Part shown: positions 1 through 64,000 of the stretch, one piece after another
Numbering within the stretch: the stretch's first letter is position 1
Layout: the number at the start of each line of letters is the position of its first letter
Origin: Escherichia coli
Lineage (GTDB): Bacteria; Pseudomonadota; Gammaproteobacteria; Enterobacterales; Enterobacteriaceae
Assembly: GCF_003334405.1 (NCBI RefSeq)
Contig: NZ_QOWM01000002.1
Direction: 5' to 3' (one strand)
Length of the DNA stretch: 64,000 bases
Notes under the pieces: model-generated
The model's input: the letters and a program-made list of their open reading frames with translations, nothing else
The model's database searches: none
What the model was told of the DNA's origin: nothing
Translations under genes and position numbers: made by a program

Positions 1-318
1 CGATTGCATATTGCGGTCGCTGACTAAAACAATCCCCATGTCAGTACTTGCAAGATAGTCAATCCAGTCTTTTTCAAGGAATAGACGTAAAAAACTTACT
101 GAAAAATCGACAAAAATATATCCGCTTAATCTCGCATTGTGGTTTTTTGTTAAGATACCTTCTACCACACCACGATTAAAATATGAACTTTCTTCGGGCC
201 ACATACAAAAACACGAGTTTGCGCAATACTGCAAACGCGGTGACTCTTCTGGCATTATTTGGCAATGCATTGAGCAACTATTGCATGTAAGACTTTTATA
301 ACGACTACAAAGCCCCAT
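1..318 (-). CDS. yqeH: Uncharacterized protein YqeH, N-terminal part (gene runs off the window start)
   Basis: Minus-strand ATG at 318-316 with GGAGG 6-10 nt upstream; frame stays open to position 1 (translation MGLCSRYKSLTCNSCSMHCQIMPEE...). Not in the ORF track because no stop lies in the window. Position after yqeG matches K-12 gene order. Confidence 0.55.
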   Translation of the reverse strand, partial: MGLCSRYKSLTCNSCSMHCQIMPEESPRLQYCANSCFCMWPEESSYFNRGVVEGILTKNHNARLSGYIFVDFSVSFLRLFLEKDWIDYLASTDMGIVLVSDRNMQS

Positions 319-777
319 GTTAAGAACCTCCCTATCCGTATATAATTGCATAATTTCATTGGTTATTGATGATGTCAATACACCATGATTTTGTAATTTT
401 GCCGGGAAAAATTGCGATTAATCTGTATTTGCTATAATTCTGAGTAAGGCATTTAAAAATGCATTTCTCGTTATCAAATATGATTATGTTTCACTGATTT
501 AATCTTGCATGGTTGAGAGCGGTCCAGATAACTATCTCATGGTATAAGAATATCTATATCGCAAATTGTTTTTGAATGACCAGAAGATATCTTGCGAATC
601 TAAGTTATGCATCTTAAATAGTCTTATTTAAGATGTTCAGATCTCTTTGTGTGTTTAACTAACTGATAATACTAGGATATGACGAGAGAAGTGATAGAGT
701 GGAATAATAACAAATGAATATTATGAAAAATGGAATGGTTCAAAATTGTAGCAATTTTGAACCATCCACAACTGATA

Positions 778-2007
778 TTAGCTAAAGAACATTACCGATA
801 CGCACAGGATACCCACGATCAGCGTAATCAGATTTCCGATGGAACGCCAGGGTTTAAGCGCCGGGATGAGATACGTTGACAGCGTAGGCATGATGAAAAG
901 TATCATGGCAATGAGCGGGCCGCTGATCGCGTAAATCATCGAAATCGCGTTCGGGTTAATGCAACAAACAATGAAGGTAATCAGCGATACCAACATAATT
1001 GATAGTGCGCGGTTAAATGCACGACTTTTCTTTACACCAACCTGCTGTAGTGTTGTTTTGACGACCTCTGTGGCACCTTCAATAACGCCAAAGTACGTAC
1101 CCAGGAATGATTTCGACATCGCAACTACTGCGACAATAATCCCGGAAATTGACAACCATGCTGGGGCGTTCGGCAGCATAGAAAGCGCCGATAAAATGGT
1201 GACCCCTTCTTCTTTAGCAGCTTCAATATACGAAGGTGGAATAGAAAGCAGGCAGCTAAAGACAAAGAACAGTACACTTATGCAGATGATGAGATAAGCG
1301 ACTTTCATAATTTTTTTGCATTTATCCATAGCGTGTTCGCCATATTTTTCACGTCTGTCTATGGCAAACGTAGAAATAATGGGCGTATGGCTAAAGGCGA
1401 AAACCATCACGGGAATCGATATCCATATCTGGTGAAGGGTATTCTGATTGAACTCTACCTGGGTTGTTAATAGATCAGGTTGCCAACTACCGACAAGGTA
1501 AATGGAAAGAAATAAGAAATAGGCAATCAATGGGAATACCAAAAATCCCATTACCCGAATAGTGGCATGACGTCCCATCAGAAAAATGAGATTCAGAATT
1601 AATACAACACCCAGACTCACCAACATACGGATGCGAAGATCAATAACCATATGCTTTGCCAGCTGTTCCGTAAGTGAGTTGGTAATTGCCACTGCATATA
1701 TCAACACGACGACAAAAAAGGCGATGAAGTACAGCGTGGTAATCAGATTACCAATCTTCTTGCTATAGTAGTGTGTTACCGCGCCCGTTATCCCTTCACC
1801 TGCTGATGTTTTTGATGAGAGGATGAACTGGCACAAGGCTTTATGTGGCCAATATGTTAAAGGCCAGGCGACCAGAGCAGTAATAAACAGGACCACAGCC
1901 CCTGCCGAACCTAACTGAATAGGAAGGAAGAGCGTGCCTGCACCAACGGCTGTGCCGTAGAGCGCGAAACTCCACAGAGTTTCTTCTTTAGACCAAATAT
2001 TAGACAT
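778..2007 (-). CDS. yqeG: Putative amino-acid transporter, HAAAP family (SdaC/TdcC-like)
   Basis: 409-aa ORF, polytopic hydrophobic profile, clear homology to SdaC encoded in this window (58116-59405); lower GC than neighbours. Confidence 0.85.
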   Translation of the reverse strand: MSNIWSKEETLWSFALYGTAVGAGTLFLPIQLGSAGAVVLFITALVAWPLTYWPHKALCQFILSSKTSAGEGITGAVTHYYSKKIGNLITTLYFIAFFVVVLIYAVAITNSLTEQLAKHMVIDLRIRMLVSLGVVLILNLIFLMGRHATIRVMGFLVFPLIAYFLFLSIYLVGSWQPDLLTTQVEFNQNTLHQIWISIPVMVFAFSHTPIISTFAIDRREKYGEHAMDKCKKIMKVAYLIICISVLFFVFSCLLSIPPSYIEAAKEEGVTILSALSMLPNAPAWLSISGIIVAVVAMSKSFLGTYFGVIEGATEVVKTTLQQVGVKKSRAFNRALSIMLVSLITFIVCCINPNAISMIYAISGPLIAMILFIMPTLSTYLIPALKPWRSIGNLITLIVGILCVSVMFFS

Positions 2008-2261
2008 TATCTGAACGTATCATCTACAAATTAAACAAAATGGAGGGCAATTTACCATAAACCAGGTTAAGTATGGGAGATTAACGCCCTATCTACCCCT
2101 CTATTGGTGGGTTAGTGGTTGCAAACCTTACGTGCCAGTTATGTCTCTGACTGCTGCTCAGGCATATTTCCTTTGTGATAAAAATCACTTTTTTTAAACA
2201 ATTAAGATAACTGTAATTAACAATCATTTACTATTGCACTGTTAATTGGTGCGAGGTTGTG

Positions 2262-3443
2262 ATGAAAGACGTTGTGATTGTCGGGGCGTTACGGACACCT
2301 ATCGGCTGCTTTCGTGGTGCGTTAGCGGGTCATTCCGCCGTGGAACTTGGTAGTCTGGTCGTGAAAGCGTTAATAGAACGTACCGGCGTTCCTGCATATG
2401 CGGTGGATGAAGTAATTCTTGGTCAGGTGTTGACTGCAGGGGCAGGGCAGAATCCGGCAAGGCAATCGGCTATTAAAGGTGGTCTGCCTAATAGCGTTTC
2501 TGCAATCACTATTAATGACGTTTGCGGTTCCGGGCTTAAAGCACTGCATCTGGCTACTCAGGCGATACAGTGTGGCGAGGCTGATATTGTCATCGCCGGT
2601 GGCCAGGAAAACATGAGCCGCGCACCACATGTTCTGACTGATAGCCGCACCGGTGCACAGCTTGGCAATAGCCAGTTGGTTGACAGTCTTGTGCATGATG
2701 GGTTGTGGGATGCCTTCAATGATTATCATATTGGTGTCACCGCCGAAAATCTGGCTCGCGAATATGGCATCAGCCGTCAGTTGCAGGATGCTTACGCACT
2801 TAGCTCGCAACAAAAAGCGCGAGCGGCGATTGACGCCGGACGATTTAAAGATGAGATCGTCCCGGTAATGACCCAAAGTAACGGGCAGACGTTGGTTGTT
2901 GATACCGATGAACAGCCACGCACTGACGCCAGCGCAGAAGGCTTAGCCCGTTTAAATCCTTCATTTGATAGTCTCGGTTCTGTGACAGCGGGTAATGCAT
3001 CATCCATAAACGATGGCGCAGCTGCGGTAATGATGATGAGCGAAGCCAAAGCACGAGCGTTGAATTTACCCGTGCTGGCCCGCATTCGCGCATTTGCCAG
3101 CGTTGGTGTAGATCCGGCATTGATGGGAATTGCGCCGGTGTATGCGACCCGCCGTTGCCTGGAGCGTGTAGGCTGGCAGTTGGCTGAAGTCGATCTTATC
3201 GAGGCTAATGAAGCGTTTGCTGCACAGGCGCTTTCGGTTGGCAAGATGCTTGAGTGGGATGAGCGTCGGGTCAATGTCAATGGTGGCGCGATCGCACTCG
3301 GTCACCCGATAGGCGCTTCCGGTTGCCGAATCCTGGTTTCTCTGGTTCATGAAATGGTGAAACGTAATGCCCGCAAAGGACTGGCAACGCTTTGTATCGG
3401 CGGGGGCCAGGGTGTGGCATTGACCATTGAACGTGACGAATAG
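2262..3443 (+). CDS. yqeF: Acetyl-CoA C-acetyltransferase (thiolase family)
   Basis: 393 aa from ATG 2262 (track ORF starts 1 codon earlier at GTG); thiolase motifs NDVCGSGLKA (active Cys) and C-terminal CIGGGQG. Confidence 0.9.
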   Translation: MKDVVIVGALRTPIGCFRGALAGHSAVELGSLVVKALIERTGVPAYAVDEVILGQVLTAGAGQNPARQSAIKGGLPNSVSAITINDVCGSGLKALHLATQAIQCGEADIVIAGGQENMSRAPHVLTDSRTGAQLGNSQLVDSLVHDGLWDAFNDYHIGVTAENLAREYGISRQLQDAYALSSQQKARAAIDAGRFKDEIVPVMTQSNGQTLVVDTDEQPRTDASAEGLARLNPSFDSLGSVTAGNASSINDGAAAVMMMSEAKARALNLPVLARIRAFASVGVDPALMGIAPVYATRRCLERVGWQLAEVDLIEANEAFAAQALSVGKMLEWDERRVNVNGGAIALGHPIGASGCRILVSLVHEMVKRNARKGLATLCIGGGQGVALTIERDE

Positions 3444-3600
3444 CTCTGCATTTCCTCCTTACCGATAAATATCTGCCGTCATTAATCTGTTGAATAATGA
3501 TGGCTGGCAAGTCGACATACATTTTCTGGGCTCCCTCATTTTTCCATTCTCATGACATATTCGTGATCGACACTGCACTTTTTTTAATCCTTAACTTAAA

Positions 3601-3686
3601 AATGAAACATTGTTTTATTTTTAATTGAAAACCCTAGCCCATGGGCATATCATCCCTTTATAGAGAAAACGAAACAGTGTTTCACT
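3601..3686. promoter_or_regulatory. Two KdgR-type operator palindromes upstream of kduI (AATGAAACATTGTTTTATT at 3601-3619; AAACGAAACAGTGTTTCACT at 3667-3686)
   Basis: Near-perfect inverted repeats built on GAAACA..TGTTTC half-sites, 50-130 bp upstream of the kduI start; matches the known KdgR operator type for pectin/hexuronate genes. Confidence 0.55.
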
Positions 3687-3729
3687 ATCGTTTTCTATTT
3701 TCACGCTTTACTGATTATCGGAGGTTGAT

Positions 3730-4566
3730 GTGGACGTAAGACAGAGCATCCACAGTGCGCACGCAAAAACGCTGGATACCCAAGGGCTGCGCAATGAATT
3801 TTTGGTTGAAAAGGTATTTGTCGCCGATGAGTACACCATGGTTTACAGCCACATTGACCGAATTATTGTTGGCGGCATTATGCCGATAACTAAAACGGTT
3901 TCCGTTGGCGGGGAAGTTGGTAAACAACTCGGCGTAAGCTATTTCCTTGAACGTCGCGAGTTAGGTGTTATCAATATTGGCGGTGCCGGTACGATTACTG
4001 TCGATGGCCAATGCTATGAAATCGGTCACCGCGACGCCCTGTATGTTGGTAAAGGTGCAAAAGAAGTTGTCTTTGCCAGTATTGATACCGGCACTCCGGC
4101 GAAGTTTTATTACAATTGCGCACCCGCGCATACGACGTATCCCACCAAAAAAGTCACACCGGACGAAGTATCTCCAGTCACGTTAGGCGATAACCTCACC
4201 AGTAACCGTCGCACGATTAACAAATATTTTGTCCCGGATGTACTGGAAACCTGCCAATTGAGTATGGGGCTGACGGAGCTGGCTCCGGGTAACTTGTGGA
4301 ACACCATGCCGTGTCACACCCACGAGCGCCGGATGGAAGTTTATTTCTATTTCAATATGGATGATGACGCCTGCGTTTTCCACATGATGGGGCAGCCGCA
4401 AGAAACGCGTCATATTGTGATGCATAACGAGCAGGCGGTGATCTCCCCGAGCTGGTCGATCCATTCCGGTGTCGGAACCAAAGCTTATACCTTTATCTGG
4501 GGCATGGTCGGTGAAAACCAGGTCTTTGATGATATGGACCATGTGGCCGTTAAAGATTTGCGCTAG
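3730..4566 (+). CDS. kduI: 4-deoxy-L-threo-5-hexosulose-uronate ketol-isomerase (5-keto-4-deoxyuronate isomerase)
   Basis: 278 aa, GTG start 3730 preceded by GGAGG; full-length match to KduI cupin family. Confidence 0.93.
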
Positions 4567-4595
4567 TTGTGGGCATAAACGAATAAGGTATTGTT

Positions 4596-5357
4596 ATGAT
4601 TTTAAGTGCATTTTCTCTCGAAGGTAAAGTTGCGGTCGTCACTGGTTGTGATACTGGACTGGGTCAGGGGATGGCGTTGGGGCTGGCGCAAGCGGGCTGT
4701 GACATTGTTGGCATTAACATCGTTGAACCGACTGAAACCATCGAGCAGGTCACAGCGCTGGGGCGTCGTTTTTTAAGCCTGACCGCCGATCTGCGAAAGA
4801 TTGATGGTATTCCAGCACTGCTGGATCGCGCGGTAGCGGAGTTTGGTCATATTGATATCCTGGTGAATAACGCCGGATTGATTCGCCGCGAAGATGCTCT
4901 CGAGTTCAGCGAAAAGGACTGGGACGATGTCATGAACCTGAATATCAAGAGCGTATTCTTCATGTCTCAGGCAGCGGCGAAACACTTTATCGCGCAAGGC
5001 AATGGCGGCAAGATTATCAATATCGCGTCAATGCTCTCCTTCCAGGGCGGGATCCGTGTGCCTTCTTATACCGCATCAAAAAGCGGCGTGATGGGTGTGA
5101 CGCGATTGATGGCGAACGAATGGGCTAAACACAACATTAATGTTAATGCGATAGCCCCGGGTTACATGGCGACCAACAATACTCAACAACTACGGGCAGA
5201 TGAACAACGTAGCGCGGAAATTCTCGACCGCATTCCAGCTGGTCGTTGGGGACTGCCGAGTGACCTGATGGGGCCGATAGTGTTCCTTGCCTCCAGCGCT
5301 TCAGATTATGTGAATGGTTATACCATTGCCGTGGATGGCGGTTGGCTGGCGCGTTAA
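4596..5357 (+). CDS. kduD: 2-dehydro-3-deoxy-D-gluconate 5-dehydrogenase (SDR family)
   Basis: 253 aa, Rossmann motif TGCDTGLGQG, SDR catalytic YxxxK (YTASK); 29 bp after kduI, so likely co-transcribed. Confidence 0.93.
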   Translation: MILSAFSLEGKVAVVTGCDTGLGQGMALGLAQAGCDIVGINIVEPTETIEQVTALGRRFLSLTADLRKIDGIPALLDRAVAEFGHIDILVNNAGLIRREDALEFSEKDWDDVMNLNIKSVFFMSQAAAKHFIAQGNGGKIINIASMLSFQGGIRVPSYTASKSGVMGVTRLMANEWAKHNINVNAIAPGYMATNNTQQLRADEQRSAEILDRIPAGRWGLPSDLMGPIVFLASSASDYVNGYTIAVDGGWLAR

Positions 5358-5379
5358 TTCATTCTTCTTACTTTTATGA

Positions 5380-5404
5380 CCCTGCCGCATGGCAGGGTTT
5401 TTTA
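5380..5404 (+). terminator. Rho-independent terminator after kduD
   Basis: Stem CCCTGCC/GGCAGGG with loop GCAT followed by a 7-T run. Confidence 0.7.
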
Positions 5405-5671
5405 TACCTGTAGATCATCATAATCCATATCATGGTTATGAAATAATCCATATTAATTATCAATTAATGAACTTTATGAATTTTATCTGCTGTAAAATTA
5501 GGTGGTTAATAATAATCTCAATAATTCAACTTAATTTGAAAATTGGAATATCCATCACATAACGACATGTCGCAGCAATTTAATCCATATTTATGCTGTT
5601 TCCGACCTGACACCTGCGTGAGTTGTTCACGTATTTTTTCACTATGTCTTACTCTCTGCTGGCAGGAAAAA

Positions 5672-7090
5672 ATGGTTACTATCAATACGGAATCTGCTTT
5701 AACGCCACGTTCTTTGCGGGATACGCGGCGTATGAATATGTTTGTTTCGGTAGCTGCTGCGGTCGCAGGATTGTTATTTGGTCTTGATATCGGCGTAATC
5801 GCCGGAGCGTTGCCGTTCATTACCGATCACTTTGTGCTGACCAGTCGTTTGCAGGAATGGGTGGTTAGTAGCATGATGCTCGGTGCAGCAATTGGTGCGC
5901 TGTTTAATGGTTGGCTGTCGTTCCGCCTGGGGCGTAAATACAGCCTGATGGCGGGGGCCATCCTGTTTGTACTCGGTTCTATAGGGTCCGCTTTTGCGAC
6001 CAGCGTAGAGATGTTAATCGCCGCTCGTGTGGTGCTGGGCATTGCTGTCGGGATCGCGTCTTACACCGCTCCTCTGTATCTTTCTGAAATGGCAAGTGAA
6101 AACGTTCGCGGTAAGATGATCAGTATGTACCAGTTGATGGTCACACTCGGCATCGTGCTGGCGTTTTTATCCGATACAGCGTTCAGTTATAGCGGTAACT
6201 GGCGCGCAATGTTGGGGGTTCTTGCTTTACCAGCAGTTCTGCTGATTATTCTGGTAGTCTTCCTGCCAAATAGCCCGCGCTGGCTGGCGGAAAAGGGGCG
6301 TCATATTGAGGCGGAAGAAGTATTGCGTATGCTGCGCGATACGTCGGAAAAAGCGCGAGAAGAACTCAACGAAATTCGTGAAAGCCTGAAGTTAAAACAG
6401 GGCGGTTGGGCACTGTTTAAGATCAACCGTAACGTCCGTCGTGCTGTGTTTCTCGGTATGTTGTTGCAGGCGATGCAGCAGTTTACCGGTATGAACATCA
6501 TCATGTACTACGCGCCGCGTATCTTCAAAATGGCGGGCTTTACGACCACAGAACAACAGATGATTGCGACTCTGGTCGTAGGGCTGACCTTTATGTTCGC
6601 CACCTTTATTGCGGTGTTTACGGTAGATAAAGCAGGGCGTAAACCGGCTCTGAAAATTGGTTTCAGCGTGATGGCGTTAGGCACTCTGGTGCTGGGCTAT
6701 TGCCTGATGCAGTTTGATAACGGTACGGCTTCCAGTGGCTTGTCCTGGCTCTCTGTTGGCATGACGATGATGTGTATTGCCGGTTATGCGATGAGCGCCG
6801 CGCCAGTGGTGTGGATCCTGTGCTCTGAAATTCAGCCGCTGAAATGCCGCGATTTCGGTATTACCTGTTCGACCACCACGAACTGGGTGTCGAATATGAT
6901 TATCGGCGCGACCTTCCTGACACTGCTTGATAGCATTGGCGCTGCCGGTACGTTCTGGCTCTACACTGCGCTGAACATTGCGTTTGTGGGCATTACTTTC
7001 TGGCTCATTCCGGAAACCAAAAATGTCACGCTGGAACATATCGAACGCAAACTGATGGCAGGCGAGAAGTTGAGAAATATCGGCGTCTGA
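5672..7090 (+). CDS. araE: Arabinose:H+ symporter (MFS sugar porter)
   Basis: 472 aa from ATG 5672 ([13 protein letters not shown]...); the track ORF starts 43 codons upstream at TTG 5543, which I take as spurious. MFS sugar-transporter signature. Confidence 0.93.
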
Positions 7091-7096
7091 TTTCAC

Positions 7097-7129
7097 GGGC
7101 CGGATGTGCTGTACATCCGGCCCTTTTTT
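7097..7129 (+). terminator. Rho-independent terminator after araE
   Basis: Perfect 11-bp stem GGGCCGGATGT/ACATCCGGCCC, 5-nt loop, then TTTTTT. Confidence 0.8.
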
Positions 7130-7218
7130 CGTTAATAGAGATTGGGCACTTGGCCGTTGAGGCGTTTGTCTCGTTCCTTATTCAGCCTTGTTGCGGTAAC
7201 ACACATCAGGAGAGAGGA

Positions 7219-7911
7219 ATGAAAACAATTGGTTTGCTGGGAGGAATGAGCTGGGAATCCACCATTCCTTACTATCGTTTGATAAATGAAGGCATTAAAC
7301 AGCGGCTTGGTGGGCTTCACTCTGCGCAAGTGCTGCTACATAGCGTCGATTTTCATGAAATAGAAGAGTGCCAGCGTCGCGGGGAATGGGATAAAACCGG
7401 GGACATTCTGGCTGAGGCGGCGCTTGGCTTACAGCGGGCGGGCGCAGAAGGTATTGTGTTATGTACCAATACGATGCATAAAGTGGCGGATGCCATTGAG
7501 TCACGTTGCACTCTGCCTTTCTTACACATTGCGGATGCCACCGGACGTGCAATTACCGGGGCCGGAATGACTCGTGTGGCGCTGCTGGGTACGCGTTACA
7601 CCATGGAACAGGATTTTTATCGCGGGCGGCTGACGGAACAATTTTCCATCAATTGTCTTATTCCTGAAGCGGATGAACGGGCGAAAATTAATCAGATTAT
7701 TTTTGAAGAACTGTGTCTGGGGCAATTTACCGAAGCGTCACGCGCTTATTATGCGCAAGTGATTGCTCGCCTTGCAGAACAGGGCGCACAGGGCGTCATT
7801 TTTGGCTGCACAGAAATTGGTTTACTGGTGCCAGAAGAGCGCAGTGTTTTGCCTGTGTTTGATACCGCGGCGATCCATGCCGAGGATGCTGTCGCTTTTA
7901 TGCTGTCGTAG
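7219..7911 (+). CDS. ygeA: Amino-acid racemase (Asp/Glu/hydantoin racemase family)
   Basis: 230 aa from ATG 7219 with AGGAG RBS ([15 protein letters not shown]...); track ORF is N-terminally extended. Confidence 0.88.
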
Positions 7912-8833
7912 CTGACGACAAAATAGCGTCAAGAGAAGTGACCAGTTTCGGTAACCCCGCTTGTAAATGCCCACTAAACGCCTGAACCAGCGCTGATGAC
8001 GGGCGGTGCAGGGGGCGGATCAGGCTGACGGTGAACGGAACCGCAATACTGAACCGCCGCACCACTAAACCGCTTGCCGCATAATCTAGTGCGGTGAGCG
8101 GGTTAACCACCGAAACACCTACCCCCGCCCGTACCATTGCGCAGACTGACGCGGCGTTGTGGGTTTCTACGATCATGCGTCGTTTAACCTGATGTTCAGT
8201 AAATAGCTGATCCAGCAACTGGCGATAGCTGTCAGTACGGGAAAGGCTGATGTAGTTCTCACCCTGAAAATCATCCGGCGTTAATACCTTTTTTACCGCC
8301 AGCGGATGACCCGGAGGTAACACACACACTTCATCTAAAGAGAGTAATTCGGTACGTTCTGTTCCCGCAGGCGTATGGAGCGTTTCAGTGAGTCCTAAAT
8401 CATGACGCTGGGCCGAGAGCCACTCTTCAAGTAGCGGTGATTCCTGGGGCACGATATTTAAGCTGACATCGGGATAACGTGCCAGAAAGGGTTGCAGGAG
8501 CTGCGGTAAAAAAGATTGCGAAAAGACCGGCAGGCAGGCAATAGACAGTTCTCCCTGGCGAAACTCGCGCAGACTTTCTGCGGCGCTGACAATGCGATCC
8601 AGTCCGTACCAGGATCGTTGCACTTCTTCAAACAGACGCAGTCCTTGCACGGTAGGATGTAATCGCCCACGTACGCGCTCAAACAATTTCAGCCCGATCA
8701 CCTTCTCAAAGCGCGCAAGTTCGCGGCTGACGGTTGGCTGTGAGGTGTGTAGCAGGTGTGCCGCCTCAGTCAGGCTTCCGGCGGTCATTACCGCATGAAA
8801 AATTTCAATATGACGTAAGTTAACGGCGGCCAT
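7898..8833 (-). CDS. lysR: LysR transcriptional activator of lysA (LTTR family)
   Basis: 311 aa; N-terminal LTTR HTH ([34 protein letters not shown]); divergent from lysA; 3' end overlaps ygeA by 14 bp. Confidence 0.93.
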
Positions 8834-8954
8834 TAGCGCTCTCTCGCAATCCGGTAATCCATATCATTTTTGCATAGACTCGACATAAATCGATATTTTT
8901 TATTCTTTTTATGATGTGGCGTAATCATAAAAAAGCACTTATCTGGAGTTTGTT

Positions 8955-10217
8955 ATGCCACATTCACTGTTCAGCACCGATACCGATCTCACCGCCGAAA
9001 ATCTGCTGCGTTTGCCCGCTGAATTTGGCTGCCCGGTGTGGGTCTACGATGCGCAAATTATTCGTCGGCAGATTGCAGCGCTGAAACAGTTTGATGTGGT
9101 GCGCTTTGCACAGAAAGCCTGTTCCAATATTCATATTTTGCGCTTAATGCGTGAGCAGGGCGTGAAAGTGGATTCCGTCTCGTTAGGCGAAATAGAGCGT
9201 GCGTTGGCGGCGGGTTACAATCCGCAAACGCACCCCGATGATATTGTTTTTACGGCAGATGTTATCGATCAGGCGACGCTTGAACGCGTCAGTGAATTGC
9301 AAATTCCGGTGAATGCGGGTTCTGTTGATATGCTCGACCAACTGGGCCAGGTTTCGCCAGGGCATCGGGTATGGCTGCGCGTTAATCCGGGGTTTGGTCA
9401 CGGACATAGCCAAAAAACCAATACCGGTGGCGAAAACAGCAAGCACGGTATCTGGTACACCGATCTGCCCGCCGCACTGGACGTGATACAACGTCATCAT
9501 CTGCAGCTGGTCGGCATTCACATGCACATTGGTTCTGGCGTTGATTATGCCCATCTGGAACAGGTGTGTGGTGCTATGGTGCGTCAGGTCATCGAATTCG
9601 GTCAGGATTTACAGGCTATTTCTGCGGGCGGTGGGCTTTCTGTTCCTTATCAACAGGGTGAAGAGGCGGTTGATACCGAACATTATTATGGTCTGTGGAA
9701 TGCCGCGCGTGAGCAAATCGCCCGCCATTTGGGCCACCCTGTGAAACTGGAAATTGAACCGGGTCGCTTCCTGGTAGCGCAGTCTGGCGTATTAATTACT
9801 CAGGTGCGGAGCGTCAAACAAATGGGGAGCCGCCACTTTGTGCTGGTTGATGCCGGGTTCAACGATCTGATGCGCCCGGCAATGTACGGTAGTTACCACC
9901 ATATCAGTGCCCTGGCAGCTGATGGTCGTTCTCTGGAACACGCGCCAACGGTGGAAACCGTCGTCGCCGGACCGTTATGTGAATCGGGCGATGTCTTTAC
10001 CCAGCAGGAAGGGGGAAATGTTGAAACCCGCGCCTTGCCGGAAGTGAAGGCAGGTGATTATCTGGTACTGCATGATACAGGGGCATATGGCGCATCAATG
10101 TCATCCAACTACAATAGCCGTCCGCTGTTACCAGAAGTTCTGTTTGATAATGGTCAGGCGCGGTTGATTCGCCGTCGCCAGACCATCGAAGAATTACTGG
10201 CGCTGGAATTGCTTTAA
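8955..10217 (+). CDS. lysA: Diaminopimelate decarboxylase
   Basis: 420 aa; PLP-dependent Orn/DAP/Arg decarboxylase fold; divergent from lysR. Confidence 0.94.
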   Translation: MPHSLFSTDTDLTAENLLRLPAEFGCPVWVYDAQIIRRQIAALKQFDVVRFAQKACSNIHILRLMREQGVKVDSVSLGEIERALAAGYNPQTHPDDIVFTADVIDQATLERVSELQIPVNAGSVDMLDQLGQVSPGHRVWLRVNPGFGHGHSQKTNTGGENSKHGIWYTDLPAALDVIQRHHLQLVGIHMHIGSGVDYAHLEQVCGAMVRQVIEFGQDLQAISAGGGLSVPYQQGEEAVDTEHYYGLWNAAREQIARHLGHPVKLEIEPGRFLVAQSGVLITQVRSVKQMGSRHFVLVDAGFNDLMRPAMYGSYHHISALAADGRSLEHAPTVETVVAGPLCESGDVFTQQEGGNVETRALPEVKAGDYLVLHDTGAYGASMSSNYNSRPLLPEVLFDNGQARLIRRRQTIEELLALELL

Positions 10218-10223
10218 CTGCGG

Positions 10224-11255
10224 TTAGTCGCTGGTTGCATGATGACTTGCCTCCAGCGACGGAGTTGACACTGAATGACGACGTACCAGCGTCGGACTAA
10301 AGACATTAGTGATTTCCGGGAGAGGGCGATTATCCGCCAGCGCCAAAGCCAGTTCGGCAGCCTGGGTCGCCATCGTCACGATTGGGTAACGCACGGTGGT
10401 CAGGCGCGGACGCACATAGCGTGACACCAGCACATCATCAAAGCCAATTAACGAAATCTCACCCGGTACATCAATACCATTATCATTGAGAACGCCCATC
10501 GCACCCGCCGCCATTGAATCGTTATAACAGGCTACCGCAGTGAAATTTCTTCCTCGTCCCAAAAGCTCGGTCATTGCCTGTTCGCCGCCGCTTTCGTCTG
10601 GTTCGCCAAATGTCACCAGCCGGTCATTGGCCGCAATACCACTTTCAGCAAGGGCATCGTAATACCCTTGCAGACGATCTTCGGCGTCAGAAATAGAGTG
10701 GTTAGAGCACAGATAACCAATGCGGGTATGACCTTGCTGAATTAAATGACGCGTTGCCAGCCAGGCACCGTAACGATCGTCCAGAGCAATACAACGGTTT
10801 TCAAAGCCAGGCAGGATACGGTTGATCAGCACCATACCGGGCATTTGTTTCATTAATGAGGCTAAATCAGCATCCGGGATCATTTTGGCATGGACGACCA
10901 ACGCAGCACAGCGATGGCGGATCAGTTGCTCAATGGCCTGACGCTCTTTTTGTTCGTTGTGGTAACCGTTGCCAATCAATAAAAAATTACCGGTGTGATA
11001 AGCCACCTGTTCGACCGCTTTCACCATTGCACCGAAAAACGGATCGGAAACATCACCAACGACCAGACCGACCGTTTCAGTGGTCTGCTGCGCCAGCGCA
11101 CGGGCGTTGGCGTTCGGGTGATAGCTAAGAGACTCCATTGCACTATGCACAGCCAGCCGGGAAGCTTCGCTGGCTTTGGGTGAATTATTAATGACGCGGG
11201 AAACGGTGGCGACTGAAACGCCTGCCAGTCGGGCTACATCCTTTATGGTCGCCAT
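10224..11255 (-). CDS. galR: Galactose operon repressor (LacI family)
   Basis: 343 aa; N-terminal LacI HTH (ATIKDVARLAGVSVATVSRVINN). Confidence 0.94.
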   Translation of the reverse strand: MATIKDVARLAGVSVATVSRVINNSPKASEASRLAVHSAMESLSYHPNANARALAQQTTETVGLVVGDVSDPFFGAMVKAVEQVAYHTGNFLLIGNGYHNEQKERQAIEQLIRHRCAALVVHAKMIPDADLASLMKQMPGMVLINRILPGFENRCIALDDRYGAWLATRHLIQQGHTRIGYLCSNHSISDAEDRLQGYYDALAESGIAANDRLVTFGEPDESGGEQAMTELLGRGRNFTAVACYNDSMAAGAMGVLNDNGIDVPGEISLIGFDDVLVSRYVRPRLTTVRYPIVTMATQAAELALALADNRPLPEITNVFSPTLVRRHSVSTPSLEASHHATSD

Positions 11256-11468
11256 GAAAATACCTTAGTGGGTAAACGCTTACATTCTTTCAGTGTTACG
11301 GAAAACGCCCGTTGGTTCAAGGGGTGGCGTGTTTTCATCGTGGGAATGTGAGCCAAACGCAAATAAGTAAGACAAAAAAAGAGATTGCAAACCTTTGGTT
11401 ACACTTTGCGAAACGCTGTTGCGATTGACCGCTGGTGGCGTTTGGCTTCAGGTTGCTAAAGTGGTGAT

Positions 11469-11550
11469 CCCAGAGGTATTGATAGGTGAAGTCAACTTCG
11501 GGTTGAGCACATGAATTACACCAGCCTGCGCAGATGCGCAGGTTTTTTTT
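11469..11550 (+). ncRNA. omrB: OmrB small RNA (RygB), 82 nt
   Basis: CCCAGAGGTATTGATAGGTGA... ending in hairpin CCTGCGCAGATGCGCAGG + T8; matches OmrB and its position between galR and aas. Confidence 0.9.
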
Positions 11551-11664
11551 GCCGGTCATCAATCTGTAACAGTAACCGACAATTTACACACCTCGTTGCA
11601 TTTCCCTTCATTCCTTTGCGTTTTCTCGCTGGCGAAGAGTCGTCGTGCAGACCACAATCAAGAT

Positions 11665-11752
11665 CCCAGAGGTATTGATTGGTGAGATTATTCGGTACGC
11701 TCTTCGTACCCTGTCTCTTGCACCAACCTGCGCGGATGCGCAGGTTTTTTTT
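11665..11752 (+). ncRNA. omrA: OmrA small RNA (RygA), 88 nt
   Basis: CCCAGAGGTATTGATTGGTGAGATTATTCGG... ending in hairpin CCTGCGCGGATGCGCAGG + T8; shares 5' and 3' ends with OmrB. Confidence 0.9.
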
Positions 11753-11818
11753 CGCACCTAATTTACTGTCGCTCGCGTTCTTTATCTCGTGTAATCTCCC
11801 TCCATTCGCTTTTACTGA

Positions 11819-15185
<3,367 letters not shown>

Positions 15186-15190
15186 TATTT

Positions 15191-15212
15191 AACGCCGGTT
15201 TTAACCGGCGTT
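15191..15212. terminator. Bidirectional hairpin between convergent lplT and tas
   Basis: Palindrome AACGCCGGTT..AACCGGCGTT; no long T-run, so terminator function is inferred. Confidence 0.4.
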
Positions 15213-15216
15213 AATC

Positions 15217-16257
15217 TTATGGTGCCGGATAAGTATAAACCTGATGCACCGCTTCAATTTCAGCTAATACGTCTTCGCTTAACTCCAGATGCAAACTTTC
15301 GATGTTAGTTTTCAGCTGATCCATCGTGGTTGCGCCCAGCAGAGTGCTGGCAACAAACGGTTGACGGCGTACAAACGCGAGCGCCATCTGAGCAGGGTCC
15401 AGGCCATGACGTCTGGCGATATCAACATACGCCGCGACGGCTTTTTGCGTTTGCTCACCGCTATAGCGGGTGAACCGACTAAAGAGCGTATTACGTGCGC
15501 CAGCGGGTTTTGCACCATTGAGATATTTCCCGGTCAGCGTGCCGAAACCCAGGCACGAATAGGCCAGCAGTTCGACCCCTTCATACTGGCTGACTTCTGC
15601 CAGACCTACTTCAAAACTGCGGTTTAACAGACTGTAAGGGTTCTGAATGGTGACAATACGCGGCAGATCGTGTTTGTCCGCCAGATGCAGGTAGCGCATT
15701 ACGCCAAATGCAGTTTCGTTCGACACGCCGATATAACGAATTTTTCCCGCGCGTTGGTACTCTGCCAGTGCGTCCAGCGTATCCAGCAGCGAAACCGCAG
15801 GCGCAGAATCCGTCCAGCTATAACCGAGTTTGCCGAAGCAGTTGGTCGGGCGCTGCGGCCAGTGCACCTGATAAAGATCGAGGTAATCAGTCTGTAGGCG
15901 CTTGAGGCTGTCATGCAGCGCTTCGCGGATATTCTTCCGATCCAGCGCCTGATCCGGGCGGATGCCCTTGTCATTATTGCGCGACGGTCCGCTCACTTTG
16001 GAGGCGATAATTAACTTTTCGCGGCTGCCATGTTTCGCCAGCCAGTTGCCGACGTAGGTTTCGGTTAACCCTTGCGTTTCGGGGCGCGGAGGTACTGGGT
16101 ACATTTCGGCAACGTCGATAAGGTTAATGCCCTGAGCGACGGCATAGTCGAGTTGTGCGTGGGCGTCGGCTTCGCTGTTCTGTTCACCAAACGTCATCGT
16201 GCCAAGCCCCAGCGTGCTGACTTCCAGCGAACTGTGGGGTATACGGTGATATTGCAT
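15217..16257 (-). CDS. tas: NADP(H)-dependent aldo-keto reductase
   Basis: 346 aa; AKR family signature. Confidence 0.92.
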   Translation of the reverse strand: MQYHRIPHSSLEVSTLGLGTMTFGEQNSEADAHAQLDYAVAQGINLIDVAEMYPVPPRPETQGLTETYVGNWLAKHGSREKLIIASKVSGPSRNNDKGIRPDQALDRKNIREALHDSLKRLQTDYLDLYQVHWPQRPTNCFGKLGYSWTDSAPAVSLLDTLDALAEYQRAGKIRYIGVSNETAFGVMRYLHLADKHDLPRIVTIQNPYSLLNRSFEVGLAEVSQYEGVELLAYSCLGFGTLTGKYLNGAKPAGARNTLFSRFTRYSGEQTQKAVAAYVDIARRHGLDPAQMALAFVRRQPFVASTLLGATTMDQLKTNIESLHLELSEDVLAEIEAVHQVYTYPAP

Positions 16258-16364
16258 AGCCGTTTCCTTTTTATAATCACGACATAAGGAATATAAAAAT
16301 GGCAGAGGGAAGGGAAAAGGGAAAGAGAAAAATCTTAAGGCCAGCCGGATGCTGACCTTATTTG

Positions 16365-16583
16365 TTAACGTTCAATAATTTGCGAAACATCATCACGGTT
16401 AATTTGCATCGCGTTACCTTGCTGATCGTGATAACTCACCAGCCCGGTATCATCATCAATTTCAGGTTTTCCATCGGTCAAAATCATACGGCCATCTTTG
16501 GTCGCCATGACGTAATCACTGGAACACCCGGAAACAGCAAACGCCAGTCCGACTGCAGAAATTATTACTGCCCATTTTTTCAT
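16365..16583 (-). CDS. ygdR: DUF903-family lipoprotein
   Basis: 72 aa; signal peptide plus lipobox (VSGC); paralog of YgdI at 44489-44716. Confidence 0.88.
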
Positions 16584-16720
16584 CCGGTTATCCTCATTTG
16601 GCCTACCTATGATAATAGTCTGTTTATAAACCGACGTTATATATCTTGAAAGCAGGAAAATCTTAAACTGTGAGGGTAAAAGGAGTGAGTACGCCCTCCC
16701 GCAGGAGAGCGTACGGAGTA

Positions 16721-17434
16721 TCAGAGCGGATTCTTTTTGTTGCGAATCAAGTTGAGGCTTTCAACCGCAATAGAGAAGAACATCGCGAAGTAGATGTAAC
16801 CTTTCGGTACGTGGATGTCGAAACTTTCCAGAATCAGGGTAAAGCCCACCAGAATCAGGAAAGAGAGCGCCAGCATTTTTACCGAAGGATGGCGTTCGAC
16901 AAAATCACCAATCGAGCGCGCGGCGAACATCATCACGCCTACGGCAATCACCACGGCTGCCATCATAATAAACAGGTGATCTGACAGACCCACAGCCGTA
17001 ATCACCGAGTCGAGGCTAAAGATAATATCCAGCAGCATAATCTGCACGATAGCGCCGAGGAATGATGAAACGCGTGTTTTCAGCCCTTCTTCTTCACCTT
17101 CAATGGATTCGTGGATTTCCTTGCTGGCTTTCCAGATAAGGAACAAGCCACCCAGAAGCAGAATCAAATCACGGGCAGAAATTTCCTGACTGAATATTGT
17201 AAAAAGCGGATTTGTCAGGCGCGTAACCCAGGCGATTGATGCCAGCAGCGCCAGACGCATAACCATGGCTCCCGCCAACCCCAGACGGCGCGCATGAGCA
17301 CGTTGTGCTGTGGGAAGCTTTGCCACCACCAGAGAAAGGAAAATAATATTGTCGATCCCAAGAACGATCTCCAGCAGCGTCAGCGTACCGAGCGCAAGCC
17401 AGGCGTTAGGATCGGTTATCCATGCAAATAACAT
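16721..17434 (-). CDS. ygdQ: TerC-family inner-membrane protein (UPF0053)
   Basis: 237 aa polytopic membrane protein. Confidence 0.9.
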
Positions 17435-17502
17435 CTAAAAAGCCCTGCCAAAAAAATGAAGCGGTAATTATATGCCCGGAAAGCGGCAGGTCAAAGCGAT
17501 GG

Positions 17503-18192
17503 CTACTGGATCAGAAAATGACGGGCCAGTAGTGCACTGGTGAAATTCTTCTTCAAATAAAAGCCGCGTGGCAGCGTCAGAATCCGTTCGCCCCGGGCAC
17601 CAATGGCTTCGGTAAGCGCTTTCGCATTCGCTGCTTTCGGTCGTATCTGTAAATACTCCCCGTGACGAGCGGTAATCCGCTCAACCTGACCGAGAACAAT
17701 CATATCCATTAATTCTTCCCAGTCTTCGCGTAGCTGCCGGTCTTCCTCTTCATTCGGGCTCCACAGCAACGGTGATCCAACGCGACGCTGCGCCAGCGGG
17801 ATGCTGCGCTCGCCTTCAACCGGTATCCACAGTACGCGTTTGAGTTTGTGGCGCACGTGGCTGGTTTCCCAGGTCACCCCGCTATTGCCCGTTAACGGGG
17901 CAACACAAACGAATGTTGTTTCCAGCGGACGACCAAGACTATCCACAGGGATAGTTTTAAGTTCCACGCCCAGAGCAGCAAAATCTTGCTCAGGTTTACT
18001 CCCTGCGCTGGCACCTAGCCAGATCTCCAGTAACACGCCAATCCAGCCTTTATCGCGTTTTAAATTCTCTGGCGTAACCAGCCCGACAAGTGCCGCCAGT
18101 TCTCCCAATGTATAACCAGAAAGTTGCTGTGCTTGCGCTAACAACTGTTCTTCAGTTTCGGGAGGAGAGAGCAGTGGGCGAGGTTGGGACAT
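17503..18192 (-). CDS. mutH: DNA mismatch-repair endonuclease MutH
   Basis: 229 aa; full-length match to MutH. Confidence 0.95.
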
Positions 18193-18377
18193 GTCATGAT
18201 ACCTTGATTAAAAAACAAACAGCAATTATGTGCCGAATATTCGCAGTGTAACTTTTTCCACATGCGTTGTTCAATTCTCTGATTTATATTGCTTTTTAGG
18301 TTGCCGGTAATCGAGTTGCGCAACACTGCAACGGGTTTTCCAAATCTGGTCACTGAAAATAAACAGGATCTTACACC

Positions 18378-18524
18378 ATGTTATCCACAGAAAGCTGGGA
18401 TAACTGTGAAAAACCTCCACTACTGTTTCCATTTACAGCCTTGACGTGCGACGAAACTCCAGTTTTTAGTGGTTCAGTGCTTAACTTAGTGGCACATTCT
18501 GTGGATAAATACGGCATTGGTTGA
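18378..18524 (+). CDS. ygdT: Small hypothetical ORF (48 aa), possibly ygdT; lies inside the DnaA-box region
   Basis: ATG 18378 to TGA 18522-18524 (MLSTESWDNCEKPPLL...); no convincing RBS; a consensus DnaA box sits at each end, so coding status is doubtful. Confidence 0.3.
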   Translation: MLSTESWDNCEKPPLLFPFTALTCDETPVFSGSVLNLVAHSVDKYGIG

Positions 18525-18751
18525 TCTTTCGCCAACCCGTAAATGAGAGGTGTGACCTGGGTCACGAATTACTCTTTTTCATTACTAAAATTACATGTAA
18601 TGCATTGACTGATAATGAATATTTTAAAATGTCTATATCGGGCTTATTCAGAATGCTCCGGGTTTTCCCGTAGTAATTCCGTAGTTCTTCACAACTCTAT
18701 CCACAGAAAAGGTGAATAAAAACGGCTATCCACCCCTTCCTCTGTTTATAA
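18381..18751. promoter_or_regulatory. DARS2-like DnaA-reactivating region: cluster of DnaA boxes in the mutH-rppH gap
   Basis: Perfect TTATCCACA at 18381-18389 (+) and TGTGGATAA at 18500-18508 (-); CTATCCACA at 18697-18705, CTATCCACC at 18726-18734 and TGTTTATAA at 18743-18751 are near-consensus. DARS2 is reported in the mutH-ygdP(rppH) intergenic region. Confidence 0.6.
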
Positions 18752-18876
18752 CTCTGCACATAACTGTGAGTTATTCAATTGTTATTAGTGTGTAATGCCC
18801 TGCAGAGAGTGGTTTACCGTCTTCCTGGAGTATGAAACAATCATTCGTATATAAAGCTTTATTTTGAGGTAGTCCG

Positions 18877-19407
18877 GTGATTGATGACGATGGCTACCGC
18901 CCAAACGTAGGTATCGTGATTTGTAATCGCCAGGGGCAGGTAATGTGGGCCCGGCGATTTGGTCAGCACTCCTGGCAATTTCCGCAAGGCGGAATCAACC
19001 CCGGAGAATCCGCAGAGCAGGCGATGTACCGTGAATTGTTTGAAGAAGTAGGATTAAGCCGCAAAGACGTTCGAATCCTTGCTTCAACGCGTAACTGGTT
19101 GCGCTACAAATTACCGAAACGTTTGGTGCGTTGGGACACGAAGCCGGTTTGTATCGGCCAAAAACAAAAATGGTTTCTCTTGCAGCTGGTGAGCGGCGAT
19201 GCAGAAATCAATATGCAAACCAGCAGTACACCAGAGTTTGACGGCTGGCGATGGGTAAGTTACTGGTATCCGGTCAGACAGGTGGTGTCATTTAAACGTG
19301 ATGTCTACCGTAGGGTAATGAAAGAGTTCGCGAGTGTGGTGATGTCACTGCAGGAAAATACGCCAAAACCACAAAACGCATCTGCTTATCGACGTAAAAG
19401 AGGTTAA
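18877..19407 (+). CDS. rppH: RNA pyrophosphohydrolase (Nudix)
   Basis: 176 aa, GTG start; Nudix box [23 protein letters not shown]. Confidence 0.94.
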
Positions 19408-19419
19408 GTCACGCCAATT

Positions 19420-21666
19420 ATGCTCACTCGCCTGCGCGAAATAGTCGAAAAGGTAGCCAGCGCACCACGCCTGAATGAGGCGTTAAATATTCTGGTTACC
19501 GACATCTGTCTTGCGATGGATACCGAGGTCTGTTCGGTCTACCTGGCCGATCATGATCGACGTTGTTACTACCTGATGGCGACCCGGGGGCTGAAAAAAC
19601 CACGCGGTCGCACTGTAACGCTCGCGTTTGATGAAGGGATCGTCGGCCTGGTTGGCAGGCTGGCGGAACCGATAAACCTTGCAGATGCGCAAAAGCACCC
19701 CAGCTTCAAATACATCCCCTCCGTAAAAGAAGAACGTTTCCGCGCGTTTTTAGGCGTACCAATTATTCAACGTCGCCAGTTGCTTGGTGTACTGGTGGTA
19801 CAGCAACGAGAGTTGCGCCAGTATGACGAAAGTGAAGAATCCTTCCTGGTGACGCTTGCCACCCAGATGGCAGCTATTCTTTCTCAGTCGCAGTTGACTG
19901 CCTTGTTTGGGCAATATCGCCAGACGCGAATCCGCGCATTACCGGCAGCACCTGGTGTGGCGATTGCCGAAGGCTGGCAGGATGCCACGTTACCTTTAAT
20001 GGAACAGGTGTATCAGGCATCAACGCTGGATCCGGCTCTGGAACGCGAACGACTGACCGGGGCGCTGGAAGAAGCGGCAAACGAGTTTCGCCGCTACAGC
20101 AAACGCTTTGCCGCCGGTGCACAAAAAGAAACGGCGGCTATTTTCGATCTTTACTCGCACCTGCTTTCGGACACCCGGCTGCGTCGCGAATTGTTTGCCG
20201 AGGTTGATAAAGGCTCGGTGGCAGAGTGGGCGGTAAAAACGGTCATTGAAAAATTTGCCGAACAGTTTGCCGCGCTAAGTGATAACTATCTCAAAGAGCG
20301 GGCTGGCGATTTACGTGCGCTGGGTCAGCGATTGCTGTTTCATCTTGATGACGCTAATCAAGGGCCGAACGCCTGGCCGGAACGTTTCATTCTGGTGGCA
20401 GATGAACTGTCAGCGACAACGCTTGCTGAGCTGCCCCAGGATCGCTTAGTCGGTGTTGTCGTGCGAGATGGCGCAGCCAACTCCCATGCTGCGATCATGG
20501 TACGTGCGCTGGGGATCCCTACCGTGATGGGCGCGGATATTCAGCCTTCGGTGCTGCATCGTAGGACGCTGATCGTTGATGGCTATCGCGGTGAATTGCT
20601 GGTCGATCCGGAGCCGGTACTGCTGCAAGAATATCAGCGGCTAATTAGTGAAGAGATTGAGCTTAGCCGTCTGGCGGAAGATGACGTCAATTTACCCGCG
20701 CAGTTAAAAAGCGGTGAGCGTATAAAAGTCATGCTCAATGCTGGTTTAAGCCCGGAACATGAAGAAAAACTGGGCAGCCGTATTGATGGCATCGGTCTTT
20801 ATCGCACTGAAATCCCATTCATGCTGCAAAGTGGTTTCCCGTCGGAAGAAGAACAGGTGGCGCAGTATCAGGGGATGCTGCAAATGTTCAATGATAAACC
20901 CGTCACCTTGCGTACGCTGGATGTCGGAGCAGATAAGCAGCTGCCTTACATGCCGATCAGCGAAGAGAATCCATGCCTGGGTTGGCGTGGGATTCGCATT
21001 ACGCTCGATCAGCCGGAGATCTTCTTGATCCAGGTGCGGGCGATGCTGCGTGCTAATGCCGCTACGGGCAACCTGAATATTCTGTTGCCGATGGTCACAA
21101 GCCTCGATGAAGTTGATGAAGCACGCCGCCTGATTGAACGTGCCGGACGTGAAGTCGAGGAGATGATCGGTTACGAAATTCCCAAACCACGTATCGGCAT
21201 CATGCTGGAAGTGCCGTCAATGGTATTTATGCTGCCGCATCTGGCAAAGCGGGTCGATTTCATCTCTGTTGGCACCAACGATCTGACTCAATACATTCTG
21301 GCCGTTGATCGCAACAATACCCGGGTGGCGAACATTTATGACAGTCTTCATCCTGCAATGTTACGAGCTCTGGCGATGATCGCCCGGGAAGCGGAAATAC
21401 ATGGAATCGATCTCCGTTTGTGCGGTGAAATGGCGGGCGATCCCATGTGCGTGGCAATCCTCATTGGGCTTGGGTATCGCCATCTGTCTATGAACGGACG
21501 TTCTGTAGCGCGGGCAAAATACCTGCTGCGGCGCATTGATTATGCCGAAGCAGAAAATCTTGCGCAGCGTAGTCTGGAAGCGCAACTGGCGACCGAAGTT
21601 CGCCATCAGGTTGCAGCCTTTATGGAGCGTCGCGGCATGGGCGGGCTGATTCGCGGAGGGTTATAG
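19420..21666 (+). CDS. ptsP: PEP-protein phosphotransferase enzyme I-Ntr (GAF domain + enzyme I)
   Basis: 748 aa; N-terminal GAF, C-terminal PEP-utilising enzyme domains; 12 bp after rppH. Confidence 0.94.
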   Translation: MLTRLREIVEKVASAPRLNEALNILVTDICLAMDTEVCSVYLADHDRRCYYLMATRGLKKPRGRTVTLAFDEGIVGLVGRLAEPINLADAQKHPSFKYIPSVKEERFRAFLGVPIIQRRQLLGVLVVQQRELRQYDESEESFLVTLATQMAAILSQSQLTALFGQYRQTRIRALPAAPGVAIAEGWQDATLPLMEQVYQASTLDPALERERLTGALEEAANEFRRYSKRFAAGAQKETAAIFDLYSHLLSDTRLRRELFAEVDKGSVAEWAVKTVIEKFAEQFAALSDNYLKERAGDLRALGQRLLFHLDDANQGPNAWPERFILVADELSATTLAELPQDRLVGVVVRDGAANSHAAIMVRALGIPTVMGADIQPSVLHRRTLIVDGYRGELLVDPEPVLLQEYQRLISEEIELSRLAEDDVNLPAQLKSGERIKVMLNAGLSPEHEEKLGSRIDGIGLYRTEIPFMLQSGFPSEEEQVAQYQGMLQMFNDKPVTLRTLDVGADKQLPYMPISEENPCLGWRGIRITLDQPEIFLIQVRAMLRANAATGNLNILLPMVTSLDEVDEARRLIERAGREVEEMIGYEIPKPRIGIMLEVPSMVFMLPHLAKRVDFISVGTNDLTQYILAVDRNNTRVANIYDSLHPAMLRALAMIAREAEIHGIDLRLCGEMAGDPMCVAILIGLGYRHLSMNGRSVARAKYLLRRIDYAEAENLAQRSLEAQLATEVRHQVAAFMERRGMGGLIRGGL

Positions 21667-21816
21667 CGCGGATCATATACATATCTTTTAACGGTATCCG
21701 GCAACCAGCCAGGTCCCCTTGTGCTATTATTCGCACCTTTGGAGCGCCTGAAACCTGCGGCGCGCATTTCAATCGCTGTTCTCTTTCAGCGAAATAACAA
21801 GAACTTGTGGTGACAG

Positions 21817-22692
21817 ATGACCAGTAGCTATCTGCATTTTCCGGAGTTTGATCCGGTCATTTTCTCAATAGGACCCGTGGCGCTTCACTGGTACGGCCTG
21901 ATGTATCTGGTGGGTTTCATTTTTGCAATGTGGCTGGCAACACGACGGGCGAATCGTCCGGGCAGCGGCTGGACCAAAAATGAAGTTGAAAACTTACTCT
22001 ATGCGGGCTTCCTCGGCGTCTTCCTCGGGGGACGTATTGGTTATGTTCTGTTCTACAATTTCCCGCAGTTTATGGCCGATCCGCTGTATCTGTTCCGTGT
22101 CTGGGACGGCGGCATGTCTTTCCACGGCGGCCTGATTGGCGTTATCGTGGTGATGATTATCTTCGCCCGCCGTACTAAACGTTCCTTCTTCCAGGTCTCT
22201 GATTTTATCGCACCACTCATTCCGTTTGGTCTTGGTGCCGGGCGTCTGGGCAACTTTATTAACGGTGAATTGTGGGGCCGCGTTGACCCGAACTTCCCGT
22301 TTGCCATGCTGTTCCCTGGCTCCCGTACAGAAGATATTTTGCTGCTGCAAACCAACCCGCAGTGGCAATCCATTTTCGACACTTACGGTGTGCTGCCGCG
22401 CCACCCATCACAGCTTTACGAGCTGCTGCTGGAAGGTGTGGTGCTGTTTATTATCCTCAACCTGTATATTCGTAAACCACGCCCAATGGGAGCTGTCTCA
22501 GGTTTGTTCCTGATTGGTTACGGCGCGTTTCGCATCATTGTTGAGTTTTTCCGCCAGCCCGACGCGCAGTTTACCGGTGCCTGGGTGCAGTACATCAGCA
22601 TGGGGCAAATTCTTTCCATCCCGATGATTGTCGCGGGTGTGATCATGATGGTCTGGGCATATCGTCGCAGCCCACAGCAACACGTTTCCTGA
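21817..22692 (+). CDS. lgt: Phosphatidylglycerol-prolipoprotein diacylglyceryl transferase
   Basis: 291 aa polytopic; Lgt signature region. Confidence 0.94.
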
Positions 22693-22698
22693 GGAACC

Positions 22699-23493
22699 AT
22701 GAAACAGTATTTAGAACTGATGCAAAAAGTGCTCGACGAAGGCACACAGAAAAACGACCGTACCGGAACCGGAACGCTTTCCATTTTTGGTCATCAGATG
22801 CGTTTTAACCTGCAAGATGGATTCCCGCTGGTGACAACTAAACGTTGCCACCTGCGTTCCATCATCCATGAACTGCTGTGGTTTCTGCAGGGCGACACTA
22901 ACATTGCTTATCTACACGAAAACAATGTCACCATCTGGGACGAATGGGCCGATGAAAACGGCGACCTCGGGCCAGTGTATGGTAAACAGTGGCGCGCCTG
23001 GCCAACGCCAGATGGTCGTCATATTGACCAGATCACTACGGTACTGAACCAGCTGAAAAACGACCCGGATTCGCGCCGCATTATTGTTTCAGCGTGGAAC
23101 GTAGGCGAACTGGATAAAATGGCGCTGGCACCGTGCCATGCATTCTTCCAGTTCTATGTGGCAGACGGCAAACTCTCTTGCCAGCTTTATCAGCGCTCCT
23201 GTGACGTCTTCCTCGGCCTGCCGTTCAACATTGCCAGCTACGCGTTATTGGTGCATATGATGGCGCAGCAGTGCGATCTGGAAGTGGGTGATTTTGTCTG
23301 GACCGGTGGCGACACGCATCTGTACAGCAACCATATGGATCAAACTCATCTGCAATTAAGCCGCGAACCGCGTCCGCTGCCGAAGTTGATTATCAAACGT
23401 AAACCCGAATCCATCTTCGACTACCGTTTCGAAGACTTTGAGATTGAAGGCTACGATCCGCATCCGGGCATTAAAGCGCCGGTGGCTATCTAA
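22699..23493 (+). CDS. thyA: Thymidylate synthase
   Basis: 264 aa; conserved catalytic-Cys region ([13 protein letters not shown]). Confidence 0.96.
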
Positions 23494-23514
23494 TTACGAA
23501 ACATCCTGCCAGAG

Positions 23515-23541
23515 CCGACGCCAGTGTGCGTCGGTTTTTTT
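23515..23541 (+). terminator. Rho-independent terminator after thyA
   Basis: Stem CCGACGC/GCGTCGG, loop CAGTGT, then a 7-T run. Confidence 0.75.
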
Positions 23542-23676
23542 ACCCTCCGTTAAATTCTTCGAGACGCCTTCCCGAAATTTTGCAACGTCCTGCAACGGCG
23601 TAAATAGTCCGGAAGATGCGCCGAAGAAATAGAAACTGGCCCTCGTCTTTTTTTCTCCTCGCTCCATACTGCCGGC

Positions 23677-24147
23677 ATGAAAACACAACGTGGTTATACG
23701 CTGATTGAAACGCTGGTCGCGATGCTGATTTTGGTCATGCTAAGCGCAAGTGGACTCTATGGCTGGCAATACTGGCAGCAGTCGCAACGGCTATGGCAAA
23801 CCGCCAGCCAGGCGCGGGACTATTTGCTCTATTTACGTGAAGATGCCAACTGGCATAACCGCGACCACAGTATCAGCGTTATCAGGGAGGGGACGTTATG
23901 GTGCCTTGTGAGTTCCGCTGCTGGGGCCAATACCTGTCATGGCAGTTCACCATTGGTCTTTGTGCCACGCTGGCCCGAAGTCGAAATGAGCGACCTGACA
24001 CCTTCGCTTGCTTTCTTTGGCCTGCGCAATACCGCATGGGCCGGGCATATTCGCTTCAAAAACTCAACGGGCGAGTGGTGGCTGGTGGTTTCGCCGTGGG
24101 GAAGACTCCGGCTTTGTCAGCAAGGAGAAACAGAAGGATGCCTGTAA
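23677..24147 (+). CDS. ppdA: Prepilin peptidase-dependent protein A (pseudopilin-like)
   Basis: 156 aa; N-terminal prepilin-type methylation motif ([13 protein letters not shown]). Confidence 0.88.
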
Positions 24148-24701
24148 AAGAGCAAGGTTTTTCTCTGCTGGAAGTGTTGATTGCTATGGCGATCAGTAGC
24201 GTATTGTTGCTGGGGGCGGCACGCTTTCTGCCTGCGTTACAGCGTGAAAGTTTAACGAGCACCCGTAAGCTGGCGCTGGAAGATGAAATCTGGCTGCGGG
24301 TATTTACCGTCGCGAAGCATCTCCAGAGGGCGGGTTATTGTCATGGCATCTGTACCGGCGAAGGGCTGGAAATTGTCGGACAGGGTGACTGTGTCATTGT
24401 GCAGTGGGATGCGAACAGTAACGGTATCTGGGATCGCGAACCGGTAAAAGAGTCCGACCAGATTGGATTTCGTCTGAAGGAGCATGTGCTGGAAACGCTA
24501 CGCGGTGCGACATCCTGTGAAGGTAAGGGCTGGGATAAAGTCACTAATCCGGATGCCATCATTATCGACACTTTTCAGGTCGTACGTCAGGATGTCAGCG
24601 GCTTCTCGCCGGTGTTGACGGTTAATATGCGTGCTGCCAGTAAGTCTGAACCGCAAACCGTGGTGAATGCCAGCTATAGCGTGACAGGATTCAACCTGTG
24701 A
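24138..24701 (+). CDS. ppdB: Prepilin peptidase-dependent protein B
   Basis: 187 aa from ATG 24138 with GGAG RBS (track ORF is extended from 23898); prepilin motif [13 protein letters not shown]; overlaps ppdA. Confidence 0.85.
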
Positions 24702-25105
24702 ACCGCGAAAAGGGTGTTTCGTCACTGGCTCTGGTCCTGATGCTGCTGGTTTTGGGTAGTTTGCTATTACAAGGAATGAGCCAACAGGATCGCAGTTTTG
24801 CCTCTCGCGTGAGCATGGAAAGTCAGTCATTGCGCCGCCAGGCCATCGTTCAGTCGGCGCTGGCGTGGGGAAAAATGCACTCCTGGCAGACGCAGCCAGC
24901 AGTTCAGTGCTCGCAGTACGCTGAAACCGATGCCCAGGTTTGTTTGCGTTTACTGGCAGATAATGAAGCCTTATTGATTGCCGGTTATGAAGGCGTTTCG
25001 TTGTGGCGAACAGGCGAAGTCATTGATGGAAACATTGTTTTTTCGCCACGCGGCTGGAGCGATTTTTGTCCGCTGAAAGAGAGGGCGTTATGTCAGCTTC
25101 CCTGA
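24698..25105 (+). CDS. ygdB: Pseudopilin-like protein YgdB
   Basis: 135 aa, GTG start overlapping the ppdB stop; hydrophobic N-terminus. Confidence 0.8.
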
Positions 25106-25413
25106 AGAATCAACAAGGCTTTAGCCTGCCGGAGGTAATGTTGGCGATGGTGTTGATGGTGATGATTGTCACTGCGTTATCGGGTTTCCAGCGAACATTA
25201 ATGAACAGTCTTGCCAGCAGAAACCAGTACCAACAGCTCTGGCGGCATGGCTGGCAGCAAACGCAACTGCGCGCGATTTCGCCACCTGCCAACTGGCAGG
25301 TCAACCGAATGCAGACATCGCAGGCGGGATGTGTCAGCATCAGCGTTACGCTAGTTTCACCCGGGGGCAGAGAAGGCGAGATGACCCGCCTGCATTGCCC
25401 GAATCGTCAGTAG
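25090..25413 (+). CDS. ppdC: Prepilin peptidase-dependent protein C
   Basis: 107 aa from ATG 25090; prepilin motif [13 protein letters not shown]; overlaps ygdB. Confidence 0.85.
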
Positions 25414-25425
25414 TCAGGAGCCGCT

Positions 25426-28400
25426 ATGTTAAGGGTCTACCATTCCAATCGTCTGGACGTGCTGGAAGCGTTGATGGAGTTTATTGTCGAACGCGAACGG
25501 CTGGACGATCCTTTCGAACCAGAGATGATTCTGGTGCAAAGTACCGGTATGGCACAGTGGCTGCAAATGACCCTGTCGCAAAAGTTTGGTATTGCGGCAA
25601 ACATTGATTTTCCGCTGCCAGCGAGCTTTATCTGGGATATGTTCGTCCGGGTGTTACCGGAAATCCCCAAAGAGAGCGCCTTTAACAAACAGAGCATGAG
25701 CTGGAAACTGATGACTCTGCTGCCGCAATTGCTGGAGCGCGAAGACTTTACCCTGTTGCGGCATTATCTGACTGACGATAGCGACAAGCGAAAACTGTTC
25801 CAGCTTTCCTCAAAAGCGGCGGACCTGTTTGACCAGTATCTGGTCTATCGTCCGGACTGGCTGGCACAGTGGGAAACAGGACATTTGGTTGAAGGGCTGG
25901 GAGAAGCACAGGCCTGGCAAGCCCCGTTGTGGAAGGCGCTGGTGGAATATACCCATCAACTCGGGCAACCGCGCTGGCACCGCGCCAATCTCTATCAGCG
26001 CTTTATCGAAACGCTGGAGTCCGCGACGACCTGCCCGCCGGGGTTACCTTCGCGCGTCTTTATATGCGGTATTTCCGCGTTACCGCCTGTTTATCTCCAG
26101 GCGCTACAGGCGCTGGGTAAACATATTGAAATCCATCTCCTGTTTACCAACCCCTGCCGTTATTACTGGGGCGATATTAAAGATCCTGCTTATCTGGCGA
26201 AACTGCTGACCCGTCAGCGTCGACACAGTTTTGAAGATCGCGAATTGCCGCTATTTCGTGATAGCGAAAATGCCGGGCAGCTCTTTAACAGCGATGGTGA
26301 ACAGGATGTCGGCAACCCGCTGCTGGCTTCATGGGGTAAGCTTGGGCGCGACTACATTTATCTCCTTTCTGACCTGGAGAGCAGCCAGGAGCTGGACGCC
26401 TTTGTCGATGTCACGCCAGATAACCTGCTGCATAACATTCAGTCTGACATTCTGGAACTGGAAAACCGCGCCGTTGCTGGTGTGAACATCGAAGAGTTTT
26501 CCCGTAGCGATAACAAACGCCCGCTTGATCCACTGGATAGCAGTATCACCTTCCACGTTTGCCATAGCCCGCAGCGTGAAGTTGAAGTTTTACACGATCG
26601 CCTGCTGGCGATGCTGGAGGAAGACCCGACACTTACTCCGCGCGACATCATCGTGATGGTGGCTGATATCGACAGCTACAGTCCGTTTATTCAGGCTGTG
26701 TTTGGTAGCGCACCTGCGGATCGTTACCTACCTTACGCCATTTCCGACCGTCGTGCGCGGCAGTCACATCCGGTACTGGAAGCGTTTATCAGCCTGTTAT
26801 CACTGCCTGACAGTCGTTTTGTGTCAGAGGATGTGCTGGCGTTGCTGGATGTGCCGGTGCTGGCGGCGCGGTTTGACATCACCGAAGAAGGGCTGCGTTA
26901 TTTACGCCAGTGGGTCAACGAATCCGGCATTCGTTGGGGCATAGATGACGACAACGTTCGCGAGCTGGAACTCCCCGCCACCGGACAACACACCTGGCGA
27001 TTTGGCCTGACGCGTATGTTGTTGGGCTACGCGATGGAGAGCGCGCAGGGCGAGTGGCAATCGGTTCTACCTTATGATGAATCGAGCGGCTTAATTGCAG
27101 AACTGGTGGGGCATCTGGCTTCACTGCTAATGCAGCTAAACATCTGGCGTCGCGGGCTGGCACAGGAGCGTCCGCTGGAAGAGTGGTTGCCGGTTTGTCG
27201 CGATATGCTCAACGCCTTCTTCCTGCCGGATGCGGAAACCGAAGCGGCGATGACGCTGATCGAACAACAATGGCAGGCGATTATCGCCGAAGGTTTAGGT
27301 GCGCAGTATGGCGACGCGGTGCCGCTGTCACTATTGCGTGATGAACTGGCACAGCGTCTGGATCAAGAACGTATCAGCCAGCGTTTTCTCGCCGGACCGG
27401 TTAACATTTGTACTCTGATGCCAATGCGTTCAATTCCGTTCAAAGTGGTTTGCCTGCTGGGAATGAACGACGGCGTTTATCCACGTCAGCTTGCGCCATT
27501 GGGCTTTGACCTGATGAGCCAGAAACCGAAGCGTGGCGACCGTAGCCGTCGCGATGACGACCGCTATCTGTTCCTGGAAGCGTTAATTTCCGCGCAGCAA
27601 AAACTCTATATCAGCTATATCGGTCGTTCCATTCAGGATAACAGTGAGCGTTTCCCGTCGGTACTGGTGCAGGAACTGATCGACTACATCGGGCAAAGTC
27701 ATTATCTACCGGGCGATGAAGCGCTCAACTGTGATGAAAGCGAGGCAAGGGTAAAAGCGCATCTTACTTGCCTCCATACCCGGATGCCGTTTGATCCACA
27801 AAACTACCAGCCAGGCGAACGACAAAGCTATGCTCGTGAATGGCTACCTGCGGCCAGCCAGGCTGGTAAAGCACATTCTGAATTTGTTCAGCCGCTGCCG
27901 TTTACCTTACCGGAAACCGTGCCGCTGGAAACGCTACAACGATTCTGGGCACATCCGGTGCGGGCATTTTTCCAGATGCGTTTGCAGGTGAACTTCCGTA
28001 CTGAAGACAGCGAAATCCCCGACACCGAGCCATTTATTCTGGAAGGACTTAGCCGTTATCAAATCAATCAGCAGTTATTGAATGCACTGGTTGAGCAGGA
28101 TGATGCCGAACGCTTGTTCCGCCGCTTCCGAGCGGCAGGGGATTTACCGTATGGCGCTTTTGGTGAAATTTTCTGGGAAACACAGTGCCAGGAGATGCAG
28201 CAGCTTGCCGACAGAGTCATTGCCTGTCGCCAGCCGGGGCAGAGTATGGAAATTGATCTCGCCTGCAACGGTGTGCAGATAACTGGCTGGTTGCCGCAGG
28301 TGCAGCCGGATGGCCTGTTGCGCTGGCGTCCCTCTTTATTAAGTGTGGCCCAGGGAATGCAACTTTGGCTGGAACACCTTGTCTACTGTGCCAGCGGTGG

Positions 28401-28794
28401 TAATGGTGAAAGTCGCCTTTTTCTACGCAAAGACGGCGAGTGGCGTTTTCCGCCGCTTGCAGCCGAACAGGCTTTGCATTACCTCTCACAACTGATTGAG
28501 GGGTATCGTGAAGGAATGTCCGCGCCATTGCTGGTGTTACCTGAAAGTGGCGGCGCGTGGCTAAAAACCTGTTATGACGCGCAAAACGATGCCATGCTGG
28601 ATGACGATTCCACGTTGCAAAAAGCCCGTACGAAATTCCTTCAGGCTTACGAAGGCAACATGATGGTGCGTGGCGAAGGTGATGATATCTGGTATCAAAG
28701 GCTCTGGCGGCAATTAACACCAGAGACAATGGAGGCCATCGTTGAACAGTCGCAACGTTTCCTGTTACCGCTGTTTCGCTTTAATCAGTCATGA
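25426..28794 (+). CDS. recC: Exodeoxyribonuclease V gamma subunit
   Basis: 1122 aa; full-length match to RecC. Confidence 0.96.
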   Translation: MLRVYHSNRLDVLEALMEFIVERERLDDPFEPEMILVQSTGMAQWLQMTLSQKFGIAANIDFPLPASFIWDMFVRVLPEIPKESAFNKQSMSWKLMTLLPQLLEREDFTLLRHYLTDDSDKRKLFQLSSKAADLFDQYLVYRPDWLAQWETGHLVEGLGEAQAWQAPLWKALVEYTHQLGQPRWHRANLYQRFIETLESATTCPPGLPSRVFICGISALPPVYLQALQALGKHIEIHLLFTNPCRYYWGDIKDPAYLAKLLTRQRRHSFEDRELPLFRDSENAGQLFNSDGEQDVGNPLLASWGKLGRDYIYLLSDLESSQELDAFVDVTPDNLLHNIQSDILELENRAVAGVNIEEFSRSDNKRPLDPLDSSITFHVCHSPQREVEVLHDRLLAMLEEDPTLTPRDIIVMVADIDSYSPFIQAVFGSAPADRYLPYAISDRRARQSHPVLEAFISLLSLPDSRFVSEDVLALLDVPVLAARFDITEEGLRYLRQWVNESGIRWGIDDDNVRELELPATGQHTWRFGLTRMLLGYAMESAQGEWQSVLPYDESSGLIAELVGHLASLLMQLNIWRRGLAQERPLEEWLPVCRDMLNAFFLPDAETEAAMTLIEQQWQAIIAEGLGAQYGDAVPLSLLRDELAQRLDQERISQRFLAGPVNICTLMPMRSIPFKVVCLLGMNDGVYPRQLAPLGFDLMSQKPKRGDRSRRDDDRYLFLEALISAQQKLYISYIGRSIQDNSERFPSVLVQELIDYIGQSHYLPGDEALNCDESEARVKAHLTCLHTRMPFDPQNYQPGERQSYAREWLPAASQAGKAHSEFVQPLPFTLPETVPLETLQRFWAHPVRAFFQMRLQVNFRTEDSEIPDTEPFILEGLSRYQINQQLLNALVEQDDAERLFRRFRAAGDLPYGAFGEIFWETQCQEMQQLADRVIACRQPGQSMEIDLACNGVQITGWLPQVQPDGLLRWRPSLLSVAQGMQLWLEHLVYCASGGNGESRLFLRKDGEWRFPPLAAEQALHYLSQLIEGYREGMSAPLLVLPESGGAWLKTCYDAQNDAMLDDDSTLQKARTKFLQAYEGNMMVRGEGDDIWYQRLWRQLTPETMEAIVEQSQRFLLPLFRFNQS

Positions 28795-28969
28795 GTGCTG
28801 TATAAAAATTGCGCAATCTATCCGCTTACTTTATGATGCGCACCAGTCACGGACTGATGGTTATATAAACATAGGCTGACTCGTGCAGCACAAGATTAAA
28901 TTCTGGCAGATGATTTGCGTTAACGTGTTGAATCTGGACAGAAAATTAAGTTGATTATGAGGTCCGTGA

Positions 28970-31858
28970 ATGCCCCGCAGCACCTGGTTCAAAGCATTAT
29001 TGTTGTTAGTTGCCCTTTGGGCACCCTTAAGTCAGGCAGAAACGGGATGGCAGCCGATTCAGGAAACCATCCGTAAAAGTGATAAAGATAACCGCCAGTA
29101 TCAGGCTATACGTCTGGATAACGGTATGGTGGTCTTGCTGGTTTCTGATCCGCAGGCAGTTAAATCGCTCTCGGCGCTGGTGGTGCCCGTTGGGTCGCTG
29201 GAAGATCCCGAGGCGTACCAGGGGCTGGCACATTACCTTGAACATATGAGTCTGATGGGGTCGAAAAAGTACCCGCAGGCTGACAGTCTGGCCGAATATC
29301 TCAAAATGCACGGCGGTAGTCACAATGCCAGCACTGCGCCGTATCGCACGGCTTTCTATCTGGAAGTTGAGAACGACGCCTTGCCTGGTGCGGTAGACCG
29401 CCTGGCCGATGCTATTGCTGAACCTTTGCTCGACAAGAAATATGCCGAACGTGAGCGTAATGCGGTGAACGCTGAATTAACCATGGCGCGTACGCGTGAC
29501 GGGATGCGCATGGCACAGGTCAGCGCAGAAACCATTAACCCGGCACACCCCGGTTCAAAGTTTTCTGGTGGTAACCTCGAAACTTTAAGCGACAAACCTG
29601 GTAATCCGGTGCAGCAGGCGCTGAAAGATTTCCACGAGAAGTACTATTCCGCCAATTTGATGAAGGCGGTTATTTACAGTAATAAACCGCTGCCGGAGTT
29701 GGCAAAAATGGCGGCGGACACCTTTGGTCGCGTGCCGAACAAAGAGAGCAAAAAACCGGAAATCACCGTGCCGGTAGTCACCGACGCGCAAAAGGGCATT
29801 ATCATTCATTACGTCCCTGCGCTGCCGCGTAAAGTGTTGCGCGTTGAGTTTCGCATCGATAACAACTCAGCGAAGTTCCGTAGTAAAACCGATGAATTGA
29901 TTACCTATCTGATTGGCAATCGCAGCCCAGGTACACTTTCTGACTGGCTGCAAAAGCAGGGATTAGTTGAGGGCATTAGCGCCAACTCCGATCCTATCGT
30001 CAACGGCAACAGCGGCGTATTAGCGATCTCTGCGTCTTTAACCGATAAAGGCCTGGCTAATCGCGATCAGGTTGTGGCGGCAATTTTTAGCTATCTCAAT
30101 CTGTTACGTGAAAAAGGCATTGATAAACAATACTTCGATGAACTGGCGAATGTGCTGGATATCGACTTCCGTTATCCGTCGATCACCCGTGATATGGATT
30201 ACGTCGAATGGCTGGCAGATACCATGATTCGCGTTCCTGTTGAGCATACGCTGGATGCAGTCAATATTGCCGATCGGTACGATGCTAAAGCAGTAAAGGA
30301 ACGTCTGGCGATGATGGCGCCGCAGAATGCGCGTATCTGGTATATCAGCCCGAAAGAGCCGCACAACAAAACGGCTTACTTTGTCGATGCGCCGTATCAG
30401 GTCGATAAAATCAGCGCACAAACTTTCGCCGACTGGCAGAAAAAAGCCGCCGACATTGCGCTCTCTTTGCCAGAGCTTAACCCTTATATTCCTGATGATT
30501 TCTCGCTGATTAAGTCAGAGAAGAAATACGACCATCCAGAGCTGATTGTTGATGAGTCGAATCTGCGCGTGGTGTATGCGCCAAGCCGTTATTTTGCCAG
30601 CGAGCCCAAAGCTGATGTCAGCCTGATTTTGCGTAATCCGAAAGCCATGGACAGCGCCCGCAATCAGGTGATGTTTGCGCTCAATGATTATCTCGCAGGG
30701 CTGGCGCTTGATCAGTTAAGCAACCAGGCGTCGGTTGGTGGCATAAGTTTTTCCACCAACGCTAACAACGGCCTTATGGTTAATGCTAATGGTTACACCC
30801 AGCGTCTGCCGCAGCTGTTCCAGGCATTGCTCGAGGGGTACTTTAGCTATACCGCTACGGAAGATCAGCTTGAGCAGGCGAAGTCCTGGTATAACCAGAT
30901 GATGGATTCCGCAGAAAAGGGTAAAGCGTTTGAGCAGGCGATTATGCCCGCGCAGATGCTCTCGCAAGTGCCGTACTTCTCGCGAGATGAACGGCGTAAA
31001 ATTTTGCCCTCCATTACGTTGAAAGAGGTGCTGGCCTATCGCGACGCCTTAAAATCAGGGGCTCGACCAGAGTTTATGGTTATCGGCAACATGACCGAGG
31101 CCCAGGCAACAACGCTGGCACGCGATGTGCAAAAACAGTTGGGCGCTGATGGTTCAGAGTGGTGTCGAAACAAAGATGTAGTGGTCGATAAAAAACAATC
31201 CGTCATCTTTGAAAAAGCCGGTAACAGCACCGACTCCGCACTGGCAGCGGTATTTGTACCGACTGGCTACGATGAATACACCAGCTCAGCCTATAGCTCT
31301 CTGTTGGGGCAGATCGTACAGCCGTGGTTCTACAATCAGTTGCGTACCGAAGAACAATTGGGCTATGCCGTGTTTGCGTTTCCAATGAGCGTGGGGCGTC
31401 AGTGGGGCATGGGCTTCCTTTTGCAAAGCAATGATAAACAGCCTTCATTCTTGTGGGAGCGTTACAAGGCGTTTTTCCCAACCGCAGAGGCAAAATTGCG
31501 AGCGATGAAGCCAGATGAGTTTGCGCAAATCCAGCAGGCGGTAATTACCCAGATGCTGCAGGCACCGCAAACGCTCGGCGAAGAAGCATCGAAGTTAAGT
31601 AAAGATTTCGATCGCGGCAATATGCGCTTCGATTCGCGTGATAAAATCGTGGCCCAGATAAAACTGCTGACGCCGCAAAAACTTGCTGATTTCTTCCATC
31701 AGGCGGTGGTCGAGCCGCAAGGCATGGCTATTCTGTCGCAGATTTCCGGCAGCCAGAACGGGAAAGCCGAATATGTACACCCTGAAGGCTGGAAAGTGTG
31801 GGAGAACGTCAGCGCGTTGCAGCAAACAATGCCCCTGATGAGTGAAAAGAATGAGTGA
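28970..31858 (+). CDS. ptrA: Protease III (pitrilysin), periplasmic M16 zinc metalloprotease
   Basis: 962 aa; signal peptide; inverted zinc motif HYLEHM. Confidence 0.96.
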   Translation: MPRSTWFKALLLLVALWAPLSQAETGWQPIQETIRKSDKDNRQYQAIRLDNGMVVLLVSDPQAVKSLSALVVPVGSLEDPEAYQGLAHYLEHMSLMGSKKYPQADSLAEYLKMHGGSHNASTAPYRTAFYLEVENDALPGAVDRLADAIAEPLLDKKYAERERNAVNAELTMARTRDGMRMAQVSAETINPAHPGSKFSGGNLETLSDKPGNPVQQALKDFHEKYYSANLMKAVIYSNKPLPELAKMAADTFGRVPNKESKKPEITVPVVTDAQKGIIIHYVPALPRKVLRVEFRIDNNSAKFRSKTDELITYLIGNRSPGTLSDWLQKQGLVEGISANSDPIVNGNSGVLAISASLTDKGLANRDQVVAAIFSYLNLLREKGIDKQYFDELANVLDIDFRYPSITRDMDYVEWLADTMIRVPVEHTLDAVNIADRYDAKAVKERLAMMAPQNARIWYISPKEPHNKTAYFVDAPYQVDKISAQTFADWQKKAADIALSLPELNPYIPDDFSLIKSEKKYDHPELIVDESNLRVVYAPSRYFASEPKADVSLILRNPKAMDSARNQVMFALNDYLAGLALDQLSNQASVGGISFSTNANNGLMVNANGYTQRLPQLFQALLEGYFSYTATEDQLEQAKSWYNQMMDSAEKGKAFEQAIMPAQMLSQVPYFSRDERRKILPSITLKEVLAYRDALKSGARPEFMVIGNMTEAQATTLARDVQKQLGADGSEWCRNKDVVVDKKQSVIFEKAGNSTDSALAAVFVPTGYDEYTSSAYSSLLGQIVQPWFYNQLRTEEQLGYAVFAFPMSVGRQWGMGFLLQSNDKQPSFLWERYKAFFPTAEAKLRAMKPDEFAQIQQAVITQMLQAPQTLGEEASKLSKDFDRGNMRFDSRDKIVAQIKLLTPQKLADFFHQAVVEPQGMAILSQISGSQNGKAEYVHPEGWKVWENVSALQQTMPLMSEKNE

Positions 31859-34800
31859 TGTCGCCGAGACACTAGATCCTTTGCGCTTGCCCTTACAGGG
31901 TGAGCGCCTGATTGAAGCCTCTGCCGGCACAGGCAAAACCTTTACGATTGCGGCGCTCTATTTGCGCCTGTTACTTGGACTAGGCGGTTCCGCCGCCTTT
32001 CCCCGCCCGCTGACCGTTGAAGAACTGCTGGTGGTCACCTTTACCGAGGCTGCCACGGCAGAATTGCGCGGTCGTATCCGTAGCAATATCCACGAGTTGC
32101 GCATCGCCTGTCTGCGTGAAACCACCGACAATCCACTGTACGAACGCCTGCTGGAAGAGATCGACGATAAAGCGCAAGCCGCGCAGTGGTTGTTGTTAGC
32201 CGAACGGCAGATGGATGAAGCGGCAGTCTTTACTATTCACGGCTTTTGCCAGCGCATGCTCAACCTGAATGCCTTTGAATCCGGCATGCTGTTTGAGCAG
32301 CAGCTGATTGAAGATGAGTCTCTGCTACGCTACCAGGCCTGCGCCGATTTCTGGCGTCGCCACTGCTACCCGCTGCCGCGTGAAATAGCCCAGGTCGTCT
32401 TTGAAACCTGGAAAGGGCCGCAGGCGTTGCTGCGCGATATTAATCGTTATCTGCAAGGCGAAGCGCCGGTTATCAAAGCACCGCCGCCCGATGATGAAAC
32501 GCTGGCTTCCCGTCACGCGCAAATTGTGGCGCGTATTGATACGGTAAAACAGCAGTGGCGCGACGCAGTGGGTGAACTGGATGCGCTGATCGAATCTTCT
32601 GGTATTGATCGACGCAAGTTTAACCGTAGCAATCAGGCTAAATGGATCGACAAGATCAGCGCCTGGGCAGAAGAAGAGACAAACAGTTATCAGTTGCCGG
32701 AGTCGCTGGAAAAATTCTCCCAGCGTTTCTTAGAAGATCGCACGAAGGCCGGGGGGGGAACCCCGCGACATCCACTGTTTGAGGCGATCGATCAACTGCT
32801 TGCAGAACCATTGTCGATCCGCGATCTGGTGATCACCCGCGCATTGGCTGAGATCCGCGAAACAGTAGCGCGTGAAAAACGCCGCCGTGGCGAATTGGGT
32901 TTTGATGACATGTTAAGTCGGCTCGATTCCGCGCTGCGTAGCGAAAGCGGTGAGGTGTTGGCAGCGGCGATCCGTACGCGATTCCCGGTGGCAATGATCG
33001 ATGAATTTCAGGATACCGACCCCCAGCAGTACCGAATTTTTCGCCGTATCTGGCACCATCAGCCGGAAACCGCATTGTTGCTAATTGGCGACCCGAAGCA
33101 GGCCATATATGCATTCCGGGGTGCGGATATCTTCACTTATATGAAGGCGCGTAGCGAAGTTCACGCCCACTACACTTTAGACACCAACTGGCGTTCCGCA
33201 CCAGGAATGGTGAACAGCGTGAATAAGCTTTTCAGCCAGACTGATGACGCGTTCATGTTTCGCGAAATACCGTTTATTCCAGTGAAATCAGCCGGGAAAA
33301 ATCAGGCGTTACGTTTTGTATTTAAAGGTGAAACACAGCCTGCGATGAAAATGTGGCTGATGGAAGGCGAAAGCTGCGGCGTTGGCGATTATCAAAGTAC
33401 CATGGCGCAGGTATGTGCTGCGCAAATCCGCGACTGGCTACAAGCCGGACAGCGGGGCGAAGCGTTGCTGATGAACGGCGACGACGCGCGTCCGGTGCGT
33501 GCTTCGGACATCAGTGTGCTGGTGCGCAGCCGCCAGGAGGCCGCCCAGGTGCGCGATGCCTTAACGTTGCTGGAAATCCCTTCCGTTTACCTTTCGAACC
33601 GCGACAGTGTTTTTGAAACTCTGGAAGCGCAGGAAATGCTTTGGTTGTTGCAGGCGGTGATGACGCCCGAACGTGAGAACACCCTGCGTAGTGCGCTGGC
33701 AACGTCAATGATGGGGCTGAACGCGCTGGATATCGAAACGCTGAACAATGACGAACATGCGTGGGATGTGGTAGTCGAAGAGTTCGATGGTTATCGGCAA
33801 ATCTGGCGCAAACGTGGCGTTATGCCGATGCTGCGGGCGCTGATGTCGGCGCGTAACATTGCTGAAAACTTGCTGGCAACGGCAGGCGGTGAGCGGCGTC
33901 TTACCGATATCTTGCATATCAGCGAACTGCTACAAGAAGCCGGAACGCAGCTGGAAAGTGAACATGCGCTGGTACGCTGGTTATCGCAACATATCCTCGA
34001 GCCAGACAGTAATGCCTCCAGCCAACAAATGCGTCTCGAAAGTGATAAACATCTGGTGCAGATTGTCACGATCCACAAATCGAAAGGGCTGGAATATCCA
34101 TTGGTCTGGCTGCCGTTTATCACCAATTTCCGCGTCCAGGAGCAGGCGTTTTATCACGATCGCCACTCGTTTGAGGCAGTTCTGGATCTTAATGCTGCGC
34201 CAGAAAGCGTCGACCTCGCGGAGGCCGAACGTCTGGCGGAAGATCTGCGTTTGCTTTACGTGGCGCTGACACGTTCGGTTTGGCATTGCAGTCTCGGCGT
34301 TGCACCGCTGGTGCGCCGTCGTGGCGATAAAAAAGGTGACACCGACGTCCACCAAAGTGCGCTCGGGCGTTTGCTGCAAAAAGGGGAACCGCAAGATGCG
34401 GCAGGGCTTCGCACCTGTATTGAAGCGTTATGCGATGATGATATTGCCTGGCAAACGGCACAAACTGGTGATAACCAACCCTGGCAGGTTAATGATGTTT
34501 CTACAGCAGAGCTGAATGCGAAGACGTTACAACGATTGCCCGGCGATAACTGGCGCGTCACCAGCTACTCTGGTTTGCAACAGCGTGGTCACGGTATCGC
34601 CCAGGATTTGATGCCTCGGCTGGATGTCGATGCTGCAGGCGTTGCCAGCGTCGTTGAAGAACCGACGTTAACACCACATCAGTTTCCGCGCGGTGCGTCA
34701 CCGGGGACGTTCTTGCACAGTTTGTTTGAAGACCTGGATTTTACCCAGCCGGTTGACCCGAACTGGGTGCGGGAAAAACTGGAACTCGGCGGCTTTGAAT

Positions 34801-35393
34801 CGCAGTGGGAACCGGTATTGACCGAGTGGATCACGGCTGTCCTCCAGGCACCTCTCAATGAAACCGGCGTAAGCCTGAGTCAACTTTCCGCCCGCAATAA
34901 ACAGGTGGAGATGGAGTTTTATCTGCCGATTAGTGAACCGCTTATCGCCAGTCAGCTTGATACGTTAATCCGCCAGTTTGACCCGCTATCCGCAGGCTGC
35001 CCGCCGCTGGAGTTCATGCAGGTACGTGGCATGTTAAAAGGCTTTATCGACCTGGTGTTCCGCCACGAAGGGCGTTATTACCTGCTCGACTATAAATCCA
35101 ACTGGTTGGGTGAAGACAGTTCGGCTTACACCCAACAGGCTATGGCAGCGGCAATGCAGGCACACCGCTATGATCTGCAATATCAGCTTTATACCCTGGC
35201 GCTGCATCGTTATCTGCGCCATCGCATTGCTGATTACGACTATGAGCACCACTTTGGCGGCGTTATTTATCTGTTCCTGCGTGGCGTTGATAAAGAACAT
35301 CCGCAACAGGGGATTTACACAACCCGACCCAACGCCGGGTTGATTGCCCTGATGGATGAGATGTTTGCCGGTATGACCCTGGAGGAGGCGTAA
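31851..35393 (+). CDS. recB: Exodeoxyribonuclease V beta subunit (helicase-nuclease)
   Basis: 1180 aa from ATG 31851 ([11 protein letters not shown]...); Walker A ASAGTGKT; 8-nt overlap with ptrA. Confidence 0.96.
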
Positions 35394-37219
35394 TGAAATT
35401 GCAAAAGCAATTACTGGAAGCTGTGGAGCACAAACAGCTACGCCCGCTGGATGTGCAATTTGCCCTGACCGTGGCGGGAGATGAACATCCTGCCGTCACC
35501 CTCGCGGCGGCACTGTTAAGTCATGATGCCGGAGAGGGACACGTTTGTTTGCCGCTTTCACGACTGGAAAATAACGAGGCGTCGCATCCGCTGTTGGCGA
35601 CCTGTGTCAGTGAAATCGGTGAGCTACAAAATTGGGAAGAATGCTTGCTGGCTTCTCAAGCGGTCAGCAGGGGAGATGAACCCACGCCGATGATCCTCTG
35701 TGGCGATCGTCTTTATTTGAATCGCATGTGGTGTAACGAGCGCACAGTGGCACGCTTTTTCAACGAAGTGAATCATGCCATTGAGGTTGATGAAGCTCTA
35801 CTGGCGCAAACCCTGGACAAACTTTTTCCAGTAAGCGATGAAATTAACTGGCAAAAAGTTGCGGCGGCAGTGGCGCTGACGCGGCGGATCTCGGTGATTT
35901 CCGGCGGCCCTGGCACCGGTAAAACGACCACCGTAGCGAAGTTGCTGGCAGCGTTAATTCAAATGGCCGACGGCGAACGCTGCCGTATCCGTCTGGCTGC
36001 ACCAACGGGTAAAGCTGCCGCGCGCTTAACCGAATCTCTCGGCAAGGCTTTGCGACAGTTACCGCTGACCGATGAACAAAAGAAACGCATTCCGGAAGAT
36101 GCCAGCACTTTGCACCGATTGCTGGGCGCGCAGCCGGGTAGCCAGCGTTTACGTCATCATGCCGGTAACCCGCTGCATCTTGATGTGCTGGTGGTAGATG
36201 AAGCGTCAATGATCGATCTGCCTATGATGTCGAGACTGATCGACGCTTTGCCCGATCATGCGCGAGTGATCTTTCTCGGCGATCGTGATCAACTGGCCTC
36301 GGTTGAGGCTGGGGCTGTGCTGGGCGATATCTGCGCTTATGCCAACGCGGGCTTTACCGCCGAGCGTGCCAGGCAGCTAAGCCGCCTGACGGGGACTCAC
36401 GTTCCGGCAGGAACCGGCACAGAAGCGGCATCTTTGCGCGACAGTCTCTGCCTGCTGCAAAAAAGCTATCGTTTCGGCAGCGATTCTGGCATTGGTCAGT
36501 TAGCTGCGGCGATCAACCGTGGTGATAAAACGGCAGTGAAAACCGTTTTTCAGCAGGATTTTACTGATATCGAAAAACGGCTTTTACAGAGCGGCGAAGA
36601 TTATATTGCGATGCTTGAGGAAGCTCTTGCGGGTTACGGACGTTATCTGGATCTGCTGCAAGCGCGTGCCGAGCCGGATTTAATCATTCAGGCGTTCAAT
36701 GAGTACCAGCTTTTGTGCGCCCTGCGGGAAGGGCCGTTTGGCGTGGCTGGACTGAATGAGCGAATTGAGCAGTTTATGCAACAGAAGCGCAAAATTCATC
36801 GTCATCCGCACTCTCGTTGGTACGAAGGTCGACCGGTGATGATTGCCCGTAATGACAGCGCGCTTGGGTTGTTTAATGGCGATATCGGTATTGCGCTGGA
36901 TCGCGGGCAGGGGACGCGCGTCTGGTTTGCGATGCCGGACGGCAATATTAAGTCTGTGCAACCGAGTCGCTTGCCAGAGCACGAAACTACGTGGGCGATG
37001 ACGGTACATAAATCGCAGGGATCGGAGTTCGACCATGCGGCGTTGATTTTGCCGAGCCAACGCACGCCGGTAGTAACGCGAGAGCTGGTTTATACCGCGG
37101 TGACCCGCGCGCGTCGCCGTCTGTCGCTGTATGCCGATGAGCGCATATTAAGTGCGGCAATCGCCACTCGTACTGAGCGGCGCAGTGGTCTGGCGGCGTT
37201 GTTTAGTTCACGGGAATAA
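35393..37219 (+). CDS. recD: Exodeoxyribonuclease V alpha subunit (helicase)
   Basis: 608 aa; Walker A GGPGTGKT; TAATG overlap with the recB stop. Confidence 0.96.
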
Positions 37220-37226
37220 ACGTAAT

Positions 37227-37268
37227 TGCCGGATGCGACGTACGAGTGTTACGCATGTCGCATCCGAC
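37227..37268. repeat. REP-like palindrome between convergent recD and argA
   Basis: GCCGGATGCGACG...CGTCGCATCCGAC imperfect palindrome. Confidence 0.5.
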
Positions 37269-37280
37269 GATTTTCATCGC

Positions 37281-38612
37281 TTACCCTAAATCCGCCATCA
37301 ACACTTTGGATTTACGCTGGTAGTTGTACAACTGCTTTTTGCTCTCGGGCAGTAAATCAATATCCACTGGGGTAAATCCACGTTCCTGGAACCAGTGAAT
37401 ACTGCGCGTGGTCAGCACAAACAATTTGCTTAAGCCGCTCTGCTTCGCCTGAGCGGCAATGCGTTCCAGCAGAACTTCACCCCTTGATGAACTGCGGTAA
37501 TCCGGGTGAACTGCCACACAGGCCATTTCCCCAATCTTCTCTTCCGGGAACGGATAGAGCGCGGCGCAGGCAATAGTCGTGTTATCGCGCTGAATAATGG
37601 TGAATTTGTCGATTTCCATCTCCAGCTGCTCGCGAGAACGGCGTACCAGAATACCTTGCTGCTCCAGTGGGCGAATCAACTCCAGAATACCGCCAATATC
37701 GTTGATTGTTGCGCGACGAATCTGCTCGGCGCTTTCCATCACAATCTGCGTACCGATACCGTCGCGTGAGAACAACTCTTGCAACAGCGCGCCATCTTCC
37801 TGATAACTGATTAAATGACAGCGACGCACGCCGCTGCGGCAGGCTTTCACTGCGCCACGCAAAAAGCGCACCGTACCGGAGTTGTAATCGCCTTTCTCTT
37901 CCTGGGCTTCTACCCGCGCTTGCGCTTCGTTAGGGAAAAGTTCGGAGACAATATCACCGTCGTCATTAGTGACGCCCTGGGAAGAGCAAAAACCAATCAT
38001 CTTTTCAGCTTTCAGTTTGATGGCCAGTTGAGTGGCAATCTCTTCCGAGGTCAGGTTAAAGCTCTCGCCAGTGACTGAAACAGCGACCGGCCCCATTAGC
38101 ACTATTGCACCGCTGTCCAGTTGACGATGGATCGCGTCTTCATCAATCCGCCGGATACGCCCGCTATGGCAGTAATCCACGCCGTCATCGACGCCCAGCG
38201 GCTGGGCAATAATAAAATTGCCACTGACGACGTTGATATGCGCGCCCTGCAGCGGCGTGTTATTGAGACTCATCGACAGGCGAGCAGTAATATCCAGTTG
38301 CAATGTTCCCGCAGCCTGCTTCACCAGTTCCAGTGTTTTGGCGTCGGTCACACGTATATTCTTGTGATACAGCGGTTCGTGGTGATGCGCAGCCAGATTT
38401 GCGTCGATCTGCGGACGTGCGCCATAGACCACCACCAGACGGATGCCGAGGCTGTGCAACAACCCGATATCATTAACGATACTGGAGAAATTCTCATGCT
38501 CAATGGCTTCACCGCCGAGCATGATGACAAACGTTTTTCCCCGGTGGGTATTGATATAGGGAACCGAATGGCGGAATCCCTCGACCAACTCGGTTTTACG
38601 TTCCTTTACCAC
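37281..38612 (-). CDS. argA: N-acetylglutamate synthase
   Basis: 443 aa from GTG (minus strand, 38612-38610; [15 protein letters not shown]...); track ORF is extended to 38678; amino-acid kinase plus GNAT domains. Confidence 0.93.
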
Positions 38613-38843
38613 GGCACACCTCTTTGCATGATTATTCGAAATTAGTGTATTTTTATTCTGTTTTTTCGCAGGGTGCAAGTGTAAATTTTATGCGAGAGCG
38701 ACTTTTTTATCAGTAATGCCGTGAATATAAAAAGAATGTTTACCGTTTATTAGATGACAGATTATGCGTCTTTCGCTAAAGTTTCCGGTCAAATTAGTCG
38801 TTTACTTGTTACACAGCTTAGATTTCTTTTGCTCGGGAGAGGC

Positions 38844-40097
38844 ATGTCAGGATCCAACACTGCAATCAGCCGTCGTCGTTTACTGCAAGGCGCGGGTGCC
38901 ATGTGGCTATTGAGCGTAAGTCAGGTCAGTCTGGCTGCGGTCAGCCAGGTCGTGGCGGTGCGCGTCTGGCCTGCGTCCAGCTACACCCGCGTGACGGTGG
39001 AATCAAATCGTCAGCTGAAATATAAGCAGTTCGCGTTGAGTAACCCTGAACGCGTGGTGGTGGATATCGAAGATGTAAACCTGAACTCGGTACTCAAGGG
39101 GATGGCGGCACAAATTCGTGCAGACGACCCGTTCATCAAGTCGGCGCGCGTCGGGCAATTTGACCCGCAAACCGTACGGATGGTTTTTGAATTAAAGCAA
39201 AACGTAAAACCGCAGCTGTTTGCCCTTGCGCCGGTCGCCGGGTTTAAAGAGCGTCTGGTGATGGACCTCTATCCGGCCAATGCACAGGATATGCAGGACC
39301 CGCTGCTGGCGCTGCTGGAGGATTACAACAAAGGCGACCTCGAAAAGCAGGTGCCGCCAGCGCAAAGTGGTCCACAACCGGGTAAAGCAGGGCGCGATCG
39401 TCCGATTGTCATTATGCTTGACCCTGGCCACGGTGGCGAAGACTCCGGTGCGGTGGGGAAATACAAAACGCGCGAAAAAGATGTGGTATTGCAAATAGCT
39501 CGCCGTTTGCGCTCTCTGATCGAGAAAGAGGGCAATATGAAGGTGTACATGACGCGCAATGAAGACATCTTCATTCCATTGCAAGTGCGCGTAGCAAAAG
39601 CCCAGAAACAGCGTGCTGACCTGTTTGTCTCTATCCATGCCGACGCCTTTACCAGTCGTCAGCCGAGCGGTTCCTCTGTGTTTGCGCTCTCAACCAAAGG
39701 TGCAACCAGTACTGCGGCAAAATATCTGGCACAAACCCAGAACGCCTCGGACTTGATTGGTGGCGTGAGCAAAAGCGGTGACCGCTATGTCGACCACACC
39801 ATGTTCGATATGGTACAGTCGCTGACCATTGCCGACAGCCTGAAGTTTGGTAAAGCGGTACTGAATAAGCTCGGTAAAATCAACAAGCTGCATAAAAATC
39901 AAGTTGAACAGGCCGGGTTTGCCGTACTAAAGGCACCAGATATTCCCTCCATTCTGGTCGAAACGGCGTTTATCAGTAACGTTGAGGAAGAGCGTAAACT
40001 GAAAACGGCGACTTTCCAGCAGGAAGTTGCGGAGTCTATTCTTGCGGGGATTAAAGCGTATTTTGCCGATGGGGCGACGCTGGCGAGAAGGGGATGA
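38844..40097 (+). CDS. amiC: N-acetylmuramoyl-L-alanine amidase AmiC (Tat-exported)
   Basis: 417 aa from ATG 38844; twin-arginine signal SRRRLLQG; amidase_3 domain; track ORF is extended from 38754. Confidence 0.93.
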
Positions 40098-40100
40098 TAA

Positions 40101-40127
40101 AAAGGCGCTGAATGGCGCTTTTTTATG
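40101..40127 (+). terminator. Hairpin + T-run after amiC
   Basis: AAAAAGGCGC-TGAATG-GCGCTTTTTT; short GC stem extended by A:T pairs, then T6. Confidence 0.4.
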
Positions 40128-40140
40128 GGAGACCAGAAAC

Positions 40141-40164
40141 AAAAAAACACCCGTTAGGGTGTTC
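40141..40164 (-). terminator. Rho-independent terminator of the tRNA-fMet transcript
   Basis: On the minus strand, immediately 3' of the tRNA: ACACCC-UAAC-GGGUGU followed by U7. Confidence 0.7.
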
Positions 40165-40170
40165 AATAAT

Positions 40171-40247
<77 letters not shown>

Positions 40248-40455
40248 TCCGTGGATGCGCACTATACTCCGCTCGCGTTTTCATGCAACCTTTTTTTTAC
40301 CCCGATCACGGATTTGGCATGATTTTGAACAAAAACAAATCACTAAAGCCTATTTTTTGTGCAAAATTTGCGTCAGGGAGAGGCTGCTCATTTCATTAAA
40401 CGCGGCGGTTTGTTATCTTCGTTGCGCCTTATTTTTTAACCTGAAGAAGAGAACA

Positions 40456-41553
40456 ATGAAAGGACGTTGGGTAAAGTACCTTCTTATGGGCACGGTTGTG
40501 GCAATGCTTGCCGCCTGCTCTTCCAAACCAACCGATCGCGGACAGCAATATAAAGACGGGAAATTTACCCAGCCTTTCTCTCTGGTGAACCAGCCAGATG
40601 CCGTTGGCGCGCCGATTAACGCCGGTGATTTTGCCGAGCAAATTAACCATATCCGTAATTCGTCACCGCGTCTGTATGGCAACCAGAGTAATGTTTATAA
40701 CGCGGTGCAAGAGTGGCTGCGCGCAGGCGGTGATACCCGCAATATGCGCCAGTTCGGCATTGATGCCTGGCAGATGGAAGGTGCCGACAACTATGGTAAC
40801 GTGCAGTTTACCGGTTATTACACGCCGGTAATTCAGGCGCGCCATACCCGCCAGGGCGAGTTCCAGTATCCTATTTACCGTATGCCGCCAAAACGTGGTC
40901 GTCTGCCGTCTCGTGCGGAGATCTACGCGGGGGCATTGAGTGATAAATATATTCTCGCTTACAGTAACTCCCTGATGGATAACTTCATTATGGATGTGCA
41001 GGGTAGTGGGTATATCGACTTTGGTGATGGCAGTCCGCTTAACTTTTTCAGCTATGCAGGGAAAAACGGTCATGCCTATCGCAGCATTGGTAAGGTGCTG
41101 ATCGACCGTGGCGAAGTGAAAAAAGAAGATATGTCGATGCAGGCGATTCGTCACTGGGGCGAAACACACAGTGAAGCCGAGGTTCGCGAGCTGCTGGAAC
41201 AGAACCCGTCTTTCGTCTTCTTTAAACCGCAATCTTTTGCTCCGGTGAAAGGGGCAAGTGCGGTGCCGCTGGTTGGTCGCGCGTCAGTTGCCTCTGATCG
41301 TTCCATTATTCCGCCAGGTACTACCTTGCTGGCAGAAGTGCCGTTGCTGGATAATAACGGCAAATTTAATGGTCAGTACGAACTGCGTCTGATGGTGGCG
41401 CTGGATGTCGGTGGTGCAATCAAAGGCCAACACTTCGATATCTATCAAGGGATCGGGCCGGAAGCCGGACACCGCGCAGGTTGGTACAACCACTATGGAC
41501 GTGTCTGGGTGCTGAAAACCGCCCCGGGCGCAGGTAACGTCTTTAGCGGCTGA
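40456..41553 (+). CDS. mltA: Membrane-bound lytic murein transglycosylase A (lipoprotein)
   Basis: 365 aa from ATG 40456 (MKGRWVKYLLMGTVVAMLAACSS..., lipobox LAAC); the 508-aa track ORF reads through the tRNA and is rejected. Confidence 0.93.
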   Translation: MKGRWVKYLLMGTVVAMLAACSSKPTDRGQQYKDGKFTQPFSLVNQPDAVGAPINAGDFAEQINHIRNSSPRLYGNQSNVYNAVQEWLRAGGDTRNMRQFGIDAWQMEGADNYGNVQFTGYYTPVIQARHTRQGEFQYPIYRMPPKRGRLPSRAEIYAGALSDKYILAYSNSLMDNFIMDVQGSGYIDFGDGSPLNFFSYAGKNGHAYRSIGKVLIDRGEVKKEDMSMQAIRHWGETHSEAEVRELLEQNPSFVFFKPQSFAPVKGASAVPLVGRASVASDRSIIPPGTTLLAEVPLLDNNGKFNGQYELRLMVALDVGGAIKGQHFDIYQGIGPEAGHRAGWYNHYGRVWVLKTAPGAGNVFSG

Positions 41554-41640
41554 TGTGATATTCTGTATGCCGTTTTTACGGATATGACAGGGTGAGGGGT
41601 AACCTCACATCCTGATTATTGACTAAGTGCGCGTTGTTCA

Positions 41641-41738
41641 TGCCGGATGCGGCGTGAACGCCTTATCCGGCCTACAAATCATGCAAATCCAAAATATTGC
41701 AGGAGTTATGTAGGCCTGATAAGCGTAGCGCATCAGGC
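41641..41738. repeat. BIME: two inverted REP elements
   Basis: GCCGGATGCGGCGTGAACGCCTTATCCGGCCTAC (41642-41675) and GTAGGCCTGATAAGCGTAGCGCATCAGGC (41710-41738) in head-to-head arrangement. Confidence 0.8.
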
Positions 41739-41750
41739 ATTTATGCGTTT

Positions 41751-41777
41751 AGGGTGAGGGATAACCTCGCCCTTTTT
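41751..41777 (+). terminator. Hairpin + T5 just upstream of tcdA
   Basis: GGGTGAGG-GATAA-CCTCGCCC followed by TTTTT; could terminate mltA read-through. Confidence 0.45.
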
Positions 41778-41791
41778 AATTCTGAGGTGCT

Positions 41792-42598
41792 ATGTCTGTG
41801 GTAATTAGTGATGCATGGCGTCAGCGTTTTGGTGGCACAGCGCGTCTGTATGGTGAAAAAGCGTTGCAACTGTTTGCTGACGCGCATATTTGTGTGGTTG
41901 GTATCGGTGGTGTCGGTTCCTGGGCGGCGGAAGCGCTGGCGCGCACGGGGATTGGCGCAATCACGCTTATCGATATGGATGATGTGTGCGTCACCAATAC
42001 CAATCGGCAAATTCATGCCCTGCGCGATAACGTTGGGCTGGCAAAAGCGGAAGTTATGGCGGAGCGTATTCGCCAGATTAACCCGGAGTGCCGTGTAACG
42101 GTGGTGGATGATTTCGTGACGCCGGATAACGTAGCGCAGTATATGAGCGTGGGTTATTCGTACGTGATTGATGCCATTGATAGTGTACGGCCCAAAGCGG
42201 CGCTGATTGCTTATTGTCGGCGCAATAAAATCCCACTGGTCACAACCGGTGGCGCGGGTGGGCAGATTGATCCGACGCAGATTCAGGTTACCGATCTGGC
42301 GAAAACGATTCAGGACCCGCTGGCGGCGAAGTTGCGCGAGCGCCTGAAAAGCGATTTTGGCGTAGTGAAAAACAGTAAAGGTAAGCTCGGCGTGGATTGC
42401 GTGTTTTCTACTGAAGCACTGGTGTACCCGCAGTCAGACGGTACGGTGTGTGCGATGAAAGCCACGGCAGAAGGGCCGAAGCGGATGGATTGTGCATCTG
42501 GATTTGGCGCGGCAACGATGGTGACCGCCACCTTTGGGTTTGTTGCGGTTTCTCATGCGCTGAAGAAGATGATGGCGAAAGCGGCGCGTCAGGGTTAA
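41792..42598 (+). CDS. tcdA: tRNA threonylcarbamoyladenosine dehydratase (ThiF/MoeB-like E1)
   Basis: 268 aa; nucleotide-binding motif VVGIGGVGSWAAEALAR. Confidence 0.92.
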   Translation: MSVVISDAWRQRFGGTARLYGEKALQLFADAHICVVGIGGVGSWAAEALARTGIGAITLIDMDDVCVTNTNRQIHALRDNVGLAKAEVMAERIRQINPECRVTVVDDFVTPDNVAQYMSVGYSYVIDAIDSVRPKAALIAYCRRNKIPLVTTGGAGGQIDPTQIQVTDLAKTIQDPLAAKLRERLKSDFGVVKNSKGKLGVDCVFSTEALVYPQSDGTVCAMKATAEGPKRMDCASGFGAATMVTATFGFVAVSHALKKMMAKAARQG

Positions 42599-42606
42599 AC
42601 AATCAG

Positions 42607-42637
42607 GTCGGATGAGACGCGAACGTCTTATCCGACC
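42607..42637. repeat. REP-like palindrome between convergent tcdA and csdE
   Basis: GTCGGATGAGACGCGAACGTCTTATCCGAC. Confidence 0.55.
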
Positions 42638-42648
42638 CGGTTCTGTGC

Positions 42649-43092
42649 TTAAACCTGCTTCGTCGCAGCGATAATCGCCTCGCTTAACGCATTTAACCCC
42701 TGGCTGCGTGAGGCGCTAAGCTGCGCACGTAATCCCAGCTCATCAAACAATGCCAGTGGTGACTGTGCCTGCAACTCGGCGGCGGTTTTCCCCTCAACGG
42801 CAGTCAACAACACCGCCAGCAGGCCGCGCACAATGCGCCCTTCGCTGTCGCCAAAGAAATGCATTTTGCCGTTTTCAGCCACTGTATATCCCAGCCAGAC
42901 GCGGTTTTCGCATCCGGCAATCTCTTTAGCCTGCGCTTTTAACTCGTCTGGCAATGCCGGAAGCTGTTTCCCCAGCATGATCAACTGGCGATATTTATCT
43001 TCCCATTGCGTCAACGGTGCGAAGGTATTGCGTAACGTTTCTGCGGTTACGGTTGTGCCGAACGGATGTCCGGCGAATTGCGGGTTTGTCAT
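42649..43092 (-). CDS. csdE: Sulfur-acceptor protein CsdE (SufE-like)
   Basis: 147 aa; SufE family; start overlaps the csdA stop. Confidence 0.92.
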
Positions 43093-44297
43093 TAATCCAC
43101 CAATAATTCCAGCGCGCGGTCAACGGCATTCACCAGCGCATCCACATCACTCTTTGTATTATATGGCGCAAAAGAGGCGCGCAGTGTGCCGGTTACGCCT
43201 AATTCTGCCAGTAGCGGCTGAGCGCAATGCTGCCCGGCCCGCAGGGCAATACCGTACTCCGCCAGCAGCGTCACCATATCGCTATGATGAACGCCAGCAA
43301 AATCAAAGGCCAGCAGGCTGGAATCCTGGCAGCGGAATGAACGAAAGCCGGGACGTTTCGCCAGCGCATCTTCCGCCAGCGTTGCTAAGCTACGGCTCCA
43401 GCTTTCGGCCTGGTTGATATCGTAATCTGCCAGCCATTCCAGCGCCGCGCTTAATCCTATGACACCAGCGACATTTGGCGTTCCAGCTTCCAGTTTCCAC
43501 GGCGCAGATTGAGTCGTGAAGCCGTCAAAACTCACTTCGTGAACCATTTTGCCGCCGCCCAGCCAGGGCGACATCGCCTCCAGCAGTTCTGATTTACCAT
43601 ACAGCACGCCGATACCTGTCGGGCCATACAGTTTGTGACCTGAAAAAGCATAGAAATCAATATCCAGTTGCTGAACATCCGCGGGGAAATGCACTGCCCC
43701 CTGAGCACCATCAACCATCACCACCATCCCGGCTGAATGAGCAAAGGTAATCGCTCGCGCCAGATCCGGGCAACCGCCAGTAACGTTCGACATCTGACCC
43801 AACGCCAGAATCCGACTACGGGGAGTAATCAGTTCTGGCAACAAATCGACATCCGGCAGTCGCTGCGCATTAAGCGGCAATTTCACCACTTTGGCTCCAG
43901 TTTGTTGGGCGACCATCAGCCAGGGGACGAGGTTGGCGTGGTGTTCTGCCACGCTGACAATAATCTCATCGCCCGGTTGCAGACGCGGACGCGCATAGCA
44001 TTGTGCCACCATGTTGATGGATTCAGTGGTGCCGCGCGTCCAGACGATAGTTTTATCATCCGGTGCATTCAGTAATTGCGCCACTTTCTCTCGTGCAGCT
44101 TCATAACGCGCGGTCAGGCGTTGGGCTTCGGCAAACTGGCTGCGATGGACGTTTCCGGCGCTCAGACTGTAAAACTGTTGGGTGGCTTCAACCACGGCTT
44201 CAGGTTTAAGCGCGGTCGCGGCGCTGTCGAGATAGACGCCCGCATCCTGTAGTGCGGGAAACTGGGCGCGAAACTGCGCGGGATTAAAAACGTTCAT
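43092..44297 (-). CDS. csdA: Cysteine desulfurase / cysteine sulfinate desulfinase (class V PLP)
   Basis: 401 aa from the ATG giving [12 protein letters not shown]... (track ORF is extended by 12 codons); PLP-Lys motif FSGHK. Confidence 0.93.
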
Positions 44298-44488
44298 GGT
44301 ACTCCTCGGCTTGATGCACCGATCGTGACGCAAAATTCACTTTGATACAAGGAGAGTGCTAACCATCAGAATTATCTGGATATCCTGGCGAAGCCGCGTA
44401 AGTAACATATGCTGAATAGTGTTAGGCGTTAATTTTAGCCTGTTAATCAATACTATTAAGATTTATTAATCGCTTTAAGGAGAAGATG

Positions 44489-44716
44489 ATGAAAAAGACT
44501 GCCGCAATTATTTCTGCCTGTATGCTGACTTTTGCCCTGAGCGCCTGTTCCGGTTCGAACTATGTGATGCACACCAATGACGGACGTACCATCGTCTCTG
44601 ACGGCAAACCACAGACTGATAACGATACCGGTATGATTTCGTATAAAGACGCTAATGGCAACAAACAGCAGATCAACCGTACTGACGTGAAAGAGATGGT
44701 CGAACTGGATCAGTAA
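44489..44716 (+). CDS. ygdI: DUF903-family lipoprotein
   Basis: 75 aa from the second ATG (best spacing to the AAGGAG RBS); lipobox LSAC; paralog of YgdR. Confidence 0.88.
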
Positions 44717-44732
44717 TTCGCGATCGCAAGGT

Positions 44733-44938
44733 AAAAAAAAGCACCGCAATTAGGCGGTGCTACATTAATCACTATGGACAGACAGGGTAAATGTACAGGA
44801 AGTGAAAAAAGGTAGCTTTGCTACCATGGTCTGAATCGCAGACCAATTGCAAACACAACAACACAACATCACAACCGTAAGCCAAAAGTTCACCAGAACA
44901 CGCATTCCGATAAAACTTTTCGTTCCGGCTCAGGAAGT
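44733..44938 (-). ncRNA. gcvB: GcvB small RNA (~206 nt)
   Basis: Minus-strand sequence ACTTCCTGAGCCGGAACGAAAAGTTTTATCGGAATGCGTGTTCTGGTGAAC... with GT-rich region and terminal hairpin GCACCGCCTAATTGCGGTGC + U8; divergent from gcvA. Confidence 0.9.
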
Positions 44939-45066
44939 GCCGCCACTATAGGTATTTGCTGGTAGAAGCTCAACGGACAATTTATAATGGCTCAGATTAA
45001 AAAAACTAATAGGTTACATAGTGTGATCTAATTGTTAAATTCATTTAACATCAAAGTTTAATAGCC

Positions 45067-45984
45067 ATGTCTAAACGATTACCACCGCTAAATGCCTTAC
45101 GAGTTTTTGATGCCGCAGCACGCCATTTAAGTTTCACTCGCGCAGCAGAAGAGCTTTTTGTGACCCAAGCCGCAGTAAGTCATCAAATCAAGTCTCTTGA
45201 GGATTTTTTGGGGCTAAAACTGTTCCGCCGCCGTAATCGTTCACTCCTGCTGACCGAGGAAGGGCAAAGCTATTTCCTCGATATCAAAGAGATATTTTCG
45301 CAATTAACCGAAGCGACGCGTAAACTCCAGGCCCGTAGCGCCAAGGGGGCGTTGACGGTCAGTTTACTCCCCAGTTTCGCCATTCATTGGTTGGTTCCGC
45401 GACTTTCCAGCTTTAATTCAGCTTATCCGGGAATTGACGTTCGAATCCAGGCGGTTGATCGTCAGGAAGATAAGCTGGCGGATGATGTTGATGTGGCGAT
45501 ATTTTATGGTCGGGGCAACTGGCCGGGGCTACGGGTGGAAAAACTGTACGCCGAATATTTATTGCCGGTGTGTTCGCCGCTACTGCTGACTGGCGAAAAA
45601 CCCTTGAAGACACCGGAAGATCTGGCTAAACATACGTTATTACATGATGCTTCGCGCCGTGACTGGCAGACATATACCCGACAGTTGGGGTTAAATCATA
45701 TCAACGTTCAGCAAGGGCCAATTTTTAGCCATAGCGCCATGGTGCTGCAAGCGGCTATCCACGGGCAGGGAGTGGCGCTGGCAAATAACGTGATGGCGCA
45801 ATCTGAAATCGAGGCCGGACGTCTTGTTTGCCCGTTTAATGATGTTCTGGTCAGTAAAAATGCTTTTTATCTGGTTTGTCATGACAGTCAGGCAGAACTG
45901 GGTAAAATAGCCGCCTTTCGCCAATGGATCCTGGCGAAAGCCGCTGCTGAACAAGAAAAATTCCGCTTTCGTTATGAACAATAA
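45067..45984 (+). CDS. gcvA: Glycine cleavage system transcriptional regulator (LTTR)
   Basis: 305 aa; LTTR HTH (LNALRVFDAAARHLSFTRAAEELFVTQAAVSHQIKSLE). Confidence 0.95.
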   Translation: MSKRLPPLNALRVFDAAARHLSFTRAAEELFVTQAAVSHQIKSLEDFLGLKLFRRRNRSLLLTEEGQSYFLDIKEIFSQLTEATRKLQARSAKGALTVSLLPSFAIHWLVPRLSSFNSAYPGIDVRIQAVDRQEDKLADDVDVAIFYGRGNWPGLRVEKLYAEYLLPVCSPLLLTGEKPLKTPEDLAKHTLLHDASRRDWQTYTRQLGLNHINVQQGPIFSHSAMVLQAAIHGQGVALANNVMAQSEIEAGRLVCPFNDVLVSKNAFYLVCHDSQAELGKIAAFRQWILAKAAAEQEKFRFRYEQ

Positions 45985-46002
45985 TTTACGTAGGGTACGA
46001 CC

Positions 46003-46398
46003 ATGACCAGCCGTTTTATGCTGATTTTCGCCGCCATTAGCGGCTTCATTTTTGTGGCTCTGGGCGCTTTTGGCGCGCATGTGTTAAGTAAAACCATGGG
46101 GGCCGTTGAGATGGGCTGGATCCAGACCGGCCTCGAATACCAGGCGTTTCATACGCTGGCGATCTTAGGTCTGGCGGTGGCAATGCAGCGTCGCATCAGT
46201 ATCTGGTTTTACTGGAGTAGCGTTTTCCTCGCGTTAGGCACGGTGTTGTTCAGCGGCAGCCTTTATTGCCTGGCGCTGTCCCATCTGCGTTTGTGGGCGT
46301 TTGTCACTCCGGTTGGCGGCGTGAGCTTCCTCGCGGGCTGGGCGTTAATGTTAGTTGGTGCTATCCGTTTAAAGCGCAAGGGCGTAAGTCATGAATAA
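46003..46398 (+). CDS. ygdD: DUF423 inner-membrane protein
   Basis: 131 aa; four predicted transmembrane segments. Confidence 0.88.
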
Positions 46399-47491
46399 GG
46401 TTGTATTGCTGTGCCGTCCGGGCTTTGAAAAAGAGTGCGCCGCAGAAATTACCGATAAAGCCGGCCAGCGGGAAATTTTCGGTTTTGCCCGCGTGAAAGA
46501 GAATGCGGGTTATGTCATTTATGAATGTTATCAACCTGATGATGGCGATAAGTTAATCCGTGAGCTGCCGTTCAGTTCATTAATTTTTGCCCGCCAGTGG
46601 TTTGTGGTGGGGGAACTCCTGCAGCATTTGCCGCCAGAAGATCGTATTACCCCCATTGTCGGCATGTTACAGGGCGTAGTAGAGAAGGGCGGTGAACTGC
46701 GTGTTGAAGTTGCCGATACCAACGAAAGCAAAGAGTTACTGAAATTCTGCCGTAAATTTACTGTTCCGCTACGCGCTGCCTTGCGCGATGCCGGGGTGCT
46801 GGCGAACTATGAAACGCCGAAGCGTCCGGTTGTGCATGTATTCTTTATTGCACCAGGCTGCTGCTATACCGGTTACTCATACAGCAACAATAATTCGCCG
46901 TTCTATATGGGCATTCCGCGCCTGAAATTTCCGGCAGATGCGCCGAGTCGTTCCACGCTCAAACTGGAAGAGGCATTTCATGTGTTTATTCCTGCGGATG
47001 AGTGGGATGAACGCCTGGCGAACGGGATGTGGGCGGTGGATTTAGGCGCTTGCCCTGGCGGCTGGACCTACCAACTGGTGAAGCGCAACATGTGGGTTTA
47101 TTCCGTCGACAACGGCCCGATGGCGCAAAGTCTGATGGATACCGGACAGGTGACGTGGCTGCGGGAAGACGGTTTCAAATTCCGTCCGACGCGCAGCAAT
47201 ATCTCCTGGATGGTATGCGATATGGTTGAAAAACCGGCGAAAGTTGCGGCATTGATGGCGCAGTGGCTGGTTAATGGCTGGTGCCGTGAAACCATTTTCA
47301 ACCTCAAACTGCCGATGAAAAAACGCTACGAAGAAGTGTCACACAATCTGGCGTATATTCAGGCACAGCTTGATGAACATGGCATAAATGCTCAGATTCA
47401 GGCGCGGCAGTTGTATCACGATCGCGAAGAAGTGACGGTGCACGTCCGCCGCATCTGGGCTGCGGTGGGTGGTCGTCGCGACGAGCGATAA
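46391..47491 (+). CDS. rlmM: 23S rRNA (cytidine2498-2'-O)-methyltransferase
   Basis: 366 aa; overlaps the ygdD stop by 8 bp. Confidence 0.92.
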
Positions 47492-47498
47492 CAGGCAA

Positions 47499-47520
47499 GG
47501 CCGGGGCGTCGTCTCCGGCC
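47499..47520. terminator. GC-rich hairpin between convergent rlmM and fucR
   Basis: GGCCGGGG-CGTCGT-CTCCGGCC; no T-run, so terminator role is inferred. Confidence 0.35.
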
Positions 47521-47534
47521 TGCTACCCTTTCCG

Positions 47535-48266
47535 TCAGGCTGTTACCAAAGAAGTTGCAACCTGGCGCTCATCAGAAATAATGTGCGTTACCTCATCCAG
47601 ATGCCCGATGCGGGCTTCCCCTGAACGATTAAATTTACTTTTATCAATCAATAACAACGATTGCGCGGCACGTTTTAATAGCATCGATTTGTAATCAGCG
47701 TTGATCGCATTGGAGTCCCACAGTGCGCCGCTGCTATCGATCCCTTCACAAGAAAAAATAAACAGATCGATTTCCAGCGATTTAAGTTGGGAAATCAGCG
47801 AGGGATTGACGTAACAGCCATATTTGCGCTCAAGTGTGCCGCCGGAACTGATCAGTTGAATGCGTTCGCGTTTACCGAGTTCATGGCAAATCGGATGGCT
47901 ATTGGTGAAGACCTGAATGTTGATGTCAGGCAACTGGCGTGCCAGATACCAGCAAGTTGAACTGGCGTCTAAGGCTATCACCATCCCTTCTTCAATCCAC
48001 GCGAGCGCCTCGCGCGCGATATCTGCTTTATGCGCATAATGGCTTTTCAGCCTGATGTGAAAGGGATCGCCACTGTCTTGATTTTGACGGTGGATATATT
48101 TAGCGCGTCCATGATTGCGCAGAATTTTACCCTGCGTCTGTAATTCATTGAGATCGCGACGAATGGTTTCTTTACTGACCTTTAGCTGTTCAGAGAGAGC
48201 TTCCGTGGTCAGGCTGGTATGGTTCAGCAGCAGGTCGACTATCGCTTGCTGGCGTGCCGCTTTCAT
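47535..48266 (-). CDS. fucR: L-fucose operon activator (DeoR family)
   Basis: 243 aa from ATG (MKAARQQAIVDLL...); N-terminal DeoR HTH; track ORF begins 3 codons earlier at GTG. Confidence 0.92.
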   Translation of the reverse strand: MKAARQQAIVDLLLNHTSLTTEALSEQLKVSKETIRRDLNELQTQGKILRNHGRAKYIHRQNQDSGDPFHIRLKSHYAHKADIAREALAWIEEGMVIALDASSTCWYLARQLPDINIQVFTNSHPICHELGKRERIQLISSGGTLERKYGCYVNPSLISQLKSLEIDLFIFSCEGIDSSGALWDSNAINADYKSMLLKRAAQSLLLIDKSKFNRSGEARIGHLDEVTHIISDERQVATSLVTA

Positions 48267-48323
48267 ATTTTTCACCCCATCATTCGATAACCGCCCGCGT
48301 CATGCGGGCGTACCGGTATGAGA

Positions 48324-48746
48324 TTACGGTGTTACCCCTTTTTTTAAAAGAATATTCCCGTACTTCGCTCGTTCGCCTGTGATAACGATCGCAAAGGCTT
48401 TTTGCGCCCGTTCATAAAACGCAAAACGATTGATGCGGATGATGTCAGGACACGGGGCTTGTAGTGAAAGCGCATTACGGTAACGTCGTTCTACTTCAGG
48501 ATCGAGAGTGTCACCTTCTACCGCCGCCATCATCACCAGCGGCGGTGCATAACTGTCCAGTTCAAATAACGGGATAATCGCCTGGAGCAAGTCGCTCACC
48601 AACAGGCCATCAGCGCGGATCACCTGCGGTCCCATCGAATGGGCGGGAAAGTGAGCATCGGAAAAAATAATTTCATCTCCATGTCCCATCTCTGCCAGCA
48701 CTTTCAATAGTTCGGGAGAAATTAACGGCGAAATTGTTTTCAGCAT
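48324..48746 (-). CDS. fucU: L-fucose mutarotase
   Basis: 140 aa; RbsD/FucU family. Confidence 0.93.
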
Positions 48747-48747
48747 T

Positions 48748-50166
48748 TCACACTTCCTCTATAAATTCAGGTTCAGTTTGCGGGTAGAAATAACGGTACT
48801 GATAATGAATCTGTGCGCGGGCTTCTTCCGGGCTGTTAAATTCCCCTACGCCATACCAACCGAACAGCGCAGCTCCTGCGACGGTCGTTTCGGCGTCGTC
48901 GAGAACTTTTACCGGAATATCAAGCATATTGGCTTTAATCTGATTCCACAATGTGTTGCGACTTCCTCCACCGACTAACAATAATTCAGAGGCCTTAAAG
49001 TGCCCGATTTTTTCCAGCATCTGTAGATTGCGCTGTAATTGCGCAGTTAACCCTTCCAGCGCCGCGCGATAGAAATGCCCCCGCGTGGTATTAAGCGTCA
49101 CTCCTTGCCAGCCAGCGTTCTGACACGACAATAAATCACACTGCATTTTTACGCCATCCGCGCCAGGCGCGATCAGACGAGCTTCTTCAATCAACATTTG
49201 CCAGGGTGTTTCAGCCGTCCAGAACAGTTTTCTCACCCATTCCAGCACGCCGGATGCCAGCCATTGCATACCTGGGTTATACAACCCTGCCTGGCTATCC
49301 AGTTCGCAGGTGGAACCGGCGTACTGACTTAACAGCGAAGTATCAACCTGGGCGCTGCGAACCATTAAAATTTCCCATGTACCGGAAGAGAGCACGGGTT
49401 CATTTTGTTCAGCACCAGCGCCAAAAAGGGCGAACTGGGTATCGTGACCTGCGGAAATCACCGGTATGCCAACGGGTAAGCCGAGCATTGCTGCGGCGCT
49501 GTTCTGTAGCGTACCAATCTGTTCACCCGCTTCCACCAGACGAGGGAAGAGTCGGCGTGGAATACCGGTGGCTTGTAAAATTTGCGGACTGAAATCGCGT
49601 TGCTGGATATCCAGCATCTGGCTGGTTCCGGCCATCGTGATATCAGTAGTGAATTCGCCGGTTAAACGGTGGTTAATCAGCGACGAAATAAAGAGCCAGG
49701 CGTGCGCGCGTTCCAGCAGTTGTGGATGATTTTCTTTCAACCACACCAACTTATATAACGTATTGAAACTAAAGGCTCCGACGCCAGAAATAGCCTGCAA
49801 CCGCTGTGCGGAGATTAACCGTTCAATATTGTCCATAACCGCTGCTGTTCGCGGACATTTCCAGCTAATAATCGGATAGAGCAGATTGCCTTGCTTATCT
49901 ACCAGAGCGCCATCCACACCAAAGGTGGTGACGGCGATACCGCGGATGTGGCATTCAGTCAGTTCACTATTGATTTGCCGACAGCAATCAGCAAAGCGTT
50001 GCAAAATGGCGTCTAAAGACCACTGGTGCCAGGTGTTGTTTTCCATCGCGATATCGCTGGCATTAGGCGTTGAGGCGCGGGCAACAATTTTGCCCTGCCG
50101 ATTAACCGCGATGGCCCTGACATTGGTCGCGCCACAGTCGAGTACCAGGATAACTTCTTGTTTCAT
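48748..50166 (-). CDS. fucK: L-fuculokinase (FGGY kinase)
   Basis: 472 aa from the ATG giving [18 protein letters not shown]...; the track ORF is 10 codons longer. Confidence 0.92.
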
Positions 50167-50183
50167 AATCGCTCCTGCAATAT

Positions 50184-50253
50184 AGCCGGATAACATTGCT
50201 TATCCGGCTAACCACTCTTGCTTGTTCAGGCCCGGTAGCCGGAGCGACCGGGC
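50184..50253. repeat. REP-like palindromes in the fucI-fucK intergenic gap
   Basis: AGCCGGATAA-CATTGC-TTATCCGGCT and GCCCGGTAGCCGGAGCGACCGGGC. Confidence 0.5.
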
Positions 50254-50274
50254 ATCACATCAGGGAGTAATGTA

Positions 50275-52050
50275 TTAACGCTTGTACAACGGACCGTAGT
50301 TCTGGCAAGCGCGGTAATCCTGGCCTTCAATATCCATGCCGTGCGCAGCCCAGGCAGAAGGACGATACACTTTGGTCTCTTCAACGTTGTGCATACATAC
50401 CGGGATACGCAGCATGGAGGCGAGAGTGATAAAGTCTGCGCCAACGTGGCCGATGGTCAGAACCCCATGGTTAGCGCCCCAGTTCGCCATTACCGAGTAC
50501 ACATCCGTAAACGGCCCTTTACCGGTGAGGCGCGGTGCAAACCAGGTGGTTGGCCAGGTTGAGTTGGTGCGTTTGTTGAGGATGTCATGCACATCCTTCG
50601 GCAATTCCACGCTCCAGCCTTCCGCGATTTGCAGTACCGGTCCCAGGCCTTTGATGATGTTGACACGAGTCATGGTGAACGGGACGCCGCCTTCGGTAAG
50701 GAAGCGGGAAGAGTAACCGCCGCCACGGAAGTATTCGTGGATCGCCGGGCACCATTCGGTAGCGGCGAGGCAAGCGTCAGCCTCTTGCTGAGAGATTTCC
50801 CAGTGTGGCTTCATCGTCGGGTTACCTTCGCTGTCGCGTTGTTTACAGGAACCGTCCAGCGCAGCAGAACCGGAGTTGATCAAATGGATGATGCCGTGTT
50901 CTGCCAGTCCATCCAGTTTATGCCCCGTTACACGCTCAATTGCTTCTGGTGACCAGTAGGTACGCACATCGGCAAATACCTGAGCGGTGCCGGTGAGCTG
51001 GTGACCCATTAGCATTGCCACGCCGTTAAGACTGTCGTTTTCGGTCGCCACGACAAAGGGTTCGCGCACGCCATTCCAGTCAAATGAACTGTTGAGGATC
51101 GCTTCGGCGGTGTCACCATTGGGATATTGATCGGTCCAGTGACGTTGCCCCTGGAAGCCCGCAGCGATGGCGTTGTAGCCAAGTGATTCTTCCACGCGAC
51201 CAATATCGGCCAGTTTGCTGTTGCCTTGCATCATGTCGCGGATACACATCGCCATCAGTAAACTTTCGCGCAGAACTGCGCGGCTTTGCTCGGCATTACG
51301 TTGATACTGTTTGTTATTTTCATCTTCGCCATAGCGGAAGTTTTTATCAGCCCAGGCCAGTGCCATTTCCAATTCGGCTTCGTCGTAAATCTTCTGATCG
51401 ATACGGCGACGCAGTTCGGTCATATCCACCGCCTGGACTTTCATTCCCAGCCAGGATTCAAAGAAGTTGTGATCAACAATGGAACCGGCGATACCCATCG
51501 AAACGCCGCCCAGCGACAGATAGCTTTTACCTTTCATGCTGGCGACGGCCAAACCGGCGCGGGCAAAGCGCAGCAGTTTTTCTTCAACATCGGCAGGAAT
51601 CGATGTGTCATCGGCATCCTGAACGTCATGACCGTAAATGGAGAATGCTGGGATGCCTTTCTGGCTGTGAGCTGCCAGAGCCGCTGCCAGGTAAACAGCG
51701 CCGGGGCGTTCAGTGCCGTTAAAGCCCCAAATGGCCTTCGGGCGGGTTGGATCCATGTCGATGGTTTCACTGCCATAGCACCAGCAAGGCGTTACCGTAA
51801 TGGTGAGGCCTACATTCTGACTGCTGAATTTTTCTTCGCAAGCAGCGGCTTCAGCCATACCCGCGATACAGGTATCGGAAATGACACACTCGACGGCAGC
51901 TCCGCAGGCATGGCGCAGTTTCTCGGTCAGCAGTGCGGCCGTAGCTTTCGCCATATTCATTGTTTGTTCTTCAAGCGACTCACGAACACCCATGCGACGA
52001 CCGTCAATAACCGGGCGGATACCAATTTTCGGTAAGCTGATTTTTTTCAT
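50275..52050 (-). CDS. fucI: L-fucose isomerase
   Basis: 591 aa; full-length FucI. Confidence 0.95.
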
Positions 52051-52082
52051 TACAGATTCCTCACTTTATTCGGAAAATATGT

Positions 52083-53399
52083 TCAGTTAGTTGCCGTTTG
52101 AGAACGGAAACGGGCAAAGATAAAGATGACCGCGAAGCAGAGTGCGGGGATCAGTTCAGCAGTGGGGATGTTGCCCGCCGCGTCACTGACAAAACCCATG
52201 ACCGGAGTGACAATACCGCCGCCAATAATGGTCATAACGATGAAGGACGAACCATATTTGGTGTCCTGGCCGAGATTCTTAATGCCCAGCGAGAAGATTG
52301 TTGGGTACTGAATCGACATAAAGGCGCTGCATAAAGTCAGGGCTATTAAGCCCACATGACCGCCAGCGAAGGCTGAGATCAGGCACAGTGCCATAGCGAT
52401 TAATGCGTAGGCGGCCAGGACTTTGTGTGGTGCGAAGCGACTGATGAGCCAGGTACCGGTGAAACGACCAATAAAGAAGCACACCATGGTTCCGGTTAAA
52501 TAGTTAGCGGCAAAGCCTGCAGTCATACCTGGAATTTCTTCTACAGCGTAGCGAATCAAATAGCTCCAGCAGGCCGTTTGTGCGCCGACATAGCAGAATT
52601 GCGCTAATACCGCCCAGCGCCAGTGGCGAATACGCGCCAGGCGAGAAAGCGATGCGGAGAACGATCCTTGTTTGGCGTCACTGTGATTATCACTCTGCAA
52701 TGCCGGGAATTTCGTCAGCATGATCAGCAGGGCGACCAGTAACACGATAGCCACGATGATCATATAAGGTGTCTGTACCGATAATACCAGGCTGTGTTTA
52801 TACGCACTCAATTGCTCTGGAGACATTTTATCGAGAACGTCTTGCGATTGATGTGGCACGTTAGACAAAATAAGACTTTGCCCAAAGACAACCGCGATAA
52901 TTGCGCCAAACGAGTTAAATGTTTGCGCAAGATTTAAGCGGAAGTGACCACTACTTTCCGGCCCTAATACCGTAACAAAAGGGTTTGCGGCAGTTTCCAG
53001 ACAACCTAATCCGGCTGCAATAATAAATAGGCCAACTAAAAATAAGGTGTAGTTCATTATTTCTGCGGCGGGCCAGAATAATGCAGCACCCAAGGCATAT
53101 AAAAATAACCCGGTAATAATCCCTGCTTTATAACTGAGTTTTTTCATCAATATCCCAGCAGGGATTGGGATAATGAAATAACCAAAGTAAAAGGCCGATT
53201 GGATCAGGCCAGCCTGGAAATTTGTCAGCGTAAAAGCCTGCTGGAATTGAGGTAATAAAATGTCGTTAAGGTTATTGGCTACCGCCCAAAGAAAAAACAG
53301 TGAGCACAGCAGCGCGAATGGAATAATGTAACTTCTGCTTTGCCCTGCATCTTTATCTACCGCACGGTAACTCTGCGTTTGTATTGATGTGTTTCCCAT
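52083..53399 (-). CDS. fucP: L-fucose:H+ symporter (MFS)
   Basis: 438 aa; 12-TM MFS. Confidence 0.95.
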   Translation of the reverse strand: MGNTSIQTQSYRAVDKDAGQSRSYIIPFALLCSLFFLWAVANNLNDILLPQFQQAFTLTNFQAGLIQSAFYFGYFIIPIPAGILMKKLSYKAGIITGLFLYALGAALFWPAAEIMNYTLFLVGLFIIAAGLGCLETAANPFVTVLGPESSGHFRLNLAQTFNSFGAIIAVVFGQSLILSNVPHQSQDVLDKMSPEQLSAYKHSLVLSVQTPYMIIVAIVLLVALLIMLTKFPALQSDNHSDAKQGSFSASLSRLARIRHWRWAVLAQFCYVGAQTACWSYLIRYAVEEIPGMTAGFAANYLTGTMVCFFIGRFTGTWLISRFAPHKVLAAYALIAMALCLISAFAGGHVGLIALTLCSAFMSIQYPTIFSLGIKNLGQDTKYGSSFIVMTIIGGGIVTPVMGFVSDAAGNIPTAELIPALCFAVIFIFARFRSQTATN

Positions 53400-53578
53400 A
53401 GCATCCTCTTAGGTTCAGAAGCTTAAGCACGTAATCGGTTATGTTTTCAAAAGTGCAAAACCAGCGAGTTCGGGCTTCATATCAGTGAATATTTGCCTGT
53501 CTGAAATGAACTCATGGATTCATTTTCAAATAAAAAACGCTCTGTAATATGACGGCGGTCACACTTATTAGCTAGAAG

Positions 53579-53594
53579 GTGACTTTATGTGACT
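53579..53594. promoter_or_regulatory. CRP-binding-site candidate in the fucP/fucA divergent control region
   Basis: TGTGA-CTACCA-TCACT matches the CRP consensus TGTGA-N6-TCACA at 9 of 10 positions. Confidence 0.5.
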
Positions 53595-53661
53595 ACCATC
53601 ACTTTAATAATCGAAATTTCATGCCCGTTTCAGAAAATAAATCATAAAAAACACAAATCAG

Positions 53662-53756
53662 ATGACCGTATTAATTGTTTGTGCCGAAAACGGTCATTCC
53701 GGGCTTGGAGGAATAGAAAAATGACCGTTTTGATAAATATTTTTAAGAGCGGTCAT
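53662..53756. promoter_or_regulatory. Two dyad operators, ATGACCGT-N20-(A/G)CGGTCAT; likely FucR sites
   Basis: ATGACCGT at 53662-53669 and 53721-53728, each paired with (A/G)CGGTCAT 20 nt downstream (53690-53697; 53749-53756); the two dyads are 59 bp apart. Confidence 0.5.
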
Positions 53757-53945
53757 TTTTAATGGGGTTATAAAAAGAGAACTTGCAGTTATTTACTGTG
53801 ATTAGTTGAACCAGGTCACAAAATATAAGCTTGTGAATTTCTTTCTTGTTAATCAGGAAGAAGATGGTGGGTAATTAAACGGCTAATTCAATAGTGTGAA
53901 AGGAACAACATTATTGCCCTGTTTTGAATCAGAGAGAGGTAGCTA

Positions 53946-54593
53946 ATGGAACGAAATAAACTTGCTCGTCAGATTATTGACACTTGCCTGGAAATGACCC
54001 GCCTGGGACTGAACCAGGGGACAGCGGGGAACGTCAGTGTACGTTATCAGGATGGGATGCTGATTACGCCTACAGGCATTCCATATGAAAAACTGACGGA
54101 GTCGCATATTGTCTTTATTGATGGCAACGGTAAACATGAGGAAGGAAAGCTCCCCTCAAGCGAATGGCGTTTCCATATGGCAGCCTATCAAAGCAGACCG
54201 GATGCCAACGCGGTTGTTCACAATCATGCCGTTCATTGCACGGCAGTTTCCATTCTTAACCGATCGATCCCCGCTATTCACTACATGATTGCGGCGGCTG
54301 GCGGTAATTCTATTCCTTGCGCGCCTTATGCGACCTTTGGAACACGCGAACTTTCTGAACATGTTGCGCTGGCTCTCAAAAATCGTAAGGCAACTTTGTT
54401 ACAACATCATGGGCTTATCGCTTGTGAGGTGAATCTGGAAAAAGCGTTATGGCTGGCGCATGAAGTTGAAGTGCTGGCGCAACTTTACCTGACGACCCTG
54501 GCGATTACGGACCCGGTGCCAGTGCTGAGCGATGAAGAGATTGCCGTAGTGCTGGAGAAATTCAAAACCTATGGGTTACGAATTGAAGAGTAA
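53946..54593 (+). CDS. fucA: L-fuculose-phosphate aldolase (class II)
   Basis: 215 aa; class II aldolase/adducin family. Confidence 0.95.
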   Translation: MERNKLARQIIDTCLEMTRLGLNQGTAGNVSVRYQDGMLITPTGIPYEKLTESHIVFIDGNGKHEEGKLPSSEWRFHMAAYQSRPDANAVVHNHAVHCTAVSILNRSIPAIHYMIAAAGGNSIPCAPYATFGTRELSEHVALALKNRKATLLQHHGLIACEVNLEKALWLAHEVEVLAQLYLTTLAITDPVPVLSDEEIAVVLEKFKTYGLRIEE

Positions 54594-54620
54594 TTTCGTA
54601 AAGCAACAAGGAGAAGGATG

Positions 54621-55769
54621 ATGGCTAACAGAATGATTCTGAACGAAACGGCATGGTTTGGTCGGGGTGCTGTTGGGGCTTTAACCGATGAGGTGAAACG
54701 CCGTGGTTATCAGAAGGCGCTGATCGTCACCGATAAAACGCTGGTGCAATGCGGCGTGGTGGCGAAAGTGACCGATAAGATGGATGCTGCAGGGCTGGCA
54801 TGGGCGATTTACGACGGCGTAGTGCCCAACCCAACAATTACTGTCGTCAAAGAAGGGCTCGGTGTATTCCAGAATAGCGGCGCGGATTACCTGATCGCTA
54901 TTGGTGGTGGTTCTCCACAGGATACTTGTAAAGCGATTGGCATTATCAGCAACAACCCGGAGTTTGCCGATGTGCGTAGCCTGGAAGGGCTTTCCCCGAC
55001 CAATAAACCCAGTGTACCGATTCTGGCAATTCCTACCACAGCAGGTACTGCGGCAGAAGTGACCATTAACTACGTGATCACTGACGAAGAGAAACGGCGC
55101 AAGTTTGTTTGCGTTGATCCGCATGATATCCCGCAGGTGGCGTTTATTGACGCTGACATGATGGATGGTATGCCTCCAGCGCTGAAAGCTGCGACGGGTG
55201 TCGATGCGCTCACTCATGCTATTGAGGGGTATATTACCCGTGGCGCGTGGGCGCTAACCGATGCATTGCACATTAAAGCGATTGAAATCATTGCTGGGGC
55301 GCTGCGAGGATCGGTTGCTGGTGATAAGGATGCCGGAGAAGAAATGGCGCTCGGGCAGTATGTTGCGGGTATGGGCTTCTCGAATGTTGGGTTAGGGTTG
55401 GTGCATGGTATGGCGCATCCACTGGGCGCGTTTTATAACACTCCACACGGTGTTGCGAACGCCATCCTGTTACCGCATGTCATGCGTTATAACGCTGACT
55501 TTACCGGTGAGAAGTACCGCGATATCGCGCGCGTTATGGGCGTGAAAGTGGAAGGTATGAGCCTGGAAGAGGCGCGTAATGCCGCTGTTGAAGCGGTGTT
55601 TGCTCTCAACCGTGATGTCGGTATTCCGCCACATTTGCGTGATGTTGGTGTACGCAAGGAAGACATTCCGGCACTGGCGCAGGCGGCACTGGATGATGTT
55701 TGTACCGGTGGCAACCCGCGTGAAGCAACGCTTGAGGATATTGTAGAGCTTTACCATACCGCCTGGTAA
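54621..55769 (+). CDS. fucO: L-1,2-propanediol oxidoreductase (lactaldehyde reductase, Fe-ADH)
   Basis: 382 aa from the second ATG (MANRMILNE...); iron-containing alcohol dehydrogenase signature. Confidence 0.94.
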   Translation: MANRMILNETAWFGRGAVGALTDEVKRRGYQKALIVTDKTLVQCGVVAKVTDKMDAAGLAWAIYDGVVPNPTITVVKEGLGVFQNSGADYLIAIGGGSPQDTCKAIGIISNNPEFADVRSLEGLSPTNKPSVPILAIPTTAGTAAEVTINYVITDEEKRRKFVCVDPHDIPQVAFIDADMMDGMPPALKAATGVDALTHAIEGYITRGAWALTDALHIKAIEIIAGALRGSVAGDKDAGEEMALGQYVAGMGFSNVGLGLVHGMAHPLGAFYNTPHGVANAILLPHVMRYNADFTGEKYRDIARVMGVKVEGMSLEEARNAAVEAVFALNRDVGIPPHLRDVGVRKEDIPALAQAALDDVCTGGNPREATLEDIVELYHTAW

Positions 55770-55787
55770 ATGCGCTGATGTGATAAT

Positions 55788-55817
55788 GCCGGATACGACG
55801 TTTGCGGCGTATCCGGC
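55788..55817. repeat. REP element between convergent fucO and xni
   Basis: GCCGGATACGACGTTTGCGGCGTATCCGGC palindrome. Confidence 0.65.
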
Positions 55818-55823
55818 TCGCCG

Positions 55824-56690
<867 letters not shown>

Positions 56691-58058
56691 TTAATCGCAG
56701 GCAACGATCTTCATTGCCAGGCCGCCGCGAGAGGTTTCGCGGTACTTGGCGTTCATATCTTTACCTGTTTCGTACATGGTTTCGATAACTTTATCGAGGC
56801 AGACGCGCGGCTCGCTGGTACGGCGCAGCGCCATACGTGCGGCGTTCACCGCTTTTACTGCCGCAATGGCGTTACGCTCGATGCATGGCACCTGTACCTG
56901 TCCGGCGACCGGGTCACACGTCAGACCGAGGTTGTGCTCCATGGCGATTTCCGCCGCGATGCACACCTGCGCCGGGCTTGCGCCTAATAGTTCTGCCAGA
57001 CCAGCCGCCGCCATTGAGCACGCCACGCCAACTTCACCCTGGCAACCCACTTCAGCACCAGAAATCGACGCGTTCATCTTATAAAGAGAACCAATGGCGC
57101 TGGCTACCAGCAGGTAACGAGCCAGTGAGTTAGCGTTCACTTCGCGGATAAACTTGTCGTAGTACGCCAGAACTGCCGGGATAATCCCGCACGCACCGTT
57201 AGTCGGCGCAGTCACCACGCGACCGCCAGCAGCGTTCTCTTCGTTCACTGCCAGTGCAAACATGTTGATCCAGTCAACAACCGCCATCGGGTCAGTGGTG
57301 GTTTTATCCTGGCTGACCAGCATCCGGCGTAGTGCCGCAGCACGGCGTGGAACGCGCAGTTTGCCAGGCAACACGCCTTCGGTGGAAATACCGCGCTCAA
57401 TACCGCCGCGCATGACTTCCCAGACGTTCGCCAGGTGCTGTTCCAGCTCTTCTTTGCTGTGCAGCGCCAGCTCGTTTTTCATCATCAGGCCAGAGAGTGA
57501 CAGCCCGGTTTCCTGACAATGTTTTTGCAGATCGGCTGCTGAACTGTACGGATAAGGAACTTCAACCGGTGCGCTATCCTGCTGGCCAAAATGCTCTTCA
57601 TCAACGATAAAGCCACCGCCAATAGAGTAGTAAGTCTGGCTGTAAACGACTTTATCGCCCGCCAGCGCGGTAATGCGCATACCGTTTTCATGCAGAGAAA
57701 GGTTGTCGGCGTGGAAGTTCATGCACTGATCAACCGGGAACTCCACTTCATGCTGACCGTTTGCCAGCATCAGGCGACCATGAGTATTCACATCCTGAAT
57801 AAAACTGGGGATGGAATCGATATCCACGGTATCCGGCAGGTTACCCGCCAGGCCCATAATAATGGCGATATCAGTGTGGTGGCCTTTACCGGTCAGAGAG
57901 AGCGAGCCGTACACGTCAACCACCACGCGGGTCACGTCTTTAAGCAGGTTACGGGCAATCAGATCGTCGGTAAATTGTTTACCCGCTTTCATTGGTCCAA
58001 CGGTATGAGAACTGGAAGGGCCAATGCCGATTTTGAAAATATCGAATACGCTAATCAT
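56691..58058 (-). CDS. sdaB: L-serine dehydratase 2 (Fe-S)
   Basis: 455 aa; full-length SdaB. Confidence 0.95.
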   Translation of the reverse strand: MISVFDIFKIGIGPSSSHTVGPMKAGKQFTDDLIARNLLKDVTRVVVDVYGSLSLTGKGHHTDIAIIMGLAGNLPDTVDIDSIPSFIQDVNTHGRLMLANGQHEVEFPVDQCMNFHADNLSLHENGMRITALAGDKVVYSQTYYSIGGGFIVDEEHFGQQDSAPVEVPYPYSSAADLQKHCQETGLSLSGLMMKNELALHSKEELEQHLANVWEVMRGGIERGISTEGVLPGKLRVPRRAAALRRMLVSQDKTTTDPMAVVDWINMFALAVNEENAAGGRVVTAPTNGACGIIPAVLAYYDKFIREVNANSLARYLLVASAIGSLYKMNASISGAEVGCQGEVGVACSMAAAGLAELLGASPAQVCIAAEIAMEHNLGLTCDPVAGQVQVPCIERNAIAAVKAVNAARMALRRTSEPRVCLDKVIETMYETGKDMNAKYRETSRGGLAMKIVACD

Positions 58059-58115
58059 AGGAAATACATCGCGTTAAAACGGAGGAAGCGCCGCCCGAAA
58101 GCGGCGCGAAAGGAC

Positions 58116-59405
58116 TTAGCTGAACAGAGAGTAGAAGATTGCGGAGATTGCAATCAGACCCATCACGACAACGAATACGTTGCTGATGTGACCGCTGTAC
58201 TTACGCATTGCCGGTACTTTCTGAATTGCGTACATCGGCATCAGGAACAGGATCATCGCGATGATTGGACCGCCCAGGGTTTCAATCATACCCAGGATGC
58301 TCGGGTTCAGGGTGGCAACAATCCAGGTCGTTACCAGCATGAACAGCGCAGTGATACGGTTCAGCTTGTTGATTTCGATAGACTTACCTTTACCACGCAG
58401 AGATTTAATCACCATACCGTTGAAGCCTTCACGTGCGCCCAGGTAGTGACCGAGGAAGGATTTGGTGATAGCGATAATCGCGATAATCGGAGCCATCCAC
58501 GCGATAACCGGTGCGTTAAAGTGGTTAGCCAGGTAAGACAGAATCGAGATGTTCTGCTCTTTAGCCGCAGCCAGGTCTGCCGGAGTCAGGCTCAGTACAC
58601 AGCTGAAGACGAAGAACATTACGGTCAGCACCATCATGATGTGTGCGAATGCCAGGATCTTCGAGCATTTCTGTTCTGCCATATCGCCGTACTCTTCACG
58701 CTTCGCAACGGCGAAAGAAGAGATGATCGGAGAGTGGTTGAACGAGAACACCATTACCGGAATTGCCAGCCACAGGGTCATCCACAGACCGTTTCCGGTT
58801 GCAGATGCAGTGTCCAGAGACAGCGTTTCCAGTGCAGCGCCGTTCCACTGCGGGATCAGGTACAGAGCCAGCAGCATCAGTACGCCAACAAACGGGAATA
58901 CCAGAATACTCATCGCTTTAACGATCATCTGCTCACCGAAGCGAACGATGGTCATCATACCCACGATCAGGATCAGCGACAGAATCGCACGCGGCGGTGG
59001 CGTCATACCCAGCTGGTGAGACATGAAGCTTTCAACGGTATTGGTGATTGCCACGCTATAAACCAGCAGGATCGGGTAGATAGCGAAGAAGTAGAGCAGG
59101 GTAATCAGTTTACCTGCGCCAATACCAAAGTGTTCTTCTACAACCTCGGTGATGTCTTCGCCCGGGTTTTTACCAGACAGTACGAAGCGAGTCAGGCCGC
59201 GGTGAGCAAAAAACGTCATCGGGAACGCAAGGATAGCCATGATGATCAGCGGGATCATACCGCCAACACCGGCGTTGATTGGCAGGAACAGCACGCCCGC
59301 GCCGATTGCCGTGCCGTAAAGGCCCAGCATCCACATGGTGTCTGTCTTGCGCCAGGCACTACGAGAGTCTTTCGACGCAATCGTGCTGGTTTGAGTCGTT
59401 TCCAT
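58116..59405 (-). CDS. sdaC: Serine:H+ symporter (HAAAP family)
   Basis: 429 aa; polytopic; upstream of sdaB in the same orientation. Confidence 0.95.
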
Positions 59406-59961
59406 CTATTTCTCCTGGAGGAATGCAAATAATTCAGCTTTTAGCCAGTTCAGCCCGGGAAGGTGCCTGACCGTAAAAATGAAATCTGTCTATCGGCGAT
59501 GGCTTAATCATTTACCGCCGTAATAATTTGAGGGCGGAAAGATACACACAAGTTATGTATCTATCAGTGATCTTGATCTCAAATACAATAATCTACTTGG
59601 AAGATAGATTATCCCAACGCTTTACTCTGTAAATCAAAAGTAAAAGAGAATTTAAGGGCAATATTTGCCCATTAAACGACATCTGACTTCTTCCGGGGCG
59701 CGCAATATATGTAGGTTGAACTGAAAAAATCAATACTTTTAGTTAATCATGGCGATAATTTCTTTTTCATAGCGATAAAATACGGTTTATGAAAATAGGG
59801 AAACGTTTGCGTTGCAACATAAATTGTATGACATATTAACTGTGATGATATTTGTCGCGTGAGGGTGGTAAGAAACATTCATATAACAAATGAAATGAGT
59901 TGATGAGTAAGTGACCAAAAACGAGAAAACCCGGCAACAAACGTCACCGGGGGAGCGGAGA

Positions 59962-61326
59962 TTACGTGCAGATTTCGTAGCAAGGGATGTAGGCTGAGCC
60001 TGGCAACTTCATACGATGCTGGGCAACAAAACCCTGTAGCAGGTCGTCCATACGACGCATAATCTCTTTATCGCCGTTGATTTTGTAAGGACCAAACTCT
60101 TCAATGGCGCGAATACCGACTTCTTTTACGTTACCCGCCACAATACCGGAGAACGCACGGCGCAGGTCGGCAGCCAGCACTTCAACAGGTTGATCCGGGT
60201 AAAGCTTCAGATTAGCCATATTCTCGTGAGACGGCTCAAACGGCATTTGCAAATCTGGCGCAATGCGCATTGACCAGTTAAAGCTGTAGGCATCGCCTGT
60301 ATCACGGCGATTTTCTTTCACCAGCGGCATCGATTTTTTCATCTGACGAGCGACTTCAGCTGCGTCATCAATGATGATGCGGTAATGGCGGCGCGCGTTT
60401 TCACCCAGCGTATGCACGACAAACTCGTCCAGTACGCGGAAGTAGTCGGCGCTCTCTTTCGGGCCGGTGAGGATCAATGGTAAAACCTGATCTTTGTTGG
60501 CCGGGTTCATTAAAATTCCCAGCAAATAGAGCAACTCTTCTGCCGTACCCACACCGCCAGGGAAGATAATGATACCGTGAGCGATACGGACAAACGCTTC
60601 CAGACGTTTTTCGATATCTGGCATGATGATCAATTCGTTGACCAGCGGGTTAGGCGGTTCAGCGGCGATAATCGACGGCTCTGTCATACCAATAAAACGA
60701 CTGTCTTTGTAACGCTGCTGCGCGTGTCCGACCGCAGCACCTTTCATCGGCGCTTCCATCGCTCCCGGACCACAGCCGGTGCAGATATTCAGCTCACGCA
60801 GGCCCAGCTGGTTTCCGACGCGACGGGCATACAAATACTCGTTTTCGTTAATTGAGTGACCGCCCCAGCAGACCACCATATTTGGCGCTTCACCCACATG
60901 CAGCGCGCGAGCGTTACGCAAGATGGAAAAGACCAGGTTAGTGATGTGGACGGAGTTGTCGAGATTCAGGTTGGGAAAACGAACGGTGTTATGGATTTGC
61001 CCGTAAACGAAGAGAATGTCACGCAGGACCGCGAACAAGTTGGCCTGCAAAGCGCGAATAATTCGCCCATCGACAAAAGCCTCTTCCGGGGGATTAATCA
61101 GTTCCAGCTTTACGCCGCGTTCACGGCGCAAGACGTTAATATCGAAATTTTCAAAACGAGACAGCAATTCTTTGCTGTTATCGGTCAAACTACCGGAGTT
61201 CAGTACGGCAAGTGAACAGTTGCGAAACAGTTGATAGAGGTCGCTGCTGGCGGTGCGTTTAAGCATATCCACTTCCAGCTGCGACAACATATCCATGGAG
61301 CCAAGCGGGCTAATATGTGTAATCAA
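59962..61326 (-). CDS. ppnN: Pyrimidine/purine nucleotide 5'-monophosphate nucleosidase (LOG family)
   Basis: 454 aa; full-length match to PpnN (YgdH). Confidence 0.93.
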
Positions 61327-61437
61327 GAAAAACTCCTTATGGGACGAATATCGTCATTCCCTTTGATTACAATAGCCCTGCCTGATGACCTTTCACAACC
61401 TTCTGCGTGAATCCAGCACGCAAAATTGAGAAAAAAT

Positions 61438-62286
61438 TTATTGCCGAACCAGTCTTGTGGTCGATGGGACAAAATCGCTATTACTGCGCCACGGGTTAAT
61501 GTCCAGACCGCCACGACGGGTATAACGTGCGTAAACGCTCAATTTTTCTGGCTGGCAGAAGCGTAACAGGTCATTAAAGATGCGTTCCACGCACTGTTCG
61601 TGGAACTCGTTGTGATGACGGAATGAGACCAGGTAACGCAGCAGTTTTTCTCTGTCAATTTGGCGTCCACGATACTGAATTTGGAGCGAACCCCAATCTG
61701 GTTGATGGGTGATCAGGCAGTTTGATTTCAGCAGGTGGCTGACAAGCGTCTCTTCCACTACTTTTTCACCACAGGTGGCATTCTCCAGATAGTCAGTAGT
61801 GAATTCATAGTTATCGATAGTGATATCCTGGTCATCAATGCAAGTGCCATTAAAATGACCTATCGGCTGGCCTTCCAGTTCATCAAGACGATATAACGCC
61901 ACGCTAATCTTACCCTGAGCGCAAGTGCTTAAGTCGCGCTCCAGCGTCTGGCGCACCTCATCCCAGTTATTAAAACGCGTCTGGTTAAAACTGTTGAGAT
62001 AGAGCTTAAAACTCTTCGACTCAATCAGATTTACGCTGGTGTAATCAAGTTCAACATGACCGACAGCGACCTGCGGCAAACCTTTCGCATTCAGCCAGGA
62101 AAGTTCATACAGCGTCCAGATATCCGTACCGTGAAAAGGCAGGTTATCCGCTTTCAGACCCAGCGGGTCGCGATTCAGGCTGCGTGGAACGCCTTGCAGT
62201 AGGCTGGCGTCATAGGTATCCCGGTAATCGGTTGATTTTCCAAGAGTCAGGCCCGCAAGTGCCTGATGGTTTGCATAAGAAGACAT
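61438..62286 (-). CDS. queF: NADPH-dependent 7-cyano-7-deazaguanine reductase
   Basis: 282 aa; type II QueF. Confidence 0.94.
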
Positions 62287-62353
62287 GTTTCACCGTCATA
62301 AACCAGATAAACTAAACGACAAGTGTATCTGGTTTAAGTGAAGAGAGAAATTA

Positions 62354-62899
62354 GTGGACGATTTGACCGCACAAGCCCTGAAAGATTTTACTGCACGCTA
62401 CTGCGATGCGTGGCATGAAGAGCATAAAAGCTGGCCGTTAAGTGAGGAACTGTACGGTGTTCCTTCACCGTGCATTATTTCAACTACCGAAGATGCCGTA
62501 TACTGGCAACCCCAGCCGTTTACCGGGGAACAAAATGTAAACGCGGTTGAACGCGCTTTTGATATTGTGATACAACCCACAATTCATACCTTTTATACGA
62601 CTCAGTTTGCCGGGGATATGCACGCGCAGTTTGGCGATATCAAACTGACATTGCTGCAAACCTGGAGTGAAGACGACTTCCGTCGGGTGCAGGAAAATCT
62701 GATTGGTCATCTGGTGACTCAGAAAAGGCTAAAACTGCCGCCCACACTATTTATCGCGACGCTGGAAGAAGAGTTAGAGGTCATCTCGGTGTGTAATCTC
62801 TCCGGTGAAGTGTGCAAAGAGACGCTGGGAACACGTAAACGGACGCATTTAGCCTCAAATCTTGCGGAATTCCTTAATCAACTTAAGCCTCTTCTGTAA
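62354..62899 (+). CDS. syd: SecY-interacting protein Syd
   Basis: 181 aa, GTG start; full-length Syd. Confidence 0.92.
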
Positions 62900-63109
62900 T
62901 CCAAATACCCCATCTGGTTGTGAGAGATCTCTTACAGACTCTGTAGGAGATCGCCAGGAAATAAGCGAATACTTAAAAAGATAAGAATCGTTATTTTCAT
63001 TTAAAATCAAAATGTTGATTGTTAATTCTTAACTTTCATATGAAATTTTCCTTAAGGCATTGTCTGTAAGCGCCTTGTAAGACTTCGCGAAAAAGACGAT
63101 TCTATCTTC

Positions 63110-63475
63110 GTCGACAGGGAGTCAGACAACGAAGTGAACATCAGGATGATGACACTTCTGCAGGACACACCAGGATGGTGTTTCAGGGAAAGGCTTCTGG
63201 ATGAAGCGAAGAGGATGACGCAGGACGCGTTAAAGGACACCTCCAGGATGGAGAATGAGAACCGGTCAGGATGATTCGGTGGGTCAGGAAGGCCAGGGAC
63301 ACTTCAGGATGAAGTATCACATCGGGGTGGTGTGAGCAGGAAGCAATAGTTCAGGATGAACGATTGGCCGCAAGGCCAGAGGAAAAGTTGTCAAGGATGA
63401 GCAGGGAGCAACAAAAGTAGCTGGAATGCTGCGAAACGAACCGGGAGCGCTGTGAATACAGTGCTCCCTTTTTTT
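63110..63475 (+). ncRNA. csrB: CsrB regulatory RNA (CsrA-sequestering sRNA)
   Basis: About 366 nt carrying well over a dozen GGA motifs, mostly in CAGGA(U/A)G context, ending in hairpin GGGAGCGCTGTGAATACAGTGCTCCC + U7; lies between syd and yqcC. Confidence 0.93.
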
Positions 63476-63520
63476 ATTCCTGCTATCCTTCGCGGCAGTT
63501 TTTCTTATTGAGGTTGCTTT

Positions 63521-63850
63521 ATGACCACTCATGACCGCGTTCGTCTCCAGTTGCAGGCGCTTGAAGCGTTACTGCGTGAACATCAGCACTGGCGAAACGA
63601 TGAACCCCAGCCGCATCAATTTAATAGTACCCAACCGTTCTTTATGGACACCATGGAACCACTGGAGTGGTTGCAGTGGGTGCTGATCCCGCGAATGCAC
63701 GATTTGTTAGATAACAAACAGCCGTTACCGGGCGCTTTTGCCGTTGCACCCTATTATGAAATGGCGCTGGCGACGGACCATCCGCAACGCGCGCTTATTC
63801 TGGCTGAGCTGGAAAAACTGGATGCTCTTTTTGCGGATGATGCGAGCTAA
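63521..63850 (+). CDS. yqcC: DUF446-family protein
   Basis: 109 aa; stop overlaps the next ATG (TAATG). Confidence 0.88.
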   Translation: MTTHDRVRLQLQALEALLREHQHWRNDEPQPHQFNSTQPFFMDTMEPLEWLQWVLIPRMHDLLDNKQPLPGAFAVAPYYEMALATDHPQRALILAELEKLDALFADDAS

Positions 63851-64000
63851 TGCTGGAAATACTCTATCAGGATGAATGGCTGGTTGCGGTAAATAAACCC
63901 TCCGGCTGGCTGGTTCACCGCAGCTGGCTGGATCGCGACGAGAAAGTAGTGGTCATGCAAACCGTGCGTGACCAGATAGGCCAGCATGTTTTTACTGCTC
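63850..64000 (+). CDS. truC: tRNA pseudouridine(65) synthase TruC, N-terminal part (runs off the window end)
   Basis: ATG 63850; translation MLEILYQDEWLVAVNKPSGWLVHRSWLDRDEKVVVMQTVRDQIGQHVF... (RluA-family N-terminus). Confidence 0.8.
   Translation, partial: MLEILYQDEWLVAVNKPSGWLVHRSWLDRDEKVVVMQTVRDQIGQHVFTA

What the first reader, a model, noticed from the sequence alone, without database searches (positions are those of the whole stretch)
1..2260. AT-rich segment at the window edge (yqeH/yqeG and their spacers) contrasts with the GC-normal core
The yqeH-yqeG spacer (319-777) and yqeG-yqeF spacer (2008-2261) are markedly AT-rich, with long A/T runs, and yqeG itself looks lower in GC than downstream genes. 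yqeG is a second HAAAP transporter paralogous to sdaC. This fits the window starting at the border of a horizontally acquired region (the ETT2-type island begins next to yqeH in K-12) and suggests H-NS-silenced DNA.
Basis: partly seen in the sequence, partly recalled or inferred. Interest (0 to 1): 0.3.

Follow-up and report, generated by a model that had tools for sequence, protein, structure and literature searches.

The report
ETT2 island edge beside ancestral yqeG
The AT-rich stretch at the window's start is three ordinary things side by side: the known edge of E. coli's foreign, H-NS-silenced ETT2 island (ending about position 604), an old vertically inherited membrane-transporter gene whose protein composition lowers its GC, and a normal AT-rich promoter spacer.

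Summary
Positions 1-2260 are 39.9% GC against 51.5% for the rest of the window, with GC change points at 794 and 2247, and all gene and spacer coordinates are correct. The segment is a composite, not one acquired block.

(1) Positions 1 to ~604 (5' part of yqeH plus its upstream DNA) are the end of the known ETT2 island. yqeH has atypical codon usage, about 24% of complete E. coli genomes lack this DNA, and in those glyU joins the window at ~604-607. Published data show H-NS/StpA silencing of yqeH.

(2) yqeG (44.4% GC) is not island DNA. It is in 5,420 of 5,426 genomes, including ETT2-less ones, and is syntenic with yqeF-kduID-araE across Enterobacteriaceae. Its GC3 and codon bias are ordinary. 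About two-thirds of its GC deficit is due to amino-acid composition, a trait its paralog SdaC shares.

(3) The yqeG-yqeF spacer (36.6% GC) ranks 8th of 33 spacers, and its A/T runs are not unusually long.

Verdict: already known biology, reader partly right, low interest. Minor extras are heterogeneous ETT2 deletion breakpoints, a conserved palindrome at 610-635, and an AceR-like/PACE gene pair that other genera carry in the second spacer.

The parts
1..318 (-). 5' 318 nt (first 106 codons) of yqeH, a LuxR-type HTH regulator and the first gene of the ETT2 island (ECs3703).
   Evidence: 100% match to annotated yqeH. GC 0.387, GC3 0.349, codon bias z = +3.9, synonymous GC residual z = -4.9. Listed as ECs3703 in PMC3977695.
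319..604 (-). yqeH upstream (promoter) region, the island-side part of the yqeH-yqeG spacer. It is lost together with ETT2 in ETT2-less genomes.
   Evidence: GC 0.318. Window 1-600 is found in 4,116 of 5,426 genomes, against 5,420 for yqeG-yqeF. A sigma-70-like site TTGACA-17-AATTAT lies at 378-350 on the - strand. RpoS/RpoH/RpoE holoenzyme SELEX peaks are reported in this spacer (PMC5493296).
581..596 (.). CAGAAGATATCTTGCG, the sequence reported as a HusR (YnfL) genomic-SELEX site in the yqeG/yqeH spacer.
   Evidence: PMC12844172 lists CGCAAGATATCTTCTG for the yqeG>yqeH spacer. Its reverse complement is read directly at window 581-596.
604..607 (.). Most common junction of ETT2-less E. coli, where the glyU flank joins the window sequence here.
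   Evidence: Matches in E2348/69-type genomes start at query 604 or 607. The alignment shows the switch from glyU flank to window sequence. Rarer breakpoints lie at about 536, 578, 591 and 810, and at about 557 in Escherichia sp. MOD1-EC7003.
610..635 (.). Perfect 11-bp inverted repeat CATCTTAAATA-gtct-TATTTAAGATG, conserved within Escherichia. Function unknown.
   Evidence: Unique in the window, with 0 expected by chance. Conserved in E. coli, Escherichia sp. MOD1 and E. albertii while the flanks diverge, and absent from other genera. Hairpin energy is -10 to -11.5 kcal/mol, z about -4.2.
605..777 (-). 3' flank of yqeG that is retained in essentially all E. coli (core side of the spacer).
   Evidence: Retained in ETT2-less genomes at 94-95% identity. 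GC 0.289.
733..767 (-). Predicted intrinsic terminator of yqeG: a hairpin followed by a U-run.
   Evidence: Terminator scan gives 16 pairs, a loop of 3 and the tail CATTTTTCAT. A 14-nt perfect inverted repeat is present. Folding energy is -20.9 kcal/mol, z = -6.2. The outer 10-bp stem is conserved in E. albertii.
778..2007 (-). yqeG, a 409-aa HAAAP-type (SdaC/TdcC-like) amino-acid permease. It is ancestral and vertically inherited.
   Evidence: Matches TIGR00814 at E = 1.6e-153 and shares 38% identity with SdaC. Present in 5,420 of 5,426 genomes. Orthologs of 73-98% identity are syntenic with yqeF-kduID-araE in about 70 Enterobacteriaceae species. The GC deficit lies in codon positions 1 and 2.
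2008..2261 (.). Divergent yqeG/yqeF promoter spacer. The ends (2008-2061 and 2166-2261) are homologous across genera. The middle (2062-2165) occupies the place where most genera carry an AceR-like LysR regulator plus a PACE efflux transporter.
   Evidence: GC 0.366, rank 8 of 33 spacers. blastn finds homology for the two ends only. The gap is about 1.64-1.72 kb in 55 of 70 loci and about 210-390 bp in 13. NCBIfam identifies AceR-like and PACE proteins.
2262..3443 (+). yqeF, acetyl-CoA C-acetyltransferase, the first GC-normal gene.
   Evidence: Annotation and 100% match. GC 0.536. A GC change point falls at 2247.

Best explanation
The low-GC segment 1-2260 is a juxtaposition of three unrelated causes.

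(i) Positions 1 to about 604 are the yqeG-proximal end of the ETT2 type III secretion island: yqeH and its promoter region. This is foreign DNA of about 36% GC that lies between tRNA-Gly(CCC) glyU and yqeG. It was acquired before E. coli and E. albertii split, was later eroded or deleted in many lineages, and is silenced by H-NS/StpA.

(ii) Positions 605-2007 are ancestral Enterobacteriaceae DNA: the yqeG terminator region and yqeG itself. The gene's GC is low mainly because its protein is rich in Ile, Leu, Phe and similar residues, like its paralog SdaC. A further small part comes from weak, low-expression codon usage. It is not recently acquired.

(iii) Positions 2008-2261 are an ordinary AT-rich divergent promoter spacer. 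In Escherichia it also marks the site where a two-gene AceR-like/PACE module present in most related genera is missing.

Status of the steps. Shown here: coordinates, composition, codon statistics, population presence/absence, junctions, synteny, and GC tracking across hosts. Taken from the literature: H-NS/StpA silencing of yqeH and ETT2, and the timing of acquisition. Inferred: terminator function, and that ETT2-less states are deletions.
For: - Locus identity and upstream ETT2 remnant up to glyU.
- E2348/69 has glyU, then 315 bp, then yqeG, with a YqeG protein (WP_000065950.1) identical to the K-12-like one. Junction alignment.
- Population counts: yqeG-yqeF in 5,420 of 5,426 genomes; window 1-600 in 4,116; full spacer in 4,048; junctions at 604/607 in the remainder.
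- yqeH and the other ETT2 genes have GC 0.32-0.43, GC3 0.26-0.41 and high codon bias. yqeG has GC3 z = -1.4 and bias z = +0.4.
- Decomposition of yqeG GC: expected from amino-acid sequence 0.472 (window mean 0.528; SdaC 0.485), synonymous residual -0.027 (z = -1.5). For yqeH the residual is -0.084 (z = -4.9).
- In 72 loci from other genera the yqeG ortholog is 3-9 GC points below yqeF/kduD/araE (mean -5.8), while its GC3 difference averages +0.01 and GC3 ranges 0.46-0.84 with the host.
- Synteny yqeG-(aceR-like/PACE)-yqeF-kduI-kduD-araE across the family.
- Spacer ranks.
- The AT-rich domain of 31-36% GC runs from about 8 kb upstream to about window 800.
- Literature: ETT2 spans ECs3703 (yqeH) to ECs3737, is 36.9% GC and lies next to glyU (PMC3977695; PMC11068852). 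It was acquired before the E. albertii/E. coli split (PMC4700944). H-NS represses ygeH and ETT2 (PMC4210603). yqeH log2FC is +1.9 in hns, +5.1 in hns stpA and +5.2 with netropsin, and it is flagged HTG and CHIN-overlapping (PMC12460168).
Against: - In Escherichia and Salmonella, yqeG GC3 is still 4-11 points below its neighbours. A small synonymous AT excess is therefore not explained by amino-acid composition. It is, however, within the range of yqeF, gcvA and fucP.
- No direct H-NS occupancy or expression data for yqeG could be read. The CHIN-forming fragment cloned by Gavrilov et al. (2,985,045-2,996,445) includes yqeG, so the silenced domain may extend over it.
- The original insertion edge of ETT2 is not marked by a tRNA-derived direct repeat. 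It is bounded only by deletion breakpoints at 536-607.
- The direction of the AceR-like/PACE indel (loss in Escherichia or gain elsewhere) was not resolved.
Confidence: 0.85

Rival explanations
1. One reading: the whole of 1-2260, including yqeG and both spacers, is the margin of the horizontally acquired ETT2-type region.
For: There is a continuous GC deficit from position 1 to 2247. yqeG has the lowest GC of any gene in the window. Some papers loosely count yqeF and yqeG 'in ETT2' (PMC11068852). The CHIN fragment used for H-NS reconstitution includes yqeG.
Against: yqeG and yqeF are retained in ETT2-less genomes directly next to glyU and occur in 5,420 of 5,426 genomes. Orthologs are syntenic across about 70 Enterobacteriaceae species that lack ETT2. 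yqeG codon bias and GC3 are ordinary, and its GC3 tracks each host. The second spacer is not unusual.
Confidence: 0.04
2. yqeG is a very old acquisition from an AT-rich donor, predating the Enterobacteriaceae radiation. It has ameliorated at third codon positions but keeps an AT-biased amino-acid composition at positions 1 and 2.
For: GC1 of 0.456 is the lowest in the window. GC1 and GC2 stay low (0.44-0.54 and 0.39-0.46) in all hosts while GC3 equilibrates. That is the pattern expected from amelioration, which acts fastest at position 3 (established model of Lawrence and Ochman, from my own knowledge).
Against: The paralog SdaC, an undisputed core gene, has nearly the same composition: GC expected from its amino acids is 0.485 and its FYMINK fraction 0.336, against 0.323 for YqeG. 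Low GC1/GC2 therefore looks like a family or membrane-protein trait. No donor signal, mobility gene or synteny break is seen.
Confidence: 0.08
3. The AT-richness of yqeG and its two spacers is functionally maintained, because the ETT2 H-NS/StpA filament (CHID) spreads over yqeG to the yqeG-yqeF spacer. On this view the ancestral transporter is co-silenced with the island.
For: The CHIN-forming fragment starts at 2,985,045, inside yqeF, and covers yqeG. yqeG shows a phenotype only in multicopy and no deletion phenotype (PMC12003319). An H-NS SELEX site is reported even in the kduI-yqeF spacer (PMC3946193). GC steps only gradually from 0.34 to 0.43 to 0.50.
Against: yqeG is equally low in GC relative to its neighbours in genera without ETT2, so the island is not needed to explain the composition. 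yqeG is absent from the stored part of the hns RNA-seq table, which is sorted by hns p-value and ends at p = 0.0015, whereas yqeH has p = 8e-9. A strong terminator and a GC change point at 794 separate yqeG from the island.
Confidence: 0.2

Closest known systems
[quoted passage not shown]
   Same: Window 1 to about 604 is its yqeG-proximal end. It has the same position (between glyU and yqeG), the same first gene (yqeH = ECs3703), the same low GC (36.4% for the K-12-like remnant against the published 36.9%), strain-variable presence, and H-NS/StpA silencing.
   Different: Nothing new in kind. This analysis only refines the comparative border to about 536-607 in the yqeH-yqeG spacer, and shows that no tRNA-derived direct repeat marks this edge.
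HAAAP family serine/threonine permeases (SdaC, TdcC; TIGR00814 'stp')
   Same: YqeG aligns end to end with the model and shares 38% identity with SdaC encoded in the same window. It has similar length and a hydrophobic, AT-codon-rich composition.
   Different: Its score of 511.5 bits is just below the curated subfamily cut-off of 525.8. Its substrate is unknown: it is a weak multicopy suppressor of threonine-uptake deficiency, with no measurable uptake (PMC12003319). It lacks SdaC's strong codon bias.
Xenogeneic silencing domains (H-NS/StpA CHIN/CHID structures on AT-rich horizontally transferred genes)
   Same: yqeH and the rest of ETT2 are flagged HTG and CHIN-overlapping, and are derepressed in hns stpA mutants and by netropsin. 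A sharp GC step is proposed as the domain boundary (PMC12460168).
   Different: Whether the domain ends at the island edge or covers the ancestral yqeG was not determinable from the data held.

Membership tests
ETT2 genomic island (applied to window 1-604: yqeH and its upstream region) | Located between tRNA glyU and yqeG on the chromosome. | tested here: met
   The K-12-like locus shows glyU, ygeQ ... yqeI, yqeH, then yqeG.
ETT2 genomic island (applied to window 1-604) | Low GC (about 37%) and atypical codon usage relative to the E. coli core. | tested here: met
   yqeH has GC 0.37-0.39, GC3 0.33-0.35, codon bias z = +3.9 and synonymous residual z = -4.9. The remnant is 0.364 GC.
ETT2 genomic island (applied to window 1-604) | Strain-variable presence with conserved flanks. 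| tested here: met
   Window 1-600 is in 4,116 of 5,426 genomes while the flanks are in 5,420. In ETT2-less genomes glyU joins the window at 604-607.
ETT2 genomic island (applied to window 1-604) | Silenced by H-NS. | not testable with these tools
   Literature only: yqeH log2FC is +5.1 in hns stpA (PMC12460168), and H-NS represses ygeH and ETT2 (PMC4210603).
ETT2 genomic island (applied to yqeG, 778-2007, and the spacer 2008-2261) | Absent when the island is absent; restricted to the Escherichia lineage that acquired ETT2. | tested here: not met
   yqeG is retained with an identical protein in E2348/69, which lacks ETT2. It is in 5,420 of 5,426 genomes. Orthologs are syntenic in Salmonella, Citrobacter, Enterobacter, Klebsiella, Kluyvera and others.
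ETT2 genomic island (applied to yqeG) | Atypical synonymous codon usage and GC3. | tested here: not met
   GC3 z = -1.4, Karlin B z = +0.4, synonymous residual z = -1.5. GC3 tracks the host across 72 loci.
tRNA-integrated island with att-type borders | Direct repeat of the tRNA 3' end at the distal border, plus an integrase gene. | tested here: not met
   No match to the glyU 3' end within 3 mismatches anywhere in the window. No flanking direct repeat spans the K-12-like remnant. No integrase is annotated there.
HAAAP transporter family (YqeG) | Full-length homology to SdaC/TdcC-type permeases. | tested here: met
   TIGR00814 at E = 1.6e-153 covers residues 5-401 against model positions 1-397, at 511.5 bits, slightly under the curated cut-off of 525.8. 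Identity to SdaC is 38% (E = 6e-97). Pfam gives only a weak Aa_trans hit.
HAAAP transporter family (YqeG) | Amino-acid transport activity. | not testable with these tools
   In the literature it is a multicopy suppressor of threonine-uptake deficiency, but no uptake was measurable (PMC12003319).

The most novel reading that the evidence does not exclude
The ancestral core gene yqeG is pulled into the H-NS/StpA-silenced chromosomal hairpin domain nucleated by the neighbouring ETT2 island, so that island carriage changes expression of a conserved transporter. The Escherichia-specific perfect palindrome at 610-635, which lies 3-6 bp from the commonest ETT2 deletion junction, would then act as a protein-binding boundary or operator, or as a recombination-prone site.
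Probability: 0.12. Interest if true: 0.35.

Novelty: already known. Interest (0 to 1): 0.1.

Why it matters
It matters little beyond annotation hygiene. The case is a clean worked example that a low-GC gene beside a genomic island need not belong to it. Total GC misleads for hydrophobic membrane proteins. GC3, codon bias, presence/absence across strains and synteny across genera separate true island DNA (yqeH) from an ancestral neighbour (yqeG). It also places the comparative ETT2 border inside the yqeH-yqeG spacer, which is useful for anyone delimiting the H-NS-silenced domain or engineering ETT2 deletions.

Tried and rejected
- Rfam scan of 1-6000 at a permissive threshold found only a sub-threshold CRISPR-DR8 chance hit inside yqeF. 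There is no RNA family in either spacer.
- The sigma-70 promoter scan found fewer sites than in shuffles (5 against 7.3), so it is uninformative.
- A search for a tRNA-derived att repeat at the island edge, and for flanking direct repeats, found nothing. Only chance-level short repeats occur within 1-2700.
- I tried to read yqeG expression and CHIN/CHID coordinates from the PMC12460168 supplements. The stored file is truncated at an hns p-value of 0.0015 and Tables 5-6 are not held. Only a weak inference was possible.
- Ren et al. 2004 (PMC415751), the primary ETT2 distribution paper, is not held.
- Pfam did not recognise YqeG as Trp_Tyr_perm and gave only a weak Aa_trans hit. NCBIfam and the pairwise comparison settled family assignment instead.
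- I considered that the ETT2-less junction is an ancestral empty site. I rejected this because breakpoints differ between lineages (about 536, 557, 578, 591, 604 and 607) and because ETT2 predates the E. coli/E. albertii split (PMC4700944).
- CAI against highly expressed genes was not computed, because the window holds no ribosomal-protein reference set. Karlin codon bias against the window's own genes and an amino-acid/synonymous GC decomposition were used instead.
Full report
**What is there.** The window is a K-12-like E. coli chromosome segment read opposite to the K-12 map. Megablast of 1-4000 matches 5,420 of 5,426 complete E. coli genomes, and the features under the match are annotated yqeH, yqeG, yqeF and kduI. 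Mapping the annotated genes of a 99.9%-identical genome onto the window gives:
- yqeH, 5' 318 nt only, at 1-318 (-)
- yqeG at 778-2007 (-)
- yqeF at 2262-3443 (+)
- then kduI, kduD, araE and so on, with sdaC at 58116-59405 (-)

The spacer claims are weaker once a proper null is used. Among the 33 spacers of at least 40 bp, yqeH-yqeG (0.307) is the most AT-rich, but kduD-araE (0.325), lysR-lysA (0.339) and fucP-fucA (0.357) are close behind. yqeG-yqeF (0.366) ranks only 8th. The longest A or T homopolymers (5 and 7 nt) and AT-only runs (10 nt) are no longer than in other spacers, which reach 8 and 14 nt. What does stand out is tract length. Positions 1 to about 863 form the longest AT-rich tract in the window even though the window edge truncates it.

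**Where the island ends.** In a K-12-like genome the 11 kb upstream of window position 1 holds yqeI, yqeJ, yqeK, ygeG, ygeH (HilA-like), ygeI, T3SS pseudogenes (OrgA/MxiK), an IS2 and ygeQ, followed by tRNA-Gly(CCC) glyU, actS and xdhABC. That is the degenerate ETT2 island, at 31-36% GC per kb.

In E2348/69 glyU lies 315 bp from the yqeG stop codon and everything from ygeQ to yqeH is absent. Its YqeG protein is identical (WP_000065950.1) to the K-12-like one. The three-way alignment shows E2348/69 following the glyU flank and then switching to window sequence at about 605.

Across the collection:
- window 1-600 is present in 4,116 of 5,426 genomes
- the complete spacer is present in 4,048
- nearly all the others start matching at window 604 or 607, at 94-95% identity
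- rare genomes have other breakpoints, at about 536, 578, 591 and 810
- an ETT2-less Escherichia sp. (MOD1-EC7003) joins at about 557

These different breakpoints, together with the published conclusion that ETT2 entered before the E. coli/E. albertii split (PMC4700944), indicate that ETT2-less states are secondary deletions. No tRNA-derived direct repeat or integrase marks this edge. The original insertion boundary can therefore only be bounded, between yqeH and about 536-607. The literature defines ETT2 as ECs3703 (yqeH) to ECs3737, 29.9 kb, 36.9% GC, adjacent to glyU (PMC3977695; PMC11068852).

**yqeH versus yqeG.** yqeH behaves like the other ETT2 genes. Its GC3 is 0.33-0.35, its Karlin codon bias relative to the window's genes has z = +3.9, and its synonymous GC residual is -0.084 (z = -4.9).

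yqeG does not. Its GC3 is 0.490 (z = -1.4; yqeF 0.485, gcvA 0.467 and ygeA 0.476 are similar) and its codon bias has z = +0.4. I decomposed GC into the value expected from the amino-acid sequence under the window's average synonymous usage, plus a synonymous residual. For yqeG the expected value is 0.472 against a window mean of 0.528 (z = -2.6), and the residual is -0.027 (z = -1.5, the same as yqeF, gcvA and fucP). About two-thirds of the deficit is therefore amino-acid composition. The paralog SdaC has nearly the same expected GC (0.485) and the same FYMINK-rich, GARP-poor composition, but masks it with strongly biased codons.

**Comparative test.** A scan of one genome per species found 358 relatives. 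The best 80 loci carry YqeG orthologs of 73-98% identity in Escherichia, Salmonella enterica subsp. arizonae and diarizonae, Citrobacter, Enterobacter, Klebsiella, Raoultella, Kluyvera, Leclercia, Lelliottia, Cedecea and others. In almost all of them yqeG lies divergent to yqeF-kduI-kduD-araE(-ygeA-lysR).

In 72 loci the ortholog's total GC is always 3-9 points below that of yqeF, kduD and araE (mean -5.8). Its GC3 ranges from 0.46 to 0.84 with the host and differs from the neighbours by +0.01 on average. A gene whose third positions sit at equilibrium with each host, and whose low GC1 and GC2 are constant across hosts, is an old vertically inherited gene with a compositionally biased protein. 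It is not island cargo. A residual GC3 shortfall of 4-11 points in Escherichia and Salmonella remains. It is small and shared with other weakly expressed genes.

**The 3' flank of yqeG (605-777).** This very AT-rich stretch (0.289) is on the core side of the junction. It contains a strong predicted intrinsic terminator at 733-767 on the yqeG strand: a 14-nt perfect inverted repeat, -20.9 kcal/mol, z = -6.2, followed by a U-run. Its outer stem is conserved in E. albertii. It also contains a perfect 11-bp palindrome at 610-635 (CATCTTAAATA-gtct-TATTTAAGATG). The palindrome is unique in the window, conserved within Escherichia where the flanks diverge, and absent from other genera. It lies 3-6 bp from the commonest deletion junction. 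Its function is unknown.

Published genomic SELEX places RpoS, RpoH and RpoE holoenzyme peaks and a HusR (YnfL) site in this spacer. The HusR sequence CGCAAGATATCTTCTG corresponds to window 581-596 (PMC5493296; PMC12844172).

**The yqeG-yqeF spacer.** Compositionally it is an ordinary divergent promoter region. Comparatively it is also an indel site. In 55 of 70 loci the interval is about 1.64-1.72 kb and encodes an AceR-like LysR regulator and a PACE-family efflux transporter (NCBIfam NF052373 and NF033665). In 13 loci, including all Escherichia, it is about 210-390 bp. The E. coli spacer keeps homology at both ends (window 2166-2261 and 2008-2061, 78-85% identity to Salmonella and Citrobacter) but not in the middle.

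**H-NS.** H-NS binds and represses ygeH, and through it ETT2 (PMC4210603). In MG1655 yqeH rises by log2 1.9 in an hns mutant, 5.1 in an hns stpA double mutant and 5.2 with netropsin, and it is flagged as a horizontally transferred, CHIN-overlapping gene (PMC12460168).

For yqeG I found no direct data. The CHIN-forming fragment cloned in that study spans 2,985,045-2,996,445 and therefore includes yqeG. On the other hand, yqeG is absent from the stored part of the expression table, which is sorted by hns p-value and ends at 0.0015. That suggests a weaker response in the hns single mutant than yqeH shows. H-NS SELEX sites also occur outside the island, for example in the kduI-yqeF spacer (PMC3946193), so AT-rich promoter spacers binding H-NS is not evidence of foreign origin.

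**YqeG function.** YqeG is a full-length HAAAP-type permease. It matches TIGR00814 at E = 1.6e-153, slightly below the curated cut-off, and shares 38% identity with SdaC. Experimentally it is a weak multicopy suppressor of threonine-uptake deficiency with no measurable uptake and no deletion phenotype (PMC12003319).

**Verdict.** The finding is a correct description of a compositional contrast whose causes are already known or ordinary. The causes are the edge of ETT2 (to about 604), an ancestral transporter gene with a low-GC protein composition, and a normal promoter spacer. Novelty: already known. Interest: low.

Noticed in passing
window 610-635: A perfect 11-bp inverted repeat, CATCTTAAATA-gtct-TATTTAAGATG. 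It is conserved in E. coli, Escherichia sp. MOD1-EC7003 and E. albertii while the flanks diverge, and is absent downstream of yqeG in other genera. It lies 3-6 bp from the commonest ETT2 deletion junction. It could be an operator or a recombination-prone site.
   Followed up: partly
window 2062-2165; L007 8437-9300 (-) and 9380-9859 (+): Most Enterobacteriaceae (55 of 70 loci) carry an AceR-like LysR regulator and a PACE-family efflux transporter between yqeF and yqeG. Escherichia and a few scattered genera have only a 210-390 bp spacer, with homology retained at both ends. The direction of the indel is unresolved.
   Followed up: partly
window 536-607 (junctions); L002 11860-12174; L004 11231-11516: ETT2-less genomes have different right-hand breakpoints: about 536, 557, 578, 591, 604 and 607. 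This implies several independent deletions of the island, not one ancestral empty site.
   Followed up: partly
L004-L083, interval between yqeG stop and glyU: The yqeG-glyU interval varies from 0.3 to 8.8 kb across genera, and its GC is often host-like. In S. diarizonae the DNA downstream of yqeG carries rcnR/rcnA-like genes, an AraC-type regulator and a 921-aa autotransporter (L007 11261-17214). The site looks like a general hot spot for variable DNA, not only for ETT2.
   Followed up: partly
window 581-596: CAGAAGATATCTTGCG, with a palindromic core AAGATATCTT, equals the HusR (YnfL) genomic-SELEX sequence reported for the yqeG/yqeH spacer (PMC12844172). It is on the island side of the common junction.
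   Followed up: partly
window 18184-18874 (mutH-ygdT-rppH) and 16365-16583 (ygdR): A second AT-rich tract of about 700 bp surrounds the tiny gene ygdT (GC3 0.35). ygdR also has low GC3 (0.38) and a strongly negative synonymous GC residual. Both are compositionally as odd as yqeH, but the genes are very short.
   Followed up: no
window 58116-59405 (sdaC): sdaC has the strongest codon bias of the long genes in the window (Karlin B 0.563, GC3 0.665, synonymous residual +0.040). This masks an amino-acid composition as AT-favouring as that of YqeG.
   Followed up: partly
hits H1, H4, H31, H43 (E. coli genomes) and L002 16956-18329: IS elements (IS3 family, IS903B, IS1) interrupt yqeG or the yqeH/yqeG region in some strains. 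E2348/69 has ISEc13 between kduD and araE.
   Followed up: no
L067 (CACSKA010000005.1) and L073: A record titled 'Chryseobacterium sp. 18061' carries a typical Enterobacteriaceae lysR-ygeA-kduD-kduI-yqeF-yqeG locus. It closely resembles L073 ('Citrobacter sp. 18056') and the Pluralibacter-type loci, so it is probably a mislabelled or contaminated assembly.
   Followed up: no
L008-L012 (Citrobacter sedlakii / C. amalonaticus), about 13100-13740: YqeH homologues of 78-79% identity lie about 1.9 kb downstream of yqeG in some Citrobacter species, with a YqeI-like protein (49%) further on in C. sedlakii. This suggests ETT2-related regulators or islands at the same site outside Escherichia.
   Followed up: no

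Follow-up and report, generated by a model that had tools for sequence, protein, structure and literature searches.

We propose that two palindromes upstream of kduI in Escherichia coli, here called O1 and O2, are putative operators of the IclR-family repressor KdgR, and that they bracket the sigma-70 promoter of kduI-kduD. We put the probability of this reading at about 0.88. Very probably, both sites are shared with the KdgR paralogue PlaR (YiaJ). The sites, their significance, their position and the selection on their half-sites come from the present analysis; the derepression of the genes, the binding of PlaR in vitro and the induction of the promoter come from the literature.

Two palindromes on either side of the kduI promoter

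The DNA analysed, referred to as the window, is a stretch of 64,000 nucleotides from E. coli. Many complete E. coli chromosomes match the part of the window that contains kduI (3300-4700) with 100% identity, and 5,419 of 5,426 genomes contain it. The RefSeq annotation of an identical strain gives the gene order yqeG (minus strand), yqeF (plus), kduI (plus), kduD (plus), araE, ygeA and lysR (minus). The KduI protein scored 453.7 bits against NCBIfam NF002091 (cut-off 250), and NCBIfam also confirmed an acetyl-CoA acetyltransferase in the window. The features, in window coordinates, are as follows.

3443, plus strand: end of yqeF
3600..3620, plus strand: putative operator O1, AAATGAAACATTGTTTTATTT, a KdgR-type (IclR-family) palindrome of the form TGAAAC-N3-GTTTTA, centre 3610
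3625..3653, plus strand: sigma-70 promoter of kduI-kduD, with -35 hexamer TTGAAA at 3625-3630, a 17-bp spacer and -10 hexamer TATCAT at 3648-3653
3667..3687, plus strand: putative operator O2, AAACGAAACAGTGTTTCACTA, a KdgR-type palindrome of the form CGAAAC-N3-GTTTCA in the 5' untranslated leader, centre 3677
3720-3724, plus strand: Shine-Dalgarno sequence GGAGG of kduI (part 3719..4566)
3730 to 4566, plus strand: coding sequence of kduI (RefSeq), the first regulated gene, from GTG to stop
4596-5357, plus strand: kduD (RefSeq), the second gene; NCBIfam NF006528, 554.8 bits

A first-pass annotation of the window had placed AATGAAACATTGTTTTATT at 3601-3619 and AAACGAAACAGTGTTTCACT at 3667-3686 and had described both as near-perfect inverted repeats. 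These coordinates were exact, and the symmetry is real. The arms of O1, AATGAAACA and TGTTTTATT, are complementary at eight of nine positions around T3610, and a repeat search extended the palindrome to 19-nt arms with 84% complementarity and a 1-nt gap. The core of O2, GAAACA-G-TGTTTC, is a perfect 6+6 palindrome with 0 mismatches (7 of 10 if the flanks are included). O1 and O2 are also direct copies of each other, matching at 88% over 17 nt at a distance of 67 bp.

Both palindromes resemble the 21-nt KdgR consensus AAATGAAACAnTGTTTCATTT, which is attributed to Rodionov et al. 2000/2004 (PMC5559549). O1 differs from it at 1 of 20 positions and O2 at 3 of 20, and both have the half-site geometry TGAAAC-N3-GTTTCA that is expected of a KdgR operator. 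When both strands of the 64 kb were searched with up to three mismatches, O1 and O2 were the only matches, whereas 100 dinucleotide shuffles gave an expectation of 0.00. They remained the only matches with up to five mismatches. Thus, there are no further copies upstream of yqeF or kduD, where the first-pass annotation had suggested looking, and no KdgR-like box lies between or within kduI and kduD at this threshold. The gap between the two genes is 29 bp, and a separate operator would not fit into it. These matches owe their significance to the full length of the boxes and to their conservation; the short 13-nt core by itself occurs at close to the chance rate, with eight occurrences at two mismatches against 3.3 expected, which is not significant. 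One such core-only match, at 25029-25041, lies within a coding region and lacks AT-rich flanks, and we rejected it as a chance occurrence.

The accepted KdgR targets of E. coli K-12 served as a yardstick, scored by counts of consensus mismatches rather than with a position weight matrix. The box upstream of kdgT (AAATAAAACAGCGTTTCAATT) has three mismatches to the same consensus and the box upstream of kdgK (TAATGGAACACTGTTTTAATA) has five, so that O1 and O2 match at least as well as the boxes of these accepted targets. No box with five or fewer mismatches was found within 10 kb around edd-eda of K-12. A 17-nt degenerate consensus, AATRAAAYRNYRTTTYA, reportedly that of Nasser et al. in 1994, fits O1 perfectly and O2 with one mismatch, and we did not count this as evidence. 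In the searchable literature we found neither the exact O1 and O2 strings nor a footprint or mutational test of the two sites with E. coli KdgR.

The position of the two boxes is that of operators in the promoter region of a gene for pectin, hexuronate and 2-keto-3-deoxygluconate (KDG) catabolism, as they bracket the kduI-kduD promoter. A promoter consensus scan of the spacer found one sigma-70-like promoter, which matches at 10 of 12 positions. The same combination, TTGAAA-17-TATCAT, is listed for kduI among the RpoD-holoenzyme gSELEX promoters (PMC3946193), where it is also flagged for H-NS. Transcription is predicted to start at about A3660, a base that is invariant in the orthologues. Relative to this predicted start, O1 covers approximately -60 to -40, with its centre at about -50, and leaves 4 bp between its end and the -35 hexamer. 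O2 covers approximately +8 to +28, with its centre at about +18.

Two other elements of the spacer were observed. An inverted repeat at 3475-3504 (GCCGTCATTAATC / GAATAATGATGGC), 32 bp past the yqeF stop, has 13-nt arms with 85% complementarity and a 4-nt loop; as no T-run follows it, it does not qualify as a canonical terminator. A block cGTGATCg lies at 3562-3578, some 40 bp upstream of O1; its GTGATC is invariant in 80 orthologues, and so is a CA at 3576-3577. This block resembles a weak CRP site (cGTGA-N6-ctgCA) centred at about 3569.5, roughly -90 from the predicted start. As judged by its sequence, such a putative CRP site would fit catabolite control of kduID.

Conservation of the boxes and their gene neighbourhood

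Orthologous promoters were collected through a genome scan with KduI. The best 80 loci listed, all with at least 90% protein identity, came from Escherichia, Citrobacter, Enterobacter, Kluyvera, Kosakonia, Lelliottia, Trabulsiella, Siccibacter, Pluralibacter and other genera. All examined loci but one, L006, carried an O1-like box that lies at -102 to -127 relative to the start codon of kduI, followed 65-69 bp further downstream by an O2-like box; the two boxes were 67 bp apart in 54 of the 80 loci and 68 bp apart in 22. L006, labelled as a deltaproteobacterial MAG, was excluded, since it lacks the boxes because its contig is chimeric and is joined 23 bp upstream of the kduI start. In this entry (positions 1-545) a 99%-identical E. 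coli kduI is joined to unrelated DNA, most likely through chimeric assembly or contamination.

We then compared 80 distinct upstream sequences from Enterobacteriaceae, aligned with MAFFT, with the E. coli base at each position. Identity to E. coli was 99.6% in the half-sites of O1 and 81% in those of O2, compared with 40% at the remaining 113 positions of the spacer. The central 3 nt of the boxes were far less constrained (52% in O1 and 40% in O2). The -35 hexamer was 100% identical, and the -10 hexamer, of the form TAnnAT, had a mean identity of 75%. The GGAGG and GTG of kduI were also conserved among orthologues. O1 and O2 are the two most conserved blocks upstream of kduI across about 79 other Enterobacteriaceae.

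The two boxes are each conserved in their own form. O1 is TGAAAC-N3-GTTTTA nearly everywhere (32 of 33 variants have T at position 17), and O2 is present in most genera, at the same place, as the symmetric variant CGGAAC-N3-GTTTCG. Among the divergent E. coli strains sampled, O1 is invariant, and the differences in O2 are confined to its centre, its flank and the Y of GTTTYA. A free centre between conserved half-sites is characteristic of dimeric helix-turn-helix operators under purifying selection. The first-pass annotation had named two results that would speak against KdgR sites, a mismatch to the consensus and the absence of the palindromes from orthologous kduI promoters, and neither was found.

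The neighbourhood of kduI differs among these genera. In Enterobacter (for instance, Enterobacter quasihormaechei, L043 704-2700) and about 40 other loci, including Kluyvera, Kosakonia and others, ogl is divergent from kduI and kdgM lies beyond it. The former encodes oligogalacturonate lyase (Pfam PF14583, E = 1e-203) and the latter a porin (PF06178). A separate KdgR-like box, at -238 from kduI, belongs to the divergent ogl. The kdgM-ogl-kduI arrangement is a compact KdgR-regulon cluster, and Escherichia has lost kdgM and ogl between yqeF and kduI. As the kdgM-ogl<>kduI-kduD cluster of the related genera is a classic cluster of the KdgR regulon, it counts in favour of KdgR operators at this promoter.

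Other loci, among them those of the Citrobacter freundii group and Trabulsiella, cleanly lack the ogl reading frame, and the box and leader of ogl are fused to its terminator. In blastn comparisons of Citrobacter werkmanii (L023) with the Enterobacter locus L043, L023 2571-2616 corresponds to L043 1468-1514, just 3' of ogl, and L023 2632-2686 to L043 2743-2797, just 5' of ogl. The resulting unit (L023 2567-2662; also found in L020, L021, L044, L050, L066 and L074) carries a third KdgR-like box, TATCAAAACATTGTTTCATTT, at about -350 from kduI between minus-strand promoter hexamers, followed by a minus-strand terminator. It looks like a relic, about 80 nt long, of a cleanly deleted ogl, and it may still be transcribed under KdgR control. 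This relic gave full-length matches to Rfam RF02071 (STnc280) at 30-41 bits, which is below the gathering score of 80. Escherichia has lost the ogl relic as well, and an Rfam search of the E. coli spacer gave chance-level matches only. Separately, in E. coli strain D53-1 (NZ_CM161506.1) an IS1B-family element lies inside the yqeF-kduI-kduD stretch, splitting the match to 3300-4700 in two.

Arrangement of the two sites and their regulators

The first-pass annotation had described the palindromes as a tandem arrangement that implies two repressor dimers. There are indeed two sites, but they are not tandem in the sense used for this family. Tandem sites of IclR-family proteins have 18-22 nt between their centres (PMC8222616), whereas the centres of O1 and O2, at 3610 and 3677, are 67 bp apart and the core promoter lies between them.

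One argument against the KdgR-operator reading is that O1 is centred at about -50, where it would not occlude the core promoter on its own. This placement, poor for repression by O1 alone, could be understood if O1 and O2 formed one unit, with a KdgR tetramer or a pair of KdgR and PlaR dimers looping the 67-bp core promoter for cooperative repression. The two sites do bracket the promoter, and their centres are 67-68 bp apart in 76 of the 80 orthologues. However, the -35/-10 geometry between the sites is fixed and accounts for much of this constancy. A distance of 67 bp is about 6.4 helical turns, which puts O1 and O2 on different faces, and a loop of this size would be very tight. Moreover, the KdgR of Dickeya is reported to be a dimer. 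IclR-family proteins can bind as tetramers, but the tandem spacings they prefer are much shorter than 67 bp (18-22 nt; PMC8222616). A bridged or looped O1-O2 complex is therefore possible but unsupported, and we consider cooperative looping unlikely.

It is doubtful, too, that O1 and O2 are functionally differentiated, either by a division of labour between KdgR and PlaR (or another paralogue) or by an obligatory bridged complex that traps the promoter. This idea is based on the conservation pattern: O1 has kept TGAAAC-N3-GTTTTA, O2 has kept the symmetric CGRAAC-N3-GTTTYG, and the spacing is locked at 67-68 bp. The form of O2 is also a second argument against the KdgR-operator reading, since in most genera it departs regularly from the consensus (CGGAAC...GTTTCG) and might bind KdgR with low affinity.

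The regulator that acts on kduI-kduD had been given as KdgR, and as far as repression by KdgR is concerned this agrees with the consensus matches, with the conservation of the boxes and with published derepression on loss of kdgR (PMC6958661, PMC6892915). A deletion that includes kdgR leads to overexpression of kdgK, kdgT, kduI and kduD (PMC6892915), and Shimada et al. (2019, PMC6958661) report that kduD mRNA increases on Northern blots in both the kdgR and the plaR deletion. Galacturonate or glucuronate raises the activity of the kduI promoter 7- to 54-fold (PMC3578941). What did not stand is KdgR as the sole candidate, since PlaR binds kduI and represses kduD, and its box is essentially identical.

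Indeed, the boxes could mainly be operators of PlaR, with KdgR acting indirectly, for instance because plaR and kdgR are reported to repress each other. According to the same report (PMC6958661), PlaR binds kduI in gSELEX, gel shifts with 12 probes, which may include kduI, confirmed its high-affinity gSELEX targets, and the mRNAs of kdgR and plaR each increase when the other gene is deleted. The report gives the PlaR box as a 21-bp palindrome, ATnTGAAACnnnGTT(T)CAnTT, a motif found in both O1 and O2 and indistinguishable from the KdgR box. The plaR-yiaK spacer carries TGAAATCAAGTTTCG, which has the same 6-3-6 geometry. Although KdgR and PlaR are only 34% identical, their recognition helices are nearly identical (KSTVYRFLQ in KdgR and KSTVHRLLQ in PlaR), and sequence alone cannot assign a box to either paralogue. 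Nevertheless, O1 is an almost perfect copy of a KdgR consensus derived from Dickeya operators, both boxes have been kept in every orthologous genus examined, many of them adjoining ogl and kdgM, and kduI, kdgK and kdgT are all derepressed on deletion of kdgR (PMC6892915). Accordingly, we regard control mainly by PlaR, with KdgR acting only indirectly, as improbable. The two readings are compatible with each other, and the authors of PMC6958661 state that the genes carry a KdgR box and propose co-regulation by KdgR and PlaR.

A further candidate was a different regulator with a TGAAAC motif, such as Cra (FruR), or chance. The half-sites of Cra abut, without a 3-nt centre, and this geometry does not fit O1 and O2. 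The spacer is AT-rich and has an H-NS flag (PMC3946193), and the 13-nt core occurs near chance frequency at two mismatches, but chance palindromes in H-NS-bound DNA or Cra sites are effectively refuted, and to us barely conceivable, given the expectation of 0.00 for full-length matches, the presence of O1 and O2 in orthologues, conservation that is selective for the half-sites, and genetics that tie kduID to KdgR and PlaR.

A model for kduI-kduD repression

Based on these data, we return to KdgR operators that bracket the promoter and propose how they could act. In cells without inducer, one repressor dimer would bind each palindrome. The dimer on O1 would abut the -35 hexamer and occupy the zone of the RNA polymerase alpha C-terminal domains, so that recruitment would be hindered. 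The dimer on O2 could block extension of the open complex or promoter escape. Conversely, when hexuronates or pectin fragments are catabolized, KDG would accumulate and release KdgR, and kduID would be transcribed. KDG is the established inducer of Dickeya KdgR, and we infer that it plays the same part in E. coli.

This model is close to the KdgR regulon of Dickeya dadantii (Erwinia chrysanthemi) and other gamma-proteobacteria (Rodionov et al. 2000, 2004, as cited in PMC5559549 and PMC6958661). The AT-rich 21-nt palindrome is the same, the targets belong to the same class (kduI, kduD, kdgK, kdgT, eda, ogl and kdgM), and the logic is also the same, in that a catabolite of pectin or hexuronates frees the repressor. 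Unlike that regulon, E. coli has lost the pectinolytic part, and ogl and kdgM are gone at the kduI locus. Within E. coli, kdgT and kdgK share the motif and the regulator with kduI, and each of these two genes is derepressed on kdgR loss and is preceded by a single box. In contrast, kduI has two boxes that bracket its promoter, with one and three mismatches compared with three and five at kdgT and kdgK. The PlaR box at plaR-yiaK and other PlaR targets (Shimada et al. 2019, PMC6958661) is also similar, but PlaR differs from KdgR in its effector and in its physiological role (ascorbate and plant-derived sugars).

At the aceBAK promoter, too, a repressor of this family, IclR itself, has two separate operators that lie around or upstream of a single promoter. 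However, the motif there is different (TGGAAATNATTTCCA), and cooperative or tetrameric binding has been documented. An overview of the family is given in PMC8222616.

KdgR control of kduID in E. coli was already known: comparative genomics predicted it in 2000/2004, and experiments supported it in 2019. Our findings on O1 and O2 depart nowhere from the known KdgR system; this is ordinary regulation of sugar-acid genes, and the architecture of the two sites does not in itself raise a new question. In practice, the findings are of modest use, as a source of exact coordinates for annotation and reporter design. These coordinates also help to separate control by KdgR from control by PlaR in the use of hexuronates and pectin fragments in the gut. 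In sum, kduID is confirmed as a member of the E. coli KdgR regulon, with a layout that is conserved throughout the family: one box at about -50 and one at about +18.

Follow-up and report, generated by a model that had tools for sequence, protein, structure and literature searches.

Two conserved TCCATA boxes upstream of the Escherichia coli araE promoter are probable auxiliary AraC half-sites

We report that the control region of araE in Escherichia coli contains two TCCATA boxes upstream of the known AraC binding site, and that there is strong evidence of purifying selection acting both on these boxes and on their distances to the core promoter. Together with the promoter-proximal box they form a threefold repeat of the decamer TAATCCATAT. 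Comparison with characterized AraC sites indicates that, the known half-site I1 aside, the upstream copies are probably auxiliary AraC half-sites, with AraC as their likely ligand. AraC looping at araBAD is a textbook example of bacterial action at a distance, and to our knowledge araE has been described with only the promoter-proximal I1-I2 site and a CRP site.

All coordinates refer to the window, i.e., the whole 64-kb stretch of E. coli DNA that was analyzed. The genes and boundaries of the locus are as follows.

3730-4566, plus strand: kduI (family match; RefSeq annotation at the identical locus)
4596-5357, plus strand: kduD (family match; RefSeq annotation at the identical locus)
5358-5671: kduD-araE intergenic region of the E. 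coli chromosome (314 bp, 32% GC)
5378-5405, plus strand: intrinsic terminator of kduD (hairpin 5378-5399 followed by a T run, from a terminator scan), the upstream edge of the araE control region
5672-7090, plus strand: araE, arabinose:H+ symporter of 472 aa (TIGR00879 sugar porter, 496.6 bits; RefSeq AraE at the identical locus)
Downstream of araE: ygeA, then lysR (minus strand) and lysA

Of 5426 complete E. coli genomes, 5424 contain this intergenic region, and the hairpin and T run at its upstream edge are also kept in other genera that have kduD upstream. An earlier reading of this DNA from the sequence alone described the control region as AT-rich, which is borne out by a GC content that falls to 19-22% over 5400-5550. 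No structured RNA was found by Rfam above E = 0.35 over 5300-5750, nor were inverted repeats found within the intergenic region 5358-5671.

The exact decamer occurs three times on the plus strand of the intergenic region, at 5421-5430 (copy 1), 5444-5453 (copy 2) and 5581-5590 (copy 3). The sequence-only reading had the correct number of copies and the correct position of the first, and placed the other two (5445-5454 and 5580-5589) one base off each. Copies 1 and 2 have 11 nt in common (ATAATCCATAT), and copies 2 and 3 are identical at 13 of 14 nt. The whole window contains five exact occurrences versus 0.09 expected from dinucleotide shuffles. Under a stricter null, where the 314-bp intergenic region alone is shuffled with dinucleotide composition preserved, any 10-mer reaches three or more copies in only 3 of 5000 trials. 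The threefold repeat is thereby confirmed as real and beyond chance. The opposite view, namely that chance or low sequence complexity in an AT-rich region produced the repeat and that only copy 3 is meaningful, could appeal to the very low GC content and to the fact that the bare hexamer TCCATA is not enriched across the window (28 occurrences versus 23.6 expected); the shuffles and the conservation data presented below leave this view with next to no probability. Since TCCATA lacks window-wide enrichment, the repeat signal is local to the kduD-araE region.

The other two exact occurrences in the window were considered as parts of the same system and set aside, one belonging to an unrelated conserved block and the other lying inside an ORF. 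The former, at 8855-8864, lies between lysR and lysA, 22 bp past the start codon of lysR, and has the 13-mer TAATCCATATCAT (8855-8867) in common with copy 1. It sits in a longer block, TCCATATCATTTTTGCATAGA, conserved in Escherichia, Citrobacter and Superficieibacter, which is probably the LysR/lysA control region, and the AraC-box match there consequently looks coincidental. The latter, at 30192-30201 on the minus strand, falls inside a 962-aa ORF (28970-31858) and no sign of function was found for it.

The already-known part of the system is copy 3, which forms the A-box of I1, the AraC half-site next to the promoter. The elements of the core promoter are listed below, with positions relative to the start site discussed further on.

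5544-5559, plus strand: CRP site TGGAA-TATCCA-TCACA, centered about -93.5
5573-5589, plus strand: AraC half-site I1, CAGCAATTTAATCCATA, about -72 to -56, carrying copy 3 as its A-box
5594-5610, plus strand: AraC half-site I2, TGCTGTTTCCGACCTGA, about -51 to -35, starting 21 bp after I1
5632-5637, plus strand: probable -10 hexamer TATTTT (GTAnTTT block conserved)

The I1 site conforms to xAGCxxxxxxxTCCATA, the AraC I1 pattern cited in PMC11983282, with CAGC at its start as the B-box, and both AGC and TCCATAT are conserved in all genera compared. I2 overlaps the -35 hexamer CTGACA (5607-5612), contains an invariant CCTGAC across genera, and agrees with the araBAD I2 (TAGCGGATCCTACCTGA) at 11 of 17 positions when counted by eye. 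The CRP site is likewise invariant in all genera (TCCATCACA). As a control we used the araBAD control regions of K-12 and five other genera: the distance from TCACA of the CRP site to TCCA of I1 is 29 bp in 77 of 78 araE sequences and in all six araBAD regions, and the distance from I1 to the ATG is 86-90 bp at araE (in genera whose tblastn match begins at the start codon) versus 87-91 bp at araB. The araE and araBAD promoters superimpose, the CRP-I1 distance being the same and the distance from I1 to the start codon nearly equal, and superposition on pBAD would place the araE start site at approximately 5645.

Two further features of the core promoter deserve mention. The spacer of the CRP site holds a fourth same-strand TCCAT (5551-5555, as TCCATC), 33 bp upstream of the I1 box, and the spacer motif T[AG]TCCA (5549-5555) is invariant across all genera; a spacer of this kind is lacking from the CRP site of araBAD. 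This conservation is not explained by CRP alone, and an overlapping weak AraC A-box is one possibility. In addition, the terminator scan flagged a hairpin and T run (TGCGTGAGTTGTTCACGTA TTTTTT) at 5615-5639, overlapping the probable -10 hexamer upstream of the inferred start, and a small palindrome occurs at the same promoter position in several other genera, for example TAAGGGATCCCTTA in Citrobacter.

Published chromatin immunoprecipitation data bear on the core site. The araE ChIP-qPCR primer used for AraC by the Wade laboratory, CGCAGCAATTTAATCCAT, starts within I1, and the published amplicon corresponds to 5571-5667, which covers copy 3 and not copies 1 and 2. The ChIP paper lists araE with the AraC targets assayed in the absence of arabinose and names ydeN alone as arabinose-dependent. 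This listing of araE is as expected of pre-bound, looped AraC, with the reservation that the amplicon cannot resolve distal sites. The supplement of PMC3738151 gives ChIP values of the untagged control only. The sequence-only reading had suggested three AraC binding positions: for copy 3 there is independent evidence, and for copies 1 and 2 the suggestion is plausible by inference, because of their conservation, orientation, fixed spacing and score against a position weight matrix (PWM). Judged by the test that the sequence-only reading itself proposed, namely AraC footprints located elsewhere, these two copies would seem misassigned. Copies 1 and 2 are absent from every AraC site set found in a literature search that did not include the original araE footprinting study, and a search likewise lacking that footprint and the genome-wide AraC ChIP papers found no direct binding data for 5413-5452. 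Literature searches on araE footprints, looping, IHF and the literal sequences, with the central papers lying outside the search, returned nothing relevant; one match on IHF, PMC10989795, concerns another operon.

The two upstream copies define the following sites.

5413-5429, plus strand: putative distal auxiliary half-site, O2-like, GATCATCATAATCCATA, containing copy 1 (A at position 2, TCCATA at positions 12-17)
5436-5452, plus strand: putative proximal auxiliary half-site, TTATGAAATAATCCATA, containing copy 2 (A-box only, after an A-rich run)

TCCATA of copy 1 starts 160 bp upstream of TCCATA of I1, about -221 from the inferred start site, and copy 2 follows copy 1 at 23 bp and precedes TCCATA of I1 by 137 bp. 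Both are on the same strand as I1 and more than 100 bp upstream of it, with the CRP site (5544-5559) in between, which is the layout of araO2.

The conservation of these sites was assessed at the araE loci of 80 species representatives, of which 79 were analyzable, with the upstream regions anchored on the CRP/I1 block. At 57 of the 79 loci and in the window (58 sequences), the I1 strand carries a pair of TCCAT boxes with a spacing of exactly 23 bp. In these Enterobacteriaceae representatives TCCATA is invariant at both upstream positions and the flanks and the AT-rich spacer are randomized; each position of TCCATA(T) carries about 2 bits of information, compared with 0-0.6 bits for the flanks and the greater part of the spacer. 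At the position of copy 1, TCCATAT shows no variation among 56 distinct orthologues, where the A at -10 is conserved in part (1.1 bits). The distance from the distal box to I1 is 160-162 bp in 46 sequences, including Escherichia, Salmonella, Citrobacter, Enterobacter, Kosakonia, Leclercia, Lelliottia, Siccibacter, Pseudescherichia and others, and 150-152 bp in 12 sequences from Klebsiella, Raoultella, Kluyvera and Phytobacter. In one additional Raoultella genome the distances are 162/129, i.e., there is a 10-bp insertion between the boxes. A box is kept 150-154 bp from I1 in Franconibacter, Buttiauxella, Mangrovibacter and Cedecea, four genera that do not have kduD upstream, and Erwinia, Mixta, Tatumella, Rosenbergiella and Pluralibacter keep the CRP site and I1 with no upstream box. 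Retention of a box in genera without kduD upstream means that the element belongs to araE and not to the 3' end of kduD.

The same constraint is visible within the species. Of 5426 E. coli genomes, 5404 (99.6%) carry the 42-mer with both boxes (5412-5453) unchanged, versus only 2614 and 3486 (48-64%) for the next two 42-mers in the spacer. The invariance of both upstream boxes across many genera amid randomized flanks, and their depletion of polymorphism within E. coli, refute the chance reading for practical purposes.

Some E. coli carry a natural 7-bp deletion (TATTAAT, 5454-5460) directly after copy 2. A span of 307 bp instead of 314 bp is seen in 5 of the 60 E. coli matches listed, including an O145 strain, and the deletion was confirmed by alignment in one genome, E. 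coli STEC2017-197. It recreates TCCATAT and changes the distal distances from 160/137 to 153/130, that is, into the other spacing class, and it therefore constitutes a ready-made natural spacing variant.

As a separate observation, a Mixta sp. has a tandem array of at least 10 copies of GCAGTCC about 100-180 bp upstream of its araE I1 box, in place of the distal boxes.

We next consider how closely the upstream copies resemble AraC half-sites. All three copies contain TCCATA followed by T, which is invariant in orthologues. With respect to the B-box, copy 1 has GATC, where only the A at position 2 agrees, as is also the case in O2, and copy 2 has TTAT, which does not agree. The signature common to I1 and O2 is xAxxxxxxxxxTCCATA (PMC11983282), and the logo of the distal site, A(-10)T(-9)....attaTCCATAT, corresponds to it; the Klebsiella distal site CAATTGTCCATAT is almost the same as araO2, CCAATTGTCCATAT. 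Copies 1 and 2 also have the orientation of I1, as does araO2. A PWM trained only on orthologues of araBAD I1 and O2 and on the araF site, when applied to the approximately 128,000 positions of the window, ranks the copy 3 site (5573-5590) first with 20.9 bits, copy 1 third with 12.8 bits and copy 2 62nd with 5.9 bits, the weaker score of copy 2 being due to its lack of a B-box. As a positive control, araO2 was compared in six genera, where TGTCCATAT does not vary and its distance to I1 stays at 211-212 bp, and the araO1 A-boxes were found 74 and 53 bp from I1, the 74-bp box being undetected in Buttiauxella. Judged by these sequence properties, copies 3 and 1 would be counted among AraC half-sites and copy 2 in part. 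The second-ranked PWM match, at 49821-49838 (GTTCAATATTGTCCATAA, 13.9 bits), is inside a 482-aa minus-strand ORF and is probably due to chance.

Alternatively, copies 1 and 2 could serve a factor other than AraC, such as a different regulator, a nucleoid protein complex or a structural DNA element, with TCCATA being a coincidence. Only 6-7 bp are invariant, the AGC B-box that provides much of the specificity of an AraC half-site is missing from both copies, the conserved IHF-like spacer element described below suggests that proteins besides AraC and CRP probably act here, and the near-identical 13-mer in the unrelated lysR-lysA block demonstrates that the word can arise elsewhere. Nevertheless, the invariant core is that of the AraC A-box together with the T after it (TCCATAT in I1, O2 and the distal site), the orientation of the boxes matches that of I1, and the elements are found only beside an AraC-activated promoter and move with it. 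Furthermore, araO2 is a proven AraC half-site that also has no AGC box, and copy 1 is among the top three of about 128,000 positions for an independently trained PWM. We therefore consider another ligand quite improbable and retain AraC as the likely one.

Whether the upstream boxes act together with I1 depends on the DNA between them. The length of the spacer is fixed within each class (85-87 or 75-77 bp) though its sequence is not conserved. The distal distances fall at 160-162 or 150-154 bp and nowhere between these ranges, and the observed indels are of 7, 9-10 and 10 bp. By our own arithmetic, the distances 160/137 and 152/129 and the 211 bp of araBAD have no common phase at 10.5 or 11.1 bp per turn. 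Within the AT-rich spacer one element is conserved, along with a smaller TTAT at 5483-5486:

5496-5508, plus strand: IHF-consensus-like element AATTAGGTGGTTA, matching WATCARNNNNTTR with one mismatch

A match to WATCARNNNNTTR with at most one mismatch is present 88 bp upstream of TCCATA of I1 (87 bp in Salmonella) in most of the 160-162 bp class, namely 39 of 46 sequences. In the 150-152 bp class (Klebsiella/Kluyvera) the figure is only 1 of 12. The conserved columns are the specified positions of the consensus, except for a variable C that is usually conserved in WATCAA. The element might tentatively be regarded as a candidate bending site midway in the loop that would ease formation of a 140-160-bp loop. 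The spacer was also considered as the location of a promoter. The one weak match, TTAACC-18-TAAAAT at 5509-5480 on the minus strand, was rejected because the terminal T of its -10 hexamer is not conserved and no gene lies in that direction.

We judge it fairly probable that the three repeats are AraC A-boxes pointing the same way and that copies 1 and 2 constitute a bipartite distal operator for an araO2-like loop with I1. Activation by AraC bound to I1-I2 together with CRP is established for AraC promoters in general; loop formation, AraC bound at the upstream boxes and repression at araE are what we infer in addition. In the presence of arabinose, one AraC dimer on I1 and the adjacent I2 would activate RNA polymerase, helped by CRP at about -93.5. 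In its absence, an AraC dimer would bridge I1 and one of the half-sites of the distal operator some 140-160 bp upstream, looping out the AT-rich spacer and the CRP site. Such a loop would keep AraC off I2, and basal expression would therefore be low, yet it would leave AraC poised at the promoter. Arabinose would move the dimer to I1-I2, a second dimer might then occupy the distal pair of boxes spaced by 23 bp, as at araO1, and the position-conserved IHF-like element may bend the spacer and make the short loop easier to form. Several observations speak against the loop model: copy 2 has no B-box at all and scores only 5.9 bits, the boxes are 23 bp apart versus 21 bp in I1-I2 and O1L-O1R, the helical phasing is ambiguous and some E. 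coli lineages tolerate a 7-bp deletion, and the IHF-like element is without the usual C of WATCAA and is missing where the spacing is of the shorter class. The more specific proposal, that araE is controlled by a shorter AraC loop (137-162 bp) with a bipartite distal operator and an IHF-type bend, conserved in most Enterobacteriaceae, is one that we regard as somewhat less likely than not. Early fusion work by Kolodrubetz and Schleif in 1981 is said to have shown no AraC repression of araE in the absence of arabinose. If correct, this argues against a repressive loop and not against binding, and the lac-fusion result would favor a poising or reservoir role over repression.

Another explanation is that copies 1 and 2 bind AraC as a self-contained full site, where one dimer occupies direct-repeat half-sites as at araO1 with no loop to I1, and such a site could hold AraC in reserve locally, assist activation from upstream or block read-through from kduD. 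The 23-bp spacing is invariant in all 58 sequences that have the pair, which suggests one protein complex on both boxes at once; araO1 is a comparable pair upstream of CRP at araBAD with A-boxes 21 bp apart; and the pair is located directly 3' of the kduD terminator. However, a self-contained site would not need a fixed distance to I1 across a randomized spacer, and several genera keep the distal box only, yet at the same distance from I1. Moreover, the difference between 23 and 21 bp rotates the boxes by about 70 degrees from the register expected for a dimer bound as on I1-I2, and the persistence of the element where kduD is not upstream makes a barrier to kduD read-through unlikely. On balance we regard a self-contained site as an unlikely explanation, and the looped arrangement with I1 is the one that we compare with known systems below.

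An auxiliary AraC operator at araE is a testable extension of a paradigm system and not a new principle. If true, a conserved O2-like distal operator at araE would amount to a second natural AraC loop of different length and layout, and as such a ready-made test of the light-switch model. It could explain the presence of AraC at araE without arabinose, and it would mean that looping is general in the core AraC regulon and not peculiar to the divergent araC-araBAD region. The loop would also set the basal level of AraE, which determines all-or-none induction, and would in this respect be relevant to arabinose-inducible expression systems. If the upstream sites have already been documented, our result is merely their confirmation by comparative genomics.

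Comparison with other AraC-regulated promoters begins with the canonical I1-I2 activator site of araBAD, araE and araFGH, to which copy 3 belongs as the I1 A-box. Copies 1 and 2, at about -195 to -230, differ in being too far away for an I2-type contact with RNA polymerase. The araFGH operon was ruled out as a case of the same layout. Its upstream region in K-12 (4375-4410 of the compared sequence) contains instead an I1-like site on the opposite strand, CAGCAGATTAATCCATA, followed by AGATTAGC, which is the same I1-I2 junction as in araBAD, and the word TAATCCATA recurs there because of this inverted site. At araJ no comparable distal box was seen by eye in the short upstream region.

The araE pair resembles araO1 (O1L/O1R) in consisting of same-orientation half-sites with degenerate B-boxes upstream of CRP, and the context of O1R, GAAAAGTCCACA, resembles the consensus of the araE proximal site, GAAAAATCCATA. 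The araO1 boxes are 21 bp apart, lie 53 and 74 bp from I1, and overlap the araC promoter, which they autoregulate; unlike them, the araE boxes are 23 bp apart and 137 and 160 bp from I1, with no promoter there to regulate.

Short loops assisted by architectural proteins are also known, including the gal operon with HU and upstream activator regions bent by IHF. The putative araE loop is similar in being shorter than 170 bp and in having a position-conserved motif like that of a bending protein roughly midway, and it differs in that its IHF site is a consensus match without the conserved C and is missing from the Klebsiella/Kluyvera class.

Of the known systems, the araO2-araI1 loop of araBAD comes closest. 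The predicted araE loop would differ from it in length (137-162 bp versus 211-212 bp), in having two distal boxes 23 bp apart instead of one, and in containing no divergent araC promoter, with a conserved IHF-like element in the spacer; at araE, in contrast to araO2-I1, distal binding and repression are predictions. The similarities concern both the site and its placement. As in araO2-I1, the distal half-site is oriented as I1 and consists of TCCATAT and an A at position 2 with no AGC box, it is located upstream of a CRP site 29 bp from I1 in an identical I1/I2/-35 geometry, and its position relative to I1 is conserved across genera.

Follow-up and report, generated by a model that had tools for sequence, protein, structure and literature searches.

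The closest described counterparts of the locus considered here are the small RNAs OmrA and OmrB of Escherichia coli K-12, also called RygA and RygB (SraE), which are said to have been first characterised by Guillier and Gottesman in 2006. They serve as a standard model of how duplicated sRNAs keep a common seed and diverge in regulation and in secondary pairing regions. They link envelope sensing by EnvZ-OmpR to outer-membrane composition, iron uptake, motility and biofilm formation, reach central carbon metabolism in recent work and feed back on their own activator. For the omr genes, published work has mapped the transcripts, demonstrated that they depend on OmpR, on Hfq and on RNase E, and tested the base pairing with compensatory mutations. 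In vitro, OmpR-P activates both promoters on templates spanning -114 to +50 (PMC5175337), and OmpR ChIP signal has been reported at both omrA and omrB (PMC3945435). Both RNAs require Hfq and RNase E, and compensatory mutations have established that their conserved 5' end pairs with ompT, cirA and ompR (PMC2588501); btuB is paired by the central region of OmrA (PMC11162775). The regulation of the two genes is not identical, omrA being sigma-S dependent and omrB being activated by RstA in multicopy (PMC12692685, PMC13425233). Regulation by OmpR and the targeting of outer-membrane protein mRNAs, both of which a first-pass annotation of the present DNA had attributed to the pair, are published experimental facts (PMC2588501, PMC5175337, PMC3945435). 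The target scope given in that annotation is correct as far as it goes; the regulon is broader and also includes ompR-envZ, csgD, flhDC, flgM, dgcM, btuB, ppc, actP and fabA (PMC11162775; bioRxiv 10.64898/2026.06.26.734639), of which the last three are a recent extension (bioRxiv 10.64898/2026.06.26.734639).

The feature studied here is almost certainly the omrB-omrA locus of E. coli itself, base-identical to the type sequences and already known, with nothing new in it. An Rfam 15 scan of the whole window, by which we mean the entire stretch of 64,000 nucleotides that was analysed, places the OmrA-B family (RF00079) at positions 11469-11550 (+) with 86.1 bits and at 11665-11752 (+) with 96.6 bits; the gathering score of the model is 40 bits, and both matches span model positions 1-87 of 87 and are not truncated. 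The OmrB sRNA gene (11469..11550, +, 82 nt) is an exact string of the curated K-12 MG1655 omrB (b4445), and the OmrA sRNA gene (11665..11752, +, 88 nt) is likewise an exact string of omrA (b4444), with the fold and the terminator scan as further evidence for each. A mismatch to the published K-12 omrA and omrB was looked for, and none was found, both copies being exact. Over 7001 nt around the locus, the window equals the reverse complement of NC_000913.3 2972500-2979500 save for one base, and the window comes from a K-12-like strain that is not identical here to the MG1655 reference. That sole difference falls at window position 14233, inside lplT, where the window has G and the K-12 reverse complement has T.

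The window carries galR (-), omrB (+), omrA (+) and aas (+) in this order, as the K-12 map does when reverse-complemented. The upstream flank is galR (10224..11255, -), a 343-aa ORF that is divergent from the sRNA genes and lies in a stretch identical to galR (b2837) in NC_000913.3; the downstream flank is aas (11840..13999, +), a 719-aa ORF in a stretch identical to aas (b2836). As in K-12, omrB adjoins galR, omrA adjoins aas and both sRNA genes are on the aas strand. The names OmrB and OmrA, in that order, as proposed in the first-pass annotation, are therefore borne out by RF00079, by the identity to b4445 and b4444 and by the galR-omrB-omrA-aas arrangement.

A search of 5426 complete E. 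coli genomes recovers the 584-nt intergenic region in 5424, with an identity of at least 99% in 5304. Its matches fall at 5428 places, one of them on a plasmid; two complete E. coli genomes have no match, and coverage is below 80% in about 18 of the 5424. RefSeq PGAP has no feature under omrB-omrA (window 11256-11839) in any of 15 sampled E. coli genomes, and the curated K-12 record alone names omrA and omrB, as ncRNA genes between aas and galR. Because PGAP lists nothing at the locus in the sampled genomes, an RNA model is needed, or the locus stays unannotated; recognising omrA and omrB takes a covariance-model scan or the curated K-12 record, and the finding matters only as correct annotation. 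Elsewhere in the window, the Rfam scan also matched CsrB at 63119-63478 (+, 380 bits), GcvB at 44733-44938 (-, 199 bits), the ES036/CssrF sRNA at 41675-41717 (+, 46.5 bits, gathering score 37.6) and one tRNA at 40174-40247 (-). CsrB and GcvB appear to lie at distances from omrA that agree with the K-12 map.

The two copies are separated by 114 nt (11551-11664), which is the spacing originally noted for them. Within the 64 kb window, the 15-mer CCCAGAGGTATTGAT is confined to two sites, the 5' ends of the two copies, and allowing up to two mismatches still returns these two sites only (0.11 expected; two or more matches in none of 100 shuffles). A 32-nt block at the 3' end, CACCARCCTGCGCRGATGCGCAGGTTTTTTTT, is also found exactly twice in the window, with 0.00 expected. 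A repeat search delimits a 5' repeat of 24 nt (96% identity, spacing 196) and a 3' repeat of 35 nt (91% identity, spacing 202). The pair had been described as having identical ends and divergent middles, with a shared 5' seed and nearly identical terminators. Aligning the copies upholds the divergence of the middles (26 nt in OmrB and 32 nt in OmrA, identity 0.42), the shared seed and the likeness of the terminators; the ends are only nearly identical, with 20 of the first 21 nt and 32 of the last 35 nt in common.

The predicted folds of the two RNAs are more stable than those of shuffled sequences (z -2.9 and -2.7) and consist of a 5' part that is single-stranded or weakly paired, a central hairpin within a GGUG/CACC helix, and a terminator. 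On the plus strand, the OmrB fold comprises the 5' pairing region at 11469-11489 and the central hairpin at 11492-11506, and the fold together with the terminator scan places the terminator stem-loop at 11523-11544 and the U-tail at 11543-11550. The corresponding parts of OmrA, obtained in the same way and on the same strand, are the 5' pairing region at 11665-11685, the central hairpin GGTACGCTCTTCGTACC at 11694-11710, the terminator stem-loop at 11725-11746 and the U-tail at 11745-11752. The terminator in each copy has 9 pairs followed by U8 and takes the form CCUGCGC-N4-GCGCAGG, and the central hairpin GGTACGCTCTTCGTACC, which includes GUACGC, is the OmrA-specific pairing region. The conserved 5' end CCCAGAGGUAUUGAU lies exactly at the transcript start in both copies; it is exact in 55 of 56 aligned family members and has one mismatch in the 56th, a count that is partly circular, the loci having been chosen by the 15-mer.

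In the alignment of the 56 copies, 100% of cells pair in the tested helices. Compensatory changes occur at 3 of the 8 terminator pairs (U-A to C-G, G-C to A-U and C-G to U-A; 24 cells), and neither the number of compensatory cells nor the covariation score observed was reached in any of 500 shuffles. As a control, sliding the 3' partners lowers pairing to 18-56%. The GGUG/CACC helix is invariant in the 56 copies and is thus uninformative on covariation. A central hairpin of at least 4 bp is predicted in 56/56 copies (mean z -2.0), although the middles are unalignable across genera. The 5' 15 nt are wholly unpaired in the minimum-energy fold of only 22 of the 56, and the alternative pairings are weak.

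Duplexes between the 5' 21 nt and three target leaders of the K-12 record (ompT, ompR and cirA) were predicted with shuffled seeds as the control. The predicted ompT duplex lies at +2 to +21 (dG -19.3 and -17.8, z -3.2 and -2.6) and that in the ompR leader at -39 to -10 (dG -16.9 and -19.0, z -2.0 and -3.1), positions that agree with the compensatory-mutation data (PMC2588501). For cirA, the prediction places sRNA nt 2-10 on the ribosome-binding site, in agreement with the published position, with an energy no better than that of shuffles (z -0.9); the cirA pairing has been validated experimentally, and the complementarities were remarked to be short (PMC2588501). The published target motif CUCUGG is the complement of seed nt 2-7, and the published motif GCGUAC is the complement of GUACGC in the OmrA central hairpin.

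A generic scan for the sigma-70 consensus finds no promoter-like sites between 11200 and 11900. This null result is expected because the promoters are activator-dependent and have poor -35 elements; their assignment here rests on published start sites and conservation, with no consensus match. The search for upstream OmpR boxes that had been suggested for the locus was run with TGTWACAW, which we take to be the OmpR-box motif, and yielded 4 matches in the window against about 8 expected, none of them in the omr locus. The scan was uninformative, and footprinting and the mapping of published mutations were used in its place. No usable consensus exists for OmpR sites (PMC3945435), so that OmpR boxes are beyond confirmation by sequence alone. 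The -114 to +50 regions in the window are identical to the templates activated by OmpR-P in vitro (PMC5175337).

A phylogenetic footprint of 15 first-copy and 15 second-copy promoters reveals two conserved upstream blocks in the first-copy (omrB) promoter and four in the second-copy (omrA) promoter, and two and four conserved regions have been reported likewise (PMC13425233). The distal omrB block, TTTGGTTACACTTTGC (-75 to -60; 11394..11409, +), is nearly invariant in the 15 promoters and corresponds to the published box B2, which responds to OmpR and RstA. The published substitutions T-75C and A-68G map to window positions 11394 (T) and 11401 (A), and both wild-type bases are present; together, these substitutions lower activation by pOmpR from 81-fold to 3.3-fold and abolish activation by pRstAB (PMC13425233). 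The second omrB block, GCTGTTGCGATTG...CGCTGG (-54 to -34; 11415..11435, +), has its GCTGTTGCGATTG core at -54 to -42, includes the TTGCGNTTNNNCGCTGG sequence that omrA also has, and is conserved in first copies; its function is putative. In omrA, the distal block TGTAACAG (-100 to -93; 11565..11572, +) contains a TGTAACA that is invariant in the 15 second-copy promoters; the block, a putative regulator-binding site, is part of the fragment (-114 to +50) on which OmpR-P stimulates transcription in vitro (PMC5175337). The footprint and the paralogous alignment give three further omrA blocks at 11586..11632 (+), namely ACACACCTCGTTGCATTTC (-79 to -61), TCATTCCTTTGCGTTTTC (-57 to -40) and CGCTGG (to -33). 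By inference, OmpR may also act at conserved blocks outside box B2.

Of the 100 nt upstream of omrB, about half align with those upstream of omrA, including TTGCGNTTNNNCGCTGG, which is common to both promoters (omrB, -50 to -34; omrA, -49 to -33); counting this pattern is circular, as it was taken from these two promoters, and its support is conservation in orthologues only. The -10 region of omrB, TGCTAAAGT (11454..11462, +), has TG at -15/-14 and TAAAGT at -12 to -7 (11457-11462), with a T at -12 as read from the sequence, and the TG and the TA..T pattern are kept in orthologues. The -10 region of omrA, CCACAAT (11652..11658, +), has C at -13 and CACAAT at -12 to -7 (11653-11658), with C at -12, and its ACAAT is almost invariant in orthologues. 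The -12T of omrB is of the sigma-70 type, and the -12C of omrA determines sigma-S dependence (PMC12692685). Judged by the bases at these positions, the paralogue-specific determinants, -12C in omrA and -12T in omrB, are present as published.

Strain 300709 of E. coli (NZ_CP025903.1; locus L002, 4348-5656) carries an IS3-family element of about 1.3 kb between omrB and omrA, with a frameshifted transposase and an ALIL pseudoknot (RF01497). The insertion site corresponds to window positions 11599-11602, at -66 to -63 of omrA and inside the conserved block GTTGCATTTC, so that the omrA block at -79 to -61 is interrupted, and both sRNA genes are intact despite the element between them. The insertion probably uncouples omrA from its distal activating sequences.

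The wider family was surveyed with a 15-mer scan over 100,044 species genomes (298 Gb), which returned 120 loci. About 80 of the 120 were discarded as chance matches, found in unrelated phyla and without the Omr terminator. By Rfam, the 42 enterobacterial loci comprise 22 with two RF00079 members, up to 18 with a single member and 2 without any. As an exact 15-mer match was what identified the loci, the invariance of the seed in these orthologues is partly built in and thus partly circular. The synteny with galR and aas, traced by tblastn with the GalR and Aas of the window, is kept from Escherichia to Edwardsiella, Hafnia and Serratia. First copies are orthologous to first copies and second to second in Escherichia, Citrobacter, Enterobacter, Cedecea, Kluyvera and Kosakonia. 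Throughout the Enterobacteriaceae, the first copy is B-like and the second A-like, and the duplication is therefore old; both promoters are paralogous, and the duplicated unit is therefore the promoter plus the RNA, about 196 nt. The omrB-omrA pair is thus an old tandem duplication of a promoter and its sRNA.

The paralogue middles have an identity of 0.89 and the copies a spacing of 307 nt in Hafnia paralvei (locus L097, 1375-1770), and the values are 0.76 and 275 nt in Serratia grimesii (L043, 10379-10746); none of the Hafnia and Serratia copies is clearly A-like or B-like, and they are far more alike than the E. coli pair (0.42), which suggests gene conversion or independent re-duplication. 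Among Erwiniaceae, the Omr copies of Pantoea and Erwinia (L026, L086, L101) lie about 2 kb apart, as against about 200 nt. The Omr region of Pantoea stewartii (L026) extends over 2747-4879 and contains, between the copies, an ORF (2936-4675) for a 579-aa FtsI/PBP3-like penicillin-binding protein, which scores 687 bits with NF011685, under the cutoff of 737. A BisC/TorA-family molybdopterin oxidoreductase (130-2661) is encoded between galR and the first Omr copy in the same species.

In three species with one copy (L024, L106 and L055), upstream boxes of the omrB type precede an A-like transcript, a chimera of the kind that unequal recombination between the repeats should produce. Escherichia sp. 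ESNIH1 (L106, 1004-1208) and Pseudescherichia vulneris (L055) have the omrA-type -10 region CCACAAT; Enterobacter sp. BIGb0383 (L024, 8766-8973) has an omrB-type -10 region and an A at nt 16. The recombination junctions differ between the single-copy species. The single copy of Siccibacter colletis (L111, 4050-4445) has an omrA-type promoter (TGTAACAG box and CCACAAT). The omrB promoter has been stated to be always the one retained in single-copy species (PMC13425233), a generalisation that this omrA-type promoter does not fit. A history in which the pair has been remodelled repeatedly by recombination between its own repeats, which the literature has for the most part sketched already, is in our estimate improbable.

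The distribution of single copies also bears on whether only one of the two copies functions, the other being a decaying pseudo-sRNA. Only one copy is present in many species (up to 18 of 40 loci), Shigella boydii reportedly lacks OmrB (PMC12692685), and the common regulon is largely redundant. However, seed, terminator and central hairpin are intact in both copies, each of which has distinct conserved promoter blocks in Escherichia, Citrobacter, Enterobacter, Cedecea, Kluyvera and Kosakonia; nearly all of the 5426 E. coli genomes carry the two, both transcripts are seen on published Northern blots, and specific regulation and targets have been published for each. A dead second copy is consequently very improbable.

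Further still from plausible is the proposal that the locus encodes small proteins and that its conservation reflects coding. Four ORFs do overlap it, at 11511-11678 (+, 55 aa), 11335-11562 (-, 75 aa), 11608-11757 (-, 49 aa) and 11679-11915 (+, 78 aa), but the curated K-12 record annotates none of them. The start codon (ATG) of the 55-aa ORF falls within the variable 3' middle of OmrB and is lost in Citrobacter (CACTAGAA, CACAAAAT), and this ORF crosses a terminator and the omrA promoter. Length differences between orthologues are not multiples of three, and conservation follows the ends and stems of the RNAs instead of a reading frame.

Just as negligible is the notion that the repeats are chance, or non-functional duplicated intergenic DNA such as a REP-like or terminator-only element, with no RNA genes: the generic scan detects terminators only and no consensus promoter, and the listed genomes have no RefSeq PGAP annotation under the match, but the covariance-model matches are full-length and far over threshold, the curated K-12 record has both as ncRNA genes, the 5' 21 nt are kept across genera whose middles no longer align, the terminators show compensatory changes, and Northern blots, Hfq binding and compensatory mutations have been published (PMC2588501). 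We reject all three of these readings in view of how the locus is conserved, how the curated record annotates it and which transcripts have been published, and keep to that of two functional sRNA genes, omrB and omrA.

Taken together, omrB and omrA are paralogous, and would be independently transcribed genes for Hfq-binding, trans-acting sRNAs. Each promoter, with its poor -35 element, would be activated by the response regulator OmpR of the EnvZ-OmpR system, and a strong intrinsic terminator closes each gene, its U-tail probably doubling as a site for Hfq binding. The nearly identical and mostly single-stranded 5' 21 nt would form the pairing module, predicted to bind short complements at or near the translation-initiation regions of ompT, cirA, fepA, fecA, csgD, flhDC, flgM, dgcM and others; this pairing would block translation and trigger decay through RNase E. 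With ompR-envZ among the targets, the two sRNAs would close a negative feedback loop on their own activator. In this scheme, OmpR activation, Hfq and RNase E dependence, pairing in vivo and regulation by sigma-S and RstA are taken from the literature.

The divergent middles and promoters would give each paralogue its own behaviour. For omrA, this may comprise a sigma-S-dependent promoter with -12C and a central hairpin that would pair with btuB; for omrB, it may comprise a sigma-70-type promoter with -12T and an RstA-responsive upstream box. The present analysis itself contributes the identity, family, anatomy and synteny of the locus, the conservation of its structure with covariation, its promoter features and the predicted complementarity between seed and targets.

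Compared with OmrA and OmrB of E. coli K-12 (RF00079), the locus has the same sequences, lengths, order, 114-nt spacing, flanks, promoter features and structure; there is no difference at the locus, and the 7 kb context differs by the one base in lplT. Sibling sRNAs that depend on Hfq, have a seed in common and occur in tandem or in several copies are also known elsewhere, for example Qrr in Vibrio and PrrF1/PrrF2 in Pseudomonas. They resemble OmrA and OmrB in being adjacent or multiple paralogues that share a pairing region and a terminator, with partly redundant regulons and diverged regulation, but belong to unrelated sequence families with other regulators and targets, so that the likeness is one of general class only. 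The envelope-stress sRNA RybB, mentioned in PMC2588501, likewise uses a conserved single-stranded 5' end as its seed for many outer-membrane protein mRNAs, and its action requires Hfq and RNase E; unlike OmrA and OmrB, it is single-copy, sigma-E dependent and of a different family.

Follow-up and report, generated by a model that had tools for sequence, protein, structure and literature searches.

Two DUF903 lipoprotein paralogs, ygdR and ygdI, in a 64,000-nt window of the Escherichia coli chromosome

The ygdR and ygdI loci

We analysed a window of 64,000 nt, located on the E. coli chromosome, which carries two genes encoding small, probable outer-membrane lipoproteins, annotated as ygdR and ygdI. 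Both genes are monocistronic and they lie on opposite strands with a spacing of 27,905 nt (Table 1). The initial annotation described open reading frames of 72 and 75 aa about 28 kb apart, encoding two DUF903 lipoprotein paralogs of unassigned function, and this agrees with the public annotation. RefSeq uses the names ygdR and ygdI and gives the product of the former as 'lipoprotein YgdR'. The pair thus represents already known, annotated genes, and the observation is correct but ordinary. The strain of origin is not MG1655: the window contained one copy of tRNA-Met, compared with three in that strain. We found no substantive difference between the two proteins and the known E. coli YgdR and the YgdI orthologs of PDB entries 2ra2 and 5cai, and a tblastn search over the window detected no third DUF903 copy.

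Table 1. Features of the ygdR and ygdI loci (positions within the 64,000-nt window)
Feature	Position	Strand	Basis and remarks
Terminator-like hairpin (candidate, intrinsic)	16336..16360	-	consensus scan; 10-bp stem followed by AGATTTTTCT
ygdR CDS	16365..16583	-	72 aa prolipoprotein; ORF list, Pfam, NCBIfam, PDB, RefSeq name
TATTAT, candidate -10 hexamer of ygdR	16612..16617	-	read from sequence
Upstream element TTTAAGATTTTCCTGCTTT, candidate RcsB box	16649..16667	-	ygdR promoter region; footprinting across genera
DARS2 core, DnaA boxes I-III	18685..18719		2.1 kb from ygdR; context only
Block CATATGCTGAATAGTG, candidate promoter -10 region	44406..44421	+	upstream of ygdI; conserved
AAGGAG, Shine-Dalgarno sequence of ygdI	44477..44482	+	6 nt before ATG 44489; sequence
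ygdI CDS	44489..44716	+	75 aa prolipoprotein; ORF, RefSeq start, Pfam, NF033216
gcvB small RNA gene	44733..44938	-	Rfam RF00022, 199 bits, full length; convergent with ygdI
gcvB terminator hairpin, AGCACCGC-loop-GCGGTGCT	44740..44761		terminator scan, found on minus strand only

The YgdR precursor consists of a signal peptide (residues 1-19), the lipobox VSGC (residues 17-20) with Cys20, Ser at position +2 and a DUF903 barrel of 52 aa. YgdI has the lipobox LSAC at the same residues, again with Cys20 and Ser at +2, followed by the DUF903 barrel. The mechanical ORF call placed the ygdI start one codon earlier, at the ATG at 44486, which would result in a protein of 76 aa. The distance from the Shine-Dalgarno sequence to this alternative ATG is only 3 nt, and the extra N-terminal Met is absent from the YgdI orthologs of Yersinia and Pantoea. 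Therefore we take YgdI as a protein of 75 aa.

The ygdR promoter region was footprinted on 80 loci obtained in a genome-collection scan. All 80/80 were Enterobacteriaceae YgdR orthologs, so the scan was dropped as a source of distant relatives and gave no deep dating. Most Enterobacteriaceae genera in the comparison kept the element TTTAAGATTTTCCTGCTTT, with few positions varying; its flanks diverged. The element resembles the RcsB box consensus imperfectly and is a candidate RcsB box. Conservation of the candidate TATTAT hexamer between genera was partial. On the other side of the gene, the terminator-like hairpin lies directly 3' of the ygdR stop codon. Upstream of ygdI, TTATGCTGAATAGT/TTATGCTGAATATT was common to the Yersinia and Pantoea loci and the rest of the intergenic region aligned little. 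The block at 44406-44421 may be the RpoS-dependent promoter of ygdI. We preferred it to CAATACT near 44449, which was dropped as the RpoS -10 candidate since other genera did not conserve it.

Paralogy, fold and age of the duplication

YgdR and YgdI were identical in 43/72 positions over their full length (60%, E 1e-31, BLASTP) and in 29/50 positions of their mature parts (58%, E 9e-23). The initial annotation reported a shared signal peptide, lipobox and core, and would have been wrong had the similarity been confined to the signal peptide. It extends over the mature domain, and the motif DGR.I..DGKP..D.DTG..SY.D..GN..QINR.DV is exact in both proteins. Both matched Pfam PF06004 (DUF903) over positions 1-49/49 (E 2e-24 for YgdR and 8.7e-24 for YgdI) and NCBIfam NF033216 (YgdI/YgdR) over profile positions 1-71/71 (105.9 and 113.2 bits, respectively; curated cut-off 42 bits). 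With the family they share the full-length profile match, the lipobox, a length of ~70-78 aa and the turns D-G, G-K-P, T-G and D..G, and we observed no differences from it. The lipobox Cys was conserved at 90% or above in an alignment of 56 family sequences. The family is small: within 1.84 billion representative proteins, its members form 168 clusters at 50% identity. A protein of 1125 aa (P0260) matching in several stretches was considered as a DUF903 repeat protein and rejected as a false positive, as it is an ankyrin-repeat protein.

Residues 21-72 of YgdR are identical to the construct of PDB entries 2jn0 (NMR) and 3fif (crystal). The nearest solved structures to YgdI are those of YgdI orthologs, namely 2ra2 (E 2e-29) and 5cai (E 1e-27). 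The domain forms an Sm-like beta-barrel of 52 residues, with the fold of the family and the Sm-type topology. It begins at residue 23, three residues past Cys20, the predicted lipidation site, and the pI of the two mature proteins is 4.2 and 4.7.

Each gene occupies a fixed slot in several Enterobacterales families: mutH-(ygdQ)-ygdR-tas for one, and csdA / ygdI / gcvB-gcvA for the other. ygdR adjoins mutH in Pectobacteriaceae and Yersiniaceae; the order was ptsP-rppH / mutH-TerC-DUF903-aldo-keto reductase in Musicola and mutH-DUF903 in Rouxiella. The ygdI slot in Pectobacterium, Yersinia and Pantoea was tcdA-csdE-csdA / DUF903 / gcvA-ygdD-rlmM, with gcvB convergent with ygdI in 3/3 of them. 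Identity of the mutH-linked proteins was 58-67% with YgdR against 42-44% with YgdI, and that of the gcvB-linked proteins 68-85% with YgdI against 51-58% with YgdR. YgdI orthologs are therefore more conserved than YgdR orthologs, and YgdI is the slower-evolving copy. The fixed slots indicate that the duplication is older than the split of those families, and neither recent nor local. This dating relies on synteny at the level of families, each paralog being shown in separate genomes outside Enterobacteriaceae. In neighbor-joining analysis of 52 residues, YgdR-type sequences were not resolved as a clean clade.

We considered whether the pair was made within Escherichia, by a duplication in recent times, by gene conversion or by horizontal transfer. 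In favour of such an origin, both genes are poorer in GC (43% and 47%) than the window as a whole (mean 51%). However, nucleotide identity between ygdR and ygdI was 59.6% and only 36.6% at third codon positions, which is near saturation, other Enterobacterales families keep both slots, and the loci were present in 5425/5426 and 5426/5426 complete E. coli genomes. Synteny together with the near-saturated third positions already refutes a recent origin, and we give it practically no weight. The paralogy of ygdR and ygdI is thus genuine and spans the mature domain in full, and their duplication is ancient. Public databases and papers already cover the genes, their family name, their fold and their stress induction; what we add is that each copy has kept its position since before several Enterobacterales families split, and that YgdI evolves more slowly than YgdR.

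Two further paralog lineages are absent from E. coli. One is the yncE-ansP type, found in Citrobacter; proteins named for Salmonella, Kluyvera and Klebsiella are closely related to it. The Citrobacter copy was tried as a third E. coli paralog and rejected, as none of 5,426 E. coli genomes matched it at the DNA level. The other type, present in Pantoea and Proteus, is linked to yfaZ. Nine DUF903 gene contexts gave no conserved operon partner; they differed from each other (mutH/TerC, csdA/gcvB, yfaZ, mipA with a tandem copy, yncE/ansP and an unrelated one in Aeromonas).

Expression, location and proposed role

Inhibition of LolCDE increases the expression of ygdI 25-53 times and of ygdR 8-12 times, and the regulon annotation tabulated in the same paper assigns ygdI to RpoS and ygdR to Rcs (PMC5105897). 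RpoS dependence of ygdI is documented in three papers (PMC5437024, Salmonella proteome; PMC6153362; PMC5105897), and the literature describes the gene as strongly RpoS-dependent and affected by Cpx. Both genes respond to acid shift (PMC2270276) and, according to the literature, to cathelicidin. YgdI has been used as an outer-membrane lipoprotein cargo (PMC8284480) and was detected in outer membranes and outer-membrane vesicles; the YgdI/YgdR entry is listed as 'verified lipoprotein' in PMC8767339. On these published data both genes are inducible by envelope stress, ygdI by RpoS and Cpx and ygdR by Rcs. The split between regulons may not be clean: acid shift, cathelicidin and LolCDE inhibition affect both genes, and the RcsB box of ygdR is a presumed one.

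Taken as a whole, the data are probably best explained if ygdR and ygdI are annotated monocistronic genes of outer-membrane DUF903 lipoproteins, old paralogs that serve as stress-regulated binding modules. The precursors would be exported by Sec and lipidated at Cys20 by Lgt, LspA and Lnt. The Lol pathway would then take them to the inner leaflet of the outer membrane, as residue +2 is Ser and not Asp; Ser rather than Asp at this position leads to Lol sorting to the outer membrane by the established rule, and we predict this destination for both proteins from their sequences. The acidic barrel, almost without a tether, would lie flat on the membrane and may function as a small module binding proteins or the membrane surface during envelope stress. 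Our best guess is a membrane-hugging protein-binding module. No ligand or partner of YgdI or YgdR is reported in the literature, and a search of the literature using PDB and Pfam identifiers found no relevant functional or oligomer study. Two copies may have been retained because they are tied to different stress regulons. The family is highly conserved, stress-induced and structurally solved.

The two genes resemble those of OsmB, OsmE, MliC and YbaY in being monocistronic, in encoding lipobox proteins of less than ~120 aa, in induction by LolCDE inhibition and in RpoS or Rcs control (described in part in PMC5105897). Folds and sequences of these proteins are unrelated to those of YgdI and YgdR, so the likeness is in behaviour only. 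MliC has lysozyme as its target; no such target is known for YgdI and YgdR.

It is also conceivable, though unlikely, that the two proteins are functionally redundant, with no division of labour, and that both are kept as a back-up or for the dosage of a generic stress lipoprotein. The identity of the mature parts, the common fold and the co-induction by LolCDE inhibition, acid shift and cathelicidin are consistent with redundancy, as is a literature that holds no single-mutant phenotype beyond a transposon screen. Several families nevertheless keep each copy in its place, the rate of evolution differs between the copies (68-85% and 58-67% identity between families for YgdI and YgdR, respectively, as given above), their upstream elements are unrelated and each is conserved separately, and the literature places the genes in different regulons. 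A more distant idea is that barrels on the periplasmic side of the outer membrane assemble into a ring resembling that of Hfq, and that this ring binds a small ligand or polymer as a periplasmic functional analogue of Sm proteins. Four crystal entries of the family contain 6, 6, 7 and 8 chains, but the numbers over all entries are inconsistent (1, 2, 3, 6, 6, 7, 8) and both NMR entries contain one chain. Identity to Hfq/Sm proteins was 4-19% with no Pfam LSM or Hfq match, so the domain does not belong to Sm proteins by sequence. In contrast to Hfq/Sm, which are cytoplasmic and have an N-terminal alpha-helix, YgdR and YgdI are predicted to be exported and lipid-anchored, and the sole helix of the model (residues 3-17) is the signal peptide, which is cleaved. 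RNA is not expected in the periplasm. We regard such a ring as improbable and favour the membrane-hugging module.

Neighbouring elements gcvB and DARS2

The initial annotation placed each gene beside a regulatory element. This holds for ygdI, whose stop codon lies 16 nt from the 3' end of gcvB in an arrangement conserved across Enterobacterales. It does not hold for ygdR, which is separated from DARS2 by ygdQ and mutH. The published deletion primers MutH-9 and MutH-10 (PMC4585315) map to 18720-18769 and 18635-18684, bracketing the DARS2 core, and perfect TTATCCACA DnaA boxes are present at 18381 and 18500; the DnaA-box region is thus 1.8-2.1 kb from ygdR. Five such elements lie in the window (omrA/B, DARS2, ES036, gcvB, csrB), and approximately 10 of its roughly 55-60 genes adjoin one of them; therefore one of two genes would be expected to do so about one time in three.

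We asked what a functional link would involve. Transcription of ygdI could run into the gcvB terminator or gene and modulate GcvB by collision or antisense, or the reverse could occur, with ygdR tied to DARS2 in a similar way. The terminator scan found no terminator of ygdI's own. The hairpin at 44740-44761, which belongs to gcvB and has its T-run in the gcvB direction, is the first stable hairpin 3' of ygdI; plus-strand RNA folds the same hairpin with A8 before it and ACAUUAAU after it, a weak U-tract for ygdI. The convergent arrangement is kept in Pectobacterium, Yersinia and Pantoea, and RpoS induces ygdI. Transposon insertions in ygdI and in hfq were both advantageous under trimethoprim and sulfamethoxazole (PMC8767339), an effect that could reflect Hfq-dependent GcvB, tied via GcvA to glycine and one-carbon metabolism. 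On the other hand, the gap between ygdI and gcvB varied from 6 to 150 nt between genera, so a tight overlap is not conserved, and in one relative, where ygdI again adjoins csdA, the next 311 nt downstream of ygdI contain no gcvB. A ygdI deletion failed to reproduce the acid-resistance phenotype of gcvB deletion (PMC2676305), and a cat cassette in ygdI is a routine neutral marker linked to gcvB (PMC3879156). We compared GcvB, OmrA and OmrB with the translation start regions in RNAduplex against 200 dinucleotide shuffles, a crude control that ignores intramolecular structure. Pairing with GcvB did not exceed the shuffles (z = +0.74 for ygdI and -0.26 for ygdR), nor did pairing with OmrA/B (z about -1.5 to -1.6 for ygdI and -0.1 to -0.6 for ygdR). 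DARS2 itself is 2.1 kb off, behind two genes.

We consider a functional link of this kind quite improbable. The proximity of gcvB and DARS2 is conserved synteny, and evidence of a functional link was not found. Its most specific form, to which we assign a very low probability, is that ygdI and gcvB are a conserved convergent pair sharing one asymmetric terminator, and that RpoS-driven read-through in stationary phase or envelope stress lowers GcvB by collision or antisense pairing. If true, read-through would tie an envelope-stress lipoprotein gene to an amino-acid transport regulon, and the ygdI transposon phenotype under antifolates would be an effect on gcvB. A further point added here is that ygdI lacks its own terminator and lies face to face with gcvB throughout the order, which is a caveat for phenotypes of ygdI insertions.

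Paralogy of ygdR and ygdI and age of the duplication

Features of the ygdR and ygdI region, with positions in the window
Feature	Position	Strand	Remark
OmrA, OmrB	11469-11550, 11665-11752		sRNA genes in tandem
ygdR	16365-16583	-	72 aa ORF
TTTAAGATTTTCCTGCTTT	16649-16667		upstream of ygdR
ygdT	around the perfect DnaA boxes		annotated 48-aa ORF
perfect DnaA boxes	18381 and 18500 (together 18381-18508)		within ygdT
DARS2 deletion primers	18635-18684 and 18720-18769		PMC4585315
DARS2 boxes I-III	18685-18719		DnaA-box region
lgt	about 21817-22692	+	
tRNA-Met	40171-40247	-	one gene
ES036 (CssrF)	41675-41717		sRNA gene between mltA and tcdA
TATGCTGAATAGTG	within 44406-44421		upstream of ygdI
ygdI	44489-44716	+	75 aa; mechanical ORF starts one ATG earlier
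gcvB	44733-44938	-	sRNA gene between ygdI and gcvA, placed by Rfam
gcvB terminator	44740-44761	-	hairpin
CsrB	63119-63478		sRNA gene

We compared YgdR with YgdI and observed 60% identity between the full proteins (BLASTP, E 1e-31). The mature parts alone aligned gap-free over 50 residues at 58% identity (E 9e-23), so a similarity confined to the signal peptide fails as an alternative. The core motif described in the initial annotation was present exactly in both proteins. Both matched the whole Pfam DUF903 model and scored 106 and 113 bits (YgdR and YgdI, respectively) against NCBIfam NF033216, "YgdI/YgdR family lipoprotein", whose curated threshold is 42. In RefSeq the two entries read "ygdR: lipoprotein YgdR" and, for the second gene, "ygdI: YgdI/YgdR family lipoprotein". 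BLASTP, Pfam, NCBIfam and RefSeq agree with the earlier reading of two DUF903 lipoprotein paralogs; the genes are true paralogs, both with a lipobox, and we are nearly certain of the identity and history of the pair. Everything essential on them is already known from RefSeq, Pfam, NCBIfam, PDB and the literature. We favoured the annotated start of ygdI because the Shine-Dalgarno spacing and the orthologs support it. A search for a third DUF903 copy in the window found none.

Nucleotide identity between the genes was 59.6%, falling to only 36.6% at third-codon positions. Synteny is a stronger argument for dating than DNA identity. A YgdR-like gene was found in Musicola (Pectobacteriaceae) in the order ptsP-rppH, then mutH-TerC-DUF903-aldo-keto reductase, and one immediately follows mutH in Rouxiella (Yersiniaceae). 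A YgdI-like gene stands between tcdA-csdE-csdA and gcvA-ygdD-rlmM in Pectobacterium, Yersinia and Pantoea. Similarity agreed with gene position: the mutH-linked proteins were closer to E. coli YgdR (58-67% identity) than to YgdI (42-44%), and the gcvB-linked proteins closer to YgdI (68-85%) than to YgdR (51-58%). Since both slots are kept in these families, they predate the separation of these Enterobacterales families, as judged from family-level synteny, with the two slots seen in different genomes outside Enterobacteriaceae. Of the two copies, YgdI evolves more slowly. A C-terminus of the YgdR type (..Q.(I/V/M)(I/L/M)ER) also occurs in the homolog from Aeromonas and in many of the distant members, which suggests that YgdR may have retained the older form.

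Regulatory elements in the neighbourhood of the two genes

It had been proposed that each gene sits beside a regulatory element. This held for ygdI, which adjoins gcvB (the end of gcvB lies 16 nt past the ygdI stop codon), but "near" was generous for ygdR, as the DnaA boxes and DARS2 are 1.8-2.1 kb away with ygdQ and mutH in between. The DnaA-box region is DARS2; its core boxes I-III are situated on the rppH side of the two perfect boxes, at a distance of about 200 nt, and are flanked by the published deletion primers, which we mapped in the window (PMC4585315). By our own count, about 10 of roughly 55-60 window genes flank one of five such elements, and four further sRNA genes (OmrA, OmrB, ES036 and CsrB) are present in the window. 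Therefore the adjacency is unremarkable here. In a crude test, no pairing of GcvB, OmrA or OmrB with the ygdI and ygdR start regions rose above that of shuffled controls. The initial annotation is correct in its core and over-read the neighbourhood.

Downstream of ygdI, the gcvB terminator was the sole terminator-like hairpin and the first hairpin in 44717-44761; the terminator scan downstream found no terminator of ygdI's own. This hairpin scored as a terminator on the minus strand only. In the plus-strand direction, A8 precedes the hairpin and ACAUUAAU, a weak U-tract, comes after it. As ygdI is without its own terminator and the first hairpin is that of gcvB read backwards, insertion or deletion alleles of ygdI may disturb gcvB, and the reverse. 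Transposon insertions in ygdI, as in hfq, were reported to be advantageous under trimethoprim and sulfamethoxazole (PMC8767339). Given the terminator geometry, a polar effect on gcvB is a conceivable alternative reading of this phenotype, not raised by those authors. Deletion of ygdI did not produce the gcvB acid phenotype (PMC2676305), and a cat cassette placed in ygdI serves as a gcvB-linked neutral marker (PMC3879156). The convergent arrangement was kept in Pantoea (gap of 6 nt), Pectobacterium (87 nt) and Yersinia (150 nt); in one relative ygdI lies beside csdA, but no gcvB was found within the next 311 nt. The conserved convergent pair with a single asymmetric terminator is only a mildly new angle, and we consider its functional importance very improbable.

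The MG1655 annotation reads tas < ygdR < ygdQ < mutH, then ygdT > rppH > ptsP > lgt, and further on csdE < csdA <, ygdI > and gcvA >. The window is chromosomal DNA of E. coli. Of 5426 complete genomes of the species, 5425 matched a 1-kb stretch around ygdR, and all matched the stretch around ygdI. The tas-ygdR-ygdQ stretch was less than 80% covered in about 10 E. coli genomes and had no match in one (of 5426); an IS1 element breaks it in strain 582 (NZ_CP120568.1 1010794-1012570). The gene lgt, encoding the diacylglycerol-adding enzyme for prolipoproteins such as YgdR and YgdI, is situated between the two, probably by coincidence. MG1655 carries three tandem tRNA-Met genes (metZ, metW, metV) versus one in the window, a difference of 220 nt; therefore the window strain is not MG1655.

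Structure, regulation and proposed role

The DUF903 domain is an Sm-like barrel. The constructs of PDB 2jn0 (NMR) and 3fif have exactly the sequence of YgdR residues 21-72, the nearest entries for YgdI are 2ra2 and 5cai, and solved structures exist for seven family members in all. A confident AlphaFold2 model (56-sequence alignment input, pLDDT 87.5) gave a signal-peptide helix, then six short strands from residue 23, so the barrel begins three residues past the Cys predicted to be lipidated. Both mature proteins are acidic (pI 4.2 and 4.7). Membership in the Sm/Hfq family proper was rejected: there was no sequence match, and, unlike Sm/Hfq proteins, the modelled protein is without the N-terminal helix and is exported.

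The control regions of the two genes are unrelated to each other. Upstream of ygdR, TTTAAGATTTTCCTGCTTT was kept in most Enterobacteriaceae genera compared while its surroundings drift; this element is a candidate RcsB box, imperfectly resembling the consensus. Upstream of ygdI, the block TATGCTGAATAGTG is common to Yersinia and Pantoea. In Salmonella and E. coli, ygdI expression depends on RpoS, and it is lowered in a Citrobacter rodentium cpxRA mutant (PMC5437024, PMC6153362). LolCDE inhibition raised ygdI 25-53-fold and ygdR 8-12-fold, and the table of that study lists ygdI under RpoS induction and ygdR under induction by Rcs upon cell-wall damage (PMC5105897). Rapid acid shift (PMC2270276) and cathelicidin each raise both genes. 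His-tagged YgdI behaved as an outer-membrane lipoprotein and was enriched in vesicles after peroxide (PMC8284480).

We propose that the precursors would be exported by Sec and lipidated at Cys20, and then, as residue +2 is Ser, sorted by Lol to the outer membrane. The barrel would lie close against the inner leaflet and serve there as a small binding module in envelope stress. Two copies may have been kept because ygdR and ygdI respond to different regulons. We consider the proposed biochemical role doubtful. No operon partner, ligand or interactor of YgdI or YgdR was found in the genomic contexts and papers examined.

Further duplications in the DUF903 family

DUF903 proteins form a small family, with 168 clusters (50% identity) among 1.84 billion representatives, and one prone to repeated duplication. 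A third Enterobacteriaceae paralog, of the PDB 2rd1 type, was seen between yncE and ansP in Citrobacter (L091:4001-4222), and proteins closely related to it are labelled Salmonella, Kluyvera and Klebsiella; the Citrobacter copy had no DNA match in 5,426 complete E. coli genomes. Another lineage is linked to yfaZ, an outer-membrane protein gene. In Pantoea (L084:4001-4843) it lies directly upstream of yfaZ on the same strand, 64 nt apart, and in Proteus (L083:4001-6283) about 1.5 kb away. Though not general, this adjacency might point to a connection with small outer-membrane barrels.

One protein hit (P0260, 1125 aa) with four weak "DUF903" stretches was an ankyrin-repeat protein and was rejected as a false positive of single-sequence search. 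On a metagenomic contig (L087:2768-4231), two DUF903 genes lie in tandem after mipA, with 15 nt between them, and the pair adjoins a two-component system and an integrase/TraI region.

Follow-up and report, generated by a model that had tools for sequence, protein, structure and literature searches.

Genomic context and identity of the mutH-rppH gap

In the window, that is the whole 64-kb stretch of Escherichia coli DNA that was analysed, both the ORF list and the RefSeq annotation place the coding sequences of mutH (17503..18192, minus strand) and rppH (18877..19407, plus strand), which bound on the left and on the right, respectively, a gap of 684 bp at 18193-18876; the ORF list puts ptsP after rppH. 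Within the gap both sources give ygdT (b4610), a 48-codon ORF on the plus strand (18378..18524). The gap is identical, base for base, to that of E. coli K-12 MG1655 (100% identity), and the K-12 record has the same order of genes, namely rppH, ygdT (b4610, 2969330-2969476, minus strand), mutH and ygdQ, with positions on NC_000913.3 being given by 2,987,854 minus the window position. The stretch is found at ≥95% identity in 5425 of 5426 complete E. coli genomes. Comparison of rppH neighbourhoods was extended to 80 species, and the length of the gap is about 672-712 bp in nearly all sampled Enterobacterales; the main alignment consists of the window and 22 other Enterobacteriaceae, for a total of 23 sequences. 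An Rfam scan of 17000-20000 at a permissive threshold returned no relevant match.

E. coli has two chromosomal DnaA-reactivating sequences, of which DARS2 is one; the K-12 element was reportedly studied by Fujimitsu in 2009. Studies of DARS2 in K-12 also include Kasho 2014 (PMC4245941), Miyoshi 2021 (PMC8682772) and Kasho 2025 (PMC11724364), and DARS2 has been placed upstream of mutH (PMC11317965). The gap is the divergent mutH-rppH (ygpD/nudH) intergenic region in which DARS2 is expected. Indeed, the proposal of an earlier note, made from the letters alone, that the location matches that of DARS2 is borne out by the identity to K-12 and by the mapping of published primers and oligonucleotides: the dCore segment, boxes IV-VI, IBS1-2, FBS1-6 and the 21-mer described below all lie within the gap, and primers and oligonucleotides follow each other in the expected order of core, box IV, IBS1-2, FBS1, 21-mer, box V, box VI and FBS6. 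Sequence, location and all named parts are the same as those of K-12 DARS2, and the gap, as judged by its sequence, is DARS2 itself and not merely DARS2-like. The element is known and well studied; recognising this main timer of E. coli chromosome replication, one of several, from raw sequence was correct, with an anatomy that was approximately right, and adds nothing new by itself.

DnaA boxes in the gap

Two perfect DnaA boxes of opposite orientation are present as had been described, TTATCCACA at 18381-18389 on the plus strand and TGTGGATAA at 18500-18508, which is TTATCCACA on the minus strand, with 110 bp between them. They are the only perfect TTATCCACA 9-mers in the window, and the inverted repeat at this pair extends over 12 nt (TTATCCACAGAA / TTCTGTGGATAA). 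The boxes had been said to lie exactly at the start and the end of the small ORF, which is accurate for the first, corresponding to codons 2-4 of ygdT, but only approximate for the second, after which the ORF continues for another 16 nt. A second cluster had been located at 18697-18751. It does begin at a genuine core box (box II), but those boundaries leave out box III (18685-93) and do not single out box I (18711-19). The additional 9-mers that the cluster contains are CTATCCACC at 18726-34, which has two mismatches and is not conserved, and TGTTTATAA at 18743-51, which is conserved; neither belongs to the six named boxes, and the latter lies outside the 455-bp fragment used in published work.

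Nine-mers that differ from the consensus at one position are common, with 109 in 64 kb, and a cluster of box-like sequences might thus be a chance product of AT-rich intergenic DNA. However, the gap contains 4 exact and 10 one-mismatch occurrences of TTWTNCACA, as compared with window-wide means per 684 bp of 0.087 and 1.16 and with maxima outside the gap of 1 and 4, respectively, and 10 one-mismatch boxes were reached in 0 of 2000 shuffles of the gap. As this enrichment is far above both the window mean and the shuffles, the cluster is real. In addition, boxes and spacing are conserved throughout an order of bacteria, and the gap is occupied by DnaA in vivo according to ChIP-seq. A chance origin, which deserves almost no credence, is already refuted.

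Anatomy and mechanism of DARS2

The published DARS2 fragment is 455 bp long (PMC4245941) and corresponds to 18288..18742, where the core-side end is exact, being set by primer MutH-4 (18724-18742), and the mutH-side end is approximate, as it is inferred from the length. The core spans 18685..18719 and is flanked exactly by the dCore primers MutH-14/15 and by the lambda-Red deletion primers MutH-9/10. It has the three boxes of DARS2, namely box III (TTCTTCACA, 18685-93) and box II (CTATCCACA, 18697-705) on the plus strand, and box I (GGTGAATAA, 18711-19) on the minus strand, where it reads TTATTCACC; boxes II and I are in head-to-head orientation, 5 bp apart. Box IV (TTATTCAGA, 18644..18652, plus strand), located by primers Ksh-30/31, is not conserved outside Escherichia (mean pairwise difference 0.58). 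The pattern scan and the substitution primers Ksh-16/19 identify IBS1-2 as two IHF consensus 13-mers at 18598-610 (plus) and 18614-26 (minus), and the 3 bp that separate them match the "3 bp apart" of PMC4245941. FBS1 (GGTCACGAATTACTC, 18560-74) was located by a consensus scan and overlaps a CRP-like palindrome. The critical 21-mer that carries FBS2-3 is defined by the difference between primers MutH-11 and MutH-17 (18510..18530), and holds the stop codon of ygdT (18522-24) and a GATC (18523-26).

Oligonucleotide FBS2-5-f covers 18487..18538, a region that comprises Fis sites 2-5, box V and the low-affinity boxes V-a, V-b and V-c. Box V, located by Ksh-32/33 and by the subDnaA box V oligonucleotides, is the perfect TTATCCACA at 18500..18508 (minus strand), whereas box VI, a high-affinity box replaced between Ksh-34 and Ksh-35, is the perfect TTATCCACA at 18381..18389 (plus strand). 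Further towards mutH, FBS6 lies at approximately 18316..18332, replaced between primers Ksh-9 and Ksh-10. Thus IBS1-2 and FBS2-3 occupy their published positions, boxes IV, V and VI are all present, and the inverted perfect pair is made of regulatory boxes VI and V and is not the catalytic core. Both of these boxes are invariant in 23 of 23 Enterobacteriaceae sequences.

The activity of these parts has been described for the identical sequence, including the release of ADP from DnaA by DARS2 with IHF and Fis (PMC8682772, PMC4245941). ADP-DnaA binds to core boxes III, II and I, and the molecules on the facing boxes II and I form a head-to-head AAA+ dimer that leads to ADP release (PMC8682772); apo-DnaA then rebinds ATP. 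Bending of the DNA by IHF bound to IBS1-2 allows Fis at FBS2-3 to act on the core complex, and the 21-mer with FBS2-3 is essential to activation (PMC4245941). [quoted passage not shown] When box IV, V or VI is substituted, a DARS2 plasmid still stimulates initiation (PMC4245941).

Occupancy in vivo is reported as three DnaA ChIP-seq peaks, at 2969124 (78x), 2969306 (199x) and 2969501 (213x) (PMC11317965). Their numbering is stated to be that of NC_000913.2 and fits DARS2 only as NC_000913.3, and was therefore read as the latter, which gives window positions 18730, 18548 and 18353. The strongest peak (213x) is about 30 bp from box VI. The two "double DnaA boxes" printed in PMC11317965 correspond to 18685-18705 and 18370-18389.

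The ygdT reading frame

The ORF at 18378-18524 lies inside the DNA regulatory element, as had been proposed, running from box VI to the Fis-binding 21-mer. It had also been suggested that ygdT may not be a real gene, a view that the comparative evidence supports and that is unproven, since the frame is intact in Escherichia and is transcribed. Alternatively, ygdT could be a real gene for a small protein, restricted to certain lineages, in which case one sequence would serve both as coding DNA and as the regulatory half of DARS2. Indeed, RefSeq annotates ygdT in every row inspected among complete E. coli genomes, and both E. albertii and a divergent genome named E. coli have an unbroken ORF. 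A protein search retrieves 48-aa forms at 65-75% identity, that is, of the same 48-codon length, in some other enterobacterial assemblies, together with variants of 36-76 aa, so that the frame persists here and there. An AGGA is found at 18365-68, 9 nt before the ATG, and directional RNA-seq reported a dedicated-looking transcript of about 217 nt over ygdT (window about 18349-18565) in all seven conditions, which was called likely coding in that work.

Against this reading stands the fate of the frame in other species. A comparison of the conservation of the ORF with that of the boxes across Enterobacteriaceae, a check that the earlier note had proposed, indicates that the DNA is constrained and that boxes VI and V are invariant, but that the frame is not kept. 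In particular, the 147 nt of ygdT align with zero gaps across 22 other Enterobacteriaceae, yet the start is lost or the frame is broken in 16 of the 22: 6 species have CTG, GGG or CAG in place of the ATG, and 12 have stops within the frame. CTG is the natural state in Pluralibacter and some Enterobacter. In most of the 22, the TGA of E. coli is absent because GTTGATC has become GTTCGATC or GTCGATC. The exact ORF is kept by only two of the 22 genomes, both Escherichia, while one more species keeps the stop with a CTG start.

Diversity at codon positions 1, 2 and 3 is 0.199, 0.216 and 0.161 in ygdT, as compared with 0.034, 0.010 and 0.412 in the first 49 codons of rppH, and no third-position excess is seen in ygdT across the 23-sequence alignment. 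Within Escherichia, "synonymous" divergence amounts to 0.03-0.06 in ygdT versus 0.13-0.51 in mutH and rppH, so that the "synonymous" sites are as constrained as the others. The sole informative comparison, with genome L002, gives 4 non-synonymous and 2 synonymous changes, which are small numbers. The variable middle of the putative product undergoes radical replacements, such as ETPVFSGSVLN versus ENRKFRQIVRK, and every conserved "residue" coincides with a DNA motif: MLST with box VI, WDN with its inverted partner, LLFPFTALTCD with a conserved block at 18419-52, and SVDK with box V.

The signals for translation overlap with DNA elements as well. The low-affinity DnaA box CTTACACCA ends with the A of the ATG, and the AGGA lies inside the invariant ACAGGATC. 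Transcription by itself is no demonstration of translation, and the 5' ends of the ygdT transcript, converted from NC_000913.2, scatter over 18296-18415. Since both the AGGA and the transcript fall within conserved DNA elements, they carry little weight as evidence for a gene. A search for ribosome-profiling or proteomic data on ygdT returned none in either direction; neither ygdT nor its K-12 coordinates are mentioned in the one supplement searched. The "ygdT" of Salmonella and H-NS papers is a misspelling of YdgT.

Taken together, these comparisons suggest that the constraint at ygdT acts on DNA and not on protein, and that a functional protein gene is most likely not what is present; that ygdT is a lineage-restricted gene embedded in DARS2 appears unlikely. 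The open frame may be owed to DNA that is conserved without insertions or deletions, in which the start, the Shine-Dalgarno-like AGGA, the most "conserved" residues and the stop would each be part of DNA binding elements. The annotation of ygdT (b4610) is best treated as doubtful. This has a practical consequence: any deletion of or insertion in ygdT would in reality be a regulatory mutation of DARS2, since boxes V and VI are lost together with the part of the FBS2-3 21-mer in which the stop lies.

Transcription and other conserved blocks

Promoters can be proposed for both flanking genes. For mutH, the hexamers given in PMC3946193 were located by eye as a predicted proximal promoter, TCGGCA-18-TTTAAT, at 18207..18236 on the minus strand, and RNA-seq places the start of the mutH transcript near 18207 (converted from NC_000913.2). 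For rppH, conserved blocks and hexamers read from the sequence point to a probable promoter at 18814..18851 on the plus strand (conserved stretch 18806-42), with TTTACC as -35 and TGaAACAAT (18833-41) as extended -10, and an RNA-seq 5' end is found near 18851.

Three additional blocks are conserved. The first, at 18419..18452, contains a LexA-box-like TACTGT-N8-ACAG (18421-40) followed by TTGACG (18441-46). The LexA-like site has a borderline score of 12.9, as compared with 13.4 for the weakest of 19 known sites, and a chance match elsewhere in the window scores equally; the site is conserved in position, though not in a palindromic pattern. A parallel with DARS1 was considered for this block and set aside, as the LexA box of uvrB is about 310 bp away and on the opposite side. 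A literature search on box VI, LexA and DARS2 found only the plasmid substitution result. The second block is the CRP-like palindrome TGTGAC-CTGG-GTCACG at 18551..18566, which overlaps FBS1 and differs from TGTGA-N6-TCACA by one mismatch. YGTGA-N6-TCAC is present at a fixed offset in 19 of 23 Enterobacteriaceae, the window included, whereas in other families it is largely absent, occurring in 1 of 23 further sequences and at a different offset. The same bases form a weak hairpin, which was rejected as a terminator given that no T-run follows directly; the fifth pair is broken in several species in which the GTGA/TCAC half-sites are kept, a pattern that fits a protein site better. The third block, CTGTTTATAAC...CTGTGAGTTATTCAA at 18741..18778, lies beside the core, outside the 455-bp fragment, and includes the TGTTTATAA 9-mer mentioned above.

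The TTGACG of the first block is also the -35 of a predicted sigma-70 promoter, TTGACG-18-TTTAGT (18441-70, plus strand), located between boxes VI and V. One may ask whether DnaA bound at boxes VI and V controls transcription in the gap, with the boxes serving as operators in addition to, or in place of, their part in DARS2; the target would be the ygdT transcript or this promoter, and transcription through the Fis and DnaA sites might in turn reset DARS2. RpoD SELEX reported a constitutive-promoter peak in the spacer and proposed TTGACG-18-TTTAGT as directed towards rppH (PMC3946193). The -35 side of this promoter lies in a conserved block, but its -10, TTTAGT, is not conserved and has no A at the key second position, and a promoter and terminator scan returned one weak mutH-side promoter and the weak hairpin at 18551-66, with nothing at 18441-70. 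RNA-seq detects RNA on both strands (plus strand over 18349-18565, minus strand over 18439-18748); the 5' ends on the plus strand are, however, scattered, as noted above, and rppH seems to own a proximal promoter near 18814-41. Transcription has been reported to regulate IHF binding at datA, and PMC8682772 describes the way in which IHF leaves DARS2 as unexplained. On balance, an operator function of boxes VI and V is rather improbable.

A proposed second core-like triad at box VI

The best-conserved block of the whole gap in the 23-sequence alignment is not the core but 18342-18403. Immediately upstream of box VI lies the low-affinity box CTTACACCA (18370..18378, plus strand; here III-prime). 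It makes up the first half, and box VI the second, of a "double DnaA box" printed in PMC11317965, and 7 of its 9 columns are invariant among the 23 sequences. On the other side, 5 bp from box VI as in core II to I, a putative inverted partner (I-prime) is found at 18395..18403 on the minus strand; it reads CTGGGATAA, with the reverse complement TTATCCCAG, and matches the DnaA consensus at 6 of 9 positions. The resulting module, CTTACACCA-tg-TTATCCACA-gaaag-CTGGGATAA, can be compared with the core, TTCTTCACA-act-CTATCCACA-gaaaa-GGTGAATAA. It follows the plan of the core triad, that is, a strong box, a 5-bp spacer, an inverted box (6/9) and a direct third box 2-3 bp upstream, and GGGTTTTCC precedes both units.

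To score this arrangement, a weight matrix of box II-N5-box I was built from other species only and applied to both strands of the window. The core scores 41.1, 18381-18403 scores 20.0 and box V 7.5, while scores elsewhere in the 64 kb are at most 2.0. In 53 scanned gaps of Enterobacterales, the second-best match is the box VI module in all but one, and exactly 316 bp separate the module start from core box II in 44 of these gaps, with 314-317 bp in 8 more; the exception is the uncultured MAG L063, whose best match is a different one, 266 bp away from the module. In all gaps where both were detected by the scan, boxes V and II are 200 bp apart. In Vibrionaceae a perfect box is present at 323-325 bp, mostly without the inverted partner.

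The same plan is found in DARS1, in the bioD-uvrB intergenic region, which reads TAATACACA-tgg-TTATCCACA-ggaat-AGTGGATAA. By eye, DARS1 matches the box VI module at 22 of 28 positions, the trailing ATAACTGT included, and the DARS2 core at 18 of 28. The two elements differ in that DARS1 needs neither IHF nor Fis and lacks boxes IV-VI. More distantly, datA and oriC resemble DARS2 in having clusters of DnaA boxes and an IHF site, with DNA bending that joins DnaA complexes; their arrays are, however, head-to-tail and serve ATP hydrolysis (datA) or unwinding (oriC), while DARS2 releases ADP from a head-to-head pair.

Box VI would thus be part of a second core-like triad held in a strict 316-bp register, about 30 helical turns, with the true core. 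A conserved triad in such a register suggests that box VI is likely to act in a DnaA-dependent way on the native chromosome, through a role that plasmid assays have missed. A more specific reading, which we hold only tentatively, is that DARS2 has two core-type units and that the box VI triad (18370-18403) is a functional head-to-head DnaA site, for which its conservation, its ChIP-seq signal (the highest at the locus) and its fixed distance from the core throughout Enterobacterales can be cited. The triad could be a second site of ADP release, or it could anchor DnaA that is then passed or looped to the core; if the two-core reading is true, its role would have been missed because the over-initiation assays on plasmids do not need box VI. 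As a related possibility, the RNA over "ygdT" may stem from a regulatory transcription unit whose activity removes DnaA and Fis from the regulatory half of the element. Two observations weigh against a second triad, namely that I-prime reaches only 6/9 and that the substitution of box VI is without effect in plasmid assays (PMC4245941). Neither I-prime nor a core-like triad at box VI was found in the DARS2 literature searched, of which the original DARS paper was not part.

Implications for DARS2

Collectively, these data make it very probable that the gap is DARS2, that ygdT is most likely no functional protein gene and that box VI belongs to a second core-like triad. What is added to the knowledge of K-12 DARS2 is comparative only and consists of the 316-bp and 200-bp spacings, the box VI triad and the lack of coding constraint in ygdT. 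Current models of DARS2 give box VI no role, and the strictly phased triad around this box, which resembles the core, offers a modest and possibly new lead that can be tested. Models of DARS2 architecture can be checked against the two exact spacings (316 bp and 200 bp), the conserved inverted partner of box VI and the other conserved blocks.

Conserved and variable parts of DARS2

The most strongly conserved stretch in the whole 684-bp mutH-rppH gap (18193-18876), which carries the DnaA-reactivating element DARS2, is the block at 18370-18403 around DnaA box VI (18381-18389, + strand). This module consists of a direct low-affinity box, box VI itself and an inverted partner at a spacing of 5 bp, and it repeats the plan of the DARS core, in which boxes III, II and I lie at 18685-18719 with II and I head-to-head across a 5-bp spacer. 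Of 53 scanned gaps from Enterobacterales, 44 place the box VI module exactly 316 bp from core box II.

Conservation differs among the remaining boxes. Box IV (18644-18652), although a named box, is unconserved beyond Escherichia (mean pairwise difference 0.58), and the exact-consensus box TTTTCCACA at 18254-18262 is restricted to Escherichia and one Citrobacter, its place being taken in many other genera by TGTGGAT or TGTGGAC about 15 bp nearer mutH.

Conserved blocks are also found between and beside the DARS2 parts. The block CACTACTGTTTCCATTTACAGCCTTGACGTGCGA (18419-18452) holds a borderline LexA-box-like site at 18421-18440 and a -35-like TTGACG. A CRP-like palindrome, TGTGAC-CTGG-GTCACG (18551-18566), overlaps the Fis-binding site FBS1. 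YGTGA-N6-TCAC keeps a constant distance to box V (18500-18508, - strand) in 19 of 23 Enterobacteriaceae sequences, the window included, and is largely missing in neighbouring families. Adjoining the core, and beyond the published 455-bp DARS2 fragment, is conserved CTGTTTATAAC...CTGTGAGTTATTCAA (18741-18778). Within it are two box-like 9-mers oriented as box I and the 10-mer ATAACTGTGA, which is also present 3' of the box VI module.

Transcription in and near DARS2

A published RNA-seq assembly contains DARS2 RNA on both strands, at 18349-18565 (+) and 18439-18748 (-). The + strand transcript takes in the Fis sites together with boxes VI and V, and it stops about 30 bp short of the IHF sites. 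Further downstream, at 18806-18851, the blocks AGAGTGGTTTACCG and GTATGAAACAATC show almost no variation; they include an extended -10, TGaAACAAT, and resemble an rppH promoter. An RNA-seq 5' end mapped close to 18851 fits this candidate, as does a minor-sigma SELEX peak from the heat-shock table (converted position about 18820).

Two points concern the literature: the DnaA ChIP-seq DARS2 peaks (PMC11317965) are stated in NC_000913.2 numbering and match NC_000913.3 only, and 'YgdT' in several Salmonella and H-NS papers is a misspelling of YdgT.

Age of the two-site layout

In the Vibrionaceae rppH loci (L064-L080), a near-perfect DnaA box followed by G (T/ATATCCACAG) lies upstream of rppH at a fixed distance (511-519 bp). 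It is 323-325 bp away from a recognisable core, and the inverted partner beside it is mostly missing. Because Vibrionaceae keep the upstream box at these distances from both rppH and the core, sequence comparison indicates that the two-site layout predates Enterobacterales, mostly in a form lacking the inverted partner.
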